From the NCBI GenBank assembly GCA_963758295.1, contig CAVWUU010000004.1:992001-1056000 (forward strand): a stretch of DNA of 64,000 nt, in the 5' to 3' direction. Below, in pieces: positions 1 through 64,000 of the stretch (position 1 is the first letter of the stretch; every line of letters begins with the position of its first letter). The notes beneath the pieces are model-generated. The model searched no databases and was not told the origin of the DNA. It saw only the letters and a program-made list of their open reading frames with translations. Source of the stretch: Candidatus Eremiobacteria bacterium (GTDB taxonomy: Bacteria > Vulcanimicrobiota > Vulcanimicrobiia > Vulcanimicrobiales > Vulcanimicrobiaceae). Both the position numbers and the translations under genes were made by a program.

Positions 1-994
1 AATGTACCGCGGAACCGTCAACACGTCGCGCTCGCGGAGCAATCGCGCCATTTCGACGACGGCGGATGCCGGAAGGCTCGGGCCGATCCGAATGCAGTAT
101 TTCCAGTAGCTGTGCTGGGCGTTCTCTGCGACGAAGGGCGTCACGATTTCTTCGATGCCTGAGAGACGCTCGGTGAGCAACGCGGCCAGGTCGCGGCGGC
201 GCTGCACGATCGCTTCCAATTTCTCCAATTGCGCCGCGGCAACGCTGCCGCACAGCTCCGACATGCGGTAGTTGAGCGCGAGGAAATAGTGATCGGGCTG
301 CGGATCGCCGTAGCCCCATGCCTTATTGATAAACAAATACATCCGGCGCGCCAGCGCGTCGTCGTTAGTAACGACGATTCCGCCCTCGCCGGTCGTGATA
401 TGTTTGCCCTGCTGCAGGCTGAAACAGCCGATTTCGCCGGCCGTGCCGACGTACCGGCCGTTGTACGCTGGCCAAAAACGCCTGCGCGCAATCTTCGATC
501 ACCGGAATTCCGCGTTCGTTCGCCAACGCGACGATCTCATCGACGGCGCACGGATTGCCGAACAAATGGGTGATGACGATCGCCTTGGTTCGGTCGCTGA
601 TTTTCGCAGCAACGGTTTCAGGCGTCACGTTGCACGTTACAGGGTCCACGTCGGCAAAAACCGGGACGGCGCCCTGATAGAGAATGGGCGCAAGCGCACC
701 CATGTCGGTGATCGACGTGGTGATGATTTCGTCGCCCGGTTCGGGATCGATGGCGGCGATCGCGCAATGAACGGCCGCGCTGCCCGACGCGCACGCATAC
801 GCGTGCTTCACCCCAAGCATATGCGCAAAACGCTTCTCGAGCGCCGTAACGAAGGAGCCTTTCGTGCTCGTCAGCGTTCCGCTGCGAAGCGCTGCAGTTA
901 CGGCGGCGATCTCTTCATCACCAAGCGTTCTGCCGGAGGCATCTTGATCCGAGGGAAGGGAACGACGGGACACAAGCGGGGAAGTCGTGGTCAT
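1..994 (-). CDS. DegT/DnrJ/EryC1/StrS PLP-dependent sugar aminotransferase (3' end runs off window; +1 frameshift near 469)
   Basis: SGSAAVH, THLFGNP and EDCAQA motifs. Removing one base at ~469 continues as ATYNGRYVGTAGEIGCFSLQQGKHITTGEGG (PLP lysine motif). Confidence 0.9.
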
Positions 995-1005
995 TGTGTG
1001 CTCTT

Positions 1006-1935
1006 TCATCCAATCTGGCTGTGACGGCGATGTTGCAGTCGACGAGTGAAAAAAGTGCCGGCTTGCCCCGCAAAAATCGCGAGACTGGTGTATTGAACGA
1101 CGATGGTAGCTGCGGTGCCCGCTGCTAGAACCGCCGGGCTTACGCGAAGCAATAGCAATACGGCGACGACGATCGGTAAGAGTCCCGGGAAAAGCCCCGG
1201 CACTGCGAGCCAAAGCGATGGCCGGTACTCGAAGGCCATCCGCATGGTCGCCCACATTTGTTTGAACATGCGCCCTGGGCGTAGCCGCCCGGGAGCGGCA
1301 CGCCGCTCCGAACTCCACTTCAATGTTGCCGGCACCTCGACAACGAGGAAATTCTTGCGCAAACCATCGAGGAGCATCTCAGCGATCGAGTCCATGCGGT
1401 TGCTCTCGAACTGAAGCTGCTTTAGCGCGCTCACACGGAACGCGCGTACCATACAGGTGAAGGTCGCGTATTTCCCAGCCGCCGCAAAGGATAGCAGCCG
1501 GTTTGCTTCGCGGCTCAATACGCGTCTTACCAGGGGAACGTTCTTGACCGAGCCGCCACGCATGTAGGCTGAGGCCAGTGCGATATCGGCCTGCTGGCGC
1601 TCCAGCGCTTCGAGCAATTCCATTCCGGTAGTCGGCGAATAGCTCATGTCGGCATCGAGCACGATGGCATACTCGGTGTCCACTTCGTGGAACGCCGTCC
1701 GCAGTGCCGCTCCCAAGCCTTGATTGCCATCGTGCCGAACGACGCGGACATTCTCGCGCCAACGCGCAAACGTTTGTGCGAGAGCGTACGTCTCGTCGGA
1801 ACTGCCGTCGTCGACGATTAGATATTTGAACTCGTAATCGTGATGGACGGAGTAGTGATCGGCAAGCGTAACAAGGCTGCTTGCAAAGGTGGCGCCTTCG
1901 TTGTACGCCGGAATGATGACGGTAACGCCAGTCAC
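1006..1935 (-). CDS. GT2 glycosyltransferase (DPM-synthase-like) with C-terminal TM helices
   Basis: IPAYNE, VDDGSSD, NQGLGAA and DADMSY motifs. Confidence 0.9.
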   Translation of the reverse strand: MTGVTVIIPAYNEGATFASSLVTLADHYSVHHDYEFKYLIVDDGSSDETYALAQTFARWRENVRVVRHDGNQGLGAALRTAFHEVDTEYAIVLDADMSYSPTTGMELLEALERQQADIALASAYMRGGSVKNVPLVRRVLSREANRLLSFAAAGKYATFTCMVRAFRVSALKQLQFESNRMDSIAEMLLDGLRKNFLVVEVPATLKWSSERRAAPGRLRPGRMFKQMWATMRMAFEYRPSLWLAVPGLFPGLLPIVVAVLLLLRVSPAVLAAGTAATIVVQYTSLAIFAGQAGTFFTRRLQHRRHSQIG

Positions 1936-4067
1936 ACCCTACCCCCCGCCAGCGGCTGCGACGAAGTCGCGAAGTAATCTGAGTAGTCGTTGACACGCAA
2001 CGTGTCTTTGTTGACCACCATTCCGAGCACGTTGTCGATGCCGAGCGAAGAAAGCTGCGAAACGGCGTAACGCGCTTCTTTCTCGTCCGTGTTGCTCGTG
2101 ACGACGAAGATTGCGCCGTCCACTTGCGTAGCGATCAGCAAACCATCTGAAACGGCGCCAAGAGGCGGCGCGTCGACGATGACCATCGTGTAGTCGCCCT
2201 GCACCTTTGCAAGAAGCTCGGAAAGATGCGATTGCAGCAGGGTAACCGGATTCGTCACTTCGGCGCCCGCAGTCAGCACGTCGAGCGACGGGGATGCATG
2301 CTGCACCGCTTCTTGAACCGGCATCGTGCCCGAGAGCACGTCACCTAGCCCAATGGTGTTCGGACAATCGGTCTTTTCGTGCAGGCTCGGGCGGCGCAAA
2401 TCGGCGTCGACCAGGAGGACGCGGGGCTCAAGCGTGGCCATCGCTTTCGCGAGGTGATATGCCACGGTGGATTTTCCGTCGCCTCGACATGCGCTCACGA
2501 CGGCGAGCGTCTTCAACGGCCGCTTGTTCTTCAGCCGCAGCGTGATGCATAGATGCAAAAACGACTCTACGGTCATGGACTGCACCCATGGGAGCATCCG
2601 CCGATTCGGCGTGTTGAAGGCGGGAATGCGGCCAATTACCGGCAGACCGAGACGGCCTTCGAAGCTTTCACGATCGGTCCGTTGTTCGATCAGCTCGAGA
2701 ACGAAGACCACGCCGAGTGAGAGCAACAAGCCCACAACGAGCGCAATTGCCAGATTCAATACGAGGCTCGGACGCCGGATCGCGCTATCAGCGCTGGCCG
2801 GCTGCACGACGAAGATATCGCTCAAGGCAGTGGTTTTGGCAATCAGCGCATCGCTATATTTCTGCGCGAGAGCGTCGTAGATGTTTTGGGCGCGCTTCGC
2901 TTCTTCGCTCAGGGTCGCGTATTGCATCACCTGGCCTGGCAGCGCGCGAACCGTTGGGCGATACGCCTTCTTCTCAGCCCGCAGCGCCTGCAAGTCACCG
3001 TTGTCGCCTTGAATGCGCGCTTGATAATTTGCCGCCTGCTGCTGCAACGATTGATAGATCGGATTCGGGCCGAGTGTCGTGCGGCTGATGACAGAGGACG
3101 GCAGCGCGGCAATTTGCGATAGCAGCGTCTTGCGCTGTTCTTTTAGTGAAATAACAGCCGGATGAGCCGGAGTGTAAACTTGCTCGGCTTCCGAGAGCTG
3201 CGTTTCGACTTCCGCAAGCTTCTCTTGTAAGTTTGCGGCAACCGGGTTGGCCGCAACTTCTTTTGAGTTATCAACCGTCGGGGACATGGAAGCCATTTGG
3301 GACTGCACGCTTACCAGTAGCGACCTGGCTTCGTTCGAATCGACGTTGAGCTGATCCGTCTTCTGATCGATGGCGGACATTCGCGAAACGATATCGGCTT
3401 CGTGCGCTTGAGCGTCGATATATCCATGATCTGACTGGAACTGTGCCAGGGCGTTGGACGTGTCACGCATGTGCTGCTCGGCACGCGGTATTTCTTTTGA
3501 AAGGTAAGCCAGCGCAGCCACGGCTTCCGATCGAACGAACTCGCGCTCTTGATCGACGAAAGTGTCGGCAAAGGTGTTTGCGATCCGTGCCGATTCGTCC
3601 GCCGTCTTCCATGAGATGCTCAAGTTCAGCAACGAGGTATTGACCGTAGGTTTCACGCTTACGCGCGAAAGCAGATCTTGCGGCGTCGTCTTCAGACCAA
3701 GGTTTGTGATCACTTTGGCAGCGAGGTCGCGCTGCTGCGCGAGCTGGGCAAACGTCTCGGCCGACTGCTCGCCATTCTGAAGTACCAATGCGTTTAGAAT
3801 CGGAAGTGCCGTGTCGGGTCCGCCGGGCGCAGCATCCGTACCCGGGCGGCCGGCCATTAAGCGCACCGACGTCGTGTATGACTTCGGCGTAAGCATCGTC
3901 GCGATTCCCACGATCGCAACAAAGGCAAGCGTAACACCGGCGAACGTACGCCAACGCTTGCGAATCATCGTCCAGATTCGTATGATATCGCGAGCATCGC
4001 TTGATTGGCGATGCGGCGATTCGTCACGCGCCAGTGTTCCGTTGGCGAGCGGTGCTAAATTCGACAT
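1932..4067 (-). CDS. wzc: Wzc/GumC-type polysaccharide co-polymerase with BY-kinase domain
   Basis: Two TM helices flanking a coiled coil; Walker A GDGKST, LVDADLRRP, VDAPP; short C-terminal DYSDY. Confidence 0.88.
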   Translation of the reverse strand: MSNLAPLANGTLARDESPHRQSSDARDIIRIWTMIRKRWRTFAGVTLAFVAIVGIATMLTPKSYTTSVRLMAGRPGTDAAPGGPDTALPILNALVLQNGEQSAETFAQLAQQRDLAAKVITNLGLKTTPQDLLSRVSVKPTVNTSLLNLSISWKTADESARIANTFADTFVDQEREFVRSEAVAALAYLSKEIPRAEQHMRDTSNALAQFQSDHGYIDAQAHEADIVSRMSAIDQKTDQLNVDSNEARSLLVSVQSQMASMSPTVDNSKEVAANPVAANLQEKLAEVETQLSEAEQVYTPAHPAVISLKEQRKTLLSQIAALPSSVISRTTLGPNPIYQSLQQQAANYQARIQGDNGDLQALRAEKKAYRPTVRALPGQVMQYATLSEEAKRAQNIYDALAQKYSDALIAKTTALSDIFVVQPASADSAIRRPSLVLNLAIALVVGLLLSLGVVFVLELIEQRTDRESFEGRLGLPVIGRIPAFNTPNRRMLPWVQSMTVESFLHLCITLRLKNKRPLKTLAVVSACRGDGKSTVAYHLAKAMATLEPRVLLVDADLRRPSLHEKTDCPNTIGLGDVLSGTMPVQEAVQHASPSLDVLTAGAEVTNPVTLLQSHLSELLAKVQGDYTMVIVDAPPLGAVSDGLLIATQVDGAIFVVTSNTDEKEARYAVSQLSSLGIDNVLGMVVNKDTLRVNDYSDYFATSSQPLAGGRV

Positions 4068-4130
4068 CTCTGTGCCGTCAATAGTACGTTACCGGCGCGG
4101 CCGAAATAAGGACTGCACTGCTCACAGGCC

Positions 4131-4195
4131 GGGACCTTTGAAGGAGGGACTTGAGCCCCGTAGTCCATGGTCACCGCTCGTGGGACTAACGCCTC
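4131..4195. promoter_or_regulatory. DosR/NarL-like 14-bp boxes in divergent wzc/sugar-transferase promoter
   Basis: GGGAC-TTGA-GCCCC (4146-4159), GGGAC-TAAC-GCCTC (4182-4195), half site GGGAC-CTTT (4131). Confidence 0.6.
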
Positions 4196-4234
4196 TCCGG
4201 TGCCTGCCTACTGCAAGCGTATCATCATCAACAC

Positions 4235-5675
4235 ATGTCGACGCGCATCATAGAGCGACCGGCGCCGCATAAACCGACGATTGTCAAGAGCGCACCTAGA
4301 ATGCACTCTCGGAGTTGGATTGCCGTGCTGTTCGTAAGCGACGTACTGTGCTTCCTAGTCGCTTCGGGCCTCGGCGCGCTCATTGGCTTTCACCATTGGG
4401 ACTCGCAAAGGATCGTTGGGCACTTGCTCGTTGCCGAAGGCATTTTCGTAGCTCTGTGGGTAGTGGTGTTCGATCGGCTCGGCCTCTACCGCCGCACCTA
4501 CGCGCTTTCGATGAAGGACGAGCTGTACTACACGACGGCTGCCCTGATTCTCGGGACGATTCCTCAGCTTGTCTTGTTCACGATTTATCCGGGAATCTCA
4601 ACGTCGCGCGTCGCGCTGCTCTACGGGATGCTCTTCTCCATCCTTATGGTTGGCGCGTCACGAAGCGTGCTGCATCGCTTACGCAATAGTAAGGTGTTCA
4701 ACCGGCATCGCCGCACGTGCGTCATAGGTACGGCTGCACGCGTATCGTCCGCCGTGCAAAGCCTCGACCTTCCCGACGATTCCGAGACGCTGTTGCTAGT
4801 CGTGGACGACATCGACGAGTCGGTCGCGCAGATCGACTTGACGCGCGACGCGGATCTCAGCACCATCGAATGGTTCAAGCAAGCACGCGACTGGGGTTGT
4901 GACGTCCTCATCCTCACCGAGATCGTACCACCGCACCTGGTCGCGCATCTGATTGAGGTCTCGGCGCGCGTTCATATTCGGCTTGCTTTCGCGCCTCCCC
5001 GAATTGCGCGCTACGCCTACGACCTGTCGCTGCAAATGGACGGCCGGCAAGCGCTTATCGTACCGATTCGGCTGCGCGCTTGTACGCCGCGCGCGCAACT
5101 CTTCAAGCGGTGGATGGACATAGCTTTCGCAAGCTTGGCTCTTTTACTCGCGGCGCCGGTGATGGCGATAGCCGCCATTGCCGTTTATCTGGATTCGGGA
5201 TGGCCGGTAATTTTTTGCGCAAGAGCGCGTTGGAGCGGGCGGCCGGCTCTTCAATATTTATAAATTCCGATCCATGCGCCTGGGTGCTGAAGACGAAGGC
5301 GGGGCGGTGTGGGCGACTAAGGACGATCCGCGAAAAACACGCATAGGCACGTTTCTCCGCCGCTTCAGCATCGACGAACTGCCGCAGCTCTTCAATGTTC
5401 TGCGCGGGAATATGTCACTGGTCGGACCGAGGCCGGAGCGCCCCGTCTTCGTCGACTTGTTCCGCACGACGCTTGCGCGCTACGATGAGCGGCATTTGGT
5501 GGCACCGGGCATCACCGGCTGGTCCCAAGTACACATGAAGCGCGTTCTCGAGACGTCGGCTGCCGGCGAAAAACTCGAGTACGACCTGCAGTACGTTGAG
5601 AACTGGTCGCTCTTCCTCGACATCTCGGTCCTTTTTCAAACGCTCTGCGAATTTTTGTTTCACCGAGCCGCCTGA
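4235..5675 (+). CDS. Initiating undecaprenyl-phosphate sugar-1-P transferase (WcaJ/WbaP type); extra T in homopolymer at ~5211-5216
   Basis: N-terminal TMs; KRWMDI, (Q)ERVG..F.IYKFRSM, DELPQLFNVLRGNMSLVGPRPE, PGITGWSQV after removing one T. Confidence 0.9.
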
Positions 5676-5676
5676 G

Positions 5677-6792
5677 ATGTCTGCACGCGTTCGGGTTTTA
5701 CACATTCTACCGTCGATCGAAGGGTACGGCGCCGAACGGCAGGTGGTTGAGTTGCTGCAGCGGCTGTCGTCACCCGACGTTGACGCTCGGCTAATGACGA
5801 TCTACGAGCCGTCGAAGGACGCAGCGGCGAGGCTTCCGTTTCCAATAAATCACGCAGGGCGAAAAAACCGGCGAGACTACTTCTTTCTAGGGCGGCTCGT
5901 TCGCGGCATCCGTGAGACCAAGCCGGATATCGTTCACACGCACACGCACGTCGGAAAATACTGGGGCCGCTTTGCCGCGATTCTCGCCGGGGTCCCTTAC
6001 ATCGTCCACACCGAGCACATCCCGTGCAATCCGAAACATTCGAGCCTGGAACGAATCGCGGATCTAGCCTTACATCCCGCAACCGCACGAATCGTGACGT
6101 TCTTTCGCGAACAAGCAGAGTCACTAAGCCGCGTGGAACGGCTACCCCGCGAAAAGGTCGCCATCATCCCCAACGGTCTGACGCTGCCCGAATCTCCGCC
6201 TGCCGAACGCGTCGCCGGACGGAAACTGCTGGGCGTCGTGCGCGATCAGTTTGCGATCGTCGTTATCGGTCGTATGGAATTCCAGAAAAACCAAATTCTC
6301 GCGTTGCGGGCTTTGGCTGCAATGGGGCCGGAATTGCGCAAAACCGTAATGATGTACTTCATCGGCGCCGGCGAAGATGAAATTTTGTTGCGCGGGCTTT
6401 CCCGTGCGTTGCAGATCGACGAAAACGTCCGATTCTTGGGCTTCCGCAAAGACGTGCCCGAGCTGCTTGCCGGCGCGGACCTTGTTCTAATGACGTCCTG
6501 GTTCGAAGGCATGCCGCTTACACTTATCGAGGCGATGATCGCCGGCGTTCCAATCGTCAGCACCCCGTGGGTGGGCGCCCGCAATATGCTCGGCGACGGG
6601 CGCTTCGGGTTCATTACGCCCGATTATGAACCGGCTCGCGTTGCTTCCGAAATCGAACGCGCCCTTATGCGCCCGATCGTTCGTAAAGAAATCGCGCAAC
6701 GTGCCCAGCAACATGTCTATGCCGAATACGGAATCGGCCGAATGGTTGATTCGCATCGCAAACTCTACCTGCAATTGCAAGGTGCGCGATGA
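5677..6792 (+). CDS. GT4 glycosyltransferase
   Basis: GYGAERQ, IPNG, GRMEFQKN, EGMPLTLIEAM (EX7E). Confidence 0.9.
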   Translation: MSARVRVLHILPSIEGYGAERQVVELLQRLSSPDVDARLMTIYEPSKDAAARLPFPINHAGRKNRRDYFFLGRLVRGIRETKPDIVHTHTHVGKYWGRFAAILAGVPYIVHTEHIPCNPKHSSLERIADLALHPATARIVTFFREQAESLSRVERLPREKVAIIPNGLTLPESPPAERVAGRKLLGVVRDQFAIVVIGRMEFQKNQILALRALAAMGPELRKTVMMYFIGAGEDEILLRGLSRALQIDENVRFLGFRKDVPELLAGADLVLMTSWFEGMPLTLIEAMIAGVPIVSTPWVGARNMLGDGRFGFITPDYEPARVASEIERALMRPIVRKEIAQRAQQHVYAEYGIGRMVDSHRKLYLQLQGAR

Positions 6793-8001
6793 TTGCGCGG
6801 CGCCTTCTCGTCGTCGCGTCTCGATTTCCGTACGGAACCCAAGAGTCGTATCTGCTCACGGAATTGGGCGAGCTCGTAAAATATTTCGACCGCATCGCCG
6901 TTGTGCCGATGCGTCAGCCTGAGGGACCCGTACGCTTTCAAGCTCCCGACGGCGTGGAAGTGCTTCACTGGCCCCTTATCAATGCCGAACTGCTCCGACG
7001 CGCGGCGTCCGCATTCAAAACACATCCGTCGCTCGCATCGCTTGCCGTCTCGCAAGTTCTCCGTTCGCGCGATCCGGGCCGCGCAAAGAATTTTGCCGTT
7101 ATCGTCAAAGGCTTAGCGCTCGCCGATTGGGCGATGGAGCACAAGTTCGATCACATCCACGCGTATTGGCTCTCGACACCTGCAACGATGGCTTTCATCG
7201 CTGCGACAACGAGCGGCATTCCCTGGAGTTCCACGGCGCACCGCTGGGATATTTACGAACGCAATGCCTTCGATGTGAAAGAACGCACGGCCGCCTTCGT
7301 CAGAACTATCTCTTCGCGTGGAACCGCTGATATCGAAAAGCGCATGCCCGCGCTCGCCGACCGTGTCCTGCAACTGCGGCTCGGTACAAACGTGCCACCA
7401 AAGCTCGAAGCACCGGCCCCCCTCGATCGTACGTTCCGCATCGTTTGTCCGGCAGCGCTCGTGCCGGTTAAGGGACACGTCGATCTCTTTGCGGCCCTAT
7501 GCCGTCTTCGAGCACGGGCGAATCACCGTACGCTGTACGGTTGCCGGAATGGGTCCTTTGCGGGAACAACTGGAGAAATTAGCGTGCGACCTCGGCATCG
7601 CCGATTCAATCGAGTTCGCCGGGTATGTTCCCCAAACGCAACTGCATCAGTGGTACCGCGAAGGGCGCTTCGCAGCGATGGTGCTTGCAAGCCGGTCGGC
7701 CGGCGAAAAATCGATGGAAGGCCTGCCGTCGGCGCTCATGGAGGCGATGGCGTTCGGAGTTCCGATTGTTGCAACCGATTCCGGAAGCGTCAGCGAGCTT
7801 ATCGACAATGCCTGGGGCCGTCTCGTGCAAGCCGGGTCGCCCGCAGCGCTGGAAGAGGCGCTTTTCGAGGTCTATCGCGATCCTGAGGGCGCGCGCGCCC
7901 GCGCAAAACGCGCTTACGACGTAGTCGCAAGCCAACACGACGTTCGCATTCAAATGCGAACGTTCGCTGCCGTTCTTTGCGGCGAAAGGAGCATGACGTG
8001 A
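6789..8001 (+). CDS. GT4 glycosyltransferase (WcaL-like); +1 frameshift near 7519
   Basis: HIHAYW, STAHRWDIY, LVPVKGH in first frame; EGLPSALMEAMAFGVP in second frame. Confidence 0.85.
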
Positions 8002-9275
8002 ATATCGCCGTCATCGGTTTGGGATACATCGGTTTGCCGACCGCCGCACTGTTCGCGCAACATGGGCACCGCGTGTACGGTTATGATGTCAATCCGCACG
8101 TACGTCGCACGCTGCAAAGCGGGGACGTGCAGGCGGGCGAAGAGCCGGTGCGCCACGCCGTCGAGCAAGCGATAGCGAGCGGGCACTTCTTCGTCCTCGA
8201 TCGCGTGCCCACAGCACAGGCTTATATCTTGTGCCTTCCCACGCCGACGCACGAAGGAAAGCCGGTGCTTGAGTACGTGGAAACGGCGGCCGCCGAAGTT
8301 GCTATCGTCGCGGAACCAGGCGCAATCGTCGTCTTGGAATCGACCGTTCCCCCGGGCACCACCGATAGGATCTTTGAGCGAGCGTTTGCGGAAGCCGGAA
8401 AAAACATCGACGACTATCACGTTGCGCATTGCCCCGAACGCGTCATTCCGGGAGCTATCATTCAGGAACTTGAGAACAACGCACGGGTCGTCGGCGGCCG
8501 CACGCCGGCCGACGCTGCCGTCGTCGCGGCGCTGTACGCATCGTTCTGTCACGGAGAAATTTCCTTAACGACGACGGCGGTTGCCGAGTTCGTAAAGGTG
8601 GTAGAAAACACGTTTCGCGACGTCAACATCGCATTCGCCAACGAACTCGCGGTCTTTGCTGAAGAGCTTGGCGTCGACGTTTGGGAAAGCATTGCGCTTG
8701 CGAACGCTCACCCGCGTGTGAATATTTTGAATCCTGGACCAGGCGTCGGCGGTCATTGCATCCCGGTGGATCCGCTGTTTCTTGCCGATGCGAATCCGCT
8801 CGTTACGGAGTTGATTCAATCGGCACGACGCGTGAACGAACGCATGCCCTATCGAATCGTCCGGCGGATCTCGGAACTCGTCGAGCCGGCTCAAGGGCGG
8901 AAGATTGCCATTTTGGGGGCTGCTTATAAGGCCGACGTCGACGATGCGCGTGAAAGTCCCGCGGTTCGCATCGACCATCTGCTTCGCGAACATCGCTACA
9001 CGACGGCGATTTACGACCCGTTGGTACAGCACTTTGCACGCCCGCTTGCGCAAACGCTTGAAGAAGCTGTAACCGGCTCCGATGCGGTGGTTCTTGTAAC
9101 GCCGCACTCCCAGTTCCGCGCAATTGACCCGGCGGAAGTGGCGTCACTAATGCGTGCGCCTCGCCTTGTTGACACGCGTAACTTCTTCGATGCGGCAACG
9201 TGGCAACACGCGGGCTTCGAAACCTACTTTCTGGGACGCCCGTTTAAGAAACGGTTGGCTAGGGCAGTGGCATGA
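7998..9275 (+). CDS. wecC: UDP-N-acetylhexosamine 6-dehydrogenase (WecC/WbpO family)
   Basis: GLGYIGLPTA, ESTVPPGTT, CPERVIPG, KVVENTFRDVNIA, PGPGVGGHCIPVDP; GTG start overlapping upstream stop. Confidence 0.9.
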   Translation: MNIAVIGLGYIGLPTAALFAQHGHRVYGYDVNPHVRRTLQSGDVQAGEEPVRHAVEQAIASGHFFVLDRVPTAQAYILCLPTPTHEGKPVLEYVETAAAEVAIVAEPGAIVVLESTVPPGTTDRIFERAFAEAGKNIDDYHVAHCPERVIPGAIIQELENNARVVGGRTPADAAVVAALYASFCHGEISLTTTAVAEFVKVVENTFRDVNIAFANELAVFAEELGVDVWESIALANAHPRVNILNPGPGVGGHCIPVDPLFLADANPLVTELIQSARRVNERMPYRIVRRISELVEPAQGRKIAILGAAYKADVDDARESPAVRIDHLLREHRYTTAIYDPLVQHFARPLAQTLEEAVTGSDAVVLVTPHSQFRAIDPAEVASLMRAPRLVDTRNFFDAATWQHAGFETYFLGRPFKKRLARAVA

Positions 9276-10261
9276 CGACGCTGCGCCGCTTTGCCTTAGG
9301 ATTCCCTGTAACATCGTGGTCCCACCGGCGCGGCTACTCCCTTGAGAGTGTCGCGACGCCGGGCAAAGGTCCTTACTACGTTCAATGGGATCCCGGCAGC
9401 GGCGTTTATGGCGAAGATTGGACCGGAGCGCCGCGCGATCGCAACGGCGTTTTGCTGAGCGGCGGGAATCTTGGGCAGTACCATCCGATCCGAATAGCGC
9501 AGTTTGCACTGCATCGGTTCCAGATCTGGAATGTAACGAGAGATCCGCAAGCGCGAGCCGACGTACTGGCCCAAGCGGATTGGCTGCGAGACAAGCAGCA
9601 GCTCTCCGGTGTTCGGGGCATTTACAAGTTCGAGTTTCCGTGGCGCAAATATGGCGCCTTCGGCGAGTGGTCGTCGGCAATGGCTCAAGGCGAGGCGATT
9701 TCCGTGCTCCTGAGGGCCCACACCCTCGAACCGTACAGCGGTTACGACGAAGGCGCTTCACGCGCTGCATTACCCTTTCGACGCGATATACGCGAGGGTG
9801 GCGTCGTCTGGAAAGACGGCGACGACGTCTTTTTTGAAGAGATCGCCAACGAACATGCGCCGCATGTCCTGAACGGCTGCATCTTCGCGCTCTGGGGACT
9901 GTGGGAGCTTTGGAAAACCACTGGCGACTCATGGCAAGGTTCGCTCGTAGAGCGGTGCGTCGATACGCTGGAACGCCGGCTGCCGGCCTATGATACCGGG
10001 TGGTGGACGCTCTATAGTCTCATGCGATCCGCGTCCGGCATACCGCACGTGGCGACGCTGAAATACCATCAGTTTCACGTCGCACAGATGCACGTGCTTG
10101 CGCGGATGTTCGGTCGCGCGGCTTTCGAGGACGCGGCAAAACGTTGGACGCAATACGCAAACCAGCGGACGTGCCGGTCGCGCCTTGTCGCCGCAACGAT
10201 GCGCAGCCTTCCCGACCGCTTTCTCGGGCGCGATACGGTGGTCGGGGGCGCGCACACGTGA
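9272..10261 (+). CDS. D-glucuronyl C5-epimerase family protein (C5-epim_C)
   Basis: YHPIRIAQFAL, WSSAMAQGEAISVL, FEE, HVLNG, YDTGWWTLY, YHQFHVAQM match the Glce C-terminal barrel motifs. Confidence 0.8.
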   Translation: MTTLRRFALGFPVTSWSHRRGYSLESVATPGKGPYYVQWDPGSGVYGEDWTGAPRDRNGVLLSGGNLGQYHPIRIAQFALHRFQIWNVTRDPQARADVLAQADWLRDKQQLSGVRGIYKFEFPWRKYGAFGEWSSAMAQGEAISVLLRAHTLEPYSGYDEGASRAALPFRRDIREGGVVWKDGDDVFFEEIANEHAPHVLNGCIFALWGLWELWKTTGDSWQGSLVERCVDTLERRLPAYDTGWWTLYSLMRSASGIPHVATLKYHQFHVAQMHVLARMFGRAAFEDAAKRWTQYANQRTCRSRLVAATMRSLPDRFLGRDTVVGGAHT

Positions 10262-11442
10262 ATGTAGCCGTTCTCACGCATTTCTATCCGCCGGAACCCT
10301 GCGCCGCCGCAACTCGCGTTGCGTCGTTAGTTGAAGCCCTCGCCAACCGCGGCCACCATGTGACCGTTGTGACGAATTTTGCGTCCTTTCCTGGCGGGCG
10401 GTTTTCACCCAAGGATCGGTGGAAATTGGGGCGGGTCAAAGACGGAGGGCGCGTAAAGACGGTCCGTTTGTTCTCGCTCGTCCTGTCGCGCATGCCCGGC
10501 AGGCGGCTCGTGCATTGGCTTTCATCAGCCGTTGCATCGACAATATACCTGTTGACGACGCGGGCGCGCTTCGACACGATTGTTGTGAGTTCGCCGCCGG
10601 TCACACTTGGCGTTCCGGCACTCATCGGCAGTTGGCGCCATCGCGCCCGCCTTGTCGTCGATATCCGCGACGTCTTTCCGGACATTGCGATTGCTATGGG
10701 TGCATGGTCGAAAAACGGCTTCCCGGCGCGCGCTACGGAATGGCTCGTACGCCGCTTGTATCGCCGGGCCAATCTCGTAGTCGCCGTAACACCTACCGCC
10801 ATAGAGCAAGTCGCATCTCGCGGCATCTCCCGTTCGAAGTTGCTCTTGGCGCGAAATGCTGCGCAAGAAACGCCGGAGGTCTTGGCGCACCGCAATGGCA
10901 ACGGGTTCACCGCAATCTATGCCGGCAATCTGGGAATTGCGACCGATGTCGATCTAATCGTCGACGCCGCTGCCATGCTGGCAGCAGACGGGATAACATT
11001 CGAAGTTGTAGGTGATGGCGCCCAGCGCGCTCATCTCGACGAACGGATCGTTGCAGAGCGCCTGAGAAACATCGTCGTTCGCGGCAGCATGCCGCGATTG
11101 GAAGCGCTTCAACACGTAGCCGGCGCAGACGTTTCGATCGTTCCCCTGCGAAAAGGCATCGAAGAAAGTGTCCCGACCAAACTTTATGATTCGCTCGCAC
11201 TCGGGTGCCCGGTCGTCGTTGCTGCGGGCGGAGAAGCGTCGTCCGAAGGAACGGAGCTTGGCGCGTTTTGTACGCCCGCAGGTGATGCAGGCGCATTAGC
11301 GACGACGCTTCGCCGATTGCGCGCGCTCGATCCGAAAGAGCTGCGCGACCTCGGGCTCGCGGGACGCGATCGCATTCGCAGCCGGACGGATCGCGCCGGC
11401 ATAATGGCCGAGATGGCAGCGCGTATAGAAAGCTTGGCGTGA
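10258..11442 (+). CDS. GT4 glycosyltransferase (WbuB-like)
   Basis: HFYPPE, SSPP, DIRDVFPD, YAGNLG, PTKLYDSLA. Confidence 0.88.
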   Translation: MNVAVLTHFYPPEPCAAATRVASLVEALANRGHHVTVVTNFASFPGGRFSPKDRWKLGRVKDGGRVKTVRLFSLVLSRMPGRRLVHWLSSAVASTIYLLTTRARFDTIVVSSPPVTLGVPALIGSWRHRARLVVDIRDVFPDIAIAMGAWSKNGFPARATEWLVRRLYRRANLVVAVTPTAIEQVASRGISRSKLLLARNAAQETPEVLAHRNGNGFTAIYAGNLGIATDVDLIVDAAAMLAADGITFEVVGDGAQRAHLDERIVAERLRNIVVRGSMPRLEALQHVAGADVSIVPLRKGIEESVPTKLYDSLALGCPVVVAAGGEASSEGTELGAFCTPAGDAGALATTLRRLRALDPKELRDLGLAGRDRIRSRTDRAGIMAEMAARIESLA

Positions 11443-12273
11443 CCGCTCACACAGTCCACGGCTTTTGGACATGGCAGCTCATCTTTGCAATGGCGCTGAA
11501 CTGCGTGGTGCAGGCGCTAGCTGTTGCGGCTTATGCGGCTCGATTAGCTGGCGCGCGTTCCGGCCGGGTTGCTACTGCTATTTCGCTTTTCAATATGTTT
11601 GCAACGAGCAGTCGATTCGCGCAAATGTTCTACACGCCGATGCTCGGGTCTTTATCAGACCGCGCCTCAGTTGGCAACAATAGATGTTTTCCAATGGCAG
11701 CTGCGTTCGATCGTTTTCGCCGGGACGTTCGGAGTTATAGTGGGAACACTCGCGATTCCGACGTTCGTCATGCTGTACCTTCGCGCGATACACTCGCTCG
11801 AGCGCCACGGAAGCGTCCCAAAAGCAGCGATCCGGATCTTCCGGCCGCTCACGGCCTTCGCCGTACTGAAAGACATAAAGTTCGGCGTAGCGAGTAAAAT
11901 CAGAGATTTATCGTTCCGGCATGTGCCCAAAGACGTGCTCGTGCTCAACACGTTAGTAACGTCGATCTACGGCATCGGCATCGTTGCCGCGGCGTATGCT
12001 AGCGTCTTATATCCTCAGGCTGCCCGAACTGCGGTATTGTCCAGCGGGCTCGTGAACGGCTTTGCCACGATTGCTTATAACATCGTCGTTGATCCGGCTT
12101 CCGCGCTGATCACCGACCGCACCGTGCGCGGCGAACGATCGGTGGACGACGTAAAGTCGCTCGTGACCGGCCTATCACTTACGGCGATTTTAGGATTTCT
12201 CTGTTCGCAGCTGCTGCTTATCCCGGGCGCGCTGCTTATCGAGTGGGCAGCGAGGCTGATCACAGCGCATTGA
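11439..12273 (+). CDS. Amj-family (DUF2837) lipid-linked glycan flippase; +1 frameshift near 11675
   Basis: AYAARLAGARSGRVATAISLFN..SR, SGLVNGFATI, VDP motifs of Amj split over two frames. Confidence 0.78.
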
Positions 12274-12282
12274 ATCGCTGAT

Positions 12283-12364
12283 ATAGGCCGAGAGGCCTAT
12301 GCGATGAGCCGTTCATCTCGAAGACGACCTTGAGACCTTCGCTTCTGGGAAGCACAACGGTCCT
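12283..12364. promoter_or_regulatory. 14-bp DosR-like boxes upstream of wzy/ligase gene
   Basis: Inverted repeat with perfect 7-bp arms ATAGGCC-GAGA-GGCCTAT (12283-12300); CGACC-TTGA-GACCT (12325-12338); AGCAC-AACG-GTCCT (12351-12364). Confidence 0.55.
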
Positions 12365-12385
12365 ACCTTATACTGAACAGAACGC

Positions 12386-13770
12386 ATGATAAACACAACG
12401 GTCCAACAGCTCGGCTTACGGGCGGCGCTTGTAGCGGCAACAGCAGCATTCTGCGTTCTCGCGGTCTTTCTGTTGATTTCGGGCACCTCGCTGGGCGCCG
12501 CCGGCATAGTTGCCATTGCCATTGCGCCATTCGGCCTGTATCTCGCATTGGTTCGCCCGGTCATGTTTCCTTTCGGCTTATACGTGCTACTGATTCCATT
12601 CGATAATTTGCTTGGTTTTGGGTCGTTCGGAACAATCACGAAGTTGCTTGGCGCAGTGGCGGGGGTTTTTTTACTTTTCTGGGGCGTTAGACGACACGCT
12701 CTTAACTTTGGTGGCCGCTCGGTCTTGCTGCTTTCCGTGCTGATGGTGTGGATGTTGATCAGTTCGCTTATGGGCGCTAGATCAACAAGACGCAATGCAG
12801 ATCGTGCCGACCTACGCCGGTCTAATATTGCTTTACGGCGTTGTCAGCGCAATCCCAATCAACGGCGCCCAATTTCGCATGCTGCTGTTCTTACTGTGGC
12901 AGGCGGCGTCATTGCGTCGGCTTATGGTGCGAATGTGTTTTATCACGACCCAACACTCACTCAAAACATGCGGCCGCAAGACTGGTACTTACATTCCGGC
13001 GCGTTTACATCGACCCCAACCAGTTTGCCGATTCGTTATTGTTTCCGGCGGCGATTTTCGCGATGTGGGCCTCCATTTATCGAGGATCTTGGTTAGGCTT
13101 CTGTGCGTGGCGGACCTTGGGCTCGTTACGTTAGCGATTCTTTGGAGCGGTTCACGTGAAGCGTTAATCGGACTGGCTTTCATCGGCCGCATACTTTATC
13201 TTCCGCGCTCTCGCAGGCTATATGCTTGCACTCAATAGTGCTATCGTGCTCGCGGTCGCGGGAACCGTGCAGACATCGATTTGGATGCGGTTTCAACCGC
13301 GATCGACACCGGCGGTTCGGGCCGAACATCAATCTGGGCCGTCGGAATCGAGGCGGCGAAGCATCGCCTTCTTCAAGGATACGGGATGGGAAATTTGCCG
13401 GATGCATATGATTTATTTTATCTCGGCGTACATCAAACTTATCCATTCGGGTTCAGCAGTCCGGCGCACAACCTGGTTCTGCACTATTTAGTGGAGCTCG
13501 GTTCCATCGGGCTCTTGCTTGATGGTCTATTTTTTTTATCGGAATTCCGTTCGCTCAGGCACATCAGGCCGGGCAGCCGAGTACTACGATTACCGAATCA
13601 TGCTCGAAGGCGCGTTCCTCGCATTGGCAGCGGTGTCGCTGACCATCGATCTCTTCACCTACAAATATGCGTGGCTCGTATTCTTCATGATTGCTTTTCT
13701 GCGAAACGTTGCGCCGGTCAACAAGAGCGCCGCGCAGTATCGCTATGGAAGCGAATACATGTTGAAATAA
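12386..13770 (+). CDS. O-antigen ligase/Wzy polymerase family membrane protein, broken by about seven frameshifts
   Basis: Fragments in successive frames give DPNQFA, SGSREA, GSGRTSIW, GYGMGN, AHNLVLHYLVELG. Confidence 0.8.
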
Positions 13771-14565
13771 TTAAACGTATTCTGCTGGCGAGTCAAGCGT
13801 TGAGAAATGCGGCACGCTCCAGTCCCACACGTAAAGCCCGATCCCGGTAATAACGTACTGCGATTGGCCGCCGGCTGGTTTCTGCAAGTTTGAGATTTTC
13901 GGAAGGACAAGACGGAATTCGGTCCGTTCCGGTTCAACGTGCACGAACCGTTGCCGTCGTAAGAGAGCGTGACTTTCAAATCCCACGTATCTGCTGTACC
14001 TTTGTGTATGGTCCGCTCCAAGCTAGATCATTGAGCTGCCCGTCATTGCTGCAGTGCAAGTAGTATTTATTGCCTGCGCCGCCGATGTTTTCTAAGCCGA
14101 AAGCGACCGGGGGCGGCGCTTCGATATTGTCATGAATCTGCAAAATTAAGCTCTGCGTCATGTTGGCATCGGGCGTCAGATCGCCCGCCGTTCGAAATCG
14201 GTACTCGACCGTGGATCCGTTTTGCGGTATAGTCGCTCGTGCTGTTTGAGCGCGGCACCCAGAATCGCCATACAACGAAACGGACTCGTCGCGTCTAAGT
14301 TTGGCACGCGCAATTGAAAACGTCGCGGCGAATTTGGCGAAAGTTTCATACAATTAGCCGCTTCGCCGCCTTCACCGGGGTTAGAAGGCTGGCCGATGTC
14401 CATCGAAGCGTACCGCCGTCTGGCGGCGCCGGGGTGATCCTGGGCGAGCACCGCCTGAGCTTGTGAAGTGAAGAAGCGCTACGTTTTGGGTGGATTGCTT
14501 CGACGTGCCACCCGCGCTGCAAGAACAAAGAAACACTAGGAACATTGCGGCGATAACTCTGATTC
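13771..14565 (-). CDS. Putative lipoprotein with polysaccharide-lyase-like (QIH motif) jelly-roll domain; multiple frameshifts, ends approximate
   Basis: Reassembled fragments: IAAMFLVFLCSC (lipobox-like), SLILQIHDN, WSGPYTKGTADTWDLKVTLSYDGNGSCTLNRNG, GIGLYVWDW. Confidence 0.55.
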
Positions 14566-14712
14566 AAAGCGTCCTCCGGACATAATTTGCCTTTAGTAAA
14601 ACTTGATGACCAAGCTTCCCAATAGGTACAAAGTTCGATTTTGACCGTACTCGGGCGAGAAAATTGAGCCGTCCGGCTCATCGTCCTCAAACTGTGGGCA
14701 CCCACAATAAGG

Positions 14713-15481
14713 GTGTGCTTTACGCTGGTTTTTGACCCTTGTGCTCCTCGCACTTGCTCCAGTTCGCGGGTACCCCGCCATGCAACCATGTGGCAAACCG
14801 GCGACCCAAGTCTCGGCAAATGGGTGAAGGCCGATAACGATGACTATCAATGCGGCATGCCGCGAGTTCGCGGTACGCAGATGCTGTTCACGCTGATCGA
14901 AGACACCGAGCGGATATTCATGCGGCAGGAACGAAGCAAACCTTTTAATTCGAGCGGCGAGCTGCTCCGTCTTGAACAGGGACGCACATATACGTTTTCG
15001 TTCCACTACGTAGACGGCACGCCTGGCGGCTCGGCGCCGGGAATGGGCGGCGACGCTGACGCTCGCAGTCTCATATGGCAAATTCACGGCTATCCCGAAT
15101 TTGGCACACCTTGTACGACGTTAAATTTCTTCAACGGCGGAAAAATCGGAGGGCCTCAGCAGTGGGCGCTCGGCACGTGCAACGCACGCGGAGAAAGCTT
15201 GATGGGCAAAGTTCAGCCGGTGTGGACCGGAACCTATACGCCCGGGCGAAACCGACGACTGGAAGATCATCGTAGTTGCCTCCAATGAAGCAACCGGCTC
15301 AGTAACCTTATACCGGAATAACGTGCTTCAAGGCAGCTGGCGAAACATCGTGACATACCACGGCATCAACCGACCGTGGGTTGGGATAGGCGCATATAAA
15401 TGGATCTGGGAGCACCGCAATCTGTCGAGTATGACGCAGGTAAACCTCACCATTGAAAATTTTCTCGTTACCACACCATAA
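14713..15481 (+). CDS. Secreted polysaccharide-lyase-like protein (heparin lyase I/PF14099-like); +1 frameshift near 15245
   Basis: ARSLIWQIHG, WTGTYTPGETDDWK, GSVTLYRN, GIGAYKWIWE; clear paralogue of C-terminal domain of 15556-17179. Confidence 0.65.
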
Positions 15482-15498
15482 CGATACGGTCGCACATG

Positions 15499-15537
15499 AA
15501 ACGAAGACCGCCGGCACAAACCAGCGGTCTTCGTTTT
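15499..15537. terminator. Bidirectional intrinsic terminator between convergent lyase-like genes
   Basis: AAACGAAGACCGC...GCGGTCTTCGTTT 13-bp stem. Confidence 0.75.
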
Positions 15538-15555
15538 GCGATAGTCAGACGATTA

Positions 15556-17179
15556 CTACTGCGTAAGCGTCATGTTGTTGATGGTCGCATTGATTTTCGT
15601 CATAGTCGATCCGCCACCGCCGGACAATTCCCAGCGCCACTTGTACGGTCCAAAGTTCCACCACGGATTGCCGGAGCTGTTGTGGTAGTTCGCGCCGCTC
15701 ACGGAAGCAACGAGCGAGCCGTTGCGGTAGAGCTGCGTAAGGCCGGTTGACCCTTCCGAGATGCGAGCCACGATCTTGAACGAATCCGTTTCACCCGGGG
15801 TGTACGTTCCCGTCCACACGATGCCGGCAGCACGTCATGAGTGCCCACATCTGGGGACCGCCCGTATCCTTCGTTCCGTTGACAAAGTTCAGGCTCGTGC
15901 AAGGCGTATCCGGCTCGTTGTAGCCGTGAATCTGCCAAATTAGCGAACGTGCGTCGTTATCTGAGCCCATGCCGGGGCCGCCGCCGCTCGGGGTACCATC
16001 AACGTAATTGAACGACCACGTGTACGTTCCGCCATCCGCCAGGCGGACCGTCGAACCGGAGCTCGTCAGCGGATTGGCTTGATTGCGTCCGCAAGACGTG
16101 CCGCTCAGTGAGAGCCCGAACGTGAACGTCGTGCCGCTGTTGACCGGATTTCCACACTGGTATGTATTCGCCGTCGTCCACTTGCCGAGAGTTGCATCGC
16201 CGGCTTTCCAGATCGTGGTTCCGCTTACAGGAGCGGCGGTCGGAGTCGCAACAGGCTTCGCGGTCGGCGCGGCGGTCGGGTTTGCCGTCGGAGCCGAGGT
16301 CGGCTTCGCTCCGGCAGTCGGCGCCGACGTTGGCGAAACGGTGCCGGCTGACGTTGACGCGCTGTAATGAGCGCTGACTTGCGACGCACTCAAGGCCTTG
16401 TTGTATACAGCAACGTTTCCGATGGTTCCACTGAATGCGGGGTTCGACGACGACGCATCGTCGCCGATTGACAGACCGTAACCGCTGACGTAGGTCAGGC
16501 TTCCGGTGGCAGCGCTCGATGCAACGAGCTTGCCGTTGAGGTACAGGCTTGCCGTCGTGCCGCTATACGTTGCGACAGCGTCATATGCGGTGTTCGCCTG
16601 AAGCGTCGGCGAGGTCAGTTCCGTTAATCCGCTCGAACGCGTGAACTGCGCAATGATCTGGCCGTTCTTGAAGAACAGCTCGTACGTCGCGTTACCGCTA
16701 CGCTGCCCATACGCAGCCAGTACGGTGTAGTTCGCCGGCTCGGCGGCAAAACGGAAGAGTGATTCGATCGAAACGGCAGATGCGGGCTGCAGCATCGACG
16801 TTGCAGCAACGCGGATTGCACCGGCCGCTGACCGCGTGCCAGGGAACGCCATCGCGTTGGTAGACGGGACGATACCCGACGCGTCGAGTTGAACCGACGA
16901 TCCGACCGTGCCGTCGAGGCCGTTGCCGGTCGCATCAACTGCAGTGCGCGTCGAATCGGAAAGGGGATAGTAAGCAACCGGTGTGTCGCTCGAAACAATA
17001 GAACTATAAGACGATTGGGCGGACGTCGATTCCAGAACCGTCTGGCCCGTGGAGCCGGAAGCGGGGAGCGCAGGCAACGTGCCTGATGATGCGGTTGTGC
17101 CTCCACCTGCACTTCCGCCGCACGCGGCCAAACTCAAGCTCAAAGCAATAGGAAACAGACGCTGTAAGGGTTTCAGCAT
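15556..17179 (-). CDS. Lipoprotein: LamG domain + Pro/Thr/Ala linker + polysaccharide-lyase-like domain; +1 frameshift near 15829
   Basis: LAAC lipobox; PVAYYPLSD...LYLNG...VAVYNKALS (LamG); ARSLIWQIHG and NFGPYKWRWE. Confidence 0.75.
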
Positions 17180-17351
17180 TAGACCTCAGATTTAGGCGTA
17201 GTAAGCTGCGCGCAGAAACGCCGGCCTTGGCCTTGGCGCAAAACGGACAGCCCTAGTTAGCTCGCTTCCTTGCTTCTCCGCGTCTGTCTGTGTGGGGGAG
17301 TGGGTCGATAAACGCAGGTCCGAGATGGGCGCACGACGGCACCCGATATAG

Positions 17352-17395
17352 AAGTGGTCGGACCTTGCTGAGGGGGACTTTAGTGTTTACGGCCC
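17352..17395. promoter_or_regulatory. DosR-like box/half-sites upstream of LamG-lyase gene
   Basis: GGGAC-TTTA-GTGTT (17374-17387) with flanking GACCT and GGCCC half sites. Confidence 0.45.
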
Positions 17396-17423
17396 TTGAA
17401 GAATTACAGCTCGGTTAGAGCGC

Positions 17424-18920
17424 CTAATGCTGCTCTACCGGCCGGATTAAGCGTACGCGAGATCCGAAGAAAGCCCTGTCACTTTCGACTTTATAATTAG
17501 AAGCAACGTAGCGCTCGACTGCTCCGCAGCCGAAGCTGATATTAGCTGCCACGCACTCTCCCGCGGTGATGAGCCAAAGGTGTTTGGCCTTCGGAAAAAC
17601 AGCCTGCAGTTGTGCATTACTTTTGACGACGAATCGCGTTACGTCATATCGCGAGAAGTCGACGCCTTCCGGTACGGCGATCACGCGATTGGGCCCGTGA
17701 TAGTAATAGGCGAACGGCAGTGCATTTTCGGCTTGAAAGATTAAAATCGGCTCGCCCGGCGCTTCTCGCGCGCTCAAGTACGAAGTGGAACGGATCCAGT
17801 CACCCGGCTTCGCTAGCGCGTAGTAGGTCTGAATAAGACTGGCTACCGAGACGATCATGGCAAGCGCAAACCAGATCGAAGCAGCTCGCCGATCCAGCGG
17901 GCTACGGAGAAACGTAAATGCGGCAAAGACGGCCAGCATGACTGGAACGAATAGCGAAGCAGCATGGCGGTTGAGGATATGAACGCCGCCGGCGTACGCG
18001 CCTGCCGCGAAGATCAGCACAGCAACCATCAACATCACGACCACCGGCGCACTACCCGATGCATGGAAGAAACGGCGCCCAGCGATGCCGGCGCCCACTG
18101 CCATAACGCTCAGAACGATGTAGAGCACCGTCGCGTGCGGGACGCCTAACGGCAGCACGTATCGCCACAAAATGCTCGCCAGAATCGCGGCCGAATGGAA
18201 AACCGACGGCGGCGGGGCAAAGGCGCCGCGAAAATTTGCCACTTGCGACGGGACGATGATGAGCATCGGCACAAAAAGAATCGCCGCGGCAAATGCCGAT
18301 GCGAAGAATGGGCGCCACGCCGATCGCCGGTAGAGCAGCATCGCTGCTCCTTGCGCCGCTACTAGGAATGCCAAATAGTATTGGGTGTACAGTGCAACGG
18401 CTATGCACAGCGCGTATAACACGGCTGCGCGCGTAGAACGCCGATCCGCGAGAAAACCGTCGAAAAATAGCAGCATGAGCAATGCCGAGAGCAAGATCAC
18501 GAGCGCGTAAACACGCAGCTCGACAGCCGCCCAAATCAGGAATGGATTCCATGCGACGGCGAGAGTAACGAAGCCGAGGTTCCCTTTGGGAATATAGCGC
18601 TTGACAAGAGCCGGAATGAGCGCAACCGTTGCGGCTCCGCATAGAATCGATGAGAGCCGCAGAAAGAACAGATTCTCGCTTAGATGGCGCCAGAAGACCA
18701 TTAACACGAAGTAGAGCGGCGCGTTCTGTTCGAAGGCCAATGCTTCGTGAAACGCATAGCCCACGCCGTGAGCCGTAGACTGTAGCGTGTACGCCTCGTC
18801 TTGCCAAAGATTGAGAACCGCAGCGAGCGGCAGTGTAAGAAGCAAGTTCAGCGATACGGCAATAACCGCGACCGAAGGGCGGCGCACGCCTTCAAGAGCC
18901 AGTCTATCTACTGCAGCCAT
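17424..18920 (-). CDS. GT-C membrane glycosyltransferase (GT39/PMT_2, ArnT-like)
   Basis: LWQDEAYT, APLYF, ELRVYAL, ALYTQY; many TM helices. Confidence 0.8.
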   Translation of the reverse strand: MAAVDRLALEGVRRPSVAVIAVSLNLLLTLPLAAVLNLWQDEAYTLQSTAHGVGYAFHEALAFEQNAPLYFVLMVFWRHLSENLFFLRLSSILCGAATVALIPALVKRYIPKGNLGFVTLAVAWNPFLIWAAVELRVYALVILLSALLMLLFFDGFLADRRSTRAAVLYALCIAVALYTQYYLAFLVAAQGAAMLLYRRSAWRPFFASAFAAAILFVPMLIIVPSQVANFRGAFAPPPSVFHSAAILASILWRYVLPLGVPHATVLYIVLSVMAVGAGIAGRRFFHASGSAPVVVMLMVAVLIFAAGAYAGGVHILNRHAASLFVPVMLAVFAAFTFLRSPLDRRAASIWFALAMIVSVASLIQTYYALAKPGDWIRSTSYLSAREAPGEPILIFQAENALPFAYYYHGPNRVIAVPEGVDFSRYDVTRFVVKSNAQLQAVFPKAKHLWLITAGECVAANISFGCGAVERYVASNYKVESDRAFFGSRVRLIRPVEQH

Positions 18921-18978
18921 TTAAGCAATTGTACGACGGCATTCCCAGGTCGAGAGCGTGCAAATGGACTGGATGCGT

Positions 18979-19018
18979 ACCCTGGAAGTCCCGGGCGGTT
19001 TTCTAGGCCCTAAGTCCG
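18979..19018. promoter_or_regulatory. DosR-like boxes between divergent GT-C genes
   Basis: AGGCC-CTAA-GTCCG (19005-19018), half site GGAA-GTCCC (18984-18992). Confidence 0.55.
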
Positions 19019-19073
19019 CAAAGGCGGTCTTCCGTCTCTCGTGTCGCAATCATTGCTACCGTACAGTTGCTGT

Positions 19074-20519
19074 ATGCGCAAGCGTTCTTTGCCCATCGCC
19101 TTTCTTGGCGTGTCTTTCGCGCTTGTCTTAGTTGCGGTTTTCTTAGCGCTTCGCGGCGTTCCGGAACACCAAAGCTTTAAAGCCTTTTATTGCGCCGGGT
19201 CGACGATCTCAGAACGCCAGGATCCCTACCTCGTCGAGCCGCTCCGGACGTGCGAGCGCCGTGTGTCGAACAACGCGATGACGGCCAATTTGGTGGAACC
19301 CGCTCCGCTGCCGGGCTATGCAGTGCTGCCGTTTGTGGTTCTCGCAAAGCTGCCGCCCGTATCCGCGGCCATCGTTTTTTCCGCTGGATTGGCGGTTGCA
19401 GTAAGTCTCTGCGCGCTCATGCTCGGATCGATGCTGAGGCGATCCGCCGCAGCAATTCTTCTGGTTCTCTGCCCTTTAGCGATCCTAAATGCCGCTTACG
19501 GCGAAATCGCACCTTATGCGCTCCTAGCGCTATGTGCCGCGGCCTACTTCTTGATGAAAGAGCGCTGGGTTGCGGCAGCCATCGCGGTATGCTGCGCACT
19601 GCTTCAACCGAACGTCGCGTTGCCGTCCGTTCTCGCGGTCTTCGTTTTTGCGCCACGCACGCGCGTGCCTATCGCTATTTGCTGCGCCGTTCTCGCCGCA
19701 GTGAGCGTCGGTACGCTCGGATTTGCGCGCAACATCGAGTACGTTACGGCAGTCTTGCCGCTTCAGGCCTATTCTGAGCTGGTTGCGAACGACCAATACA
19801 GCTTGAGCCGGATTTTGTTCGTAGCCGGCGTTTCTTCGGAAGGCGCGATGCTGATCTCAAGGATCGCATACGCAGCGGCTGCTCTTATCAGCGTGGCGCT
19901 TTCCGGCATGCTTGCCGCTCGGTGGAAAAGCGCATCTCTCTTGGCGCTTCTCCCGGCGGCCCTTATCTTGACCGGCGGTATTTACGTTCACGATATTCAA
20001 CTGCTCTTCGCCGTCCCGGCAGCGCTCTTGATTTGGTCGCGCGTGCGGGGGACGTCGTACGCGCCGCTCGCAATTGCATCGTTGCTGATGCTGGTCAACG
20101 TTTGGTCTCAGCGCGCCGGGCGCGCCTCGTTGGCCGTTGACGCCGTCGCAGCAGCCGCGGTCATCGCAATCGTGGTTCGCGGGCCGATCGTACGCCGCTT
20201 CGCGCTGATGACGACAGCGGCTATAGCGATGATCGGATGCATGGTGCTTCTCCAAAAGATAGAGCCGCCTGCAGCGGGCGAGATCGCGTCGGCGGCATTT
20301 TCTGCGCCGGCCACTGAACTCGCGCCCATTGCTTGGGCGGCCTACTTACGCGCTACGCCGGAGCTGATGCGTGTTGAGTTCGCACTCAAGACTCCAACGT
20401 ATATTGCTCTATTATTTCTTTACGTTGTGGCGATCGGAGCTTCCGTTCGCGACAAAACGAATTTGCTTACGCTAGACCGTGACGAATCGCGTGCACCGCC
20501 GCTTGCGACCGGGTCGTGA
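19074..20519 (+). CDS. GT-C membrane glycosyltransferase (GT87/DUF2029-like)
   Basis: FKAFYCAG..DPY, PLPGY, LQPN, QYSL, HD motifs; multi-TM. Confidence 0.65.
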   Translation: MRKRSLPIAFLGVSFALVLVAVFLALRGVPEHQSFKAFYCAGSTISERQDPYLVEPLRTCERRVSNNAMTANLVEPAPLPGYAVLPFVVLAKLPPVSAAIVFSAGLAVAVSLCALMLGSMLRRSAAAILLVLCPLAILNAAYGEIAPYALLALCAAAYFLMKERWVAAAIAVCCALLQPNVALPSVLAVFVFAPRTRVPIAICCAVLAAVSVGTLGFARNIEYVTAVLPLQAYSELVANDQYSLSRILFVAGVSSEGAMLISRIAYAAAALISVALSGMLAARWKSASLLALLPAALILTGGIYVHDIQLLFAVPAALLIWSRVRGTSYAPLAIASLLMLVNVWSQRAGRASLAVDAVAAAAVIAIVVRGPIVRRFALMTTAAIAMIGCMVLLQKIEPPAAGEIASAAFSAPATELAPIAWAAYLRATPELMRVEFALKTPTYIALLFLYVVAIGASVRDKTNLLTLDRDESRAPPLATGS

Positions 20520-21099
20520 AGTTCAACTTCGAAAAGATGTGACTGACATGGTTCTTCACGGTCTTCTCGGAGAGGATGAGTCGCGCTCCGATATCGCGAT
20601 TCGACAATCCCTGCGCGATCAAACGAATGATTTCCGTCTCGCGCGGAGAGAGCTGATTCGCGCTGGGCTTGCTCGCCGAGATGCGGCGGCGGAAAAACGC
20701 CGCTGCCACGCGAGGATCGACGTAGTTCGCCCCTTCACCGACGGTTTTGATGGCCGTAATTAACTCTTGAAGCGATGAGTCCTTAACGATATACGCATCG
20801 GCACCTGCGGAGAGACAGTGTTGCAGAAACTCCGGCTGCGTATGCATCGATAGGGCGCAGATCCGGGCGGAGGGTGCCCGGGCCTTGAGGTGTTCCACGA
20901 TGTCGTCGATGTCATCGTTGTCGATATCGATTACGACGACGTCGGGCTGCTCTTTCATCAGAGCCTGAGACTCAACGTCGGCGGTGATGCCGATGACGCG
21001 CACGCCCGGGTCCGATGAGAGCGCCTGGGCGACGGCTTTGCCAAAAAGCAGTTGCTTCTCGACGATGCATACGCTAAGCGGCCTATGTGTAACGTTCAT
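20467..21099 (-). CDS. NarL/LuxR-family response regulator (DosR-like recognition helix)
   Basis: REC domain (VVIDI, LSMH, YIVK) plus LSPRETEIIRLIAQGLSNRDIGARLILSEKTVKNHVS HTH. Confidence 0.92.
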   Translation of the reverse strand: MNVTHRPLSVCIVEKQLLFGKAVAQALSSDPGVRVIGITADVESQALMKEQPDVVVIDIDNDDIDDIVEHLKARAPSARICALSMHTQPEFLQHCLSAGADAYIVKDSSLQELITAIKTVGEGANYVDPRVAAAFFRRRISASKPSANQLSPRETEIIRLIAQGLSNRDIGARLILSEKTVKNHVSHIFSKLNFTTRSQAAVHAIRHGLA

Positions 21100-21264
21100 T
21101 GCAGTGCCAACCCTTGTAAATATCAAGCGTAAAAGCACGCCTCGGCGCGTCCCAAAAAGGCACACCGAGCCGACCAGAAGCGCACGGCCCACTCGCGCTC
21201 GTAGGTTTTGGAACGCCCCTCACCCGGCGCGGTCATTTCCTAATTTAGATTTAACGATTGACAC

Positions 21265-21320
21265 GGGTCTACAGACAAGGGGCTTAGGTACTGGGCCGAA
21301 CGGCCGGGCACTTAGGACGA
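21265..21320. promoter_or_regulatory. Four abutting 14-bp DosR-like boxes upstream of the regulator
   Basis: GGGTC-TACA-GACAA / GGGGC-TTAG-GTACT / GGGCC-GAAC-GGCCG / GGCAC-TTAG-GACGA. Confidence 0.55.
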
Positions 21321-21331
21321 ATGCCGCTCTT

Positions 21332-24300
21332 TTAATGAATCCAGGGCGCCCATGGGGTTCGGGGCGATGCTCGATGTGCCGGTCGGACGGAGTGGCTGGA
21401 TTTTACGACGCGTTTTTGTATTGCAGTTGCTTGCGCCGGCAGCGCAAACGCGGTGATTGTGCCATCCGCCGCACCGACGAAGACCGTTCCGCTATCGATT
21501 ACCGCACCTACATTTCCCCAACTCGAAAGAGCGAAGCTCCACAGCTGTGAGCCGGTTGCTGCGTTGAACGCGTACTGTGTATCGCCCGTGTAGTTCGCCA
21601 CATAGACGACCCCGTTGGCTATTGAGATCGGCGAACGGGGAGCCTGCACCGAGGCAGTGCCGGCCGGTCCGAAGTTCGCACTCCATACCGGCGTAGGATT
21701 CAGCGTGCAATTCGCCTGCATGCTGAAGGCTGCAAGCCCCGGTTGATAGATGCCTTGCATCGACGGCAAACCGACATACATGTAATTTGTCGCCGGATCG
21801 TAGGCGGGCACGCCGGAGAAGCCCGCTTCGTCACTCGTAACGGACATCTGGATGTATTGCACGGGACCCGAACCGATCGAGGATCGGTCGTAAACCTCAA
21901 GCATCCCTGATTTGTTCATCGCTGCAAGCATCGCGGGACAACCGGCAGGCTCGAACAACAACGGCGTCGCGCCGAAATCGAAATCGTCATATCCCGCCGG
22001 CGCCGGGATATTTTCCGGGTAGTTGTTCGCAATAATGCCCAGCGTTGGCGACAGCTCCACGACCTGTTCGGCATACGTCGCGTTCTGCGCCGCGCCGCTG
22101 GTCGTGTCGGCATTACCTGTAGCAACGAATACGTCATTCGTCGCGGGATCGATCGATGCACCTCCCGGCCCCCAAATGCCACCACCGCTGGCGCCCTGTG
22201 TCGAAGTGCCGGTCATCGTGTAAAACGTACCGCTGATGCTCGGCCCGCTAGTGTTGATCGCCACGATCCGTCCGTACCAGGGCGAAATGTCGCACGTCGA
22301 ACCGGTTACGGCATAGAGCATCCCGTTAGAAGGATTGTAGGTAAGGCCGCCGTGCATAAAATTATGGTCGGGCGTATAGTTTGCAATCGTGATCGGCCAT
22401 CCGCCGGCCTCTTTCCCGGTGGCGAGATCGACGGCGTGGACTTGATTTATGCCGTCCGAAAAGTACAACCGGTTTTTGCCGCGGTCGATCGCCGGTGTTT
22501 CTCCAATTCCAAATGTGGACGCTGACGTTCCGCAATTATAGCTGGAAGTCGGCACCGCGTCTTGCCATACGATTGCGCTTGTCGCCGTGTTGATGGCGTA
22601 CATCGTTGCGCCGTACTGCGAGCCGGCGTAGAGAATGTTGGTCAATTGGCCGCTCACGTTTACATTGTTCGCAAGGACAGGCTCGTGCACCATACTGGAA
22701 CCGACGTTGAACGTCCAAGCCTGCTTCAGCGTGCTGACGTTAGATATTCCGACCGTCGACTCGACCGGATTGTAACCGGTCCGCTGCAAGTCAAAGCCGA
22801 ACGATAGCCAGTCGGCCGCCGGCGGCGTTGGACTGCCTGCCGGCGTCGACGACACGCCTGAAGTTCCCGCAGTGTAGTGATTTTGAATTTGCGCCGCGCT
22901 CAGCGTTTTGCCGGCATACACGGCAACTTCGTCGATGGACCCCTTGAAAGCTGGATCGCTCAGACCCGCGTCATCGCCGATCGTAAGCCCGTACCCGGCC
23001 GTATAGTCCGCAAGCGTGCCGGTCTTCGCGCCGCTTGCAACCAGCACCCCGTTTACGTAAAGGCGGCCCGTCGTGCCATCGTACGTCGAGGCAACGTAGT
23101 AAACTTTGTTAGCCGCAAGCGCCGTTGGTGAAGGGACTTCCAAGACGCCGCTGGAGAGATAGAATTGTGCAACGAGCTGTCCGCCGGTGCGAAAGAACAG
23201 CGAATACGGCGCGTATGAAAAGTCGGTGCCATATGCGACGAGCGTCGTGTAGACCGGCGGAGTTGTTGCGAACTTTAGCCATGCTTCCAAAGAAACGGTT
23301 GTTGATGGTTGCAGCGCGCTGCTTTGTTTGACGGAGATAATACCTGCACTTGAAGCGGTGCCCGGGAACCCCATCGAGGATCCCGTGCTCGCAGGCAACA
23401 GCGATGCACCGCCTTTAGTAACGGACGACCCGATTGTGCCGTTGTATCCGTGCCCGGTCTTATCGGTTGCGAGCGTCCCGGTGTCGTCGAGTTCGTAAAA
23501 GGCGGACGGCGCGTCGGCGAGCACGATGCTTCCGTACTGGCCACTAACAATCGGGGTCGGCGTCGGTGCGGGACTGGGACTAGCGCTCGGGCTTGGAGTT
23601 GGCGTCGTTACACTGCCGCCCGTCCCGGCGTTGTAGTGATTCAGCACTTGCGCCGCCGTTAACACCGTCCCGGCGTAAATCGCGACTTCGTCCACCGTAC
23701 CGGCGTACGTGGGATCCGTCAGCGCTGTATCGTCGCCGATACCAACGCCGAAGTTCGGCGTGTAGTTGGTAAGCGATCCGGTCTTGGCGCCCGTTGCAAC
23801 TTGAACGCCGTTCACATACAAGCGTCCCGTCGTTCCATCGAACGTCGAGACGACGTGGTATGTGGTATTTACTGCGAGTTTTGAAGGGGCCGCAACTTCG
23901 AGCACGCCGGCGGTCGTATAAAATTGCGCGACGAGCGCACCGCCGGCTCGGAAGAATAAATCGTATGGTGCATAGAGTCCGTCGCTGCCATACGAAACGG
24001 CGGCGGCGTATGTCGTAGGCACAGACGCAAAGCGGATCCAGGCTTCTACGGAAACCGCCGAAGCCGGTTGCAGCTTAGTGTTCTTCGGCACCGTCACGAT
24101 CGCTGCCGACGTCGCCGAACCTCCGGGAAACGCCATAGCCGTATCGGAAGTCGACGATAGCAAGCTCGGAGCGCTTTTCGTCACCGACGCGCCGATGGCG
24201 CCGTTGATGCCGTTGCCGCTGCTATCAGCAGCGGTGCTCCCGGTGTCGTCAAGGCGATAGTAGGCAGTTGGGCTGTCAGCGAGCACGATCGTCGCGTAAT

Positions 24301-24430
24301 CCGCGCCGTTGGCCAGAGTGGACCGACGCTCTAGCGGCGGCAATCCGCTTCCGCCTCCGTGTCCTCCACAAGAAGAAACAGCAGCTGTCCCGGCAACTGC
24401 CAGAAGCAACGCACGCCATGTTGCTCGCAT
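21332..24430 (-). CDS. Large lipoprotein: two tandem LamG domains + PQQ-like beta-propeller
   Basis: VSSC lipobox; two near-duplicate ADSPTAYYRLDD/ADAPSAFYELDD LamG repeats; DWLSFGFDLQRTGYNP, GGGIWG, DFDFGATP propeller motifs. Confidence 0.8.
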   Translation of the reverse strand: MRATWRALLLAVAGTAAVSSCGGHGGGSGLPPLERRSTLANGADYATIVLADSPTAYYRLDDTGSTAADSSGNGINGAIGASVTKSAPSLLSSTSDTAMAFPGGSATSAAIVTVPKNTKLQPASAVSVEAWIRFASVPTTYAAAVSYGSDGLYAPYDLFFRAGGALVAQFYTTAGVLEVAAPSKLAVNTTYHVVSTFDGTTGRLYVNGVQVATGAKTGSLTNYTPNFGVGIGDDTALTDPTYAGTVDEVAIYAGTVLTAAQVLNHYNAGTGGSVTTPTPSPSASPSPAPTPTPIVSGQYGSIVLADAPSAFYELDDTGTLATDKTGHGYNGTIGSSVTKGGASLLPASTGSSMGFPGTASSAGIISVKQSSALQPSTTVSLEAWLKFATTPPVYTTLVAYGTDFSYAPYSLFFRTGGQLVAQFYLSSGVLEVPSPTALAANKVYYVASTYDGTTGRLYVNGVLVASGAKTGTLADYTAGYGLTIGDDAGLSDPAFKGSIDEVAVYAGKTLSAAQIQNHYTAGTSGVSSTPAGSPTPPAADWLSFGFDLQRTGYNPVESTVGISNVSTLKQAWTFNVGSSMVHEPVLANNVNVSGQLTNILYAGSQYGATMYAINTATSAIVWQDAVPTSSYNCGTSASTFGIGETPAIDRGKNRLYFSDGINQVHAVDLATGKEAGGWPITIANYTPDHNFMHGGLTYNPSNGMLYAVTGSTCDISPWYGRIVAINTSGPSISGTFYTMTGTSTQGASGGGIWGPGGASIDPATNDVFVATGNADTTSGAAQNATYAEQVVELSPTLGIIANNYPENIPAPAGYDDFDFGATPLLFEPAGCPAMLAAMNKSGMLEVYDRSSIGSGPVQYIQMSVTSDEAGFSGVPAYDPATNYMYVGLPSMQGIYQPGLAAFSMQANCTLNPTPVWSANFGPAGTASVQAPRSPISIANGVVYVANYTGDTQYAFNAATGSQLWSFALSSWGNVGAVIDSGTVFVGAADGTITAFALPAQATAIQKRVVKSSHSVRPAHRASPRTPWAPWIH

Positions 24431-24489
24431 AATAAATTTAGCGTAGGAGTCGCTTCTACGCGTTGGCAGAGCATTGCGTCGCGTATTCT

Positions 24490-24503
24490 GGGACGAAGGA
24501 CCT
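24490..24503. promoter_or_regulatory. DosR-like box upstream of LamG-propeller gene
   Basis: GGGAC-GAAG-GACCT. Confidence 0.55.
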
Positions 24504-24532
24504 AGTTATGAATTGAACGGTGTGCCGAATGT

Positions 24533-25258
24533 TTATTCGCTTAGATACGTGAGCACCGAAACAACGAATAAGGCCGCGGTTTCGGTTCGAAGAATGCGCT
24601 CGCCGAGCGAGATCACGAACGCGCCGTCGTGCTGGGCCGACTCCGTTTCGTGATGCGAAAAGCCGCCTTCAGGGCCAATGACGACAAGCACGCGCTTGGC
24701 ATTGTGCACCTTCGGTGGCAGCGCCTCGCGCAACGGCGTGCGATCCGCGACTTCCCACGGAAACAGTACTGCGTCGTACGAATCAAAGCGCTCGCGTAAG
24801 CGCGGGAACGAAAGCGTCGCTTCGATTCGTGCAACGTCTCGACGTCCGCTCTGCTGCGCCGCAGCCTCCGCAATGCGGCGCCAGCGCTCGAGCTTGCCGT
24901 CGTTGGCCCTCGCGATGCACCGTTCGCTTTCAAACGGCAAAATCGCCGAGACCCCGAGTTCGCTCAGCTTCTCAACGATAAAGTCCATCTTCTGGCCCTT
25001 GGGCACGGCCTGCGCGACATCGATTTGCAGACCGGTTTGCGGTTCGCCGGCGCGGCCGTCGTGCAGACGGGCGCAGACCTCAATGTCTTCAATTTCCAAC
25101 ACGCCTCGAAATACCGTTGCCGACGAGTCGACAATTTCAACGGCGTCGCCGCTTTTCAGGCGCAAGACGCGAAGGATCTTGCGAGCGTCTTTTCCCGCAA
25201 CCGGGACGACGTCGCCGTCTACGTGGGTGCCCTCGACGAAGAAACGGCGGGCCGGCAC
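24533..25258 (-). CDS. rsmE: 16S rRNA m3U1498 methyltransferase
   Basis: VLRLKSGD, KLSELGV, AAQQSGR, IGPEGGFS, LGERILRTETA. Confidence 0.95.
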   Translation of the reverse strand: MPARRFFVEGTHVDGDVVPVAGKDARKILRVLRLKSGDAVEIVDSSATVFRGVLEIEDIEVCARLHDGRAGEPQTGLQIDVAQAVPKGQKMDFIVEKLSELGVSAILPFESERCIARANDGKLERWRRIAEAAAQQSGRRDVARIEATLSFPRLRERFDSYDAVLFPWEVADRTPLREALPPKVHNAKRVLVVIGPEGGFSHHETESAQHDGAFVISLGERILRTETAALFVVSVLTYLSE

Positions 25259-26379
25259 TATTCGGGCCGGAACGCTTCTTTCACGCGATCGAAGAAGCTC
25301 TTCTCCTCAATGCTGTCGCCGCCGGCGCGTGCATATTCTTCGAGCAGTTCGCGTTGACGCTTCGTGAGCTTCGTGGGAATCGCGACATGGATCGTAACGT
25401 GGTGATCGCCGCGTTGCGTACCGCGTACGCTAGGCATTCCGTGTCCGCGTAAACGGAGTGTGGTACCCGACTGCGTTCCAGGCGGAACGGTCAACGCGAT
25501 CTCGCCTTCGAGCGACGGCACGTTGAAGATTGCGCCGAGCGCCGCTTGCGGGAAACTGAGCGGAACGTCGATGTACGTGTCCAAGCCGTCGCGCCTGAAA
25601 AGCGGATGCGGCGCAATGGTGAGGTACACGTAGAGATCGCCCGCTGAACCACCGCGGATCCCGGCTTCGCCATTTCCGCCGATTCGAATGCGCGAGCCGT
25701 CGTCGACGCCTGCGGGAACCTTTACCGTGAGCTTCCGCTCGACTTCGTGACGCCCCCGGCCGTTACACGTAACACACGGTTGCGAAATGACGTGGCCTTC
25801 GCCGTTGCACTTGGAACACGTGGTTTGCGTGACGAACTGCCCGAGCGGCGTCTGGCGAACGGTGCGCATGATGCCCGAGCCGGCGCAACGATCGCAGGGA
25901 ACGACAAGCGAACCGGGTTGCGCGCCCGAGCCTTTACACGTTTCACACTGCGCGAGATGCGAGAATTGAATCTCTTTCGTCGTGCCCGAAAACGCTTCGT
26001 CCAGCGTGATTTCGAGATCGTAGCGCAGATCGGATCCGCGTTGCGGGCCGTTGCGGCGAGGCTGCTGCGTTCGCATCTCGCCGAAAAACATGTCGAAGAT
26101 GTCGCCGAATCCGGCGCCTCCAAAACCGTTGAATCCGAAATCGGCGCCTGCACCGGCCCCGTTTACCGAGCCGAAACGATCGTATTGCGCGCGTTTCTGC
26201 GGGTCGGAGAGCACCTCGTACGCTTCGTTGATTTCCTTGAAGCGATGCTCCGCCTCCACTTTGTCGGATGCAACGTCGGGATGATGCTTCCGTGCGAGCG
26301 TGCGGTACGCATGTTTAATGTCGTCAGCGGACGCTTCTCGCGCGACGCCGAGGACTTCGTAGTAATCCTTGGTGGGCAT
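25258..26379 (-). CDS. dnaJ: Chaperone DnaJ
   Basis: J-domain HPD, G/F region, four CxxCxGxG repeats. Confidence 0.97.
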
Positions 26380-26400
26380 TTAGTACGTATCGAGCTTTCG

Positions 26401-27447
26401 TTATTTGATTTCGACGTCGGAGAGTCGTTCGGATAAGGTTTCGGCCGTTCCGGATGCGAGCGCCAGGAGCCTGGCGTACGGCATGCGGCGGGGGCCTAGG
26501 ATTGAGAGCATGCCCATTGCATGCTCGCCGAAACGATACGGCACGGTGACGACGGAAAGGTCGGAAAGCTCGTCTACGCCGAGTTCCTGGCCGATTTTTA
26601 CACTCGCCGCATCGACGTTGACCGCATCGGCAACCAAATCGTACAACGTCTTCTGCTCTTCGACGATGCGTAAGATCGAACGGACCTTCCGTAAATCGTG
26701 GAACTCCGGCTGATCGAGCAGGTTCTGCGCGCCTGCCGCGGCTACGGTGGGGGCTTCGTTCGATCGAGCGCTACGCAAGGCAGCAAGCACCGCATCACGC
26801 AACTCATCGGCAAGCTTCAACTCGCTGATGACCGCCGCGACTTCCGAGTCTGGAATTTCGCGGAGTAACTGATGCGATAACCGGGAGTTCAGGCCGTTCG
26901 AGAGCCGCGTTAGGGCATCGGCCTCGATGTCGTGTTGCAATTCAAAGAGGGTCTGAGCCGCGACACCGAGCGATGTGACGACGATCGCCACGCCGGTTCG
27001 CGGTGAGAGCCAAATCAACTGAATGTGTTTGAAGCTCTGCGTATCGGTCTGAGGTTTGGTTACGAAAGCCAAATTGTTCGAGAGGCGTCCAAGCAGGCGT
27101 GTGGCCTGCTCGATGATTTCATCAAGCTCCCGGCTCACGTCGCGCAGCTCCTCACGAATACGCCGCCGATCGTCGTGCGCTAGCTGTTCCGGCGCCATGA
27201 GCTGATCGACGTACGTACGATAGCCGGCGTCCGAGGGAATCCGCCCGGCGGACGTGTGCGGTTGAACCAAGTAGCCGCCGGCTTCGAGTTCCGCCATCTC
27301 GTTTCGCACGGTGGCCGAGCTGACGCCGAGGTTATACTTCTGCGTGAGGGTATTCGAGCCGACGGGCTCCGCCGTCGCAATGTACTCGTACACCACCGTC
27401 GCTAGGATGTAGGCCTTCCGCTTATCGAGACCGCCCTCGCCCCTCAT
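26401..27447 (-). CDS. hrcA: Heat-inducible transcription repressor HrcA
   Basis: EPVGS, SSATVRNEM, QPHTSAGRIPSDAGYR, GPRRMPY. Confidence 0.96.
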   Translation of the reverse strand: MRGEGGLDKRKAYILATVVYEYIATAEPVGSNTLTQKYNLGVSSATVRNEMAELEAGGYLVQPHTSAGRIPSDAGYRTYVDQLMAPEQLAHDDRRRIREELRDVSRELDEIIEQATRLLGRLSNNLAFVTKPQTDTQSFKHIQLIWLSPRTGVAIVVTSLGVAAQTLFELQHDIEADALTRLSNGLNSRLSHQLLREIPDSEVAAVISELKLADELRDAVLAALRSARSNEAPTVAAAGAQNLLDQPEFHDLRKVRSILRIVEEQKTLYDLVADAVNVDAASVKIGQELGVDELSDLSVVTVPYRFGEHAMGMLSILGPRRMPYARLLALASGTAETLSERLSDVEIK

Positions 27448-27453
27448 AGCCTC

Positions 27454-27963
27454 CTATCTTAGCACTCCTGCCGCTGGACTGCCAATGGTCTCCTGTAAAG
27501 CGCCTGCCAACTCGGTCCAGCTGGTCTCGCCGACGGAGACATAACTCACGTTTCCGTCCCGGTCGACGAGGATCGTTACGGGGATCGGCGGCACGGAGTA
27601 CGCGCCCGAGATCGCCGAGTTCAGATCTTCCACCAGCGGCAATTCGATGTTCCAAAGGCGCAGGTAGCTGGCGGCGACGTCGTGAGGCTCGGAAGAAACG
27701 GTAACCACCGTCAGGCGATCTCCGTACTCCTGGCGCGCGCGCACGAACAGACTCAATTCTTCGGTGCACGGATGACACCACGATGCCCAAAAATTGATCA
27801 ACACCGCTTTGCCGTGGAGCGAAGAAAGCGGCTTGTATTTGTGGCCGATCGGCAAGTTGAAATCGGGCGGCGGCGCATGGTAATGAATCGTGGCAAGGCC
27901 CGTGTTTGCGGGAGTTGCATTAGCGGCGGCGATGGTGCCGGCTAAAACCAGTGCGCCAAGCAT
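27454..27963 (-). CDS. TlpA/ResA-family thiol-disulfide oxidoreductase, exported
   Basis: INFWASWCHPCTEE; signal peptide. Confidence 0.88.
   Translation of the reverse strand: MLGALVLAGTIAAANATPANTGLATIHYHAPPPDFNLPIGHKYKPLSSLHGKAVLINFWASWCHPCTEELSLFVRARQEYGDRLTVVTVSSEPHDVAASYLRLWNIELPLVEDLNSAISGAYSVPPIPVTILVDRDGNVSYVSVGETSWTELAGALQETIGSPAAGVLR
27459..27485. promoter_or_regulatory. CIRCE element (HrcA operator)
   Basis: TTAGCACTC-N9-GACTGCCAA vs consensus TTAGCACTC-N9-GAGTGCTAA, 12 bp upstream of hrcA start. Confidence 0.88.
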
Positions 27964-28016
27964 TGAGTGAGACGTTTTCGGCAGGCCTTGGAATCCATCC
28001 CCGTTAAACCGATTGC

Positions 28017-29972
28017 ATGAGCACGCAAGCAATCGAAGCGCTCTTCGAAGAGAGCCGCCGTTTTCCGCCGTCGCCGGAGTTCGCTGCGCAAGCTAACGCG
28101 CAACCCGGGATCTACGAAGACGCGGAAAACGATTATGTCGCGTTCTGGGCTCATTGGGCGCGCAAGCTCGAATGGATGAAACCATTCACGCAAACGCTGG
28201 AATGGAATGAGCCGTTTGCGCGCTGGTTTTCCGATGGCACGCTCAATGCGTCGGTGAATTGCCTCGATCGCCACGTACGGGCCGGTAAAGGTGATAAGAT
28301 CGCCTACTATTACGAAGGCGAGCCCGGCGACCGCTGGACGATCACGTATCAACAGCTGCTGGAAGACGTTTGCCGCTTTGCCAACGGCCTGCGCGCGCTC
28401 GGCGTAAAAAAAGGCGATCGCGTTGCGATCTACATGCCGATGGTTCCCGAATTGCCGGTGGCGATGCTTGCGTGCGCTCGAATCGGCGCCGCGCACTCGG
28501 TGATTTTCGGCGGCTTCTCACCGGATTCGATCATCGACCGCGTCAACGATGCGGAATGCGTGGCATTGATCACCGCGGACCAAGGCTGGCGGCGCGGAAA
28601 CAAAGTTGCACTCAAGCGCAACTGCGATCTCGCAATGGAGCAGACACCGACGATCCGTCACTGCATCGTCGCCAAGCGCGTGGGCGACGACGTTTTTATG
28701 AAAGACGGCCGCGATCTGTGGTGGGACGAAGTCGTCGCCGGTCAAGCCGCAACGTGCGAACCCGAACCGATGAACGCGGAGGATCTGCTGTACTTGCTCT
28801 ATACGAGCGGCACGACGGCGAAACCCAAAGGCATCAAACACACGACGGGCGGCTATCTCACGCACGTCAGCATGACGCATAAACTCGTCTTCGATTTAAA
28901 AGAAGATACCGACATCTACTGGTGCGCGGCCGACATCGGCTGGGTAACCGGGCATTCGTACATCGTGTACGGTCCGCTCGCGAACGGGGCCACGAGCGTA
29001 ATTTACGAAGGCACGCCGGATTACCCGGCCAAGGACCGCTTGTGGGAAATCATCGAGCGCTATAAGGTTACGATTCTCTACACCGCGCCGACGGCGATTC
29101 GCACGTTCATGAAGTGGGGTTCGCAATATCCGGCGGCCCACGATCTCACGTCGCTGCGCGTTCTGGGCAGCGTCGGCGAGCCGATCAATCCCGAAGCGTG
29201 GATGTGGTATCGCGAATGGATCGGCGGCAATCGTACGCCGGTTGTCGATACGTGGTGGCAAACGGAAACGGGCGGCATCATGATTTCGCCGCTGCCGGGC
29301 GTCACCACGCTTCTGCCCGGATCCGCGACCCACCCGCTCCCCGGCGTTGAGGCCGATATCGTGAACGACAATGGCGAATCCGTACCACTCGGCGGCGGCG
29401 GGTTTATCGTCTTGAAACGTCCGTGGCCGGGAATGTTGCGCGGCATTTGGGGCGATGACGAGCGATACAAACAAACGTACTGGTCGAAGTTTCCCCACAT
29501 GTACTTGGCGGGCGACGGTTGCCGGCGCGATCGGGACGGCAACTACTGGTTTATGGGGCGCATCGACGACGTGATGAACGTCAGCGGGCACCGCATCTCG
29601 ACAACCGAGGTCGAAAGCGCGCTCGTCGATCATCCGAAGGTGGCGGAAGCAGCCGTGTGCGGGCGTACCGACGACGTTACGGGGCAGGCGATCTACGCGT
29701 TCGTTTCGCTGCGTGGCGCCGATGCCGGGTCGGCAGAACTCGCGGACGAACTACGCGATCACGTTGCGGAAAAACTCGGAAAGTTCACGCGCCCGAAATA
29801 CATTACGTTCACGCAAGAACTGCCGAAAACGCGCAGCGGAAAGATCATGCGGCGCCTCCTTCGCGACATCGCCGAAGGGAGGCAATTGGGAGACACGACG
29901 ACCCTCGCGGATTCCAGCGTCGTTCACGAGCTGCAAGAACGCGCGAAGGTCGAAGTGACGTCCGACGACTAG
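28017..29972 (+). CDS. acs: Acetyl-CoA synthetase
   Basis: YTSGTTAKPKG, DTWWQTETGG, LPKTRSGKIMRR. Confidence 0.96.
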   Translation: MSTQAIEALFEESRRFPPSPEFAAQANAQPGIYEDAENDYVAFWAHWARKLEWMKPFTQTLEWNEPFARWFSDGTLNASVNCLDRHVRAGKGDKIAYYYEGEPGDRWTITYQQLLEDVCRFANGLRALGVKKGDRVAIYMPMVPELPVAMLACARIGAAHSVIFGGFSPDSIIDRVNDAECVALITADQGWRRGNKVALKRNCDLAMEQTPTIRHCIVAKRVGDDVFMKDGRDLWWDEVVAGQAATCEPEPMNAEDLLYLLYTSGTTAKPKGIKHTTGGYLTHVSMTHKLVFDLKEDTDIYWCAADIGWVTGHSYIVYGPLANGATSVIYEGTPDYPAKDRLWEIIERYKVTILYTAPTAIRTFMKWGSQYPAAHDLTSLRVLGSVGEPINPEAWMWYREWIGGNRTPVVDTWWQTETGGIMISPLPGVTTLLPGSATHPLPGVEADIVNDNGESVPLGGGGFIVLKRPWPGMLRGIWGDDERYKQTYWSKFPHMYLAGDGCRRDRDGNYWFMGRIDDVMNVSGHRISTTEVESALVDHPKVAEAAVCGRTDDVTGQAIYAFVSLRGADAGSAELADELRDHVAEKLGKFTRPKYITFTQELPKTRSGKIMRRLLRDIAEGRQLGDTTTLADSSVVHELQERAKVEVTSDD

Positions 29973-29984
29973 AGCGGAAAGAAG

Positions 29985-30243
29985 TTAGGGCTTCGCGGTC
30001 GGTTTCGGCGACGCCGTCATGTGACTGCTCTTCATGGAATTGGACTTCATCGAATTGGACTTCATCGAGTTCGTTCATATTGCTGCTTTTCGTGTGTGAA
30101 TTCTTCATCGATGACTTCATCGAACTCGAATGCATCGCTCCGCCGCTCGGTTGGGGCGATGCTTTTGTCATCTCCTGAGCGCCCGCGGCGGCAGCGCTCG
30201 ATGCGGCAAGAACTACGGCGAGAAAGACGCGGGGGAAGCGCAT
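29985..30243 (-). CDS. Small secreted Met/Ser/Lys-rich pentapeptide-repeat protein; +1 frameshift near 30073
   Basis: Signal peptide then MHSSSMKSSMKNSHTKSSN. Removing one base gives MKNSMKSNSMKSNSMKSSHMTASPKPTAKP* and removes the overlap with acs. Confidence 0.65.
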
Positions 30244-30308
30244 TTAAAATACCTCGGAAGAATGTAGGTGTATTTTGCATACGCCGGCCGGCCGGCATCG
30301 GATGAGTC

Positions 30309-31328
30309 TTAGTTTGGCGCCTCGCTGGGGGCGACTTTTCCGGAAAGAATATCCCGTACGGCCAGGGGCGGATAGCCGACCGTTTCGTTGAGGGAATCTT
30401 CCCACGCGAGCGTGATGAGATCGCGAAACTGCGCCGCGCCGCGCGCCAACTGGCGATCCGTAAAGGTGACGGCATCGCTCTTGCCGGCGTCGAAAGCGCC
30501 GGCGGCGTACAGACGATATAACGGGTCGACTTGCGCGGCCGTTTCTGCGATGTAGGCGCCGACCATTTTCCCAATCGCTTCCTGCGAAAGCGCGGCTTGC
30601 GGCGCTGCTACGTTGGACGGCTGCATCATTCGCTCGACGTCGGCCGCGCGCGCATACTTGTTCACGAAGTCCGTCTCGAAGAACGCGTGAATGTGGTTCT
30701 GCGTGAAATTATTCGGGTTCGGATAGTTGCCCCACCCGTTGAAGTGAATCGAGATGTGCAGCGGCTGGCTTGCGTCCCCTACGAAATGTCCCCAATCGCC
30801 GATATCGCGCAACGTGAGCGTTTCGCGAAAAGCCCGCTCACCGGCGAAATGCGCCTTCATCTCCGAAGTCGCGGCATGCGCCGCGAGGTAATCGTCGACG
30901 CGCCAGTACGCCAGGTCCTTACGCACGCGTTCGAAGCCGTCCATGATGGCATACGGGACAAAGCCTTGTTTGTACGGCGTCGTCCCCGCCTTCGCAAGTG
31001 CATCCGCGTAGTCCGCCATGTTCTTCGGCAGTCGATCCAGATGCACGACGCCGGCGATCGTTCCGTCATCGGCAAGGTCCAAGAAGTGGCCTTCGTCGTT
31101 GTCGCCGTCCCACGAATCGCCCGCGCCCTTGATACGATCTTCTTCCGGTCCGAGCGTCGCAAGTTCATCGACGGCGCTCGCGGATCGTAAAAACGCCGGC
31201 ACGGATGCCGGCAGCGTTTGCGCTCCAAGACGGTTGATCATGGTATGGCCGGTACTTCCCCACGCCAGCGCTTGAGCCGGCAACAGCGCGACTAGCGCGA
31301 GGGTGGCTAAAAGCGGACGAGCCGTCAC
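30309..31328 (-). CDS. Secreted S1/P1-family zinc nuclease
   Basis: Signal peptide ending ALA-WGSTGH; HFLD; HFVGDASQPLH; IHAFFE. Confidence 0.8.
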   Translation of the reverse strand: MTARPLLATLALVALLPAQALAWGSTGHTMINRLGAQTLPASVPAFLRSASAVDELATLGPEEDRIKGAGDSWDGDNDEGHFLDLADDGTIAGVVHLDRLPKNMADYADALAKAGTTPYKQGFVPYAIMDGFERVRKDLAYWRVDDYLAAHAATSEMKAHFAGERAFRETLTLRDIGDWGHFVGDASQPLHISIHFNGWGNYPNPNNFTQNHIHAFFETDFVNKYARAADVERMMQPSNVAAPQAALSQEAIGKMVGAYIAETAAQVDPLYRLYAAGAFDAGKSDAVTFTDRQLARGAAQFRDLITLAWEDSLNETVGYPPLAVRDILSGKVAPSEAPN

Positions 31329-33226
31329 GAAAAAAACTCCGTTAATTCATCGAGATGCGTGATCCGCGTTGCCGGCGGCAAAGCCTTGAGAATCTTTGCC
31401 CCATAGCGCGTAGACGCGGCGCGCCCATCTAAGAGCGCGACGACACCTTTGTCGGCGGTGCTTCGAATCAAACGCCCGAAACCTTGTTTCAGTCGCACGA
31501 TCGCGGCCGGAATCATGTAGTTCTCGAACCCGTCCGCGCCACGCGCCTCGAGCGAACGAATCCGTGCTGCTACGAGCGGATCGGCGGGCGATGGAAACGG
31601 CAGCCGGTCGATGATTACGCACGAGAGCGCCTCGCCCGCGACGTCGATGCCTTCCCAAAACGTTCCGGTTGCGAAAAGTACGGCATTCGGCGTGGTGCGA
31701 AACCATTGCAGCAAATGCGCGCGGGGCATCTCGCCTTGCAACTTAATGGGAAACGGCACGCGCTCGCGCACAAGCGCGTACACTTCGCGCAGTCGCGCGT
31801 ACGAGGTAAACAGGACGAACGCCCTTCCGCGCGAGCGATCGAGGCACTCCTCGACGATTGGCGCGGCGCGACGCGAAAAATCGTCGGATTTCGGATTGAG
31901 TTGCGGCGGTGCAATGTAGAGCCGCGCCTGCCGGTGGTAATCGAACGGGGACGGCGCCACCAATTCTTGTGCGTCTTCGATTCCGAGCGAGCGTTTGAGA
32001 AACTCGAAGCTATCGCCCTGCGCGGAAATCGTGGCGCTCGTAAGAATGACGCTTTGGGTTTGCGTGAACAGCGTCGCGCGCAAGAACTCAGCCACGTCGT
32101 AGGGCGCGCAATTTACTTCGTAGCGGCCGTCCCCGTCGCTGCGCTCCACCCACGCGATCGCTTCGTCGGCCGGTGCCTGTGCGCGATCGATCGCCGCTTC
32201 GTGTGCCAGGATTCCGCGCATGGCGAGGTCGCGCCGGCGCTCCGCTTCCGCGTCGTTTTCCGGCCGGCGTTTTAATGCGGAATGCCAGTTCGCGAAGAGC
32301 CAGTTTTCCAGCTTGTAAATCGTCGACCGCAAACCTTCCAGCGCCGGCTGCGCGTCCTCATTGGCGGAGAGCAGATATCGGTCGCCGGGAACTCGCGCGA
32401 GCGTCGACTCAAGGCCGCGCATGCCGCCGTCGATTTCGCTATCGAACATCGCGGGGACGTTGTACGTACGATGCAGCTTGCGCATCATGCGTCCGAGCGT
32501 GGATCGCGATAACGTCGCGGTTAGCGCGTCGGTTGCCCAGCGTTCGGCTTGATGCGCTTCGTCGAGAATCGCAACGTCATACGGCGGCAGCAAGCCGCCA
32601 CCCATAGAAAGGTCGAGGAAAAACAGCGCGTGGTTGACGACGACGATATCCGCGAACTTCGCCTCGTCGCGCTTCTTGAAAAAGAAACAATCGCGAAAAC
32701 GCTCGCAGAATTCGCCGACGCAATCGTCGGCGTCGGCGTCGAGCTGTTCCCATTCGTCGCCGCTTGGAAGAAACGGCAACTCGGCGCGATCGCCCGTTTG
32801 GGTTCGCGCGCCCCACTCCCACATCTCTTGCATCGTGCGCGATCCGGCAACGAGCCGCTCGGAACGCATCCGCTCGTATTTCTGCCTGCACAGATAGTGG
32901 CCGCGGCCCTTGAGCAACGTAACGCGCAGCGGAATGCCGAGCGCGCGCTGCACGAGCGGCAAATCTTTTCGGACGAGCTGTTCTTGCAGCGCGATGGTGC
33001 CCGTGGAAAGCACGATCTTCTTCCCGCTGCGAATCGCGGGAATTAAATATGCGAGCGATTTGCCGACGCCCGTCCCGGCCTCGACGATCGTGTGCATGCC
33101 TTCAAGGATGCCGCGCTCGACAAGCTGCGCCATTTGCACCTGTCCGGGGCGCGCTTCAAATCCCGGAAGCGCACGCGCAATTGGCCCGTCGGTGGCGAAG
33201 ACGTCCTCGATGGTGGTGCGGTTCAT
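31325..33226 (-). CDS. DinG/YoaA-family Fe-S ATP-dependent DNA helicase
   Basis: RPGQ, EAGTGVGKS, YLC..C..C..C, DEAH, FWEGID, KQGFGRLIR. Confidence 0.93.
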   Translation of the reverse strand: MNRTTIEDVFATDGPIARALPGFEARPGQVQMAQLVERGILEGMHTIVEAGTGVGKSLAYLIPAIRSGKKIVLSTGTIALQEQLVRKDLPLVQRALGIPLRVTLLKGRGHYLCRQKYERMRSERLVAGSRTMQEMWEWGARTQTGDRAELPFLPSGDEWEQLDADADDCVGEFCERFRDCFFFKKRDEAKFADIVVVNHALFFLDLSMGGGLLPPYDVAILDEAHQAERWATDALTATLSRSTLGRMMRKLHRTYNVPAMFDSEIDGGMRGLESTLARVPGDRYLLSANEDAQPALEGLRSTIYKLENWLFANWHSALKRRPENDAEAERRRDLAMRGILAHEAAIDRAQAPADEAIAWVERSDGDGRYEVNCAPYDVAEFLRATLFTQTQSVILTSATISAQGDSFEFLKRSLGIEDAQELVAPSPFDYHRQARLYIAPPQLNPKSDDFSRRAAPIVEECLDRSRGRAFVLFTSYARLREVYALVRERVPFPIKLQGEMPRAHLLQWFRTTPNAVLFATGTFWEGIDVAGEALSCVIIDRLPFPSPADPLVAARIRSLEARGADGFENYMIPAAIVRLKQGFGRLIRSTADKGVVALLDGRAASTRYGAKILKALPPATRITHLDELTEFFS

Positions 33227-33882
33227 TGTTGGAGTGAAGACGGGGGAGCCTGATACTCCGTTTCAAATTCGTCGCCCGTCCTGGCATCGGTAACAACCGG
33301 CTGCACGCGCCGGGGCGGAAAATAAATCAAAAAGGTAACGACGAACCCCGCGATCAGTCCAGCGACGTGCGCCGATTTCGAAATCGCCGAAATCGTAAAC
33401 GTCATGATCAAGTTGATGACCAGAATGCCCAGATTATCGCGCACCAGTTGCATGCCCGGCTTCCCGAGTTTGAACCCAATTGCAAAAAGCGCGCCAAAGA
33501 GTCCGAAAATGGCACCGCTCGCACCAAGCGTAGGCGTGCCGGGCGCGCTGAAATAGATGACGCCAAGACCCGACACGACGAGCGAGAGCATGTAGATAAT
33601 GAACATGCGCACCGAGCCGGCCATCGTTTCGATGAACTGGCCGAGCACCCACAGCGAGAACATGTTCACCAAGATGTGAAGCAACCCGGCGTGCAAAAAC
33701 GCACTCGTGAGGATGCGCCACCACTGATGGTATTGCAGCGCTGCGGCCGGCCAAAGGGCGCCGCTTTGCAGCACCGCGTCGAGGTTTCCGCCGCCGAACC
33801 CGCTGAGCATACCGGGCCCGGCAACGTAGATTTCCCACACGAACGCGATAACGTTAGCAAAGATGAGCAAGCGCGTGATCAT
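33223..33882 (-). CDS. Rhomboid intramembrane serine protease
   Basis: WWR, FLH..HILVNM, GASGA, AHVAG; ATG overlapping upstream stop. Confidence 0.92.
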   Translation of the reverse strand: MITRLLIFANVIAFVWEIYVAGPGMLSGFGGGNLDAVLQSGALWPAAALQYHQWWRILTSAFLHAGLLHILVNMFSLWVLGQFIETMAGSVRMFIIYMLSLVVSGLGVIYFSAPGTPTLGASGAIFGLFGALFAIGFKLGKPGMQLVRDNLGILVINLIMTFTISAISKSAHVAGLIAGFVVTFLIYFPPRRVQPVVTDARTGDEFETEYQAPPSSLQQ

Positions 33883-34547
33883 GACGCGGTTACCGTCACC
33901 ATCCCGGCGAGTTCGAGCGAAATCGGATGGCGCGCGCCGTTCAGTTCGATCGTGACCGGCCCGCCGAGCGGTGCCTTTTGCGCGACGGCCAGACGCGCAC
34001 CCGGGCGCAGACCGATTTCGGCGAGATAGCGAAGAATTTCGGGCAGCTCTTCCGTAACGCTCACGACGCTGACGCGGCTGCCGACCGGCATCTGCGCAAG
34101 CGGTTCTCCACTGAGTACCGGATCGCTCAAGTCGGCAGGCGGAATCGGCTGTCCATGCGGACAGGTCGTGGGCCGTTCCAGGAGCGCGACGAGCCGTTCT
34201 TCGACTCGATCGGAAATGGCGTGTTCCAACATGCAAGCTTCGGCGTGTACTTCATCCCAGGGCATGCCGAGCACATCCGTTAGGAGCCGCTCGGCCAAAC
34301 GATGACGGCGTAGCACGCGCACCGCAACTTCTAAGCCGGCGGTGGTCAATTTTACTTCGCCGCGCGCCACTTGTTGCACGTAACCGTCTTTCGCCAACTT
34401 CTTCAGCATGCCGGAAACGGAGGCGGGCGCCACGCCAAGAGAAGACGCGAGGCCCGAAGTCGTTACGCCCGGACCTTCTTTCTCCAAACGATAGACGGCC
34501 TCGAGATACTCCTCGATGGACTCGGCAAAATGGCTATGCCCCGACAT
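33879..34547 (-). CDS. DtxR/MntR/IdeR metal-dependent repressor with FeoA domain
   Basis: EEYLEAVY, RRHRLAE, EACMLEH, CPHGQPIP. Confidence 0.93.
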   Translation of the reverse strand: MSGHSHFAESIEEYLEAVYRLEKEGPGVTTSGLASSLGVAPASVSGMLKKLAKDGYVQQVARGEVKLTTAGLEVAVRVLRRHRLAERLLTDVLGMPWDEVHAEACMLEHAISDRVEERLVALLERPTTCPHGQPIPPADLSDPVLSGEPLAQMPVGSRVSVVSVTEELPEILRYLAEIGLRPGARLAVAQKAPLGGPVTIELNGARHPISLELAGMVTVTAS

Positions 34548-35592
34548 CGGCCTTTTCGTTCGCGTTTGCGGCGCGCAGTTCCGCGCTCACCCGCTCGCGG
34601 AGCGCTTGCTTAGCGGGACGATCCAAGAACGACGCGTCCACCGCGTTTCGGATGAAGCGTTCGAGAGCCGCCGTCCCGGCGTGGCGGGCGACGTACAAGT
34701 ACTCCTTGGTGATCGACGTTTCGAACAGCGTTGGATCGTCGGCATCGATCGTCACGGGAATGCCGGCCGCGTCAAGGGCGTGCAAAGGATGCGCTTCTTC
34801 GCGCCGCGCCGCGCCGGTTAGGAAATTCGACGTCGGGCAAACTTCGAGCGCAATTTTGCGCTGTGCCAGCGCGTGCATGAGCTCGGGATCTTCCAGCGCG
34901 CGCACGCCGTGGCCAATGCGTTCGGCCTTCAATACGTCGATCGCCGCACGAACGCTTTCTGCGCCCGCGGCTTCGCCGGCATGCGCAACGCCGTGCAAGC
35001 CGCGTGAACGTGCAAACGCAAAGACGTCTTCAAATAATTCAGCGGGAAAGCGCGTCTCATCGCCGCCGAGCCCGATGCCCACAACGCCACAGCCGGTGAG
35101 GTTCGCCGCGATTTGCGCGGTCCTCATCGCGGACTCCGCTCCAAAATTGCGCGTTACGTCCAGAATCAGTCGAAACGTGTCGCCGCATTCTTCATGCAAG
35201 GTGGCCGCGATCGCACGCACCGTTTCCGGTACGTCGAGGCCGGGATGGAAAAACGCCCAAACCGACGGCGAAACAAACAGTTCCCCATAGACGACGTTTT
35301 GGGCGACTGCATCGCGCGCAAACTCGCGAGCGAGACGCACGTAGTCCGCCGGCTGCGCCAGTGCGCGGCTCACCGCTGCGAACGTCAGTAAAAATTCACG
35401 AAAATCCGCGAAGTGATAGACGTGCTGCGGATCGCGCGGCCCGGCCACTTCCTCGCCGGGTCGGTATCGGGTGGAAATGCCGTAACGCTCCGTCAGTTCG
35501 AGAAAAGTCTCAGCACGAAGGGCGCCTTCCAGGTGGCAGTGCAGGTGGATTTTGGGTAAGCGCTCGACATGGCGCGCTAAATCGTCCATCAT
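34534..35592 (-). CDS. add: Adenosine/adenine deaminase
   Basis: LHCHLEG, HAGE, RIGHG, CPTSN, DDP. Confidence 0.9.
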   Translation of the reverse strand: MMDDLARHVERLPKIHLHCHLEGALRAETFLELTERYGISTRYRPGEEVAGPRDPQHVYHFADFREFLLTFAAVSRALAQPADYVRLAREFARDAVAQNVVYGELFVSPSVWAFFHPGLDVPETVRAIAATLHEECGDTFRLILDVTRNFGAESAMRTAQIAANLTGCGVVGIGLGGDETRFPAELFEDVFAFARSRGLHGVAHAGEAAGAESVRAAIDVLKAERIGHGVRALEDPELMHALAQRKIALEVCPTSNFLTGAARREEAHPLHALDAAGIPVTIDADDPTLFETSITKEYLYVARHAGTAALERFIRNAVDASFLDRPAKQALRERVSAELRAANANEKADVGA

Positions 35593-35646
35593 ACGTGTTG
35601 TTCGGAAGGAAAGGCGCCAAGCCCGCCGTACTTACGTCACTCGCGT

Positions 35647-35723
<77 letters not shown>

Positions 35724-35728
35724 AGGCA

Positions 35729-35774
35729 AGAAAGCCCCTTGAAAACGCTTGTTTACGAGGGGCTTTCTGTTTTT
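35729..35774 (+). terminator. Hairpin/terminator after tRNA
   Basis: AGAAAGCCCC...GGGGCTTTCT followed by T-run. Confidence 0.7.
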
Positions 35775-35855
35775 GGCCCTGGCTTCCAATCACGAACAAG
35801 ATTGGACACTCATTCAATGTCGCGCTACCGCTCCGAACGATTTGCAGGTTCCCTT

Positions 35856-35981
35856 ATGAACGGACTAATGTCGGTTCCCAACGTCGTTAAGGAGTTTCTA
35901 CTTCACCATGAACGCGACGATGATAGTCCCCGTTACATCGTCGAGCTGCGATCATATCTGCATCGGCAGCCGACCTCGTAA
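35856..35981 (+). pseudogene. Possible remnant of tyrosine-integrase N-terminal (SAM-like) domain
   Basis: VVKEFLLHHERDDDSPRYIVELRSYL resembles integrase core-binding helix pattern; truncated, next to tRNA. Confidence 0.3.
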
Positions 35982-36207
35982 TTGGAAACCGCTCCTTCAA
36001 TGGTGCGGAATCACTGTCGCCCTACAACGTCCACGAGCCAACCCGTGGCCTCCCAGCCCCCTCGGTGATCTCTCACCCAACAACTACGAGCGCCGGATCA
36101 TTCATGCGGCGTCATGTCCGACGTGCAATCGTCCACGGAATCGAGCTTTATTTCTAGTCACATTTTGTTGGAGCACCGGCTGCAACGTTGGACCAATCTT
36201 CCCCGAG

Positions 36208-36690
36208 CTACATTTTCATATCGCAATGCTTGTGCGTGGAGCCGTGGTCGGTCGCTTGAGCGGCCAGCCACCGATGAATCGATCCGATTGCTACGGGGTC
36301 TGTCGATATGAATGTGATCTTGGCCCCCATTGGAGTCGTGGAGTAGCGGACAGCCACTAGATCGCCCTCCATTCCACGTAGTCCAGGCATCGCCGCACCA
36401 TGGATGTAGGTCGGGTCAGAGTAATCACCCGTCGCAAAAAGCCGCGCCTCGCTACGCAGGTGCGCACGCACCAGCGCGATCTGCGCTGAATCCATATTGT
36501 GCACCATTACCTCCAGTGTTCCGCCCGATGCGTTTGGGGTGAACATGTGCATGGCCACGCTTTGATCGAACGGCATTACTTGGGCGCCATGGGACATCAC
36601 CATCTTATGGTGGTCCATCGCTTGATCTGCGCGTGCCGGGATAGCTAGCGCGGTGGCGAGCATCATCGCAAGAGCAAACCTAGTCTTCAT
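36208..36690 (-). CDS. Secreted His/Met-rich conserved hypothetical protein (possible metal binding)
   Basis: Signal peptide; MDHHKMVMSH, GAQVMPFD, GDYSDPTYIHGAAMPGL, HKHCDMKM. Confidence 0.75.
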   Translation of the reverse strand: MKTRFALAMMLATALAIPARADQAMDHHKMVMSHGAQVMPFDQSVAMHMFTPNASGGTLEVMVHNMDSAQIALVRAHLRSEARLFATGDYSDPTYIHGAAMPGLRGMEGDLVAVRYSTTPMGAKITFISTDPVAIGSIHRWLAAQATDHGSTHKHCDMKM

Positions 36691-37135
36691 TCAACACCTC
36701 GGACAGAAGCGAAAGTGATTCTAATACGGCTGCACGGCGATTGGGCGGGATCGCGTCAAACACACGGCTGAACTTGGCCGCGCGCGATTTCGCGAGGTTG
36801 CCGGCGACTCGCGCGCCCAGTGCCGTAAGGCGTAGTCGCACGACGCGCGAATCATCCGGATCGCGCTTACGCTCTACCCATTCACGTTTTTCGAGAGCGG
36901 TTACGATACGGCTTATGGTGCTCTTTTCCAAACGCAGCTTGGACGCGAGACCGCTCTGAGAAATCAACGGTTCACGCGATAGTTCTTGAATCGCCTGCGC
37001 TTCCGCAACCGAAATCGGCTGGCCGCACGGCGTCTGATCCGGACGATGCAACCCAAGAGCTCGGATTAACGAAACGATCTCATCCTGGAACGAAATTGAT
37101 TGCGCGAGCGGTGCTTTTTTAGTTGCTATCCTCAA
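36680..37135 (-). CDS. MarR-family regulator with TPCG motif (start uncertain)
   Basis: LEKSTISRIVTALEKREWVERKRDPDDSRVVRLRLTALG. Confidence 0.88.
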   Translation of the reverse strand: MRIATKKAPLAQSISFQDEIVSLIRALGLHRPDQTPCGQPISVAEAQAIQELSREPLISQSGLASKLRLEKSTISRIVTALEKREWVERKRDPDDSRVVRLRLTALGARVAGNLAKSRAAKFSRVFDAIPPNRRAAVLESLSLLSEVLNED

Positions 37136-37153
37136 CAGTTGTATAGTACAACT
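37121..37153. promoter_or_regulatory. Tandem palindromic MarR operator
   Basis: AGTTGTA-TAG-TACAACT (37137-37153) and degenerate AGTTGCT-ATC-CTCAACA (37121-37137). Confidence 0.65.
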
Positions 37154-37272
37154 ATTTGGAAGGTCCGTCAATCCCGAAACGCGACTTCATGTTACAGCAG
37201 TCTACGACTTTACGGCCGGATGAAACCTTGCCGGAGTTCGCGTACGTCCTGCGATCCTATCGCGCCGTTACA

Positions 37273-39164
37273 TCACGGCAAGACGTGAATCGACACGGCC
37301 ACCACGTTGGGAACCGCCGGATCCGGAATGAATTGCAGTTGCAACTCGCCCGGCGACTCGGGAGTGAACGTAAAGTCGCGCGTCTCCCCTATCGTGATCG
37401 TTTTAACGGCGGATTCGGGTTTCTGGAGGTTTTCCGGGAGATCGGCGCCGTCCACCGCGAGCGGCGACCAGCGCACGATGGAGTTCGCTTGCACCAGCGA
37501 CACCGTCGCATTGGTCCAAAACGTCGTCATGTTGATTAACCGCACGCGTTGAAGCACTCCCGCGCGAACCGTGATCGCCGGCGGCGACGCAGTTCCGTTG
37601 ACGAAGATCTGGGTGAACGCGTTATCCAATGTGTGGGTTGTCGTAATCGTAAAGACGTGATCGGTGCTCGGATCGTACTTGGCACCGGGGTCCAACACGA
37701 TGAGCGGTCCCGCGAGTCCCGCGCGCAGTTGCCAGATGTCGTCCATGTGCGTGTGGTAGATGAATGTTCCGGCGCGCACGGGCGTCACGCGTGCTTCGAA
37801 TGTTTGCCCGGAATCGATCATTGGGGCAATGCGATTACCGGAACCGCTGTAGCCCGCGACACCGTCGTAATAGCTGTCGGCCAATTCCACGCCGTGCCAG
37901 TGCACCGCAGTCGGTTCGTTCAGGCGATTCGTCACGTCGATCGCATACGAAACGCCGCGCGTCAAAATCATCGGCGGCCCAATCGCCGTATCCGGAACTT
38001 CGGGATCATCTCCTTGGCTGACGACGTATCGAAATGAGGGCGCATCGGCGCGATCGTCCGAACCAGGTTCCACTGTTAGGTGGATGTGTTGCACCGGCGT
38101 ACTCGTCGCGACTTGGGGCATCGTTCCACGGACGGTGAACCCGAGGATCAAACCGCCCATTCCGGCATGGCGAACGAACTTCGACTCATAAGCATCGTCA
38201 CTCATCGGCGTCTTTGCGAGCATGGCGCTGACAGGCATGTGCCCCACGATGTGATACGCCAGATGACAGTGAAAGAGCCAGTTTCCCGGCCGATCGCCCT
38301 TCCACTTCATTGCAAAAGTGCCGCCTGGTTCAACCAGCTCAGTAACCTGCCGGTTCTGCTGTGCCTGCGGGTACAGCGTATCTGCGAGGCCGTCGCCGCG
38401 AGAAGTCACGGCAAAGTAGAAGCCGTGTAAGTGAAGCGGATGCCCGCCGAGCGCCGGATTTATCAGCGCCAGCGGACCGTTTCGTTTTTCGCATAGGAAA
38501 GGCGTTCCGTATACGGCCATGCGCGGCCGTTGATCACATCAAGCTCGTAATTGAAATTCGGGCTCCCGTCCTTATTGCGAACGTTGATCCATTGCCCAAT
38601 CACAAATACGCGATCGGCGGGAGCTTTACGCTCGTTCGCCGGATCGACAATGAGCGCGCCGCTCAACTGTGAATCGTTACCAAAGCGGCTTGGCAACGGC
38701 TTACCGCTGGTATCCCCCCAGTAGTAGTACGTGCCGGCAGCGCCCGCGCGAAACCGTATCGTCGCCGACTTTCCGTATGGAATGCGCACCGGACGATCGA
38801 AGTCACCCGGCCGGTCTATCATGCCGTGCATCGTTAGAACGGATCGCGAAATCGAATTTCGTACGGTCGCGATGACGACGGTGCCAGACCGTACGCGGAT
38901 CATCGGCCCAGGGATCTGCGGGCTTTTTCCGGCGATTCCAAAAGTTTCAATCGGGACGCCGGGATTGGAGTCGCCGTCGGGATGCCACACGGCCCATCGC
39001 GCATCAAGGGCGACGTGAAGCGATGAGCCGGTCAGCGCGCCGGACGGGACGCGATTGTCGTTACTCCGCGCGTTCGGCAGACTCGGCGCATTCGATGCGC
39101 GGGCGTGCATTCCGACAACGCACGCCAAAACCACGAAGAGAAATGCAAACCGGAGTAGGCGCAT
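37273..39164 (-). CDS. Secreted multicopper oxidase, four cupredoxin domains; -1 frameshift near 38465
   Basis: HPLHLHG, WLFHCHLAYH, VHWHG, FIYHTH; two ORFs join at VRWR/LINP. Confidence 0.85.
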
Positions 39165-39334
39165 AGCTCACCTCAATAGGCGGCACACCCTCCCCTAGGA
39201 CTTCCTCAGTGTAGCGCCGCGATTGGGTCGCGTCTATCGTAGCCAGCCGGATACTTGGTCATTATTCCGCGCCTTCGCGGCGGCATCGCTTAGCGATGAT
39301 GCTTGAGCTCATGGAGTTCCGCCTTGGTGAGATA

Positions 39335-39365
39335 CGCCTGTCCTTCGACAAGGCTCCGAATGACG
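39335..39365 (+). repeat. Degenerate REP-like element, copy of 61636-61666
   Basis: CGCCTGTCCTTCGACAAGGCTCCGAATGACG vs CGCCTGTCCTTCGACAAGCTCAGGATGACG. Confidence 0.7.
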
Positions 39366-39398
39366 CGCCGGCTGACCATGACGCGGTGTGGTGCGGGC

Positions 39399-39977
39399 TT
39401 ACGATGACGGGGGATCGGTGCGCTCGTAGAAACACCTTGCGCACATTGGGTCGTAGTGGACGGCGCCTTCTATGGCAACCTGGTCGCCGGTGCGAATGCG
39501 GCGTCCATTCGCATCGAAACGTGGATTCATCGTCGCCTTGCGACCGCACGAACAGATGTTTTTTAACTCTTCGAGGCTGTCGGCGAGGGTCAGAAGATAG
39601 ACCGATCCGGGGAAAGGATCGCCCAGAAAATCGCTCCGAATGCCGTAACAGATTACAGGAATCCCGAGAACGTGCGCACCGCGATGCAAATCGCGCACCT
39701 GCTCGGGCGTTAAGAACTGCGCCTCGTCGATCAACACGCACGAGACCTCCTCCATGCCGGCCATTTCATCGAAGAATTTTGTTGCTTCGGTGAATGTTTT
39801 CGCGTGGCGCTGCGGGCCGATGCGAGACGTGACGACGCCTTCGCCAAAACGGCGATCGATCGCCGCGGTGTATAACACGACGCGGCGACCGTTCTCCTCG
39901 TAGTTGTGCGCCACTTGAATGAGCGCCGTTGACTTCCCAGCGTTCATTGCCGAGTAGCGGAAGTATAGTTTGGCCAT
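39399..39977 (-). CDS. tdk: Thymidine kinase
   Basis: MAKLYFRYSAMNAGKST, DEAQFL, CxCG..C..C. Confidence 0.96.
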   Translation of the reverse strand: MAKLYFRYSAMNAGKSTALIQVAHNYEENGRRVVLYTAAIDRRFGEGVVTSRIGPQRHAKTFTEATKFFDEMAGMEEVSCVLIDEAQFLTPEQVRDLHRGAHVLGIPVICYGIRSDFLGDPFPGSVYLLTLADSLEELKNICSCGRKATMNPRFDANGRRIRTGDQVAIEGAVHYDPMCARCFYERTDPPSS

Positions 39978-39980
39978 CCG

Positions 39981-41174
39981 CTACTTTAGCAGGCCGACTT
40001 CCTTGCCGACTTCGGCGAACGCTTCGAGCGCGCGGTCCATTTCGGCTTTGGTCAGTTTCGCCGAGAGCTGCGTGCGAATGCGTGCCGTGCCTTCCGGAAC
40101 GACCGGGAAGCCAAAACCCGTTACGAATACGCCGTGCTTGAGCAGCTTGTCGCTCATTGCTATTGCGAACGAGGTTTCGCCAACGATGATCGGCACGATC
40201 GCGCTCGGTCCATCCAGCGGTTTGAAGCCAAGGCGCTTCAAGCCGTCGCGAAAATACGCGACGTTCTGACGGAGGGTCTCCACCAGTTCGGGATTCGCAT
40301 CGAGATAATCGAGCGCGGCAAGGGAACTGCACGCCACCGTCGCGGGCAAGGCGTTGGAGAACAACTGCGGACGCGACTTCTGGATGAGCATTTCGATGAG
40401 CGCACGGCTTCCGGCGACGAAACCACCTGCGGCACCGCCTAGCGCTTTGCCCAGGGTCCCGGTGATGATGTCCACTTGTCCGGTCAGGCCGAAGTGTTCG
40501 ATCGTTCCGCGGCCCGTCTCTCCCATGACACCGGTGCCGTGCGAATCGTCGACGACGCTTACCGCATTATATTTCTTGCAGAGCGCGACGATATCGGGGA
40601 GCTTCGCCAGCGATCCTTCCATCGAGAACACGCCGTCGGTCACCACAAGAATCGGTGAGAACTCTTGCATGTCTTTGAGTTTCTGCTCGAGGTCCGCCAT
40701 GTCGCCGTGCTTGTATACCGCGCGCTTGGCTTTACTCGCGAGCCGCACGCCGTCGATGATCGACGCGTGATTGAGCTCGTCGGAGATAATGGCCGACCCT
40801 TCGCCGCAGATCGTCGCGAACAAGCCGGTATTGGCGTTCCAGCACGCAACATAGGTCAGCGAAGCTTCGGTGCCGAGGAACTGCGCGATGCGATCTTCGA
40901 GCACGCGATGAATATCAAACGTGCCGCAGATAAAGCGCACGGAGGCCGTCCCGGCTCCATATTTATCCAAGCCATGTTTACCGGCTTCGATAACTTCCGC
41001 CTGATCGGAAAGGCCGAGATAATTGTTGCTCGAGAGAACGATAACGTCGCCGGCTTCTTCCATGTGGACCTCGGCGGACATCGGCGTCGTCAGGTGACGC
41101 AAGTGCTTGTACGTTCCCGCCGCTTTCAGCGCGTCGAGTTCGGTTTGGAGCTGCTGTTCGAACGTCGCGTTCAC
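39981..41174 (-). CDS. kbl: Glycine C-acetyltransferase (2-amino-3-ketobutyrate CoA ligase)
   Basis: SNNYLGL, SVRFICGT, DGVFSMEG, DDSH, TLGKALGGA; adjacent to tdh. Confidence 0.93.
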   Translation of the reverse strand: MNATFEQQLQTELDALKAAGTYKHLRHLTTPMSAEVHMEEAGDVIVLSSNNYLGLSDQAEVIEAGKHGLDKYGAGTASVRFICGTFDIHRVLEDRIAQFLGTEASLTYVACWNANTGLFATICGEGSAIISDELNHASIIDGVRLASKAKRAVYKHGDMADLEQKLKDMQEFSPILVVTDGVFSMEGSLAKLPDIVALCKKYNAVSVVDDSHGTGVMGETGRGTIEHFGLTGQVDIITGTLGKALGGAAGGFVAGSRALIEMLIQKSRPQLFSNALPATVACSSLAALDYLDANPELVETLRQNVAYFRDGLKRLGFKPLDGPSAIVPIIVGETSFAIAMSDKLLKHGVFVTGFGFPVVPEGTARIRTQLSAKLTKAEMDRALEAFAEVGKEVGLLK

Positions 41175-42229
41175 TTGACGAGATCCCCTTTGAGGTCGAG
41201 TACAATTTTCGCCGCTTGGCCGTTGCGCATCAATTCGAACGCGCGGTCGTATTCGTTAAACGGTAGCACGTGCGTGATGATCGCCTTGAGATCGACGCGA
41301 CCGCTCTTCACGAGTGCCTGCGTCTGATACCATGTTTCGAACATCTTGCGCCCGTTGATTCCCAGAACCGTCAGACCTTTGAAAATGATGCGCTCGGCAA
41401 GGTTTATGTTAACAGTGTCGCTCGGAATGCCGAGCAGCGCGGCCGTTCCGCCGTTGCGAACCATTTGCAAGCCCATGTCGATCGCGCTCCCGCTTCCCGA
41501 CATCTCGAGCAGCACTTCGACGCCGTCGCCGTTGGTGCGCGCCTTGATTTCGTCTACCAGCCCGGGCGTGCGGGCATCGAAGATTTCGTCCGCACCTAAG
41601 CTCTTCGCCAGCTCTAGTTTTGCGGGGTTCACATCGATCGCGTACACCGACGCCGCCCCCGCCGCGCGCGCTACCGGGATCGCCATCAAGCCGATGGAGC
41701 CGACGCCGGTAATCACGACACTCTTCGTACTCACCCCGGCCGCCATAACGGTATGCACGGCATTGCCAAGCGGGTCGAAAATGGCGGCAAACTCGTCGGG
41801 AATCGCGGGATCGAGTTTCCAGACGTTGTATTCCGGCATCGCGATGTATTCAGCGAATGCGCCGTCGCGGTCGACGCCGATGATTTCGACGTGCTCGCAG
41901 ATGTGCGCTTGGCCGGTCCGGCATAATACGCACGTAAGGTCGGCGATATGCCCCTCCGCCGATACGCGATCGCCGACCGCAATCGAACGCACCGCGTTGC
42001 CCACCGCTTCCACGCGCCCCATGAACTCATGACCGACGACGACCGGCGGCTTGATGCGATTCTGGGCCCATTTGTCCCAGCTGTAAATGTGAAAATCCGT
42101 CCCGCAAACGCCGGCTTTTTCTACGCGGATCAGGACGTCGGTCGGTCCGATTTCCGGGACGGGCACTTCGGCCAGCGTAAAGCCCGGCTCCGGACGGAGC
42201 TTGGAGAGCGATTTCATCGTGGAAGACAT
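41171..42229 (-). CDS. tdh: L-threonine 3-dehydrogenase
   Basis: CGTDFHIY, GHEF, DPLGNAVHT, LEMSG, GRKMFETWY. Confidence 0.94.
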   Translation of the reverse strand: MSSTMKSLSKLRPEPGFTLAEVPVPEIGPTDVLIRVEKAGVCGTDFHIYSWDKWAQNRIKPPVVVGHEFMGRVEAVGNAVRSIAVGDRVSAEGHIADLTCVLCRTGQAHICEHVEIIGVDRDGAFAEYIAMPEYNVWKLDPAIPDEFAAIFDPLGNAVHTVMAAGVSTKSVVITGVGSIGLMAIPVARAAGAASVYAIDVNPAKLELAKSLGADEIFDARTPGLVDEIKARTNGDGVEVLLEMSGSGSAIDMGLQMVRNGGTAALLGIPSDTVNINLAERIIFKGLTVLGINGRKMFETWYQTQALVKSGRVDLKAIITHVLPFNEYDRAFELMRNGQAAKIVLDLKGDLVK

Positions 42230-42328
42230 TTCGGGCCGTTTTATTGCACAAAAAAGCCACACGCGCCTTTGGCGCGGGCGGCTCCTTGCGCGATTGCTCG
42301 GGAGATCTCAGACCAAAGCCGCAACCGC

Positions 42329-43135
42329 TTAGCGGTTGGCTTCGTGAACCTTCATCGAGGCGACTTGGATGTATCCGAGCTTGTCGAGTGCATCGCTGTT
42401 GGTCGCGATGAATTTGATGAAATGTTCGACCGCATCGTTCTTAGTCTTCGTGAAGATATGCTCGTACGACCAGATCGGATATTTGCCGGTGCGGATATTG
42501 TCGGTCGTCGCTTCAATCCCGTTGACTTTCACGACGGTGACCGGCTGCGATCTCGTGTAACCGAGCGAAACGTACGAAACCGAACCCGGCGTCGTACCGA
42601 CGGTTTTGACAACCGTGCCCGAGCTGTCTTCGGTAAGACCGGTTTCAGCCATCTTCGACGCGCCCATGATCGTCGCGTTGAACACGAAACGAGTGCCCGA
42701 GGTGCGCGGACGATTGATCACGACGATGGCCTGATCGGCGCCACCGACTTGCTTCCAGTTCGTCACGCGCCCGGAAAAGATATCGCGGACCTGCGCCGCT
42801 TTTAAATTCGACACGTTTGCCGAAGGATTGACGATGATGCCGAAGCCGACGACCGCGACCCTATGGTCGATCAGGCCGCTAGCGCCCGGCGCGATCACGT
42901 CGGAGTCGCCCATGTCGGCGTTTCCGTTTTGCGCTTGCGCGATGCCCACGAAGGAGCCGCCGCCCGAGACCGAAATCTTGACGCCCGAGTGCTTCTCTTG
43001 ATAGTCGGAAGCCGATTGCTTCACGAGCGGAAGCAGTGCGGTTGAACCAACTGCCGTGATATTGGTATCGGCAAGCGCCGCCACCGGAAGCGCGAGGGCC
43101 GCAATGATGGCCGACGCAATGAACTTATTACGCAT
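42329..43135 (-). CDS. pstS: Phosphate ABC transporter substrate-binding protein
   Basis: GSTALLP, GGGSFVG, RPRTSGTR, YPIWSYEH. Confidence 0.92.
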   Translation of the reverse strand: MRNKFIASAIIAALALPVAALADTNITAVGSTALLPLVKQSASDYQEKHSGVKISVSGGGSFVGIAQAQNGNADMGDSDVIAPGASGLIDHRVAVVGFGIIVNPSANVSNLKAAQVRDIFSGRVTNWKQVGGADQAIVVINRPRTSGTRFVFNATIMGASKMAETGLTEDSSGTVVKTVGTTPGSVSYVSLGYTRSQPVTVVKVNGIEATTDNIRTGKYPIWSYEHIFTKTKNDAVEHFIKFIATNSDALDKLGYIQVASMKVHEANR

Positions 43136-43206
43136 TCTTTTTCCTTGAAGCAACGTGCGAAGTGAACCGGGAACTATCCCGGCGCAGCTTTTATGGTACT
43201 CCAGGG

Positions 43207-43238
43207 CGATAAAGGCGAATGTAAGCGAAGCTTAAGAA
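43207..43238 (-). promoter_or_regulatory. Pho-box-like 11-bp direct repeats upstream of pstS
   Basis: Minus strand CTTAAGC/CTTACAT/CTTTATC, cores at 43232, 43221, 43210. Confidence 0.65.
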
Positions 43239-43308
43239 AAGATCATGAGAGAGACGAAGGAAGGCCGGCGTTGCTGCCGGCCCTCTTGCATAAGGCTTGC
43301 CGTAACGG

Positions 43309-44880
43309 CTAGAAGTCGTATTCGAGCTGCGTGCGATTGTACTTGAAGAGCGGGATTCCACCGTAGATCGTCGTGTTGTTGATCGTACGTTCCGCGTAGC
43401 GATGACGGATGAGGAAGCCTTTGTACGCACCTGATTTCGGTACTTGGCTGAAGTAGTACATACCGTCGATGTTCGTTTCTTGCGTGGGCGAGACGCCGAC
43501 GGCGTTGTTACCGTACGAGTAGAGCGCGCGCGCAATCGTGAGCACGAAGCGTTTGTTATCAGAGGTGAACGTAGCCGCCAACTTGCCGCCGTCGCCGAAG
43601 CTGCGGCGATCCGCCATCCCTTGGCTGATTGTCGTCGAGAACAGCGGATCCGTCGCATAGCCGTCCGTGTACGGCGAAGCCCAGCCGCCGTAATAGACGG
43701 TCGCGGTGTTCAGACCGTTGACTGCCGGTCCGGGGATGCAGTTCGGCGTACCGCCGGTGCCCAGGAAGTAGTTCGCAAGACCTTTGTTCGCGGCGAGCAC
43801 GTGATCCGCGGGGCAGCTTGCGCCGGCCGGAAGCGTGATCGTTGCCGTTTTATCCGGAATGTGGTTGTAGCCAAGCGTCACGGCGACATTCGGTCCGACC
43901 GAAACGCCGCCCTGAATTCCGTAGACCTGCGAATCGATTTGACCGACAAGCGCCGAGCCGGTGCTCTTTTCGTCACCGAGCTGAACTGCGACGAACGGCT
44001 TGGCCTGAGCATTGAACGCATACTTCGCATCGAACCACAGCGCGTTGGCGATGTTGTCGAAAGCGTAGTAGTGTAGGTTCGAGGTCAGATTCTTATCTGT
44101 ATAGCCGACGCGTCCGTAGAAGAATCCATTGTTGGTGATTGACGCCGGCGATGCTGCCGATGATTTCACGTTCGTGTTGTACAGCGTCGAAACGCCGCTG
44201 CCGTCGTCGTACTGTCCGGTCAGTAGCGTGTTGTTGAAGAACTGCGAACTCACGCGCTCCTCAAATCGATCGTAGTACGAGCCCTCGACCGCCCAGTTCG
44301 GATTGATTTTATACGAAGCATCGACGCCCTGGAACGCAACCGGCTTAAGACGCGAATCCGAAGCGTTGGCCCACGGCGTGGTGATGACTTGATCGCCGGC
44401 TTTGGCGTACGCGTTCTTGTCCTGATACTGCAGGTACGCTTCGTAAAGCGTGCTAAGCGAAAAGCCGGGGAGCGTGTCGTCGGGGTTCAGTGACGGCGCC
44501 TTCACGCTACCGCAGGGCGGCGTGAAGTGCGATGCGGACGAAGCGCAACCGTTAAGTGGATTTGAGTAAAGGTACGACCCGCCAACGGTAAAGCCGGTGC
44601 CGGAGAACGTGTACTGGCCGTGCAGGCTGATCGCCGCCGAAAACGACTGCTGATTCACAGTGCCGGTTTTATTGTACGCACTTGCGTTCTGGCGCGTAAA
44701 ATCGTAAGCGCGGACATAGCCCTTATAAGCGAACGGATTGGGCGTGGCTTTCGCCGCAGGCGATGCTTGCGCGATAACGCTGTGCGCCGGTGTGGCCGAC
44801 GTTTCCGCCAGCGCAAACGTGGTGCCCGCCAAAACTAAGGCCGCTAGGCTGGTGCCGACCCTCGCGAGAGTGGTAAACAC
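43309..44880 (-). CDS. Outer-membrane beta-barrel porin (OprD-like)
   Basis: Signal peptide; YEAYLQY, GDQVITTPW..DSRLKP..FQG; C-terminal YNRTQLEYDF. Confidence 0.75.
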   Translation of the reverse strand: MFTTLARVGTSLAALVLAGTTFALAETSATPAHSVIAQASPAAKATPNPFAYKGYVRAYDFTRQNASAYNKTGTVNQQSFSAAISLHGQYTFSGTGFTVGGSYLYSNPLNGCASSASHFTPPCGSVKAPSLNPDDTLPGFSLSTLYEAYLQYQDKNAYAKAGDQVITTPWANASDSRLKPVAFQGVDASYKINPNWAVEGSYYDRFEERVSSQFFNNTLLTGQYDDGSGVSTLYNTNVKSSAASPASITNNGFFYGRVGYTDKNLTSNLHYYAFDNIANALWFDAKYAFNAQAKPFVAVQLGDEKSTGSALVGQIDSQVYGIQGGVSVGPNVAVTLGYNHIPDKTATITLPAGASCPADHVLAANKGLANYFLGTGGTPNCIPGPAVNGLNTATVYYGGWASPYTDGYATDPLFSTTISQGMADRRSFGDGGKLAATFTSDNKRFVLTIARALYSYGNNAVGVSPTQETNIDGMYYFSQVPKSGAYKGFLIRHRYAERTINNTTIYGGIPLFKYNRTQLEYDF

Positions 44881-44943
44881 GTAAAAAGAGACTCCCGTAT
44901 AAAAAGTGGACAGAGAATGTTCCGCACCCAGTGTATCGGGGTC

Positions 44944-44975
44944 GGGTTAAGGCCCACTTAAATGCATCTTAAGGT
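44944..44975 (-). promoter_or_regulatory. Pho-box-like 11-bp direct repeats upstream of porin
   Basis: TTAA cores at 44947, 44958, 44969 (CTTAAGA/TTTAAGT/CTTAACC on minus), then TACACT -10-like. Confidence 0.7.
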
Positions 44976-45088
44976 AAGCACAGCTATCCCCGAATGTGAA
45001 CAACCAACCGTAAAATGCGCTTCCTTTATAACCGGAGAGCCAACCGCCCGCGAACGGGAAAGTCGCCAAAACGGCCTACAATTTGCGC

Positions 45089-45871
45089 TTAGCCGTAGCG
45101 ACCGGTGATGTAATCTTCCGTGCGTTTGTCTCTGGGCTTCGTAAAGATTGAGTTTGTCGTTCCGGTTTCGATGAGTTCGCCCATCAAAAAGAACGACGTG
45201 AAATCGCTTATGCGTGCCGCTTGTTGCATTGAGTGCGTGACGATGACGACGGTGTAGTCCCGCTTCAACTGTTCGATGAGATCTTCGATTTTGCTCGTTG
45301 CGATCGGATCCAGCGCGGAAGCCGGTTCATCCATTAGAATGACTTCGGGATCGACGGCCATACAACGCGCGATGCAGAGACGTTGTTGCTGTCCCCCGGA
45401 AAGCTCCAGCGCCGACTTGTTCAGGCGGTCCTTGACCTCGTCCCATAGTGCTGCGTGCCGCAAGCTCTTCTCAACGATTTCCATCAATTTCCGGCGATTG
45501 CGCTCGCCGTGAATTTTCGGTCCGTATGCGACGTTTTCGAAAATCGTTTTCGGGAACGGGTTCGGACGTTGAAACACCATCCCGATGCGGTGGCGAATTG
45601 TAACCGGGTCGACGCCGCTTTCGTAAATATCCTCATTGTCGAGCAGCACGTGGCCTTCGACGCGAGCATCGGGCTGAAGATCGTGCATTCTATTGAGCGC
45701 GCGGATGAACGTCGATTTTCCGCAGCCTGACGGTCCGATCAACGCCATGACACAGTTCGCGGGAACGGTGAGCTGCGCGTTCTTGATAGCTTGAACGTTT
45801 CCGTAATAGACGTTAAGGTCGCGGACTTCGAGCTTGGTCGCAAGCTGCGAGTTTGTTGCGTCGTTGGACAT
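45089..45871 (-). CDS. pstB: Phosphate ABC transporter ATPase
   Basis: [37 protein letters not shown]. Confidence 0.96.
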
Positions 45872-45884
45872 GCTTAACATCAAT

Positions 45885-46799
45885 TTACTTCCCGGTGAGC
45901 CGTTTGGAGAGCGCGCGCCCGGCGAAGCGGGCCGTGATATTGAAAATTAGGACCATCACAAGCAGCACGAGCGCCGAGCCGCCGCCGATCGCGTTGGCAT
46001 CCGGCACCAAACTTTCGGAGTGCGTGTACCACAAGTGGACGGAAAGCGTTTCGGCTTCGTGGAACGGGCTCAAATCGAACGCCGACTTACCGGCCGATAC
46101 GCTCAAGCCTGCAGTATAAATCAACGCCGCGGTTTCGCCGAAGATGCGGCCGGCGATGAGCACGATCCCGGTCGTCAATTGCGGGATTGCGCTTGGCAAT
46201 ACCACGCGCCGGATAGTCTGCCACTTCGTCGCGCCGAGCGCCATCGACCCTTCGCGATACGAATTCGGAATATTGTGCAGCGCCTCTTGCGTCACGCGCA
46301 TTAGGGCCGGCAGGTTCAACAGTGTCAGCGTCAATGCGCCGCCGAGTGCCGTAAATTTCCAGCCTAAGACGTTTACGAAAATGATGAGCCCGAAGAGGCC
46401 CATCACGATCGACGGAATCGTAGCCAGCGACTCCGCGCAGAACTGCACGATTGACGTGAAGAGGCCCGGCCGCGCATATTCCTGGAGATACATGCCTGCT
46501 GCCGTTGCGATCGGGGTCGTAAAGAGCAGCGTTAAAAACAGAATGTAGAACGAATTGTAAATCTCGGGGCCAATGCCGCCTCCGGCGGTGGTTTCGCTCG
46601 GCGGCGCCGTGAGGAAATGCCATGAAATGGCGCTCCAGCCCAGGTAGAACATATAGCCGATGAAAAATGCGAGCGCGACGACGATCGCAATCGCTGCCGC
46701 CCAGAGCACAATCGTTGCGACCTGGTTCATGATGCGGCGCTGAGCAGCGTTACTGGGCCGCTCTTGAGCCCCCGGAGCCGTTGCAGTTATCACGGCCAC
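45885..46799 (-). CDS. pstA: Phosphate ABC transporter permease
   Basis: [29 protein letters not shown]. Confidence 0.94.
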
Positions 46800-47683
46800 T
46801 ACGCTCTCCGTCGCAGTGCGAGCCGAACGCCAAGGATCAACGCCATCGCGATAAGCAAAAGCAGGAACGCCATCGAAAACAGGGCGTGGTACAACACCGA
46901 GCCGGTGGGGGCGCTTCCCATATCGGTGACGATTTCGGTCGTAAGCGCGGCGGTAGGAGCGAGGAGCCCTTTGGGCAGAGCCGCCGCATTTCCGATCACC
47001 ATCTGTACCGCGAGCGTCTCGCCAATTGCGCGCGCGATTCCGAGGATCACGGCAACCGTAATACCGCTGCGTGCCGCGGGCAGCAAGACGTGATAAATCG
47101 TTTGCCAGCGCGTTGCACCAAGGGCCATTGATCCTTCACGCAATTGTCCGGAAACCGCGAGCAACGCGTCCTCCGAAAGCGTGATGACGGTCGGCAGAAT
47201 CATGATGGAAAGCACGATGCCGGCGGTCAGCAGACCGAACCCTGTGAGGCTGCCTAAGTGTTGCCGGATCAGCGGCGCAAGCAGCGTGAGACCAAGCCAT
47301 CCGTAAACGACCGATGGGATGCCCACTAGAATCTCGATAGCCGGCTTTACCACGGATGCGACGGGCTTGGGTGCTAATTGCGACAGAAAAATGCCGACCG
47401 CCACACCGAACGGGCCGCCGACGAAAACTGCAAAAAGTGTGATCGCGAGCGAGCCGATGATAAAAACGAGCGCACCCGGATGGCGCGCGTCGGGCGAAAA
47501 GTCCGGCGAGAATAAGAAGACGAACGGATTGATATGATCCGCGAAAAATAGCCGGGTGCCTTCGACGGCCAAATACCCGAGAATGAGCGCCATGGCAACG
47601 ATAACAAAGCCGCTGGCGGCGAATAGAAACCCTTTGGCAACACTCTCTTGAGTGTGCGCACGTCCGGCCGACCGAGATATCAA
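46799..47683 (-). CDS. pstC: Phosphate ABC transporter permease
   Basis: GIPSVVYG, IMILPT, ARAIGETLAV.MVIGN. Confidence 0.94.
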   Translation of the reverse strand: MISRSAGRAHTQESVAKGFLFAASGFVIVAMALILGYLAVEGTRLFFADHINPFVFLFSPDFSPDARHPGALVFIIGSLAITLFAVFVGGPFGVAVGIFLSQLAPKPVASVVKPAIEILVGIPSVVYGWLGLTLLAPLIRQHLGSLTGFGLLTAGIVLSIMILPTVITLSEDALLAVSGQLREGSMALGATRWQTIYHVLLPAARSGITVAVILGIARAIGETLAVQMVIGNAAALPKGLLAPTAALTTEIVTDMGSAPTGSVLYHALFSMAFLLLLIAMALILGVRLALRRRA

Positions 47684-47707
47684 AGCGAGTCTATCCTACG
47701 GGTGCCG

Positions 47708-47748
47708 GTGTAAGGGCTTATTAACCCAACATTAAGCCGGATTAAGAA
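47708..47748 (-). promoter_or_regulatory. Pho-box-like direct repeats upstream of pstC
   Basis: Cores at 47710, 47721, 47732, 47742 (spacing 11, 11, 10); minus strand CTTAAT/CTTAAT/GTTAAT/CTTACA. Confidence 0.7.
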
Positions 47749-47758
47749 GCGGCTTTCT

Positions 47759-47902
47759 TTACGCCAGTGTTTCAGGAACGTCGTCGCCGGCGAACGCATC
47801 GGCGTACCATTCGCGCGCATCCTGCAACGTCATGCCACGGCAGTACTCGTCGAGAAAAGCTAAGATCATGCCGCGCATTGACGGCTCGTCTGCTTCAGCC
47901 AT
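47759..47902 (-). CDS. Putative 47-aa acidic small protein
   Basis: Hand-translated MAEADEPSMRGMILAFLDEYCRGMTLQDAREWYADAFAGDDVPETLA*; fills phoR-pstC gap co-directionally. Confidence 0.5.
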   Translation of the reverse strand: MAEADEPSMRGMILAFLDEYCRGMTLQDAREWYADAFAGDDVPETLA

Positions 47903-47963
47903 CTTTTGTCGACCACATGCGGTAAGAGTGACAGAAGTAGCTTAGCGTGCCGTTATCTGTCGA

Positions 47964-49133
47964 TTAAGGTTCTCGCTTGGCAATACGCATGATCGGCAAG
48001 CGAATCGTAAACGCGCTGCCGCTGCCGAGCATGGATTCGGCCGAAATCGACCCACCGTGCGCATCGACGATGCCCTTGACGATCGCAAGCCCGAGGCCGG
48101 CGCCCCCGCTCTCGCGCGTGCGCGAACGGTCGACGACGTAAAAGCGCTCGAAGATATGCGGTAAGTCCCGATACGGAATGCCGACGCCCGTATCGCGAAC
48201 GCGTATGACGGCGTCGCCGCCCCTCGCGTCCGTCTCCACCATCACGGCGCCGCCCGAAGCGGTGTGGCGCAGTGCGTTGTCGATGAGGTTGACGAAGATT
48301 TGCGCGAGCCGGTCCGGATCGGCCTCGAGGCTCACCGGCCGTATTGCCTGCATTTCGAGGCGCACGCCTTTGTTTGCCGCTTGCGGCTCGAACGACGCGA
48401 CGATCGGATGCGCTACTTGTTCGAGATCGATCTCCCGCAGATTCAAGCGCATTTGTCCCGACTCCGCGCGCGCATGTTCGAGGAGCTGCTGAACGAGCGC
48501 AGCCAATCGATCCACTTGCGCGAGCACTTGGGGCAAGAACAAATCGGCCGCCTCGTCGTCGGGCGATTCGACGACCGTTTCGAGCATGAGTTTGATGGAA
48601 GAAAGCGGGGTCCGTAATTCGTGCGAGACGTTCGACAAAAATTCTTTGCGCGCGCGGTCCAGGCGCACGACGTCAGTCCGGTCGTCGGCGAAGATCGCGA
48701 CGCCGCCTACTTTCCCGTCGTCTTCGAGCGGGTAGACGGAAACACGATAGCTACGCGAAGTGGGGCCGGTCGAGCTTGCGACGTTGGCCACGGAAGCCTC
48801 GCCGCGAAGCGCATCGCCGATGCGGCGTTCCAGCTCGATGTTGGGAATCGAAGTTAAAAAGTGCGCGCCGGTGCCGCGCGCGGGATCGAAGTCGAAGATC
48901 GTGCCGGCGGCTTGATTCGCGAAACGAATGCGCGATGAAGGGTCGACGAAAATGACGCCGAGCGGTAACGCACGAACCAGTGGAATGAAATCGACGTCGG
49001 GGCGCGTTTGCGCAGGCACATGCACTTCTTCGCGAATCGTGCGAACCCGCCGGCGCAAGAGAATCCAGGCGAAAATTGCGCCCGCGGCGCAGCCCAGCGC
49101 GGCCGCGAGCACGAAGCTCTCGGTCGGCGTCAT
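47964..49133 (-). CDS. phoR: PhoR-like PAS histidine kinase
   Basis: SHELRTPL, NLIDNA, DTGVGI, FERFY, GAGLGL; next to pst genes. Confidence 0.88.
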   Translation of the reverse strand: MTPTESFVLAAALGCAAGAIFAWILLRRRVRTIREEVHVPAQTRPDVDFIPLVRALPLGVIFVDPSSRIRFANQAAGTIFDFDPARGTGAHFLTSIPNIELERRIGDALRGEASVANVASSTGPTSRSYRVSVYPLEDDGKVGGVAIFADDRTDVVRLDRARKEFLSNVSHELRTPLSSIKLMLETVVESPDDEAADLFLPQVLAQVDRLAALVQQLLEHARAESGQMRLNLREIDLEQVAHPIVASFEPQAANKGVRLEMQAIRPVSLEADPDRLAQIFVNLIDNALRHTASGGAVMVETDARGGDAVIRVRDTGVGIPYRDLPHIFERFYVVDRSRTRESGGAGLGLAIVKGIVDAHGGSISAESMLGSGSAFTIRLPIMRIAKREP

Positions 49134-49142
49134 GACGCTGCT

Positions 49143-49883
49143 TTAGGCTTTGAACATGTAGCCACGGCTGCGCACCGTGATAATGTGCCGTGGATTGCGG
49201 GAATCTTCTTCAATCTTTTCGCGCAGCCACCGAATGTGAACGCTCACCGTCTGCTGTTCGCCTTCAAAGTCGTAGCCCCAGACTTTGTCCAACAGCGTCT
49301 GCCGCGTCACCACGCGACCGTTGTTCTCCATCAGCACGCGCAGCAGCGCGAACTCTTTGGGCGCAAGGGCAACGTCGCTGCCGCGAACGGTCAGCTGCTG
49401 ACGCGACGGGTCGAGGATAATGTCGCCCAGCGAAATCGCTTCGTCGTGGCCGCCTTGCGGCGGCGCCTGCCGGCGCAAACGCGCTTTCACGCGAGCGAGA
49501 AATTCATGAAGAGCGAACGGCTTGGTTACGTAGTCGTCGGCGCCGAGCTCTAAAGCCAAGACCTTATCGATCTCTTGGTCCTTGGCGGTGAGCATTATGA
49601 TCGGCACCGAGCTGAACTTGCGAATCTCTTTGCAGGCTTCGATTCCATCGAGCACCGGCAGCATGATATCGAGCACGACAAGGTCCGGCTGCTCGCGCTG
49701 CGCCATCGCGACGGCATTACGGCCATCGCTCGCGGTTACCACCGTGTAGCCGCTGCGCTCCAAATTGAAGCGTAACGTCTGCAAGATCGCGGACTCGTCG
49801 TCAACCACCAAGATTTTCTTATTGAAGTCTGGGCTTTTGACGAAAGCGCCCCGCGAAGGCTTAGTCTCGACCGATCCGTTCAT
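49143..49883 (-). CDS. phoP: PhoP/PhoB-like OmpR-family response regulator
   Basis: VVDDE, LDIMLP, ADDYVTKPF, VHIRWLREKIE. Confidence 0.88.
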   Translation of the reverse strand: MNGSVETKPSRGAFVKSPDFNKKILVVDDESAILQTLRFNLERSGYTVVTASDGRNAVAMAQREQPDLVVLDIMLPVLDGIEACKEIRKFSSVPIIMLTAKDQEIDKVLALELGADDYVTKPFALHEFLARVKARLRRQAPPQGGHDEAISLGDIILDPSRQQLTVRGSDVALAPKEFALLRVLMENNGRVVTRQTLLDKVWGYDFEGEQQTVSVHIRWLREKIEEDSRNPRHIITVRSRGYMFKA

Positions 49884-50745
49884 ACGATCTGACGATTGCA
49901 CTATAATCTAGTGCGCCGTCCCCTTCTGCTGACCGAGCTGTATAAAGTTGATAGGCCAGTGCCGATGCAGGCATCGGGAAATCCATGGATCGCGCTGCGT
50001 CGAGCGCAGCAGCAACATCCTTACGTAAAAGATCGAGGGCGAAACCGCCTTCGAAGGTTCCCGCAAGCCATGTTTTCGGCAACCACTGGTCTAGAACGTA
50101 ATTAGACCCGGTTGCCGTTGCAAGCACCTTTCGGACCGCATCCAGGTCGGCTCCCGCTTTTTTCGCAAAAACCAAAGCTTCGACGTTAGCCACCATCACG
50201 CCGGCGATGACGATCTGATTCACCAGCTTCACCGTCTCGCCCATGCCGACTCCGCCAAGGTGATAGGGCGTTCCCATCGCCTTGAGGATCGGCTCGGCTC
50301 GCGTAAACTCGGCGCTGCCCGCTCCAACCATGATCGTCAACGTGCCGGACGCCGCCCGGACCGGACCGCCGCTGACGGGCGCGTCGATGAACTGGACACC
50401 TTGCTTAGCCAGGCGTTCCGCGAATCGTTTGGAGGCGAGCGGTGAGATCGTCGACATGTCGATGACCATCGAACCGGGTCGCGCCCCGGCCGCGACACCT
50501 TTATCGCCGAAGAGCGCTTCTTCTACTTGGGGGGCGTCGGGAACGCAGAGGATCGTAACGTCGACGGCGGCAGCGACGGCGGCAAAGCCGGCAGCTTCCT
50601 CGACACCGTCCGCGCTAAGACGCTCGAGCGCCTCGCGGCGCCGGAAGGCGGCTGCGGTCACCGGGAAGCCGGCTTTTCGGAGGCTGCGCGCCATCGGTTC
50701 GCCCATGGCGCCGAGGCCGATAAATCCTAATCGAGGCTGGGTCAC
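49861..50745 (-). CDS. NAD(P)-dependent beta-hydroxyacid dehydrogenase (GarR/MmsB family)
   Basis: FIGLGAMG, DAPVSGG, KLVNQ, F.L.LLRKD. Confidence 0.9.
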   Translation of the reverse strand: MTQPRLGFIGLGAMGEPMARSLRKAGFPVTAAAFRRREALERLSADGVEEAAGFAAVAAAVDVTILCVPDAPQVEEALFGDKGVAAGARPGSMVIDMSTISPLASKRFAERLAKQGVQFIDAPVSGGPVRAASGTLTIMVGAGSAEFTRAEPILKAMGTPYHLGGVGMGETVKLVNQIVIAGVMVANVEALVFAKKAGADLDAVRKVLATATGSNYVLDQWLPKTWLAGTFEGGFALDLLRKDVAAALDAARSMDFPMPASALAYQLYTARSAEGDGALDYSAIVRSYERIGRD

Positions 50746-50800
50746 GCGTCGCCCATTTCCTACAGGCGCCATTGCGCTCCTGGCCGAAGCGGCTCATCCC

Positions 50801-51718
50801 ATGACGACTGCAACCACCGCAATCCGACGACCCACGTTCGACGAAATGAACCTCTCGACGGGCAAACGCACGCGCCTTCACCGGCTGATGTACGAACACG
50901 GACCGGCCAATGGAACGCTGATGATTCTCCCGATCGATCAGGGTCTGGAACACGGACCGGTCGACTTCTTCGACAACCCGGAATCGATCGACACCGATTG
51001 GATTTACCGGTTAGCAGTCGAAGGAAATTTCTCGGGCATCGCCCTGCACGTGGGTCTTGCCGAGAAGTATCACAAGCACTACGCCGGCCGCGTGCCGCTC
51101 GTTTTGAAGATCAACGGCAAGACCAACGTTCCGCCGGACGACGAGGCGTTCAGCTCGCTTACGTCGTCTGTTGAAGACGCCGTTCGACTTGGTGCCGATG
51201 CTGTCGGGTACACGCTCTTTGTCGGCAGTCCGTCGCAAGACGTGGACATCGCGCAATGCAACGAAGTGCGCCGCGAATGCGAACGATACGGCATGCCGCT
51301 CATCATCTGGGCCTATCCGCGCGGATCGGCGATGAAAGCTAAAGGCGGCATCGACAGCCTTTACGCCGTCGACTATGCCGCGCGCGTTGCGTGCGAAATC
51401 GGCTGTGACATCGTCAAGCTCAACGAGCCGAAGTGGGATGCCGCTAACGCAGATAAACTGCCGAAACCGTACAATACTTTGCAATTTAACGATGTCGAAG
51501 GCTTGCAACGCGTGGTAAAGTCCGCCGGACGAACGCTTGTGCTCGTTTCCGGTGGAAGCAAGATGGGCGACGACGCGACGCTGCAGAAGGCGCGGGCGGC
51601 AATGGAAGCCGGCTGCGTCGGACTGATCTTCGGCCGAAACATGTGGCAGCGCAAGTGGGACGACGCAATCGCGATGTCTTCACGAATGCACGACCTCATG
51701 AAAGACTACGGCGCATAA
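50801..51718 (+). CDS. fbaB: Class I (DhnA-type) fructose-bisphosphate aldolase
   Basis: ILPIDQGLEHGP, WAYPRG, DIVK, SGG, FGRN. Confidence 0.9.
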   Translation: MTTATTAIRRPTFDEMNLSTGKRTRLHRLMYEHGPANGTLMILPIDQGLEHGPVDFFDNPESIDTDWIYRLAVEGNFSGIALHVGLAEKYHKHYAGRVPLVLKINGKTNVPPDDEAFSSLTSSVEDAVRLGADAVGYTLFVGSPSQDVDIAQCNEVRRECERYGMPLIIWAYPRGSAMKAKGGIDSLYAVDYAARVACEIGCDIVKLNEPKWDAANADKLPKPYNTLQFNDVEGLQRVVKSAGRTLVLVSGGSKMGDDATLQKARAAMEAGCVGLIFGRNMWQRKWDDAIAMSSRMHDLMKDYGA

Positions 51719-51730
51719 TAGAGGGAAAAC

Positions 51731-51756
51731 AGCGAGCCCGCAACTGCGGGCTCGCT
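51731..51756 (+). terminator. Strong hairpin after aldolase
   Basis: AGCGAGCCCGCA-AC-TGCGGGCTCGCT. Confidence 0.6.
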
Positions 51757-51776
51757 TCATGACGTTACGATAATAG

Positions 51777-52004
51777 ATGAACACCATCGAGGAGCGGGTA
51801 AACGCCGCATTGGATAAAGTGCGGCCGGCCATCCAAGCCGACGGCGGCGAAGTTTGGCTCATAAAAGTCGAAGACGGAACGGCCTACGTCCAGATGCTCG
51901 GCGCTTGCGGCGGATGTCCGGCATCGACGATGACTCTCAAGGGAGCCATTGAAGCGGTCGTCGTCGCAGACGTTCCCGAGGTCCGCGAGGTCTTACAAGT
52001 CTAA
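51777..52004 (+). CDS. NifU/NfuA C-terminal domain Fe-S carrier
   Basis: VRPAIQADGG, GACGGCPASTMTLK. Confidence 0.92.
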   Translation: MNTIEERVNAALDKVRPAIQADGGEVWLIKVEDGTAYVQMLGACGGCPASTMTLKGAIEAVVVADVPEVREVLQV

Positions 52005-52006
52005 AG

Positions 52007-52034
52007 AAAAAGCGCCGCGATTGCGGCGCCTTTT
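52007..52034. terminator. Bidirectional terminator
   Basis: AAAAAGCGCCGC...GCGGCGCCTTTT between convergent genes. Confidence 0.7.
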
Positions 52035-52050
52035 CGTCTCTACCGAGGAG

Positions 52051-52305
52051 CTAATGAGCTCCGGCGCATCTCGTGCAGAACCAGCTGACCGCACCCTCGT
52101 GAGCTTGCGGCAGCATGTGCTCGCGAGCTCCGCGACGGCCGCATCCGGCGCACGCGTACGTCGTTCCGACATTTACGGCCGTGGCATCGTGAACTTGTTC
52201 GTGGCGCTTGGCAGCCCATGCAACCACGAGGATGATAAGGCCCAGGGCGAGCGGCGCCCAAGCGAAGAACGAGGCCAAACCCTCAGCTGAAATCTGTGCA
52301 TCCAT
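52051..52305 (-). CDS. Small membrane protein with C-terminal CxxC...CxxC zinc ribbon
   Basis: One TM helix, CAGC...CTRC. Confidence 0.65.
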   Translation of the reverse strand: MDAQISAEGLASFFAWAPLALGLIILVVAWAAKRHEQVHDATAVNVGTTYACAGCGRRGAREHMLPQAHEGAVSWFCTRCAGAH

Positions 52306-52365
52306 ATCGGGAGTAATTCATTCGCATAACCAAGCCGCGCGTCCTCGCCCGTCGAAGGGGGTTGG

Positions 52366-53205
52366 ATGGAGAGCGACAAGGATCTGCGCCAGCGACTAGT
52401 TGTGTTGATGCAGCGTACCCGCGCCGTGCGTTCGCAGAACGTCGTTGAGGCTTTTCTCGCGGTTCCGCGCCACGAATTCGTGCCCGATCAGCCGCTGGAA
52501 ATCGCATACGAAGACCGCGCGCTCGCGCTCAAGGAAGAAGGCGGGGCCGTGATTTCATCAATTTCGCAGCCGGGAATGATCGCGCAAATGCTCGAGATGT
52601 TGAACGTGCGCCGCGGGGATCGCGTCTTCGAAGTGGGCACCGGGAGCGGCTACAATGCAGCGCTGCTTTCCTCACTGGTTGGCGAAGCCGGCAGCGTTGT
52701 GACGATTGAGCTCGAGCGTGATCTCGCCGATTCGGCGCGCGAACGATTGACTGCGCTTGGCTACAACAACGTCGAAGTCCGAAACGGAGACGCGGAAACC
52801 GCTTCGATCGGACAAGCTTTCGACGGCATCATCGTCACCGCGCGCGCGGACGACATTGCCTCGGCATGGTGGGACGCTCTCAAAGACGGCGGAAGGCTCG
52901 TCGTGCCGCTGGATATCGCGTACGGCGGCGAGAGAGTCATCGCGTTCGTGCGCCAGGGCTCGCGTTTGCGCAGCATCGATACGCAAGCCTGTTCGTTCAT
53001 CTGCTTGCGCAACCATCAGGATGCCGGAACGCGCGAAATCTTCTACCGCAAAGCCGGCATGCGGGATCAGCAGCCGCCTGACGCGCGCGCGCCGATACAG
53101 ATCGTTGCGCGGCGGCGCGAAGACGTAAAGCCCGAGCTTTTGGAAACTTCCGACGTAGTTGTCGCACGGCCGCAGACGTTCTTCGGTATTACGAACGGCT
53201 CATAA
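52366..53205 (+). CDS. pcm: Protein-L-isoaspartate O-methyltransferase family
   Basis: VPRHEF, ISQPGM, EVGTGSGYNAA, GGRLVVP. Confidence 0.85.
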   Translation: MESDKDLRQRLVVLMQRTRAVRSQNVVEAFLAVPRHEFVPDQPLEIAYEDRALALKEEGGAVISSISQPGMIAQMLEMLNVRRGDRVFEVGTGSGYNAALLSSLVGEAGSVVTIELERDLADSARERLTALGYNNVEVRNGDAETASIGQAFDGIIVTARADDIASAWWDALKDGGRLVVPLDIAYGGERVIAFVRQGSRLRSIDTQACSFICLRNHQDAGTREIFYRKAGMRDQQPPDARAPIQIVARRREDVKPELLETSDVVVARPQTFFGITNGS

Positions 53206-54279
53206 CCGAAGGGTCGAAGCGTAACCGGTGAGCTCGACGTATGCGGCGCCTACGATGTGCCCCGATTTAGCATCGCGAACTTCCGCGTCGCCTTCCCAGT
53301 ACGTTATGCCGCCCGGATCAGCCAGTTCCTGATCGTCCAGCAAGGGCACGATCTCGAGTGATTGCGGAACGGCTCTGCCGCCAATTCGCCACGCGCTTGG
53401 ATAAACGGCGCCCGTGTGAGGGCTTTTCCATTGCGCCGTGGAGTCGATCGAAAAATCGCTTAACGGGATATATGTCACTTTCCCGTCCGCGGCAATCCAG
53501 CTTCCCGATGATTGCGGCGTCGTCGTGCCGTCGCGCTGACGCAGCCGGTAGAGCATTAATTCCCGTCCGTCATGCAGCTGAATTGCAAACCAGTCCCATC
53601 CCGACTGGTTCGACTGCAGTTCATCCGAGCCGAACTCGTGGTCCATCCAAGACTCTCCGTCGACCGAATACCGCGTACCGCCTTTGCTCAACGTCCCACG
53701 CGTCTGCAAGCGTGTGAACGAGTAGTAATGCGACGCACATGAATCGCAAGAGCCCTTGCGCGAAATTCCGCCGGCGCCATGAATCGCCGGCGGTTTGCGC
53801 GATTGCAAGAATAGATCTAGCTCGTCGCCGCCGCTCGTCGCTTTCAAATGCATCCGTGGGCGCACTTGCGCGGTCCCGCTGAGCGTCCATCCGTTGGCTC
53901 GAACGTCCAGGGTGCCGGCAGATGCGAATCCTTGGCCAAGCGCGTCGCGCGCGAGCGTCTCATGATAGGCGAATGACTTCCCGTCAACGTCGCTGATTGC
54001 GAAGTGCGCCGGATAGAGCTGATAAGCGTACCACTTGCTCTGCCCCGCGGCCCACTGGGGCGCATGCGGCTCCAACGCTACGCGGAAGAACGTCAACTCG
54101 AAGCCGAAGCGGTGTCCCTTAGGATCTTTGAGATGCCCCGTGAAGTACCACCACTCGGTCCGATACGTATCGTGCGCCGCATGGTCGCGTGGAAATGCGT
54201 AAGTGTAAGGCGCCGTTGCAATGCTGAATCGCTTCGCGGGCGCCGTCGCCACGAGCAACAAGGCGGCGCAAAGAAACAT
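53200..54279 (-). CDS. Secreted AttH/CrtC-like lipocalin-fold hydrolase
   Basis: FPRDHAAH..YRTEWWYFTG, SHYYS, WMDHEF, GWDWF, YWEG, ELTGY. Confidence 0.88.
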   Translation of the reverse strand: MFLCAALLLVATAPAKRFSIATAPYTYAFPRDHAAHDTYRTEWWYFTGHLKDPKGHRFGFELTFFRVALEPHAPQWAAGQSKWYAYQLYPAHFAISDVDGKSFAYHETLARDALGQGFASAGTLDVRANGWTLSGTAQVRPRMHLKATSGGDELDLFLQSRKPPAIHGAGGISRKGSCDSCASHYYSFTRLQTRGTLSKGGTRYSVDGESWMDHEFGSDELQSNQSGWDWFAIQLHDGRELMLYRLRQRDGTTTPQSSGSWIAADGKVTYIPLSDFSIDSTAQWKSPHTGAVYPSAWRIGGRAVPQSLEIVPLLDDQELADPGGITYWEGDAEVRDAKSGHIVGAAYVELTGYASTLRL

Positions 54280-54298
54280 GCCCGCGCATCGCTGCGTT

Positions 54299-56861
54299 TT
54301 ACTCCACACGCAACACTTCGCTGGTTCGAATTTGCGAAGCGACGCGCGCTGGATAAAGAGCGGCTAGCAAGGCGGCCACAACTACCAGCCCCATCGCTTC
54401 AGCATAAAACGCGCCCGGCGAATGCCACTCGATGAGCCATCCGAAGCTCTGACGATTGATTACATAGATCAAGTCCGCCGCTAATGCCGTTCCCAGAATC
54501 ACGCCGAGCACTCCGGCCAGCACGCCCACCACGAGCGCTTGCGCGATCACCATTCGCGCAACACCGTTGCGCGACAGGCCTACGTAGCGCAGTAAGCCGA
54601 TTTCGAGCCGCCGTTCGAGGACCAGCGCGAACAACGTGCTGATCACACCCAGAACCGCGATGGCCATGCTAACGACGTACAAGGCGCTTGTGATGGCGAA
54701 CGTCCGATCGAAAATCGAAATGGCGTAAGCGCGAAGTTCGCGGTTCGTTGAAATGTCTATACGAAGCGGCCGCAACGCCCGCTCGATGTTGCTTCTAACG
54801 TTTGCAATGTCCGCTCCCGGCCGCACGTACACGGCAATCGAGTCGATGGTGTCATCGCGCCAAAGTTTCCGGTACGTTGTGCGATCGATGAAAAACGTTC
54901 CGCCGCTCGTCGAGTAATCGTTGTAAACCGCCGAGAATTTTGAAATGCGCCGCGCCCGAGGGGGTATCCAGCATAAAGTCGTCGCCGGCCTTCAAACCAA
55001 AATGCGTGCTGAAAGGTTCGCTTATGACGGCCGCCTGGCGTCCGCTCATTTCACCGGCGATAGCGGCGGGATCGGCATGTCCGATGAACCGCAGTTTGTT
55101 GCGCGCATAAAACGAGTCGACGTTGGTCGAACCAAGCTCGGCAAAACCGCCGCGAAACGCCACGTTGAATCCTCGATACGTATCCACGGCCGCAACGCCC
55201 GGAACGCGGGTAATTCGCTCGACCTCATTCGGCGTAAAACTTGCTCGAAAACTGGCATCTACCGCCCCGGGCGTTTTGACGTATAGATCCGCGGAAAGCG
55301 TATCCGAGGTCCACGCGACGACCGTCGAGCGGAACGAACCGACGAGAATCGCAATCGCGACCATCATCGAAACTGCTACGGCGAGCGAGGCAATCGCGAC
55401 GGAAAAGCGCTGCGGTGACGCTCGCAAGAAGCCGGCCGCAATGGTCGCCGACGGCCGGGTCGTGCGGAACGATCGAAGCACGTGGACCGCACCGGCTAGA
55501 ACGATCGGCGTACAAAGCGACGCTCCGGCGATCAACAGCACGCCGGCGGCGTAGCCGAAGAACGGAACCCCATGAATAGCAGGCAGCCGCATTAGCAGCA
55601 CCGCGACCGCAATCGCCACTACGCCGGCCGCCGCACTTCGCCCTGAAAGGCCCGGAACGGCACGTTCCGAGCCGGGACCTGCGCGCATGGTGCGCGCAGC
55701 CGGCGTCCAGGCGGCTTCGGCGGCCGGTGCAAGTGCGGAGAGCATGGCGAGAACGATGCCGGTAAAGAAAGCGCGCACCGTAGCCGGCCAGGAAACGACC
55801 ACTCTATCCGCGTGCGACCCCACGTAGAGCGACGACACCGTTTGCTCAACGGCGTCCACCGAGAAATGCGCCAGCGCAAATCCGATCGCGATGCCAAGCA
55901 ACGCGCCCACGGCCCCGTAAATTGCGCCTTCACTCAAGAATGTCACAAAAATCTGCGCGCGCGTCACGCCGAGCGCGCGCAGCGTTCCAATCTCGCTTTT
56001 CCGCTGCACCACCGAGATTGCCACGGCATTGTAGATCAGGTACATGCCGACAAGGAGAGCAACGTCAGCCAGCACTGAAAGATTCATTTGAAAACTCGAA
56101 AGCATCCGTTGAATCTCATTGAGCCGCGTATGCGGTTCCAACACGCGGACACCGGCCGGAACGGCGCGCGTTACCGCGCTTTCAACGGCGACAAGGTTCG
56201 CCGGCGGCACGATGAGATCGATGCGATCGAGCTTTCCGATGCTCTCGAACAGCGTTTGCGCCGTAGCGATATCGACAAACGCTACGCTCGAATCGACGCC
56301 TGCCGTTCCGGGCGCAATGACGGCTAGCACGGGCAAATGCACGCGCCGGGTTCCCGCATAAGCGTCGAGAAAGCCGCCTCGAACGTAGCGGTCGGCGATG
56401 CGTTTGCTCGTAATGATCCCTCGCTCGTCGATGAAACGATGCAGGTCAAACGCCCGATCGCCGTTGCGCGAACGCGCGGCATCCGGGACCGCCGCACGCG
56501 TTAGATCTATGCCGAGCACGCGAACGATTTCGCCGGACTCCGGCTGCTTGGGACGGACGCCGGCGACCAATTGTCCCTCGACTACGGGGCTGGCGCTCGT
56601 AACATGCGGTACGGCCTGCACGCGCAACAACGCGCGTTCGTCGAATCCCGTTCCGCCGGCGAAGACTTGAAGATTCACGTGGTTGGCAATAACGTCGATG
56701 CTTCGCGCAAAGGAATCGACTGCGGTAGCATTCGCGAGATCGATGGAATACGACGCCGAGACGCCGAGCGCCACGGCAAACAGCGTGACCAGCGCTCGCA
56801 ACGCATTAGCTCGCGCGTAGCCGACAACGAGCGCGCGCACCAGCAGCGCGCGTTCGCTCAT
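54299..56861 (-). CDS. FtsX/MacB-like double ABC permease (AttF/G-like); +1 frameshift near 54931
   Basis: VVQRKSEIGTLRALG and ERRLEIGLLRYVG repeats, VINRQSFGW. Removing one G gives LAVYNDYSTSGG joining the two ORFs. Confidence 0.88.
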
Positions 56862-57580
56862 GTCTGCGCTTCGATGCGGCCGTCTCGCATTTGCACGCGC
56901 CGGTCGGCGCGTGCAGCCGCGTCCCCGCTATGGGTCGCCATCAGAATCGCCTGGCCCCGATCGGCCAGATCGCGAAGGATTTCCAGCACGTTTTCGCCGT
57001 TTCGCGTGTCTAAATTACCCGTCGGTTCGTCGGCAAGCAGAATCGCCGGCTCGTGCACGATGGCGCGAGCGATTGCGGCGCGTTGCAACTGGCCGCCGGA
57101 AATTTGCGATGGGAGCGCGTCCGCTTTGTCCGCGATTCCAACGGCTTCGAGCACCGACTCGACGCGCGTTTGTATTTCGCGGACCGGCCGGCGCTGTAAC
57201 ACCAGCGGCAGCGCAACGTTTTCGCGCACGCAAAGGGTTGGAAGCAAATTGAAAAACTGAAAGATCGTGCCGATACGGTTGCGCCGCAATGCCGTTAGAT
57301 CGTTGTCGTTCAACGCCGACGTTGCAACGCCGTCGATTTCAACGGAGCCCGCATCGGGCAGATCGATGCAGCCAATGAGATTGAGCAAGGTACTCTTTCC
57401 GCAGCCGCTCGGGCCAAGCAGCGCCACGAGTTCGCCCATGCCGACCTCCAGGTCGATCCCGTCCAGGGCGCGCACGCCGTTTTGGTACGTTTTTACGACC
57501 GCCGAACAAAAAACGGGCCGTCGCGTTCCGGCGACAACCCGTTTTGAATTTTCGGTTGCGTTGATGCGCGTCGAACTCAG
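56858..57580 (-). CDS. LolD/MacB-like ABC ATPase (start uncertain, possibly CTG)
   Basis: [36 protein letters not shown]. Confidence 0.92.
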   Translation of the reverse strand: MSSTRINATENSKRVVAGTRRPVFCSAVVKTYQNGVRALDGIDLEVGMGELVALLGPSGCGKSTLLNLIGCIDLPDAGSVEIDGVATSALNDNDLTALRRNRIGTIFQFFNLLPTLCVRENVALPLVLQRRPVREIQTRVESVLEAVGIADKADALPSQISGGQLQRAAIARAIVHEPAILLADEPTGNLDTRNGENVLEILRDLADRGQAILMATHSGDAAARADRRVQMRDGRIEAQT

Positions 57581-57828
57581 GCCGACGCCTTCTTGAAATA
57601 CTCCGCGTTGATTTCGATGAAGTTCGTCCACTTTTCCGGAATATCCGAGTCCGCAAAAATTGCCTCTACCGGACAAGCCGATACGCAGGCTCCGCAGTCG
57701 ATGCAGACTTCAGGGTCAATGTAAAGCTGGTCGTCTTCATCTTTCCCGTGAATGCAATCGACGGGACAAACGTCAACGCAAGACTTGTCCTTCGTTCCGA
57801 CGCACGGTTCGGTGATGATATAGGCCAT
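57577..57828 (-). CDS. Dicluster (7Fe/8Fe) ferredoxin
   Basis: CVGTKDKSCVDVCPVDCI, CIDCGACVSACP. Confidence 0.95.
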   Translation of the reverse strand: MAYIITEPCVGTKDKSCVDVCPVDCIHGKDEDDQLYIDPEVCIDCGACVSACPVEAIFADSDIPEKWTNFIEINAEYFKKASA

Positions 57829-57953
57829 GAGCTTTGAGACCCCTTAGACGGTGTTGAGTGTCGTAAACTTCGAGCGTGCTATTAGCAATGCTCCAAGCCT
57901 ACGCCTTCCCGCCGAAGGGGTCTCCGACTATTGTCTAGCCAGTCGTCGGGTCG

Positions 57954-58217
57954 TTAAGCTACTGTACGACGTCCCGCTACAGCGCGGACGATCCATAGCA
58001 ATACGACCGCGCCGATCACTGCGCAGATAAAGCTGCCGATGTTGAATCCGGTTACACCAACGTGACCGAACATGCCATACAGCCAGCCACCGAGCACTGC
58101 GCCGATGATGCCGACGATTAGGTCGCCCAAAACTCCCCCAGGCCCCTCGCCCGGAACGATCCACCGAGCGATCGCGCCGACGATGATACCGAAGATTATC
58201 CAGAGTAAAATGCCCAT
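57954..58217 (-). CDS. GlsB/YeaQ/YmgE (transglycosylase-associated) membrane protein
   Basis: WIIFGIIVGAIARWIVPG..GIIGAVLGG..AVIGAVVLL. Confidence 0.9.
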   Translation of the reverse strand: MGILLWIIFGIIVGAIARWIVPGEGPGGVLGDLIVGIIGAVLGGWLYGMFGHVGVTGFNIGSFICAVIGAVVLLWIVRAVAGRRTVA

Positions 58218-58329
58218 CGCTATCCTCCTGGCCTCAACATTGCCCCAGGAGTTCCCTCCTTAAACGGAAGTCGCCGGGAGAGGCGTCCAGGCAGGGCACG
58301 AACGCTGGACGGCGGACGTTTACCGCTAT

Positions 58330-59052
58330 ATGAAACGATTGCTGGCCCTGCTCGGCATGCTCGTTCTTGCGACAGGCGTGCCCTCTGCCGCTTTGGCGGC
58401 AACCACGCAAATTGCCGTAAGCGGCACGGGCACGGTGACTTTGATGCCCGACGAAGCGACGGTCAACGGCGCAATAACGACTACCGATCCGAACGCCGAA
58501 ACGGCAACGTCGCGAAACAACGCGTTGTACGAGAAAGCCGTGAACGCCGTTACAGCGCGCGGCATCGCCCGCAGCGATATCACGCTCTCGTACTACAACA
58601 TGAACTATCAGCCGAAGCCTGATTTTAGTCCGGGACCAATACCACCGGGAATCCCAGCGCCTTCCTATGGCTACACGGTCACTCGTTCTTTTGCCGTGAA
58701 AGTGCGCAATGTTGCGAAGGCCGGCTCGATCGTCGACGCATTAGCGCCCACAGCCGGCATCGACATCAACGGCGTTTCCTTTGGCCTGGCAGATCCGTCT
58801 GCTGCACGCAAGACGGCTACGGCCAAAGCGGTCGCCGATGCCCGCGAAAAGGCCATGGCGGTGGCCGCCGCGGCCGGATTGCATGTTACGGCCGTTCAAC
58901 GAATCGATCTAGAAGGCGCTTTCGCGCCTGGACCGGCCCCCCTTATGCGCATGAACGCCGAGGCGGCAACCGCAAAGGTCCCGACGACGTTCGATACGGG
59001 CAACGTGAACGTAACCGTCAGCGTGAACGTCGTCTACTCGGCAATTCCATAA
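58330..59052 (+). CDS. SIMPL (DUF541/YggE) domain exported protein
   Basis: IAVSGTGTV..PDEA, AVADAREKA..A..AG. Confidence 0.88.
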   Translation: MKRLLALLGMLVLATGVPSAALAATTQIAVSGTGTVTLMPDEATVNGAITTTDPNAETATSRNNALYEKAVNAVTARGIARSDITLSYYNMNYQPKPDFSPGPIPPGIPAPSYGYTVTRSFAVKVRNVAKAGSIVDALAPTAGIDINGVSFGLADPSAARKTATAKAVADAREKAMAVAAAAGLHVTAVQRIDLEGAFAPGPAPLMRMNAEAATAKVPTTFDTGNVNVTVSVNVVYSAIP

Positions 59053-59093
59053 AGGACGAAACTGCTGCGGCCCTCGACGGGTAGAGAAACCAC

Positions 59094-60998
59094 ATGACGA
59101 CGACTTGTGAGGTCTGCCGGATCCGCGACGCTACGGTCTTCAACGGCCGCACCTCGCTTTGCACCGCATGCGCGCAGCGCCGCTCGGCAACGAGCGCTCT
59201 TCCGTTCCTTGGCGCGGCACTCGCCGCGGCGGGACTGATTGCGGGCGGCGCCCTGATCTACGAGAACCGCGATGAACTTTCACGCAAACTAGGCGCGACT
59301 GGAACGCCTACATTGCAGAACTTCTCGCGCGACCTCACCGATCTCGCGAGGAACGGCAAACTCGATCCCGTCGTCGGCCGCGACGAAGAAATCGAACGCG
59401 TCGTTTCAATTCTCGCGCGGCGCAGCAAGAACAATCCGGTTCTTGTGGGCGAACCCGGCGTCGGAAAAACCGCCATCGTAGAAGGCCTCGCGCAACGCAT
59501 CATCGCCGGCAACGTGCCTGCAACGCTTCGGAACAAACGTGTGCTTTCGCTTACCCTTGGGCCGCTCGTGGCCGGCACCAAATATCGCGGCGAATTCGAA
59601 AGCCGCGTCAAACGCATTCTCGACGAAGTTAAGCGCAGTGCGCGCGACGTAGTGCTGTTCATCGACGAGTTACACACGCTCGTCGGTGCCGGTGCGGCTG
59701 AAGGATCGCTCGATTTGAGCTCTATGATCAAGCCGGAACTTGCGCGCGGCGAGCTGCAGTGCATCGGCGCAACGACGTTCGACGAATACCGAAAGTACAT
59801 CGAGTCCGATGCGGCGTTGGAACGCCGCTTCCAACCGGTGATGGTCGACGAGCCGTCGATCGAACAAACCATCGCCATTTTACGCGGCCTCAAAGACGGC
59901 TACGCACGCCACCATCAGGTGATAATCGAAGATTCGGCGCTTGAAGCGGCTGCATCGCTGTCCGCGCGATACATCGCGGATCGTTTCTTGCCCGACAAAG
60001 CCATCGACCTGATGGATGAAGCCGCCGCTTCGGTCGCGTTGCTCGGAAAGGGCATTTCGTCGTATCCCGCCGTGCGCGCTCAAGACGTGGCGGCCGTAGT
60101 CACCAAATGGACCGGCATTCCGCAATCGACGCTCTCCGAATCGCAAGCCAATCAATTGCTTTCGCTTGATGACACCCTTTCGAAACGCGTCATCGGCCAG
60201 CGTCGCGCGATCGAATCGGTAGCGCAGGCCATTCGGCGCGCGCGCGCCGGATTGCACGACCCGCGCAAACCGCTTGGAAGTTTTCTTTTTGCCGGTCCAA
60301 GCGGCGTCGGAAAGACCGAACTAGCCAAAGCGCTCGCAGAATCGCTGTTCGGCAGTGAAACCGCGCTCGTACGGATCGACCTTTCTGAATTTACCGAAGC
60401 GCACACGGTTTCGCGCCTGCTCGGCGCACCTCCGGGATATCAGGGTCACGACGAACCCGGACAGTTAACGGAACCCGTGCGCCGGCGTCCGTACTGCGTA
60501 GTGCTTTTCGACGAACTGGAAAAGGCGCATCCCGACGTCGCAGCGATCTTACTGCAAATCTTGGACGACGGCCGCGTTACCGATGCCAAAGGTCGAACCG
60601 TCGACTTCCGCCATGCACTGATCGTCCTCACGACGAATCTTCCCGAGGACGAAATTGCGCTCGAATTGCGTCCCGAGCTCATCAACCGCATCGACGACAC
60701 CGTGCATTTCAACACGCTGCAGTTGCCGCAGATCGAGGCGATCGTCGAAATCCACGTCGATGCGCTAGCCGAACGGCTCGGCGCCCGCAACGTGCAACTC
60801 CGCCTATCGGACGAGGCGAAGCAATACCTCGCAAAGGTCTCAATGGGCGCGGGCAGCGGCGCGCGCTACGTCGGCCGCACCGTTTCCCACTACGTCAGCA
60901 CGCCGCTTTCCACCGCAATTCTGCGCGGCGAGCTCAAAGACGGCGGCACCGCCGACGTCACCCTCCAGGGCGACTCTCTCGTCATCAACGCCGCTTAA
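59094..60998 (+). CDS. Hsp100/Clp double-AAA+ ATPase with N-terminal Zn finger and hydrophobic segment
   Basis: [17 protein letters not shown] and [19 protein letters not shown]-terminus CEVC-x14-CTAC + [22 protein letters not shown]. Confidence 0.92.
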
Positions 60999-61078
60999 CG
61001 CGCGATAAAGCCGCGTTGCCACGTCACAAACCAGCGCTACGAGCGCCTCTAACGGTTAAGTACGAAAGGGGTGAGGCG

Positions 61079-61525
61079 ATGTTTGCAACGTTGGTGCTGG
61101 CGGCTGCCGTGGCTTCGGAGACGCAGTTCTTCGATGATTTGCATGGGTCGTGGAACTGCGGCGGGGTAACGTGGACGATCGCGAAAGCTCCCGGCGATAG
61201 CGCTTGGACGACGGTGACATACGGTAAGGGTGATTCCATCGGTGGCACTGCGTACGTCGGCTGGATTCCACAACTGGAGCGCTACGTCTACCGCGACTTC
61301 CACAACGACGGCCCAATCGCCGAGCTCTCTTCTCCCGCTCCTACAAATGCCATGTGGACTTGGACCGGCAGTTACTATCCGTCCGACGGGCCCGTCGATA
61401 CTTCCGCGCACATCACATGGACGTACCAATCGCCGAACACGCTCGTGCGTCACTTCGGCAAAGTCACCGACGGCAAATACACTGAGATGGGCTCCGACCG
61501 GTGCACTCGGTCTTCTTCAAGCTGA
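61079..61525 (+). CDS. Secreted hypothetical beta-rich protein
   Basis: Short signal peptide, L.GSWNC...DRC (lipocalin-like GxW), RBS upstream. Confidence 0.65.
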   Translation: MFATLVLAAAVASETQFFDDLHGSWNCGGVTWTIAKAPGDSAWTTVTYGKGDSIGGTAYVGWIPQLERYVYRDFHNDGPIAELSSPAPTNAMWTWTGSYYPSDGPVDTSAHITWTYQSPNTLVRHFGKVTDGKYTEMGSDRCTRSSSS

Positions 61526-61551
61526 CGCTCAGCGATTGCTATGGATGGCCC

Positions 61552-61665
61552 GTCAACCTCAGATTATCGAAGGACGGGCGCATGGCAACACCGCTCGATA
61601 CAAGCTTTTGCCTATTATGACGACGACGATTGCATGCGCCTGTCCTTCGACAAGCTCAGGATGAC
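61552..61665. repeat. Inverted pair of 33-bp REP-like elements (REPIN-like)
   Basis: 61552-61584 and 61633-61665 are reverse complements at 28/33 nt; core GTCATCCTGAGCTTGTCGAAGGAC. Confidence 0.8.
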
Positions 61666-61802
61666 GATCGCTGGGGCTTTCGTCAGATGACGATCGCTGC
61701 GGCTTTCGTCAGATGACGATCGCTGGGGCTTTCGTCAGATGACGATCGCTGCGCGGCTTTCGTCAGATGACGATCGCTGGGGCTTTCGTCAGATGGCGAT
61801 CG
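61660..61802 (+). repeat. Tandem array of five 26-bp hairpin units plus a partial unit
   Basis: GATGACGATCGCTG(G/C)GGCTTTCGTCA at 61660, 61686, 61712, 61738 (28 bp), 61766; no spacers. Confidence 0.95.
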
Positions 61803-62327
61803 TTAAAGAATAGCCTTGACGTCGGCTTCCATGTCCGAGCGGGAGAGTTCGCCGATGGCGATTTTACGTACGATGCCCTTGCGGTCGATGAAGACGTGGA
61901 CGGGTAAGCCGTTGATGTTGTAAGCGTCGCGCAACGTGCCCTCGTCGACGACGGCGGGATAGCTTAAGTGATGTTGAGACATAAAGGAGGCCGCTTTGGC
62001 GGAGTTTTCCAAAACATCAACGCCGACGACTTGCAAACCGCGAGACCCGTATTTTTGTTGAAGCTTGTCTACGTCGGGCGCTTCTTCGTTGCACGGCGGA
62101 CACCAGGAAGCGAAGAAGTTTAGATACACGGCCTTGCCGTGCAACGACTCCATTGATAACGTCGTGCCGGTCGCGGTAGGCTCCTGGAAATTCGGCGCCG
62201 GTTCACCAACGGCAGCGACCTTTGGGGCCGGCGCGTCGGTCGAGCTAGCGGAGCTATTGCCGCCGCCGCTATGGCAGGCAGCCAGCCCAAGCGCGGCAAG
62301 AAGAAACGCCGTATTTCGTGCGATCAT
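61803..62327 (-). CDS. TlpA-family thioredoxin-like lipoprotein
   Basis: LAAC lipobox; NFFASWCPPCNEE. Confidence 0.9.
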   Translation of the reverse strand: MIARNTAFLLAALGLAACHSGGGNSSASSTDAPAPKVAAVGEPAPNFQEPTATGTTLSMESLHGKAVYLNFFASWCPPCNEEAPDVDKLQQKYGSRGLQVVGVDVLENSAKAASFMSQHHLSYPAVVDEGTLRDAYNINGLPVHVFIDRKGIVRKIAIGELSRSDMEADVKAIL

Positions 62328-63235
62328 GCGTAACTGGGATACGCCACGGCGTGGAGATCGGTTTGCATTTGAGAAACGAATTCGTCCAAAGAAGCAAAGA
62401 CCCGCTGTTCGCGCACGTAGCGAAGGTCGCGCAAGGCGATTTCATGCCCGTAGATCGTGGAATGGAAATCGCGAATCCAAGCCTCTAAGGTGCGTTTCTC
62501 CCCGTTGAATTGCGGATTCGTTCCGATGGAGAGCAATGCGGCGTAGTCGCGGCCGTCGTAGCGCGCAACGGCGGAGTACACGCCGTCTTTCGGAAGCAAT
62601 TTTTCTTCCACGCGAAGATTAGCCGTCGGAAACCCGAGATCGTGACCGCGCCCAAAGCCGAGTTCGACGCGACCGCGCAATTCGTAGCTGTGCCCGAGCA
62701 GATGATCCGCAAGCTCGAGATTTCCGTCGCCAACGAGCGTGCGGATTCGCGTGCTCGAGATGCGCTCGTCGCCGTCAGTAACGTTCTCGACTGCCGTGAA
62801 TGCAATGTCACGGCCTTCAAAGTACTCACGCATCATCGCCGTATCTCCGGCGCGCTTATGCCCAAAGCGGAACGTACTTCCCACGGCAACGCCGCGCACG
62901 CCCAGACCGCCCACAAGCCGCTCGAGAAATGCCTCGGGCGAGAGCGTAGAAATCGATTCGTCGAACGGAACGAAGAAGCACTCTTCAATGCCCGCTTTGG
63001 CAATGAGATCGATGCGTTCTTCCGCCGTCGTAAGCATTGGCGGTTCGGAACCTGGGCGCAAGAACGCGGCAGGGTGATTCGCGAAGGTCAGCACGCCGCT
63101 ACGCCAGCCGGGTTTGCGAAGGCGTTGCGCGGCGCGTACGATTTCGCGATGGCCGCGATGCATGCCGTCGAAAAAGCCGATCGCGAGGACCAGCGGCCGG
63201 TTATTTTCGCGAAAGAGCTCGTGATAGATCTTCAC
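62324..63235 (-). CDS. ribF: Bifunctional riboflavin kinase/FAD synthetase
   Basis: GFFDGMHRGH, ISSTRIR, GFPTAN, GTNPQF. Confidence 0.95.
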   Translation of the reverse strand: MKIYHELFRENNRPLVLAIGFFDGMHRGHREIVRAAQRLRKPGWRSGVLTFANHPAAFLRPGSEPPMLTTAEERIDLIAKAGIEECFFVPFDESISTLSPEAFLERLVGGLGVRGVAVGSTFRFGHKRAGDTAMMREYFEGRDIAFTAVENVTDGDERISSTRIRTLVGDGNLELADHLLGHSYELRGRVELGFGRGHDLGFPTANLRVEEKLLPKDGVYSAVARYDGRDYAALLSIGTNPQFNGEKRTLEAWIRDFHSTIYGHEIALRDLRYVREQRVFASLDEFVSQMQTDLHAVAYPSYA

Positions 63236-63248
63236 GTTACCCTAAACC

Positions 63249-64000
63249 CTACACGAAGACTTTTCGAGGCGCCAGCATGGCGCCGTGCGCTTCCCCGACA
63301 CCGACCAGCGTTCGGGATTCGTCACGAACGAAAACGTGTTGCGCCGGCGCGCCTTCGGGCAGCGCTACCACGCGTCCGGCGCGAAAATCGGCCGAGCCGC
63401 GCAGATCGAGAACGATCGTTGGGAACGGTATGATATGTTCGGGAGCGATGAGCGAGCTTTGCGGATCTTCGGAAATAGCGTCCATGGTTCGGGCTTCGCC
63501 CAGTATGAACGGGCCCGACGCCTCGCGCACGAGCGCGCCCATATGCGCGGGTACGCCCATCGACGCGCCGATATCCTCGCACAACGTTCTGATGTACGTG
63601 CCTTCGCTGCACGCAATACGCACGCGAGCAACTGCCGTCGTCGCCCGGCTCCGCGCGTCGTAGCCAAGGATCGAAATGCCGTAGATCGTTACACTACGGC
63701 TCTTGCGTTCGACGGTTTTCCCTTCGCGAGCGAGTTCGTAAAGACGCTTGCCATCGTGATGAACCGCGGAGAACATCGGCGGCGTTTGCGCAATGCGACC
63801 GATGAATTGCTGCACTGCCTGCGTGAGCGCGCTTTGCCATCCTTCGGGAACGTTTCCGGTCGCAACCGTTTCGCCAAGCGCATCTTGCGTCGTCGTCGAC
63901 CGGCCGAAGACGATGGTCGCGGCGTACGCCTTGCGCTGATCGGTAAGCAAGGGAATGAGCCGCGTGGCTTTGCCGATCGCGATCGGTAACACGCCCGCAG
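63249..64000 (-). CDS. truB: tRNA pseudouridine55 synthase (5' end outside window)
   Basis: GVLPIAIGKATRL, Q.PPMFSA, GKRLYELAREG, CSEGTYIRTL. Confidence 0.95.
   Translation of the reverse strand, partial: AGVLPIAIGKATRLIPLLTDQRKAYAATIVFGRSTTTQDALGETVATGNVPEGWQSALTQAVQQFIGRIAQTPPMFSAVHHDGKRLYELAREGKTVERKSRSVTIYGISILGYDARSRATTAVARVRIACSEGTYIRTLCEDIGASMGVPAHMGALVREASGPFILGEARTMDAISEDPQSSLIAPEHIIPFPTIVLDLRGSADFRAGRVVALPEGAPAQHVFVRDESRTLVGVGEAHGAMLAPRKVFV

Follow-up and report, generated by a model that had tools for sequence, protein, structure and literature searches.

The 64-kb window (the whole stretch of DNA analyzed here) carries a Wzx/Wzy-type polysaccharide locus from an uncultured soil-type bacterium of the phylum Eremiobacterota, with a NarL/FixJ-family regulator of its own. 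Judged by conservation in relatives, selection maintains boxes with a GGGAC core in the promoter region between wzc and the priming glycosyltransferase gene; these are box B (GGGACCTTTG), box C (GGGAC-N4-GYCCC), and box D. By the same measure, a box of this kind is maintained where two genes for membrane glycosyltransferases diverge, and the regulator gene accompanies the locus across genera. The explanation preferred here, with a probability of roughly 0.55, is a local circuit in which the locus's own regulator acts through the conserved GGGAC boxes, to which it is predicted to bind.

The wzc and priming glycosyltransferase genes are divergently transcribed, with the following elements in and around the region between them (IG1).

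1932 to 4067, minus strand: "wzc," a polysaccharide co-polymerase of the Wzz/GNVR plus P-loop tyrosine-kinase type (Pfam Wzz, GNVR, and ParA/AAA_31)
4068 to 4234, no strand: IG1, the divergent wzc/priming-glycosyltransferase promoter region, with boxes A to D and two predicted -10 elements (block-wise conservation)
4107 to 4124, plus strand: box A, TAAGGAC-N5-TGCTCA (majority consensus ATAAGGAC...TGCTCA in a 27-sequence stack, most columns at 70 to 99%)
4131 to 4140, plus strand: box B, GGGACCTTTG, the best-conserved element, which an earlier sequence-only reading of this DNA did not list
4146 to 4159, plus strand: box C, GGGAC-TTGA-GCCCC (site 4146), an imperfect inverted repeat with one mismatch to GGGAC-N4-GTCCC
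4182 to 4195, plus strand: box D, GGGAC-TAAC-GCCTC (site 4182), with a conserved right part, AA-S-G-N-C-W-C-T
4235 to 5675, plus strand: priming sugar transferase (Bac_transf), in frames 4235 to 5263 and 5274 to 5675, with Pfam matches on both pieces

The priming sugar transferase, which occupies two frames in the source assembly, is intact in the sister species G003, with 479 aa. By our own reading, the conserved motif frame continues across the stop of the first piece.

Orthologues of wzc were found in 43 of 348 family genomes at E<=1e-190. Block-wise conservation of IG1 against diverged flanks was seen first in 8 genomes and then in 27 genomes of 12 genera, and three GGGAC boxes are kept across these 27. 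Of 28 genomes, 27 have GGGAC at the box B position and 21 have GGGACCTT there; the box B matrix score of 17.7 is the second best in the genome, with one equally good match expected by chance in a simulated genome. Across the 27 genomes, the box C consensus is GGGAC-TTGT-GTCCT, which differs from the DosR core at a single position. Box C follows box B at a spacing of 15 bp in most genomes and 17 bp in G173, and it is absent from G128 and G151. By our reading of the stack, the left GGGAC of box D is kept in just 7 of the 27 genomes. The sequence-only reading had included sites 4146 and 4182 in a DosR-box-like motif, and both proved to be conserved in relatives. The inverted repeat GGGAC-N4-GTCCC with its 4-bp spacer is found in box C only; boxes B and D and a half-site at 18984, described below, are not clear palindromes, and that box B and 18984 are single half-sites counts against the local circuit.

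The predicted -10 elements of IG1, ATAGTA at 4081 to 4086 (TACTAT on the minus strand) and TATCAT at 4220 to 4225, were read from conserved blocks. A promoter consensus scan listed none of the predicted IG1 elements, and the promoter and terminator consensus scans gave nothing exceeding shuffled controls. The predicted -10 element of the priming-glycosyltransferase promoter is found some 25 bp downstream of box D, and box A abuts the predicted -35 element of the wzc promoter. The position of box A, the conservation of IG1 in blocks nearly end to end, and the asymmetry of box B and the 18984 half-site would fit conserved blocks that are promoter parts (UP-like, -35-proximal, or alternative sigma sites) or RNA-leader elements with no dedicated regulator. 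A search of positions 1 to 30000 found no match to an Rfam family, which leaves room for a novel RNA element. This explanation is nevertheless improbable. The boxes lie between the two predicted divergent promoters and thus outside both transcripts, the inverted repeat of box C is of the kind bound by dimeric helix-turn-helix proteins, and the same 8- to 10-mer is repeated upstream of another promoter, at a comparable distance.

The recurrence is found in the region 18921 to 19040, which is nonhomologous to IG1 yet keeps the same 8- to 10-mer and in this respect argues for the local circuit. The features there are as follows.

17424 to 18920, minus strand: 498-aa membrane protein, probably a PMT_2-like GT-C glycosyltransferase (nearest ESM Atlas clusters with PMT_2, a lead only)
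18984 to 18993, minus strand: conserved half-site, read on the minus strand as CGGGACTTCC, the strand of the 498-aa gene; not listed by the sequence-only reading
19004 to 19019, minus strand: site 19005, a weak box-C-like match (matrix score, 8.0)
19041 to 20519, plus strand: 492-aa membrane protein, probably a GT87-like GT-C glycosyltransferase (nearest ESM Atlas clusters with GT87, a lead only)
20467 to 21099, minus strand: orphan NarL/FixJ-family response regulator of 210 aa (Pfam Response_reg and GerE)

The sequence at 18984 to 18993 is the conserved reverse complement of GGGACCTTYG. It retains GTCCC in 15 of 18 genomes and the exact 8-mer GGGACCTT, on either strand, in 10 of 18, and it lies about 50 bp upstream of a predicted -10 element (ATTGTA at 18928 to 18933, read TACAAT). 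Its equivalent in G003 has a box C matrix score of 12.3. The originally proposed site 19005 is not conserved in G003, G014, G295, G180, or G173, whereas the neighboring 18984 to 18993 is. The 498-aa and 492-aa proteins had zero matches in Pfam and NCBIfam; the GT87-carrying ESM Atlas clusters nearest to the latter are mostly from Vulcanimicrobiota. The 492-aa gene is convergent with the regulator gene and overlaps its end in a conserved arrangement, and the 498-aa gene adjoins the regulator gene in G295, G173, and G180 too. That the arrangement of this trio is kept in relatives also counts in favor of the local circuit.

The residence of the regulator in the locus, as proposed from the sequence, is borne out by its conservation there: of the 43 genomes with a wzc orthologue, 42 also have the regulator gene, and in most genomes the two lie on one contig, 7 to 28 kb apart. 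Among the 348 genomes, 42 have both genes, 1 has wzc alone, 14 have the regulator alone, and 291 have neither (odds ratio of 873, calculated over related genomes that are not independent). Upstream of the regulator orthologues, 7 of 32 distinct regions contain a sequence with <=1 mismatch to GGGAC-N4/5-GTCCC, compared with 0 of 32 in control DNA and a resampling mean of 0.75, and GGGAC occurs 40 times in 10.1 kb upstream versus 11 times in 10.2 kb downstream. Several observations count against the local circuit. The regulator upstream region of the source genome and of G003 lacks the conserved promoter of other genera. Some regulator orthologues lie outside sugar loci, that of L078 beside a Clp ATPase gene and that of G012 flanked by genes for an acetyltransferase and a TonB-type receptor. 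In G215, the boxes are kept and no regulator orthologue was detected, the best match in this 350-contig assembly being 50% identical. A strict pattern drawn from the regulator promoters, GGGAC-N4/5-GWCYCAC, gave 1 to 3 matches in each of five relatives versus 0 to 2 in the reversed control (8 versus 4 in total), which indicates no wider regulon.

The protein encoded at 20467 to 21099 is indeed a receiver-plus-GerE response regulator with EKTVKNHVS at residues 178 to 186. Its Pfam scores (Response_reg, 45.5 bits; GerE, 69.5 bits) are both above the cut-offs, and the start at 21099 agrees with the orthologue N termini. The proposal that it is DosR-like stands in part. In a ranking of solved structures, DevR came first (102.6 bits; E value, 1.9e-28), and its helix EKTVKNYVS aligns with EKTVKNHVS of the regulator. 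The residues that make base contacts in DosR, Lys179, Lys182, and Asn183 (PMC4082495), are all conserved in the regulator, and all 34 orthologue loci retain the helix EKT[IV]KNHVS. However, NarL followed just behind at 94.4 bits and VraR at 92.4 bits, and all NCBIfam equivalog cut-offs were missed (best model, MctR, at 120 bits versus 300), which suggests that the regulator is probably not a DosR orthologue. In the receiver domain, alignment to DevR and NarL places the accepting Asp, a Ser, and the Lys in position, with Glu-Lys at the Asp-Asp pair; E-[KR]-Q replaces this pair in 33 of 34 orthologue loci. A HisKA_3 search of the whole source genome, which is 82% complete, gave one match (C4:575733), far from the locus and beside another regulator, and a Pfam scan of the neighboring genes found none with GAF-type kinase domains such as those of the haem sensor kinases DosS and DosT. 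With no nearby partner kinase and no usual Asp-Asp pocket, the regulator may be controlled other than by ordinary phosphotransfer.

The recognition helix is not peculiar to the resident regulator, since K-T-[VI]-K-N-[HY] is common to 7 of 11 tblastn matches in the source genome, with the regulator itself included. Of 80 loci fetched from several phyla, 79 contain the exact peptide EKTVKNHV, the search pattern having been this very peptide. At least five paralogues in the source genome share the DNA-reading residues, which counts against the local circuit, and one of them, at C4:987131-987739, about 5 kb before the window, has a syntenic copy in G003. The boxes might thus be real operator or activator sites read by another protein, a paralogous NarL-type or unrelated factor, with the resident regulator having other targets. 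The boxes of G215 and the unrelated neighborhoods of the L078 and G012 orthologues point the same way. We consider this unlikely, given the very tight phyletic and physical linkage between the resident regulator and wzc and the presence in several genera of GGGAC inverted repeats upstream of the regulator's own gene, as self-control predicts.

In the preferred local circuit, the regulator would bind the boxes as a dimer on the inverted repeat, perhaps cooperatively on neighboring half-sites. The boxes would lie about 57 to 67 bp upstream of transcription starts predicted from conserved hexamers, and from them the regulator may activate the promoters of wzc and the 498-aa gene as well as, in other genera, that of its own gene. 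The lectin-like genes may belong to the circuit too, through weaker matches in four more regions that are specific to this species. A bolder version is offered tentatively, the odds being against it. In this version, an orphan regulator with a degenerate pocket, a fixed part of a polysaccharide locus in at least 12 Eremiobacterota genera, would act via GGGACCTTYG/GGGAC-N4-GTCCY some 60 bp ahead of genes with short leaders or none and would answer a signal other than a partner histidine kinase (e.g., a small ligand or the locus tyrosine kinase); if true, it would give this nearly uncultured phylum its first deciphered cis-regulatory code.

The sequence-only reading had proposed a wider system, with a motif in six promoter regions that total 977 bp (4068 to 4234, 12274 to 12385, 17180 to 17423, 18921 to 19040, 21100 to 21331, and 24431 to 24532). 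Every site string that it quoted is present at its coordinate. Its consensus, RGG[ACT]C-N4-G[TGA]CCY, fits 12285 and 24490 but not the other five of the seven singly quoted sites, and it is loose, since it matches only three places in the window (12285, 15740, and 24490), of which two are listed sites and 15740 is not. Mismatches to GGGAC-N4-GTCCC number 1, 2, 4, 3, 3, 3, and 2 at sites 4146, 4182, 12285, 12351, 17374, 19005, and 24490, respectively. Sites with <=3 mismatches occur at about 3.4 per kb in the genome, equally in coding and noncoding DNA, a split made with a crude gene caller of our own (about 81% coding) whose errors all background sets inherit. The expected enrichment over intergenic background was found. 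The six regions contain 12 such DosR-core sites versus about 4.05 expected (empirical P = 0.0015) and 3 sites with <=2 mismatches, where the density across the genome predicts 0.33 (empirical P = 0.017 in comparison with random intergenic sets).

A matrix of the 16 columns of box C, built from 21 relatives outside this genus, gave best scores of 15.4, 9.2, 8.2, 8.0, 10.2, and 8.0 in the six regions in order; a score of 8 is reached by just 7% of 472 other intergenic regions, so all five regions besides 4068 to 4234 fall in the top 7%. The best matches fall on listed sites 4146, 17374, 19005, 21279, and 24490 and, in 12274 to 12385, on the unlisted 12324. The observed minimum of those five regions was reached in none of 50,000 random draws, 100,000 GC-matched draws, or 3,000 Markov resamples, and the real z of 4.26 exceeded that of all 300 column-permuted matrices. 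The reversed matrix gave a z of 2.93, which indicates that part of the signal is compositional. Genome-wide matrix scans of the source genome revealed no convincing sites beyond the locus. Single-box matrices found equally good matches in coding DNA and in a simulated genome, which counts against the local circuit, and the genes beside other noncoding copies of GGGACCTT are unrelated (NHL repeat, aminotransferase, TetR, MFS, and MmyB-like).

Two other candidates were dropped. The direct repeat GGACYT-N9-GGACYT (4132 and 17360) was considered as the true motif, but in an unbiased test the best 24-mer match between any two of the six regions is unexceptional (P = 0.64), and across 61 family genomes the repeat is about as common as its reversed control, so it was not retained as a stand-alone motif. 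An apparent enrichment of GTCCC in front of paralogous wzc genes was traced to the coding part of an export gene lying upstream, with a conserved G-D-x-V-Y-V-P stretch.

The weaker regions contain the following features.

12274 to 12305, plus strand: stem-loop just after the stop codon of an Amj-like gene, containing site 12285 (RNA fold)
15791 to 17179, minus strand: Laminin_G_3 (concanavalin-like) surface protein (Pfam)
17373 to 17388, plus strand: site 17374, a weak box-C-like match (box C matrix score, 8.2) with CGGACCTT 15 bp before it
21278 to 21293, plus strand: weak box-C-like match between a lectin gene and the regulator gene, one of the four sites at 21265 to 21320 (matrix score, 10.2)
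21332 to 24430, minus strand: Laminin_G_3 plus PQQ-type beta-propeller protein of 1,032 aa (Pfam)
24488 to 24503, minus strand: site 24490, GGGAC-GAAG-GACCT, upstream of the 1,032-aa Laminin_G_3/PQQ-propeller gene (two mismatches; matrix score, 8.0)

Conservation backs 4068 to 4234 and 18921 to 19040 among the six proposed promoter regions and gives no such backing to the other four. Likewise, the motif is found upstream of orthologous genes in these two regions but not in the regions at 17180, 21100, and 24431 in G003. In this sister species, high matrix scores are confined to the counterparts of the two regions, which counts against the local circuit. Site 12285 lies within a strong hairpin and has four mismatches to the DosR core; the fold of 12270 to 12310 has -17 kcal/mol (z of -4.83), and 0 of 200 shuffles fold as well. 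A blastn search of G003 gave no match to the region holding 12285 and 12351. A stem-loop at 21293 is not stronger than shuffles (z of -0.39). Sites 17374, 21265 to 21320, and 24490 are not conserved in the syntenic G003. With a composite matrix of boxes B and C, 17374 ranks fourth in the genome at 11.6, with 3 such matches in a simulated genome. The score of 10.2 at 21278 to 21293 has an adjusted P of about 0.05, and the G003 counterpart of 21100 to 21331 scores 4.4. Site 24490 has four changes in G003 within an identical flank, and the region scores 0.6. The 1,032-aa gene lies beside the regulator in this genus only, among the loci examined.

It is about an even bet that the sites outside 4068 to 4234 and 18921 to 19040 are fortuitous fits to a loose pattern, together with two GC-rich stem-loops, which would make the circuit one of two regions, not six. 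The three to four mismatches at each site, the fall from 10.2 and 8.0 to 4.4 and 0.6 in G003, the hairpin at 12285, the fairly high reversed-matrix score, and the ordinary 24-mer similarity speak for chance, whereas the placement of all five further regions in the intergenic top 7% by an independent matrix, and the failure of draws, resamples, and permuted matrices to match it, speak against it. The proposed self-contained regulon of EPS synthesis, lyases, and surface lectins is partly supported, with conservation behind two of its six regions. No lyases were found in it, two unnamed genes instead resembling GT-C membrane glycosyltransferases (leads only), and the lectin-side sites are weak and unconserved.

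The closest known system is DosR/DevR. The DosR box of Mycobacterium tuberculosis is a 20-bp palindrome with the core GGGACT-WW-AGTCCC; the 20-bp consensus has been published (PMC2275270 and PMC2703886). The regulator here belongs to the same protein family, with one residue different in the recognition helix, GGGAC-N4-GTCCC is matched to within one or two mismatches by box C and by several sites in front of regulator orthologues, and self-control of the regulator gene is plausible. Unlike DosR/DevR, however, the regulator lacks a nearby partner kinase and has Glu-Lys instead of Asp-Asp in its receiver, and the candidate targets are sugar-polymer genes, not hypoxia genes. In addition, the boxes here are mostly isolated half-sites whose consensus extends to GGGACCTTYG, and the flanks of the 20-bp DosR consensus are unmatched.

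RcsB/RcsA, VpsT, CsgD, and EpsA (PEP-CTERM) are likewise NarL/FixJ-family regulators with a LuxR/GerE-type helix-turn-helix, and they activate exopolysaccharide loci. The VpsT receiver domain is not known to be run by ordinary phosphotransfer, as may hold for the regulator here, and the RcsAB box differs in sequence from the GGGAC boxes here. RcsB, CsgD, VpsT, and EpsA are weaker matches to the regulator in structure and NCBIfam searches; just the DNA-binding domain of VpsT aligns (E value, 1.3e-8), the EpsA model gives 57 bits versus a cut-off of 170, and the RcsB and CsgD models are also far below cut-off. DegU of Bacillus subtilis is another NarL-family protein, with pleiotropic control of exopolymer genes, and it was reported to bind an inverted repeat situated far ahead of the -35 element, but its site, CTAGG-N8-CCTAG, differs in sequence and spacing (bioRxiv 10.1101/2023.08.04.552067).

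A circuit such as that preferred here would be unsurprising in kind, because there are precedents both for LuxR-type control of polysaccharide loci and for palindromes of the GGGAC type. Peat, polar, and volcanic soils harbor Eremiobacterota in abundance, and to our knowledge almost nothing is known of their gene control; a literature search found no paper on the regulation of Eremiobacterota polysaccharides, with topics judged by title. A conserved box, a coinherited regulator, and defined target promoters together make a concrete circuit that is testable without culturing the organism. The circuit would aid the annotation of surface-glycan loci in Eremiobacterota genomes.

Pfam assignments place a polysaccharide locus in bases 1 to 24,500 of the window (G000:C4:992001-1056000), within a genome of 3.03 Mb in six contigs with a G+C content of 60%. 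Its genes, assigned by Pfam except for two family-less proteins, are as follows.

1932-4067, minus strand: Wzz/GNVR/P-loop co-polymerase kinase (wzc)
4235-5675, divergent from wzc: priming sugar transferase
11569-12273: Amj-like piece
12386-13850: Wzy-like piece
15791-17179 and 21332-24430: two Laminin_G_3 proteins
17424-18920, minus strand (498 aa), and 19041-20519, plus strand (492 aa): two proteins that matched no Pfam or NCBIfam family
20467-21099, minus strand: response regulator
Elsewhere within 1-24,500: family 4 glycosyltransferases, a UDP-glucose dehydrogenase, and a C5-epimerase

The two family-less proteins are probable GT-C membrane glycosyltransferases, because the ESM Atlas places them beside PMT_2-like and GT87-like clusters, respectively, neighbors that serve as leads only. 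No lyase was found in the locus. The priming sugar transferase is broken into two frames here and is a single 479-aa gene in the sister genome G003; the Wzy-like and Amj-like genes also appear truncated or fragmented. These breaks may represent real decay of the locus or assembly indel errors. In a direct-repeat scan, a 15-bp tandem repeat, ATTGGACTTCATCGA, was found in two copies at 30042-30062, directly after an acetyl-CoA synthetase gene.

The sequence-only reading had described a DosR-box-like motif, RGG(A/C/T)C-N4-G(T/G/A)CCY, in six promoter regions of this locus, delimited here as 4068-4234, 12274-12385, 17180-17423, 18921-19040, 21100-21331, and 24431-24532. All of the strings quoted for it are present in the window; the consensus itself matches the whole window only at 12285, 15740, and 24490, and most of the quoted strings disobey it. 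The seven single sites (4146, 4182, 12285, 12351, 17374, 19005, and 24490) differ from the DosR core, GGGAC-N4-GTCCC, by 1, 2, 4, 3, 3, 3, and 2 mismatches, respectively, and that at 12285 forms the tip of a hairpin that immediately follows a stop codon (-17 kcal/mol; z, -4.83). Loose matches to the core are common, with sites at ≤3 mismatches occurring about 3.4 times per kb in coding and noncoding DNA alike. The six regions (977 bp) contain 12 such sites versus about 4 expected, with empirical P values of 0.0015 against random intergenic sets and 0.0012 against resampled sequence.

The divergent region between wzc and the priming sugar transferase (4068-4234) was aligned stepwise across three, five, and eight genomes and finally across 27 genomes representing 12 genera; in this last stack, sharp conserved blocks stand out from diverged surroundings, and their majority consensus reads ATAAGGAC-N5-TGCTCA-N6-GGGACCTTTG-N5-GGGACTTGTGTCCT. 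Of 28 genomes, 27 have GGGAC and 21 have GGGACCTT in box B (4131-4140), which was missing from the original list of sites. Box C (4146-4159) forms an inverted repeat whose family consensus is one mismatch away from the DosR core, and conservation of box D (4182-4195) is mainly that of its right half. Most of the 27 genomes also conserve GAGTCAC or GGTCAC as an extra block at 4160-4176, between boxes C and D. Between the two putative GT-C genes, the reverse complement of GGGACCTTYG is conserved at 18984-18993, where 15 of 18 genomes keep GTCCC and 10 keep the exact 8-mer; this box adjoins the site proposed at 19005 and does not coincide with it. G003 is syntenic with the window at 65 to 76% DNA identity, and the sites at 17374, 19005, 21265-21320, and 24490 were not retained there in the sequence comparison.

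An independent 16-column matrix of box C was built from 21 relatives, none belonging to the genus of G000. The six regions reached at best 15.4, 9.2, 8.2, 8.0, 10.2, and 8.0, respectively, with this matrix, whereas just 7% of the 472 remaining intergenic regions attain a score of 8. The minimum of the five regions besides 4068-4234 was never attained in 50,000 random draws, 100,000 GC-matched draws, or 3,000 Markov resamples, and the real z of 4.26 was attained by none of 300 column-permuted matrices. On these tests, recurrence of the motif in G000 exceeds chance for the regions as a set. Composition contributes to the signal, since the reversed matrix reached a z of 2.93, and weaker results for the minimum came from a 14-column version (P = 3.8e-4) and a box B matrix (P = 0.23). 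The matches fall on the proposed sites at 17374, 19005, 21279, and 24490. High scores in G003 are confined to the two conserved regions (12.5 and 12.3), with the counterparts of 21100-21331 and 24431-24532 at 4.4 and 0.6, and genome-wide scans of G000 found nothing convincing outside the locus. Enrichment over intergenic background holds collectively and is partly compositional; two of the six regions (4068-4234 and 18921-19040) are well supported by conservation in relatives, whereas four remain weak, species-specific candidates.

The 210-aa regulator contains a receiver and a GerE domain (Pfam) with the helix EKTVKNHVS. Its best solved relative is DevR/DosR (102.6 bits), with NarL (94.4) and VraR (92.4) narrowly behind, and it falls below all NCBIfam equivalog cut-offs. 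DosR contacts bases through Lys179, Lys182, and Asn183 (PMC4082495), and all three are kept in the regulator. The helix-to-box match is suggestive but nonspecific: the pattern K-T-[VI]-K-N-[HY] occurs in 7 of 11 G000 matches, the regulator itself counted. Among the 80 best loci, which span several phyla, 79 have the exact octapeptide, a count biased by the use of the peptide as the search pattern. The receiver has Glu-Lys at the position of the Asp-Asp pair, with E-[KR]-Q there in 33 of 34 orthologue loci, and the sole HisKA_3 kinase found in the genome sits away from the locus. Replacement of the receiver Asp-Asp by Glu-x-Gln marks a NarL-type subfamily of the lineage (the regulator and its paralogues at C4:258688, C4:987131, C2:205095, and C1:539376), and several such paralogues adjoin other wzc-like genes in relatives, e.g., G009, G015, G007, and G018. 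The family-wide tallies (paralogue surveys and direct-repeat count) include G004, G030, G036, G045, G046, and G058, genomes flagged as unpublished, on which no alignment rests.

Among 348 family genomes, a regulator orthologue occurs in 56 and a wzc orthologue in 43 (both in 42, wzc only in 1, regulator only in 14, and neither in 291), giving an odds ratio of 873 across related, and hence nonindependent, genomes. The two usually lie on one contig, 7 to 28 kb apart, and the trio of two GT-C genes and the regulator is kept in the same arrangement in five other genomes examined. In G215 the boxes are kept and a regulator orthologue was not detected; the orthologues in L078 and G012 lie in unrelated neighborhoods. 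In other genera, a conserved promoter upstream of regulator orthologues carries GGGAC-N4/5-G[TA]C[CT]C immediately ahead of the -35; this promoter is absent upstream of the regulator gene in G000 and G003. A site within one mismatch of the palindrome GGGAC-N4/5-GTCCC occurs in 7 of 32 distinct regulator-upstream regions versus 0 of 32 controls (resampling mean, 0.75). A conserved promoter-like architecture upstream of regulator orthologues (e.g., in L166, L176, and L184), about 40 to 130 bp before the start codon, consists of an A-rich tract, GGTTG, a stretch of about 17 bp, and ATG-ny-A-n-AC-k, which resembles an extended -10. In some genomes, only about 37 bp separate it from the regulator start codon, suggesting that messages in the phylum are leaderless. 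L179 and L185 have a perfect palindrome of 10 bp, GGGACGTCCC, some 30 bp ahead of the regulator start codon; it falls between the predicted -35 and -10 of the regulator promoter, where it would suit repression rather than activation.

Conserved hexamers place putative -10 elements of wzc, the priming sugar transferase, and the 498-aa gene at 4081-4086, 4220-4225, and 18928-18933, 7 to 14 bp from the respective start codons, a spacing that would imply leaderless or short-leader messages; a consensus promoter scan did not report these three promoters. Upstream distances to the predicted starts would then be about 61 bp for box B (wzc), about 65 bp for the 18984 box (498-aa gene), and about 57 bp for the regulator-promoter boxes of other genera. 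Positions about 57 to 65 bp upstream of the start are classical for activators, and these placements, read from conserved hexamers, would be consistent with activation. We estimate slightly better than even odds that the boxes are read by the resident regulator. The sequence-only reading was thus correct in part: the locus does contain a GGGAC-type, partly DosR-box-like motif and a co-inherited DosR-like regulator, and their main value is to offer a regulatory circuit open to direct testing in a phylum that has hardly been studied.

Follow-up and report, generated by a model that had tools for sequence, protein, structure and literature searches.

Which sugar does a Glce-family protein act on when it is encoded in a Wzy-type polysaccharide (slime-sugar) gene cluster of a soil bacterium, here an Eremiobacterota MAG, and at which stage of polysaccharide assembly does it do so? 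Among the sugars of bacterial antigens and biofilm polymers are L-configured N-acetylated uronic acids. Our literature search found VpsJ (2026) as the only enzyme proposed to form such sugars, and no paper for the names of di-N-acetyl-L-guluronic acid. In the window, by which we mean the whole 64,000 nt stretch of DNA analysed, the Glce-family gene (product P0002) directly follows the gene of a nucleotide-sugar dehydrogenase (P0001) (Table 1). From its sequence and surroundings we consider it moderately probable that P0002 is a cytoplasmic C5-epimerase of an N-acetylated hexuronic acid residue on the undecaprenyl diphosphate (Und-PP)-linked repeat unit of a Wzy-dependent exopolysaccharide. The favoured substrate would be a 2-acetamido or 2,3-diacetamido hexuronic acid, for example lipid-linked ManNAc(3NAc)A, converted to L-GulNAc(3NAc)A.

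Table 1. Genes of the polysaccharide cluster, with positions in the window
Feature	Position	Strand	Basis and remarks
DegT-family sugar aminotransferase	1..1318	-	Two frames (365-1318 and 1-342), extending upstream of the window; Pfam PF01041 on both pieces
GT2 glycosyltransferase	1006..1935	-	Pfam PF00535, 105 bits; syntenic in relatives
Wzz/GNVR chain-length regulator fused to P-loop (BY-kinase-like) domain	1932..4067	-	Pfam Wzz, GNVR, ParA/AAA_31
Initiating polyprenyl-phosphate sugar phosphotransferase (Bac_transf)	4235..5675	+	Two frames (4235-5263 and 5274-5675); PF02397 on both pieces, TIGR03025
GT4 glycosyltransferase (GT4a)	5596..6792	+	Pfam Glycos_transf_1 and Glyco_transf_4; start coordinate provisional
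GT4-like glycosyltransferase (GT4b)	6789..7886	+	NCBIfam EpsE GT4 model, 51 bits, below cut-off; syntenic in relatives
UDP-HexNAc 6-dehydrogenase, WecC/Cap5O-like (DH_B, P0001)	7998..9275	+	425 aa; Pfam, NCBIfam and PDB matches
Glce-family (C5-epim_C) epimerase, soluble (P0002)	9272..10261	+	329 aa; PF06662, phmmer, AF2, Foldseek
GT4 glycosyltransferase, WcaI-like (GT4c)	10258..11442	+	Pfam; NCBIfam NF007640, 110 bits, below cut-off; follows epimerase in relatives
Amj-family flippase	11439..12273	+	Two frames; Pfam PF10997 on both pieces
Wzy-like polymerase	12386..13850	+	Several frames; Pfam Wzy_C on 13281-13850; both pieces syntenic in relatives

The family assignment made in the initial annotation, which had called P0002 a heparan-type C5-epimerase from its motifs, agrees with the profile search. 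P0002 scored 130.4 bits against C5-epim_C (PF06662; cut-off 23.3), with residues 131–293 matching positions 23–187 of the 188 in the profile, and a phmmer search matched it to 6hzz, 6i01 and 4pw2 at E ~1e-24. The structure points the same way. The AF2 model is confident (pLDDT 96.1, pTM 0.94), and the first eight Foldseek matches were all GLCE (E 2e-12 to 2e-11, TMq 0.56–0.57, rmsd 1.8–2.3 Å), P0002 and GLCE sharing an alpha-helical catalytic domain at 30–31% identity over ~214 aligned columns. The GLCE proteins matched are those of human and zebrafish. GLCE is described as having N-terminal beta-hairpin and beta-sandwich domains that mediate dimer formation (PMC13308652). P0002 leaves no room for these domains, as its 329 residues align to chain positions 313–520, preceded only by a weak short-helix match of residues 64–93 to chain positions 113–141.

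The key residues of human GLCE listed in PMC13308652 are E499, Y500, N510, Y560 and Y578, and a review assigns the role of base to Tyr578 and that of acid to Glu499 (PMC12834895). Four of these five have counterparts in P0002, where E190, N201, Y248 and Y265 align with E499, N510, Y560 and Y578, so that the Glu/Tyr pair, which the initial annotation had proposed to map on the human enzyme, is kept as E190 and Y265 in the alignment. The fifth, Y500, is replaced by I191. The motifs pointed out earlier (SAMAQG, VLNG, YHxxH in the form YHQFH, and FEEI) are all found in the translation. One could suppose that, having lost Y500, P0002 is no longer an epimerase, but serves the assembly complex as a scaffold or binding subunit, or has become a lyase-like enzyme using the same abstraction of the C5 proton; the degenerate sites of clade relatives P0122, P0132, P0137 and P0141 would fit such a loss. 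We regard this as very improbable, because all 18 clade members compared (49–68% identity) share E189, E190, N201, Y248, Y265, H266 and H269, as in a selected active site. At position 191 these 18 have I, V or C.

P0002 is predicted to be cytoplasmic and soluble and, unlike GLCE, has neither a membrane anchor nor a signal peptide. A hydropathy scan found no hydrophobic N-terminal segment (maximum Kyte-Doolittle mean over 18 residues of 0.13 for residues 1–70 and 1.02 for the whole protein), bearing out the earlier remark that no signal peptide was obvious. Export by the Tat or Sec route was considered because of the twin-arginine-like N-terminal segment LRRFALGFP, and rejected: the RR pair is RC, RK, KR, RQ or RS in relatives, in four of these the corresponding segment lies inside the protein, and it is not followed by a hydrophobic core.

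Inspection of the reading frames confirmed the ATGA overlap reported between the wecC-like gene and the epimerase gene. The dehydrogenase frame starts with a GTG at 7998, preceded by GAAAGGAG, and ends with the TGA at 9273–9275, whereas the ATG of the epimerase lies at 9272. A second overlap, absent from the initial annotation, joins the epimerase stop to the GTG start of GT4c at 10258 (GTGA). The dehydrogenase-epimerase overlap is not due to chance, since the same arrangement recurs in 44 of 52 related loci (epimerase at least 50% identical), where a DH_B-type dehydrogenase gene overlaps the epimerase start; the computed overlap is 4 nt in 37 of them. In five more of the 52 loci the DH_B-type gene lies 105–1577 nt upstream of the epimerase, and in locus L171 the order is reversed, with the epimerase preceding DH_B. 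Five genomes have the epimerase without a DH_B-type gene; in four of these the only dehydrogenase shares 36–37% identity with P0001, and in the fifth none reached E<=1e-30. Complex prediction for the two proteins (dehydrogenase alignment A3, epimerase alignment A1) scored 0.00 against a mark of 0.32, from which we draw no reading.

P0001 contains all three UDPG_MGDP_dh domains (PF03721, PF00984 and PF03720). Its GGHCIP motif (G251-G252-H253-C254-I255-P256) is invariant in 28 sequences, and we take the Cys therein to be the conserved active-site Cys of nucleotide-sugar dehydrogenases. Among the NCBIfam models, the two for UDP-ManNAc dehydrogenase scored highest of the specific ones, with 363 and 356 bits as opposed to 178 for TuaD and 138 for TviB, each of the four scores being lower than its equivalog cut-off. 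The best solved relatives were PDB 4r16 (317 bits) and Cap5O (277 bits), with UDP-glucose dehydrogenases at ~160 bits. By these scores P0001 is a HexNAc-type and not a glucose-type dehydrogenase. They do not fix its substrate, since they fall below both equivalog cut-offs (NF040825, 363 vs 750; NF008286, 356 vs 459).

The absence of a UDP-glucose dehydrogenase, on which part of the earlier argument rested, holds for the window but not for the genome. Neither Pfam scans of the larger ORFs nor a whole-genome PF03721 search, in which P0001 was the sole match in the window, revealed a second nucleotide-sugar dehydrogenase there, whereas a UDP-glucose-type enzyme is encoded at C4:778403, ~214 kb from P0001 (TuaD model, 447 bits). 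P0002 could therefore also be an ordinary D-glucuronyl C5-epimerase that forms L-iduronic acid in the polysaccharide with UDP-GlcA supplied by the distant dehydrogenase, while P0001 would belong to the synthesis of a different sugar in the repeat unit. The conserved proton-transfer pair would suit this, and GlcA epimerisation is the sole activity that PMC13308652 and PMC4432689 give as demonstrated for the family. In these papers RED65_08024 from Bermanella marisrubri is named as the one bacterial member of the Glce family to have been assayed, converting GlcA to IdoA on desulfated heparin or heparan sulfate, the sole substrates used. Like P0002 it is a prokaryotic PF06662 protein (448 aa; PMC3068255, Table 2), and we compared the two by description only. 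The conserved overlap is nevertheless with a HexNAc-type dehydrogenase, Ugd-like genes occur in the examined flanks of just 5 of 201 sampled epimerase domains (two of the five being, like P0002, of the aliphatic type at position 191), and epimerase genes recur within diacetamido-uronic-acid operons. We consider the GlcA reading quite unlikely. An N-acetylated uronic acid on a cytoplasmic intermediate, as proposed in the initial annotation, remains the best reading, because P0002 belongs to the Glce family, is predicted to be cytoplasmic and is paired with a HexNAc-type dehydrogenase. In contrast to GLCE, the gene partners of P0002 would make N-acetylated uronic acids, not heparosan.

A di-N-acetylated sugar, an option not raised before, may be the actual substrate. 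The WbpA/B/E/D/I (WlbA-D) pathway leads to UDP-2,3-diacetamido-2,3-dideoxy-D-mannuronic acid, and we know of no C5-epimerase in it. The window locus also encodes a divergent sugar 3-dehydrogenase (GFO/IDH/MocA) and a WlbB-like hexapeptide N-acetyltransferase with 3mqg as its best PDB match. Together with P0001 and the DegT aminotransferase these cover four of the five functions of the set. The PDB matches of the aminotransferase include WbpE (97 bits), which is non-discriminating since many similar aminotransferases also match. The fifth function is missing: the window contains no gene for a UDP-GlcNAc 2-epimerase (PF02350), and no WecB-like genes were found in the flanks of DH_B-type loci. 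The genome encodes 2-epimerases at C1:221287 (wecB model, 472 bits) and C4:248420, and its second locus holds all five functions together. The window copies are divergent paralogues of this canonical set (25–43% identity), and no NCBIfam equivalog model was passed by the WbpA/B/E/D/I-type genes.

Support for the di-N-acetylated substrate comes from the 3-dehydrogenase, aminotransferase and acetyltransferase of the locus and from relatives of the epimerase that are part of WbpA/B/D/E/I-like operons. In other loci such relatives adjoin the full gene set in several different arrangements. In L066 the genes lie on one strand in the order phosphotransferase (PGT), epimerase, GT4a, GT4b, GT4c, dehydrogenase, GFO, acetyltransferase, aminotransferase and 2-epimerase, with variants of this order in L062, L169, L085, L203 and L220. 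L066 and L169 have all five Wbp-type functions next to the epimerase. Counterparts of GT4a adjoin the epimerase in L062 and L066, and for GT4b a Pfam scan gave no match.

The level at which P0002 acts can be approached from its fusions. Relatives of the epimerase are fused to GT4 (8 cases), GT2, Wzx and Wzy domains, and there is no credible case of a fusion to a dehydrogenase among them. The apparent exception, P0122 (735 aa), was rejected as a natural dehydrogenase-epimerase fusion; its dehydrogenase match ends at residue 312, no UDP-binding domain was recognised, and G, A and C stand in place of N201, Y248 and Y265. Frameshifting or decay of the sequence is the probable cause, and P0132, P0137 and P0141 likewise have clearly degenerate epimerase sites. 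An enzyme acting one step earlier, on the nucleotide sugar, would take the UDP-HexNAc-uronic acid released by the dehydrogenase and form a UDP-L-sugar acid for transfer by a GT4. This would account for the conserved stop/start overlap between the two genes and for an association that survives the changed gene order in L171, and a soluble, predicted cytoplasmic protein suits it. Yet for the family members described in PMC13308652 and PMC4432689 the substrates are chains, not nucleotide sugars, the fusion partners are glycosyltransferases, flippases and polymerases, and L061 and L064 have the epimerase after a phosphotransferase and lack any dehydrogenase within 8 kb. Action on the nucleotide sugar is thus unlikely.

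Action on the glycan is favoured by these fusions, by the GTGA overlap with GT4c, by the predicted cytoplasmic location and by the parallel with VpsJ from Vibrio cholerae. VpsJ is proposed to be a C5-epimerase converting ManNAcA to L-GulNAcA on a BPP-linked disaccharide (PMC13463779). The proposed chemistry and level are the same as for P0002, with a bactoprenyl-diphosphate-linked intermediate, a Wzx/Wzy pathway and a WecB/WecC-like feeding module. According to its authors, VpsJ gave no informative match by sequence, resembles GlcNAc and cellobiose 2-epimerases in fold and represents a new class; they do not assign it to the Glce family (PMC13463779). Compared by this description, P0002 differs in being clearly a Glce-family protein, for which cellobiose 2-epimerases are only second-tier Foldseek matches (E ~3e-4).

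We infer the following course for substrate, level of action and product. P0001 would oxidise a UDP-HexNAc to the UDP-HexNAc-uronic acid, from which the sugar 3-dehydrogenase, the aminotransferase and the WlbB-like acetyltransferase of the divergent operon could make a 2,3-diacetamido uronic acid. The uronic acid would be moved by a GT4 onto the acceptor linked to undecaprenyl diphosphate. Tyr265 of P0002 (human Y578) would then remove H5, and Glu190 (human E499) would re-protonate from the opposite face, so that a manno acid would yield, for instance, L-GulNAcA or L-GulNAc3NAcA as the L-configured residue. Extension of the unit would fall to the following GT4, the one encoded by the gene that overlaps the epimerase gene by GTGA. 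The scores of P0001 below the cut-offs, the missing 2-epimerase of the locus, the exchange of Y500 for Ile and the five genomes without DH_B count against this explanation. So do the GlcA activity of the one bacterial family member assayed, the UDP-glucose dehydrogenase elsewhere in the genome, the few independent contrasts behind the link between position 191 and the dehydrogenase type, and the frameshifted genes of the locus.

If correct, such epimerisation of an N-acetylated uronic acid would probably be an activity new to the Glce family, whose substrate range would widen beyond GlcA. Gene clusters for L-configured N-acetylated uronic acids would become readable through a widespread branch of the family, and a small soluble epimerase would be available for chemoenzymatic synthesis.

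The FEEI sequence, where EEY had been expected, is not the oddity that the initial annotation saw in it, since Tyr is missing in about half of the prokaryotic relatives. Among 154 domains (P0002 and 150 representatives) the residue at position 191 was Y in 68, V in 38, F in 14, I in 13, L in 5, C in 4 and A in 3. In the set of 201 domains a HexNAc-type dehydrogenase was encoded in the examined flank of 63 of 90 aliphatic-type epimerases vs 2 of 110 aromatic-type ones. On a FastTree phylogeny of these domains the residue class changes only four times, which makes position 191 a clade mark and not a tested specificity switch. With two (supported) to four independent pairs the association gave p=1 in a sign test, and the position was rejected as a demonstrated specificity determinant, its link with the dehydrogenase being confounded by phylogeny. 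A wider speculation, which we put forward tentatively and at somewhat less than even chances, is that the Glce clade with EE[I/V/C/A] in place of EEY supplies the missing C5-epimerase for L-HexNAcA and its di-N-acetyl forms (L-GulNAcA, L-GulNAc3NAcA) in bacterial surface polysaccharides. The substrate of its members would be the Und-PP-linked unit, epimerised in the cytoplasm between two glycosyl transfers, with loss of the Tyr making room for the 2-acetamido group.

Several genes of the locus are split between reading frames, with five apparent frameshifts in all, which may be assembly errors or a sign that the locus is in decay in the host genome. The spacing of the two phosphotransferase pieces is 1039 nt in the window vs 1038 nt in L009, where a single frame is kept.

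A dehydrogenase-coupled Glce-family epimerase is confirmed. The dehydrogenase P0001 starts with GTG at 7998, preceded by GAAAGGAG, and its 425-aa frame stops at 9273-9275. The epimerase P0002 starts with ATG at 9272, its 329-aa frame stops at 10259-10261, and the next gene, GT4c, starts with GTG at 10258. The frames at 7998 and 9272 bear out the ATGA overlap of dehydrogenase and epimerase in the initial annotation; a 4-nt GTGA overlap joins P0002 to GT4c, and the three genes therefore form a chain.

All epimerase motifs previously quoted were found in the P0002 translation, which matches the C5-epim_C profile with 130 bits and aligns to human and zebrafish GLCE (E ~1e-24). Counted along this alignment, with numbering fixed by the Y578F entry 6i01, human E499, Y500, N510, Y560 and Y578 correspond to E190, I191, N201, Y248 and Y265. 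The accessible text of a 2026 paper gives all five as key GLCE residues (PMC13308652), and that of a review describes Tyr578 as base and Glu499 as proton donor (PMC12834895). An AlphaFold2 model of P0002 (alignment of 90 rows) has a mean pLDDT of 96.1, and Foldseek ranks 1-8 are GLCE (E 2e-12 to 2e-11, rmsd ~2 A, ~214 columns), followed by cellobiose 2-epimerases (E ~3e-4), the nearest fold class also for VpsJ and Agl32 in the accessible parts of their reports. The Glce, VpsJ and Agl32 kinds of uronyl C5-epimerase may have one ancient alpha/alpha-barrel scaffold in common. As proposed, P0002 lacks a signal peptide, having no hydrophobic segment anywhere; its N-terminal LRRF was rejected as a twin arginine, the motif not being conserved in relatives. 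It is the only PF06662 gene in the genome (3.03 Mb, 6 contigs, estimated completeness 82%), of which the window covers G000:C4:992001-1056000. Close relatives of the window proteins carry Eremiobacterota names (Candidatus Cybelea, Baltobacteraceae).

P0001 shows the three-domain architecture of UDP-glucose/GDP-mannose dehydrogenases. Among specific models it scores highest with two UDP-ManNAc dehydrogenase equivalogs (363 and 356 bits, neither cut-off passed), against 178 bits for the UDP-glucose dehydrogenase TuaD and 138 for TviB. The closest solved structures are 4r16 (317 bits) and Cap5O (277), with UDP-glucose dehydrogenases at ~160.

With each species represented by a single genome, the scan yielded 80 loci, 52 of them with an epimerase at least 50% identical to P0002. 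A dehydrogenase of the P0001 type (DH_B), 59-76% identical to P0001, ends on the epimerase start in 44 of the 52, with a computed overlap of 4 nt in 37. It lies 105-1577 nt upstream in five more, from a clade in which the epimerase of database representatives has an additional GINT1_N region at its N terminus. None occurs within 8 kb in two loci, one of which (L032) lies ~10.7 kb from the L012 pair on the same contig, and one locus was too short for judging. The full gene order of the window locus is syntenic in relatives. Epimerase matches scoring above the cut-off were found in 53 of 301 sampled genomes of the phylum (including the unpublished G246), matches were found in 46 of 206 of the family (E<=0.001) and in neither of two others of the genus; given this patchy presence, the locus is accessory.

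Several variants were seen among these loci. Sister-clade proteins P0123, P0125 and P0128 have an apparent 470-520-aa N-terminal extension containing GINT1_N. In L049-L051 and L057 the distance from the upstream DH_B-type dehydrogenase to the epimerase domain, ~1.55-1.58 kb, would be consistent with an extension of this kind. Two epimerase copies occur within one super-locus in some genomes (L048; L012 with L032); the extra copy of L048 is degenerate in its active site, with EGVCDR at the six scored positions.

The first ~14 kb of the window belong, together with ~6 kb upstream of it, to a single polysaccharide locus of two divergent operons. The closest solved relative of its hexapeptide acetyltransferase is 3mqg (116 bits), which we take to be WlbB, a UDP-GlcNAc3NA N-acetyltransferase. 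The best relatives of its GFO/IDH/MocA oxidoreductase are sugar C3 oxidoreductases, including 3q2k (85 bits) and 3q2i (82 bits), both presumably WlbA. The absence of a UDP-glucose dehydrogenase holds for the window but not for the genome, which encodes such an enzyme at C4:778403. A housekeeping-looking wecB adjoins a WecA/TagO-family gene and the atp operon. In a second locus (C4:244-250 kb), consecutive genes encode a dehydrogenase with 34% identity to P0001 (DH_A), followed by a GFO enzyme, an acetyltransferase (199 bits to 3mqg), a C3-type aminotransferase, a 2-epimerase and GT4s, a set we take to be that of the WbpA/B/D/E/I pathway; no C5-epimerase lies beside it.

Features of the polysaccharide loci and neighbouring genes (window positions unless a locus is named)
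Feature	Position	Strand	Remark
Polysaccharide locus	1 to ~14000 plus ~6 kb upstream of window		two divergent operons
Phosphoglycosyltransferase, GT4a, GT4b, dehydrogenase, epimerase, GT4c, Amj-type flippase, Wzy-like gene	in window, in this order	+	profile searches
Wzz/kinase, GT2, DegT aminotransferase	in window	-	
GFO/IDH/MocA oxidoreductase, hexapeptide acetyltransferase, FAD amine-oxidase-like protein, polysaccharide deacetylase	upstream of window	-	
Second glycan locus	L090 8305-15950 = G000:C4:244305-251950		
Frame breaks	342-365, 5263-5274, 11569-11897, 12386-13850; L090 12426-13438		
Deacetylase and FAD amine-oxidase-like genes	L089 15804-18085		NF005560, 462 bits (FAD protein)
Amj and Wzy-like genes	11439-13850		
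Stretch of a relative compared with it	L009 10593-12700		
Extra epimerase copy	L048 3454-4416		
Laminin_G_3 proteins	15791-17179, 21332-24430		
Multicopper oxidase	37273-39164		ORFs 37273-38520, 38463-39164

The strongest clue to the substrate is given by loci of differing gene context. L066 carries on one strand a phosphotransferase, the epimerase, counterparts of GT4a, GT4b and GT4c, and then a DH_A-type dehydrogenase, GFO, acetyltransferase, aminotransferase and 2-epimerase; the last five, the pathway genes, share 51-73% identity with their counterparts in the second locus. L062 has this arrangement too, though cut short, the five-gene set is convergent on the epimerase in L169, other variants of this context occur in L085, L203 and L220, and in L171 the epimerase precedes a DH_B-type dehydrogenase. 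In five genomes, among them the unpublished G476, the epimerase has no dehydrogenase beside it and no DH_B-type gene occurs anywhere; in four the only dehydrogenase is 36-37% identical to P0001, and the fifth, G473, has no P0001 match at E<=1e-30. The epimerase thus keeps company with genes for N-acetylated, and in many cases 2,3-di-N-acetylated, uronic acids, regardless of which paralogues provide them. Housekeeping WecB would supply UDP-ManNAc, P0001 would oxidise it, and the product would then be aminated and acetylated at C3; we infer that this route could reconcile a WecC-like P0001 with the absent 2-epimerase at the window locus. The N-acetylated uronic acid substrate suggested initially is plausible and now better supported by the comparative context; it should be refined in the direction of (di)acetamido uronic acids.

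FEEI had been noted in place of the EEY usual in the family. Among 154 domains, the residues counted at the Y500 position were Y (68), V (38), F (14), I (13), L (5), C (4) and A (3). With 40 loci from another phylum and 80 metagenome loci added, and with unequal flank lengths, a HexNAc-type dehydrogenase flanked 63 of 90 domains aliphatic at 191 (Ugd-like 2, none 25), two of 110 aromatic ones (Ugd-like 3, none 105) and not the single other domain, which had none. In the other phylum the family occurs in 112 of 167 genomes, with Y or F in all 40 loci fetched. The residue class changed only four times on the tree, and an independent-pairs test against dehydrogenase type was without power (p=1). 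The aliphatic residue is a clade mark, the clade containing nearly all HexNAc-linked loci; as a determinant of specificity residue 191 is at most a candidate, and FEEI should carry no weight.

The overlap with the dehydrogenase gene would suit a nucleotide-sugar substrate, which we consider the less likely alternative. We favour action of P0002 on a lipid-linked oligosaccharide because the 150 database representatives of PF06662 include fusions with GT4 (8 proteins), GT2, Wzx-type and Wzy_C domains, 99 of 118 single-domain representatives have no N-terminal hydrophobic segment, P0002 overlaps GT4c, and the published VpsJ model, in its accessible part, agrees (PMC13463779). Firmicutes-like PF06662 proteins are fused to cell-wall-binding repeats; P0165, P0185, P0190, P0236, P0245 and P0261 have three CW_binding_2 repeats each. 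Such members presumably lie outside the cell and work on the completed polymer, unlike the cytoplasmic forms.

The accessible text of a survey of prokaryotic pfam06662 genes places them in polysaccharide clusters and proposes variant specificities, with HexNAc-uronic acids unnamed in section 14 (Raedts et al. 2011, PMC3068255). Whereas P0002 is a PF06662 Glce-family member, the recent C5-epimerases Agl32 and VpsJ are put outside that family in the accessible parts of their authors' papers (PMC13308652, PMC13463779, PMC12624080). No paper tying a PF06662 protein to ManNAcA-type substrates was found in the literature searched, mostly without subscription journals. P0002 is plausibly a variant of the known Glce-type epimerase with a predicted (di)acetamido uronic acid substrate.

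In L089 the polysaccharide deacetylase and FAD amine-oxidase-like genes are co-transcribed with the acetyltransferase, and both are kept in L059, L061 and L064; they may provide an additional modification of the amino sugar. At least five genes (DegT aminotransferase, phosphotransferase, Amj, Wzy-like gene and second-locus 2-epimerase) are split over at least two frames, reflecting either assembly indel errors or decay of both polysaccharide loci; the phosphotransferase pieces share one frame in L009. The Wzy-like gene follows Amj on the same strand in the window but is found between GT4c and Amj, on the opposite strand, in relatives, either through inversion or rearrangement or through mis-assembly. 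Just past the polysaccharide genes, a LuxR-type response regulator lies between two large Laminin_G_3 (concanavalin-like) proteins, one also with PQQ beta-propeller repeats. A multicopper oxidase gene further on apparently consists of two overlapping ORFs, possibly through a frameshift.
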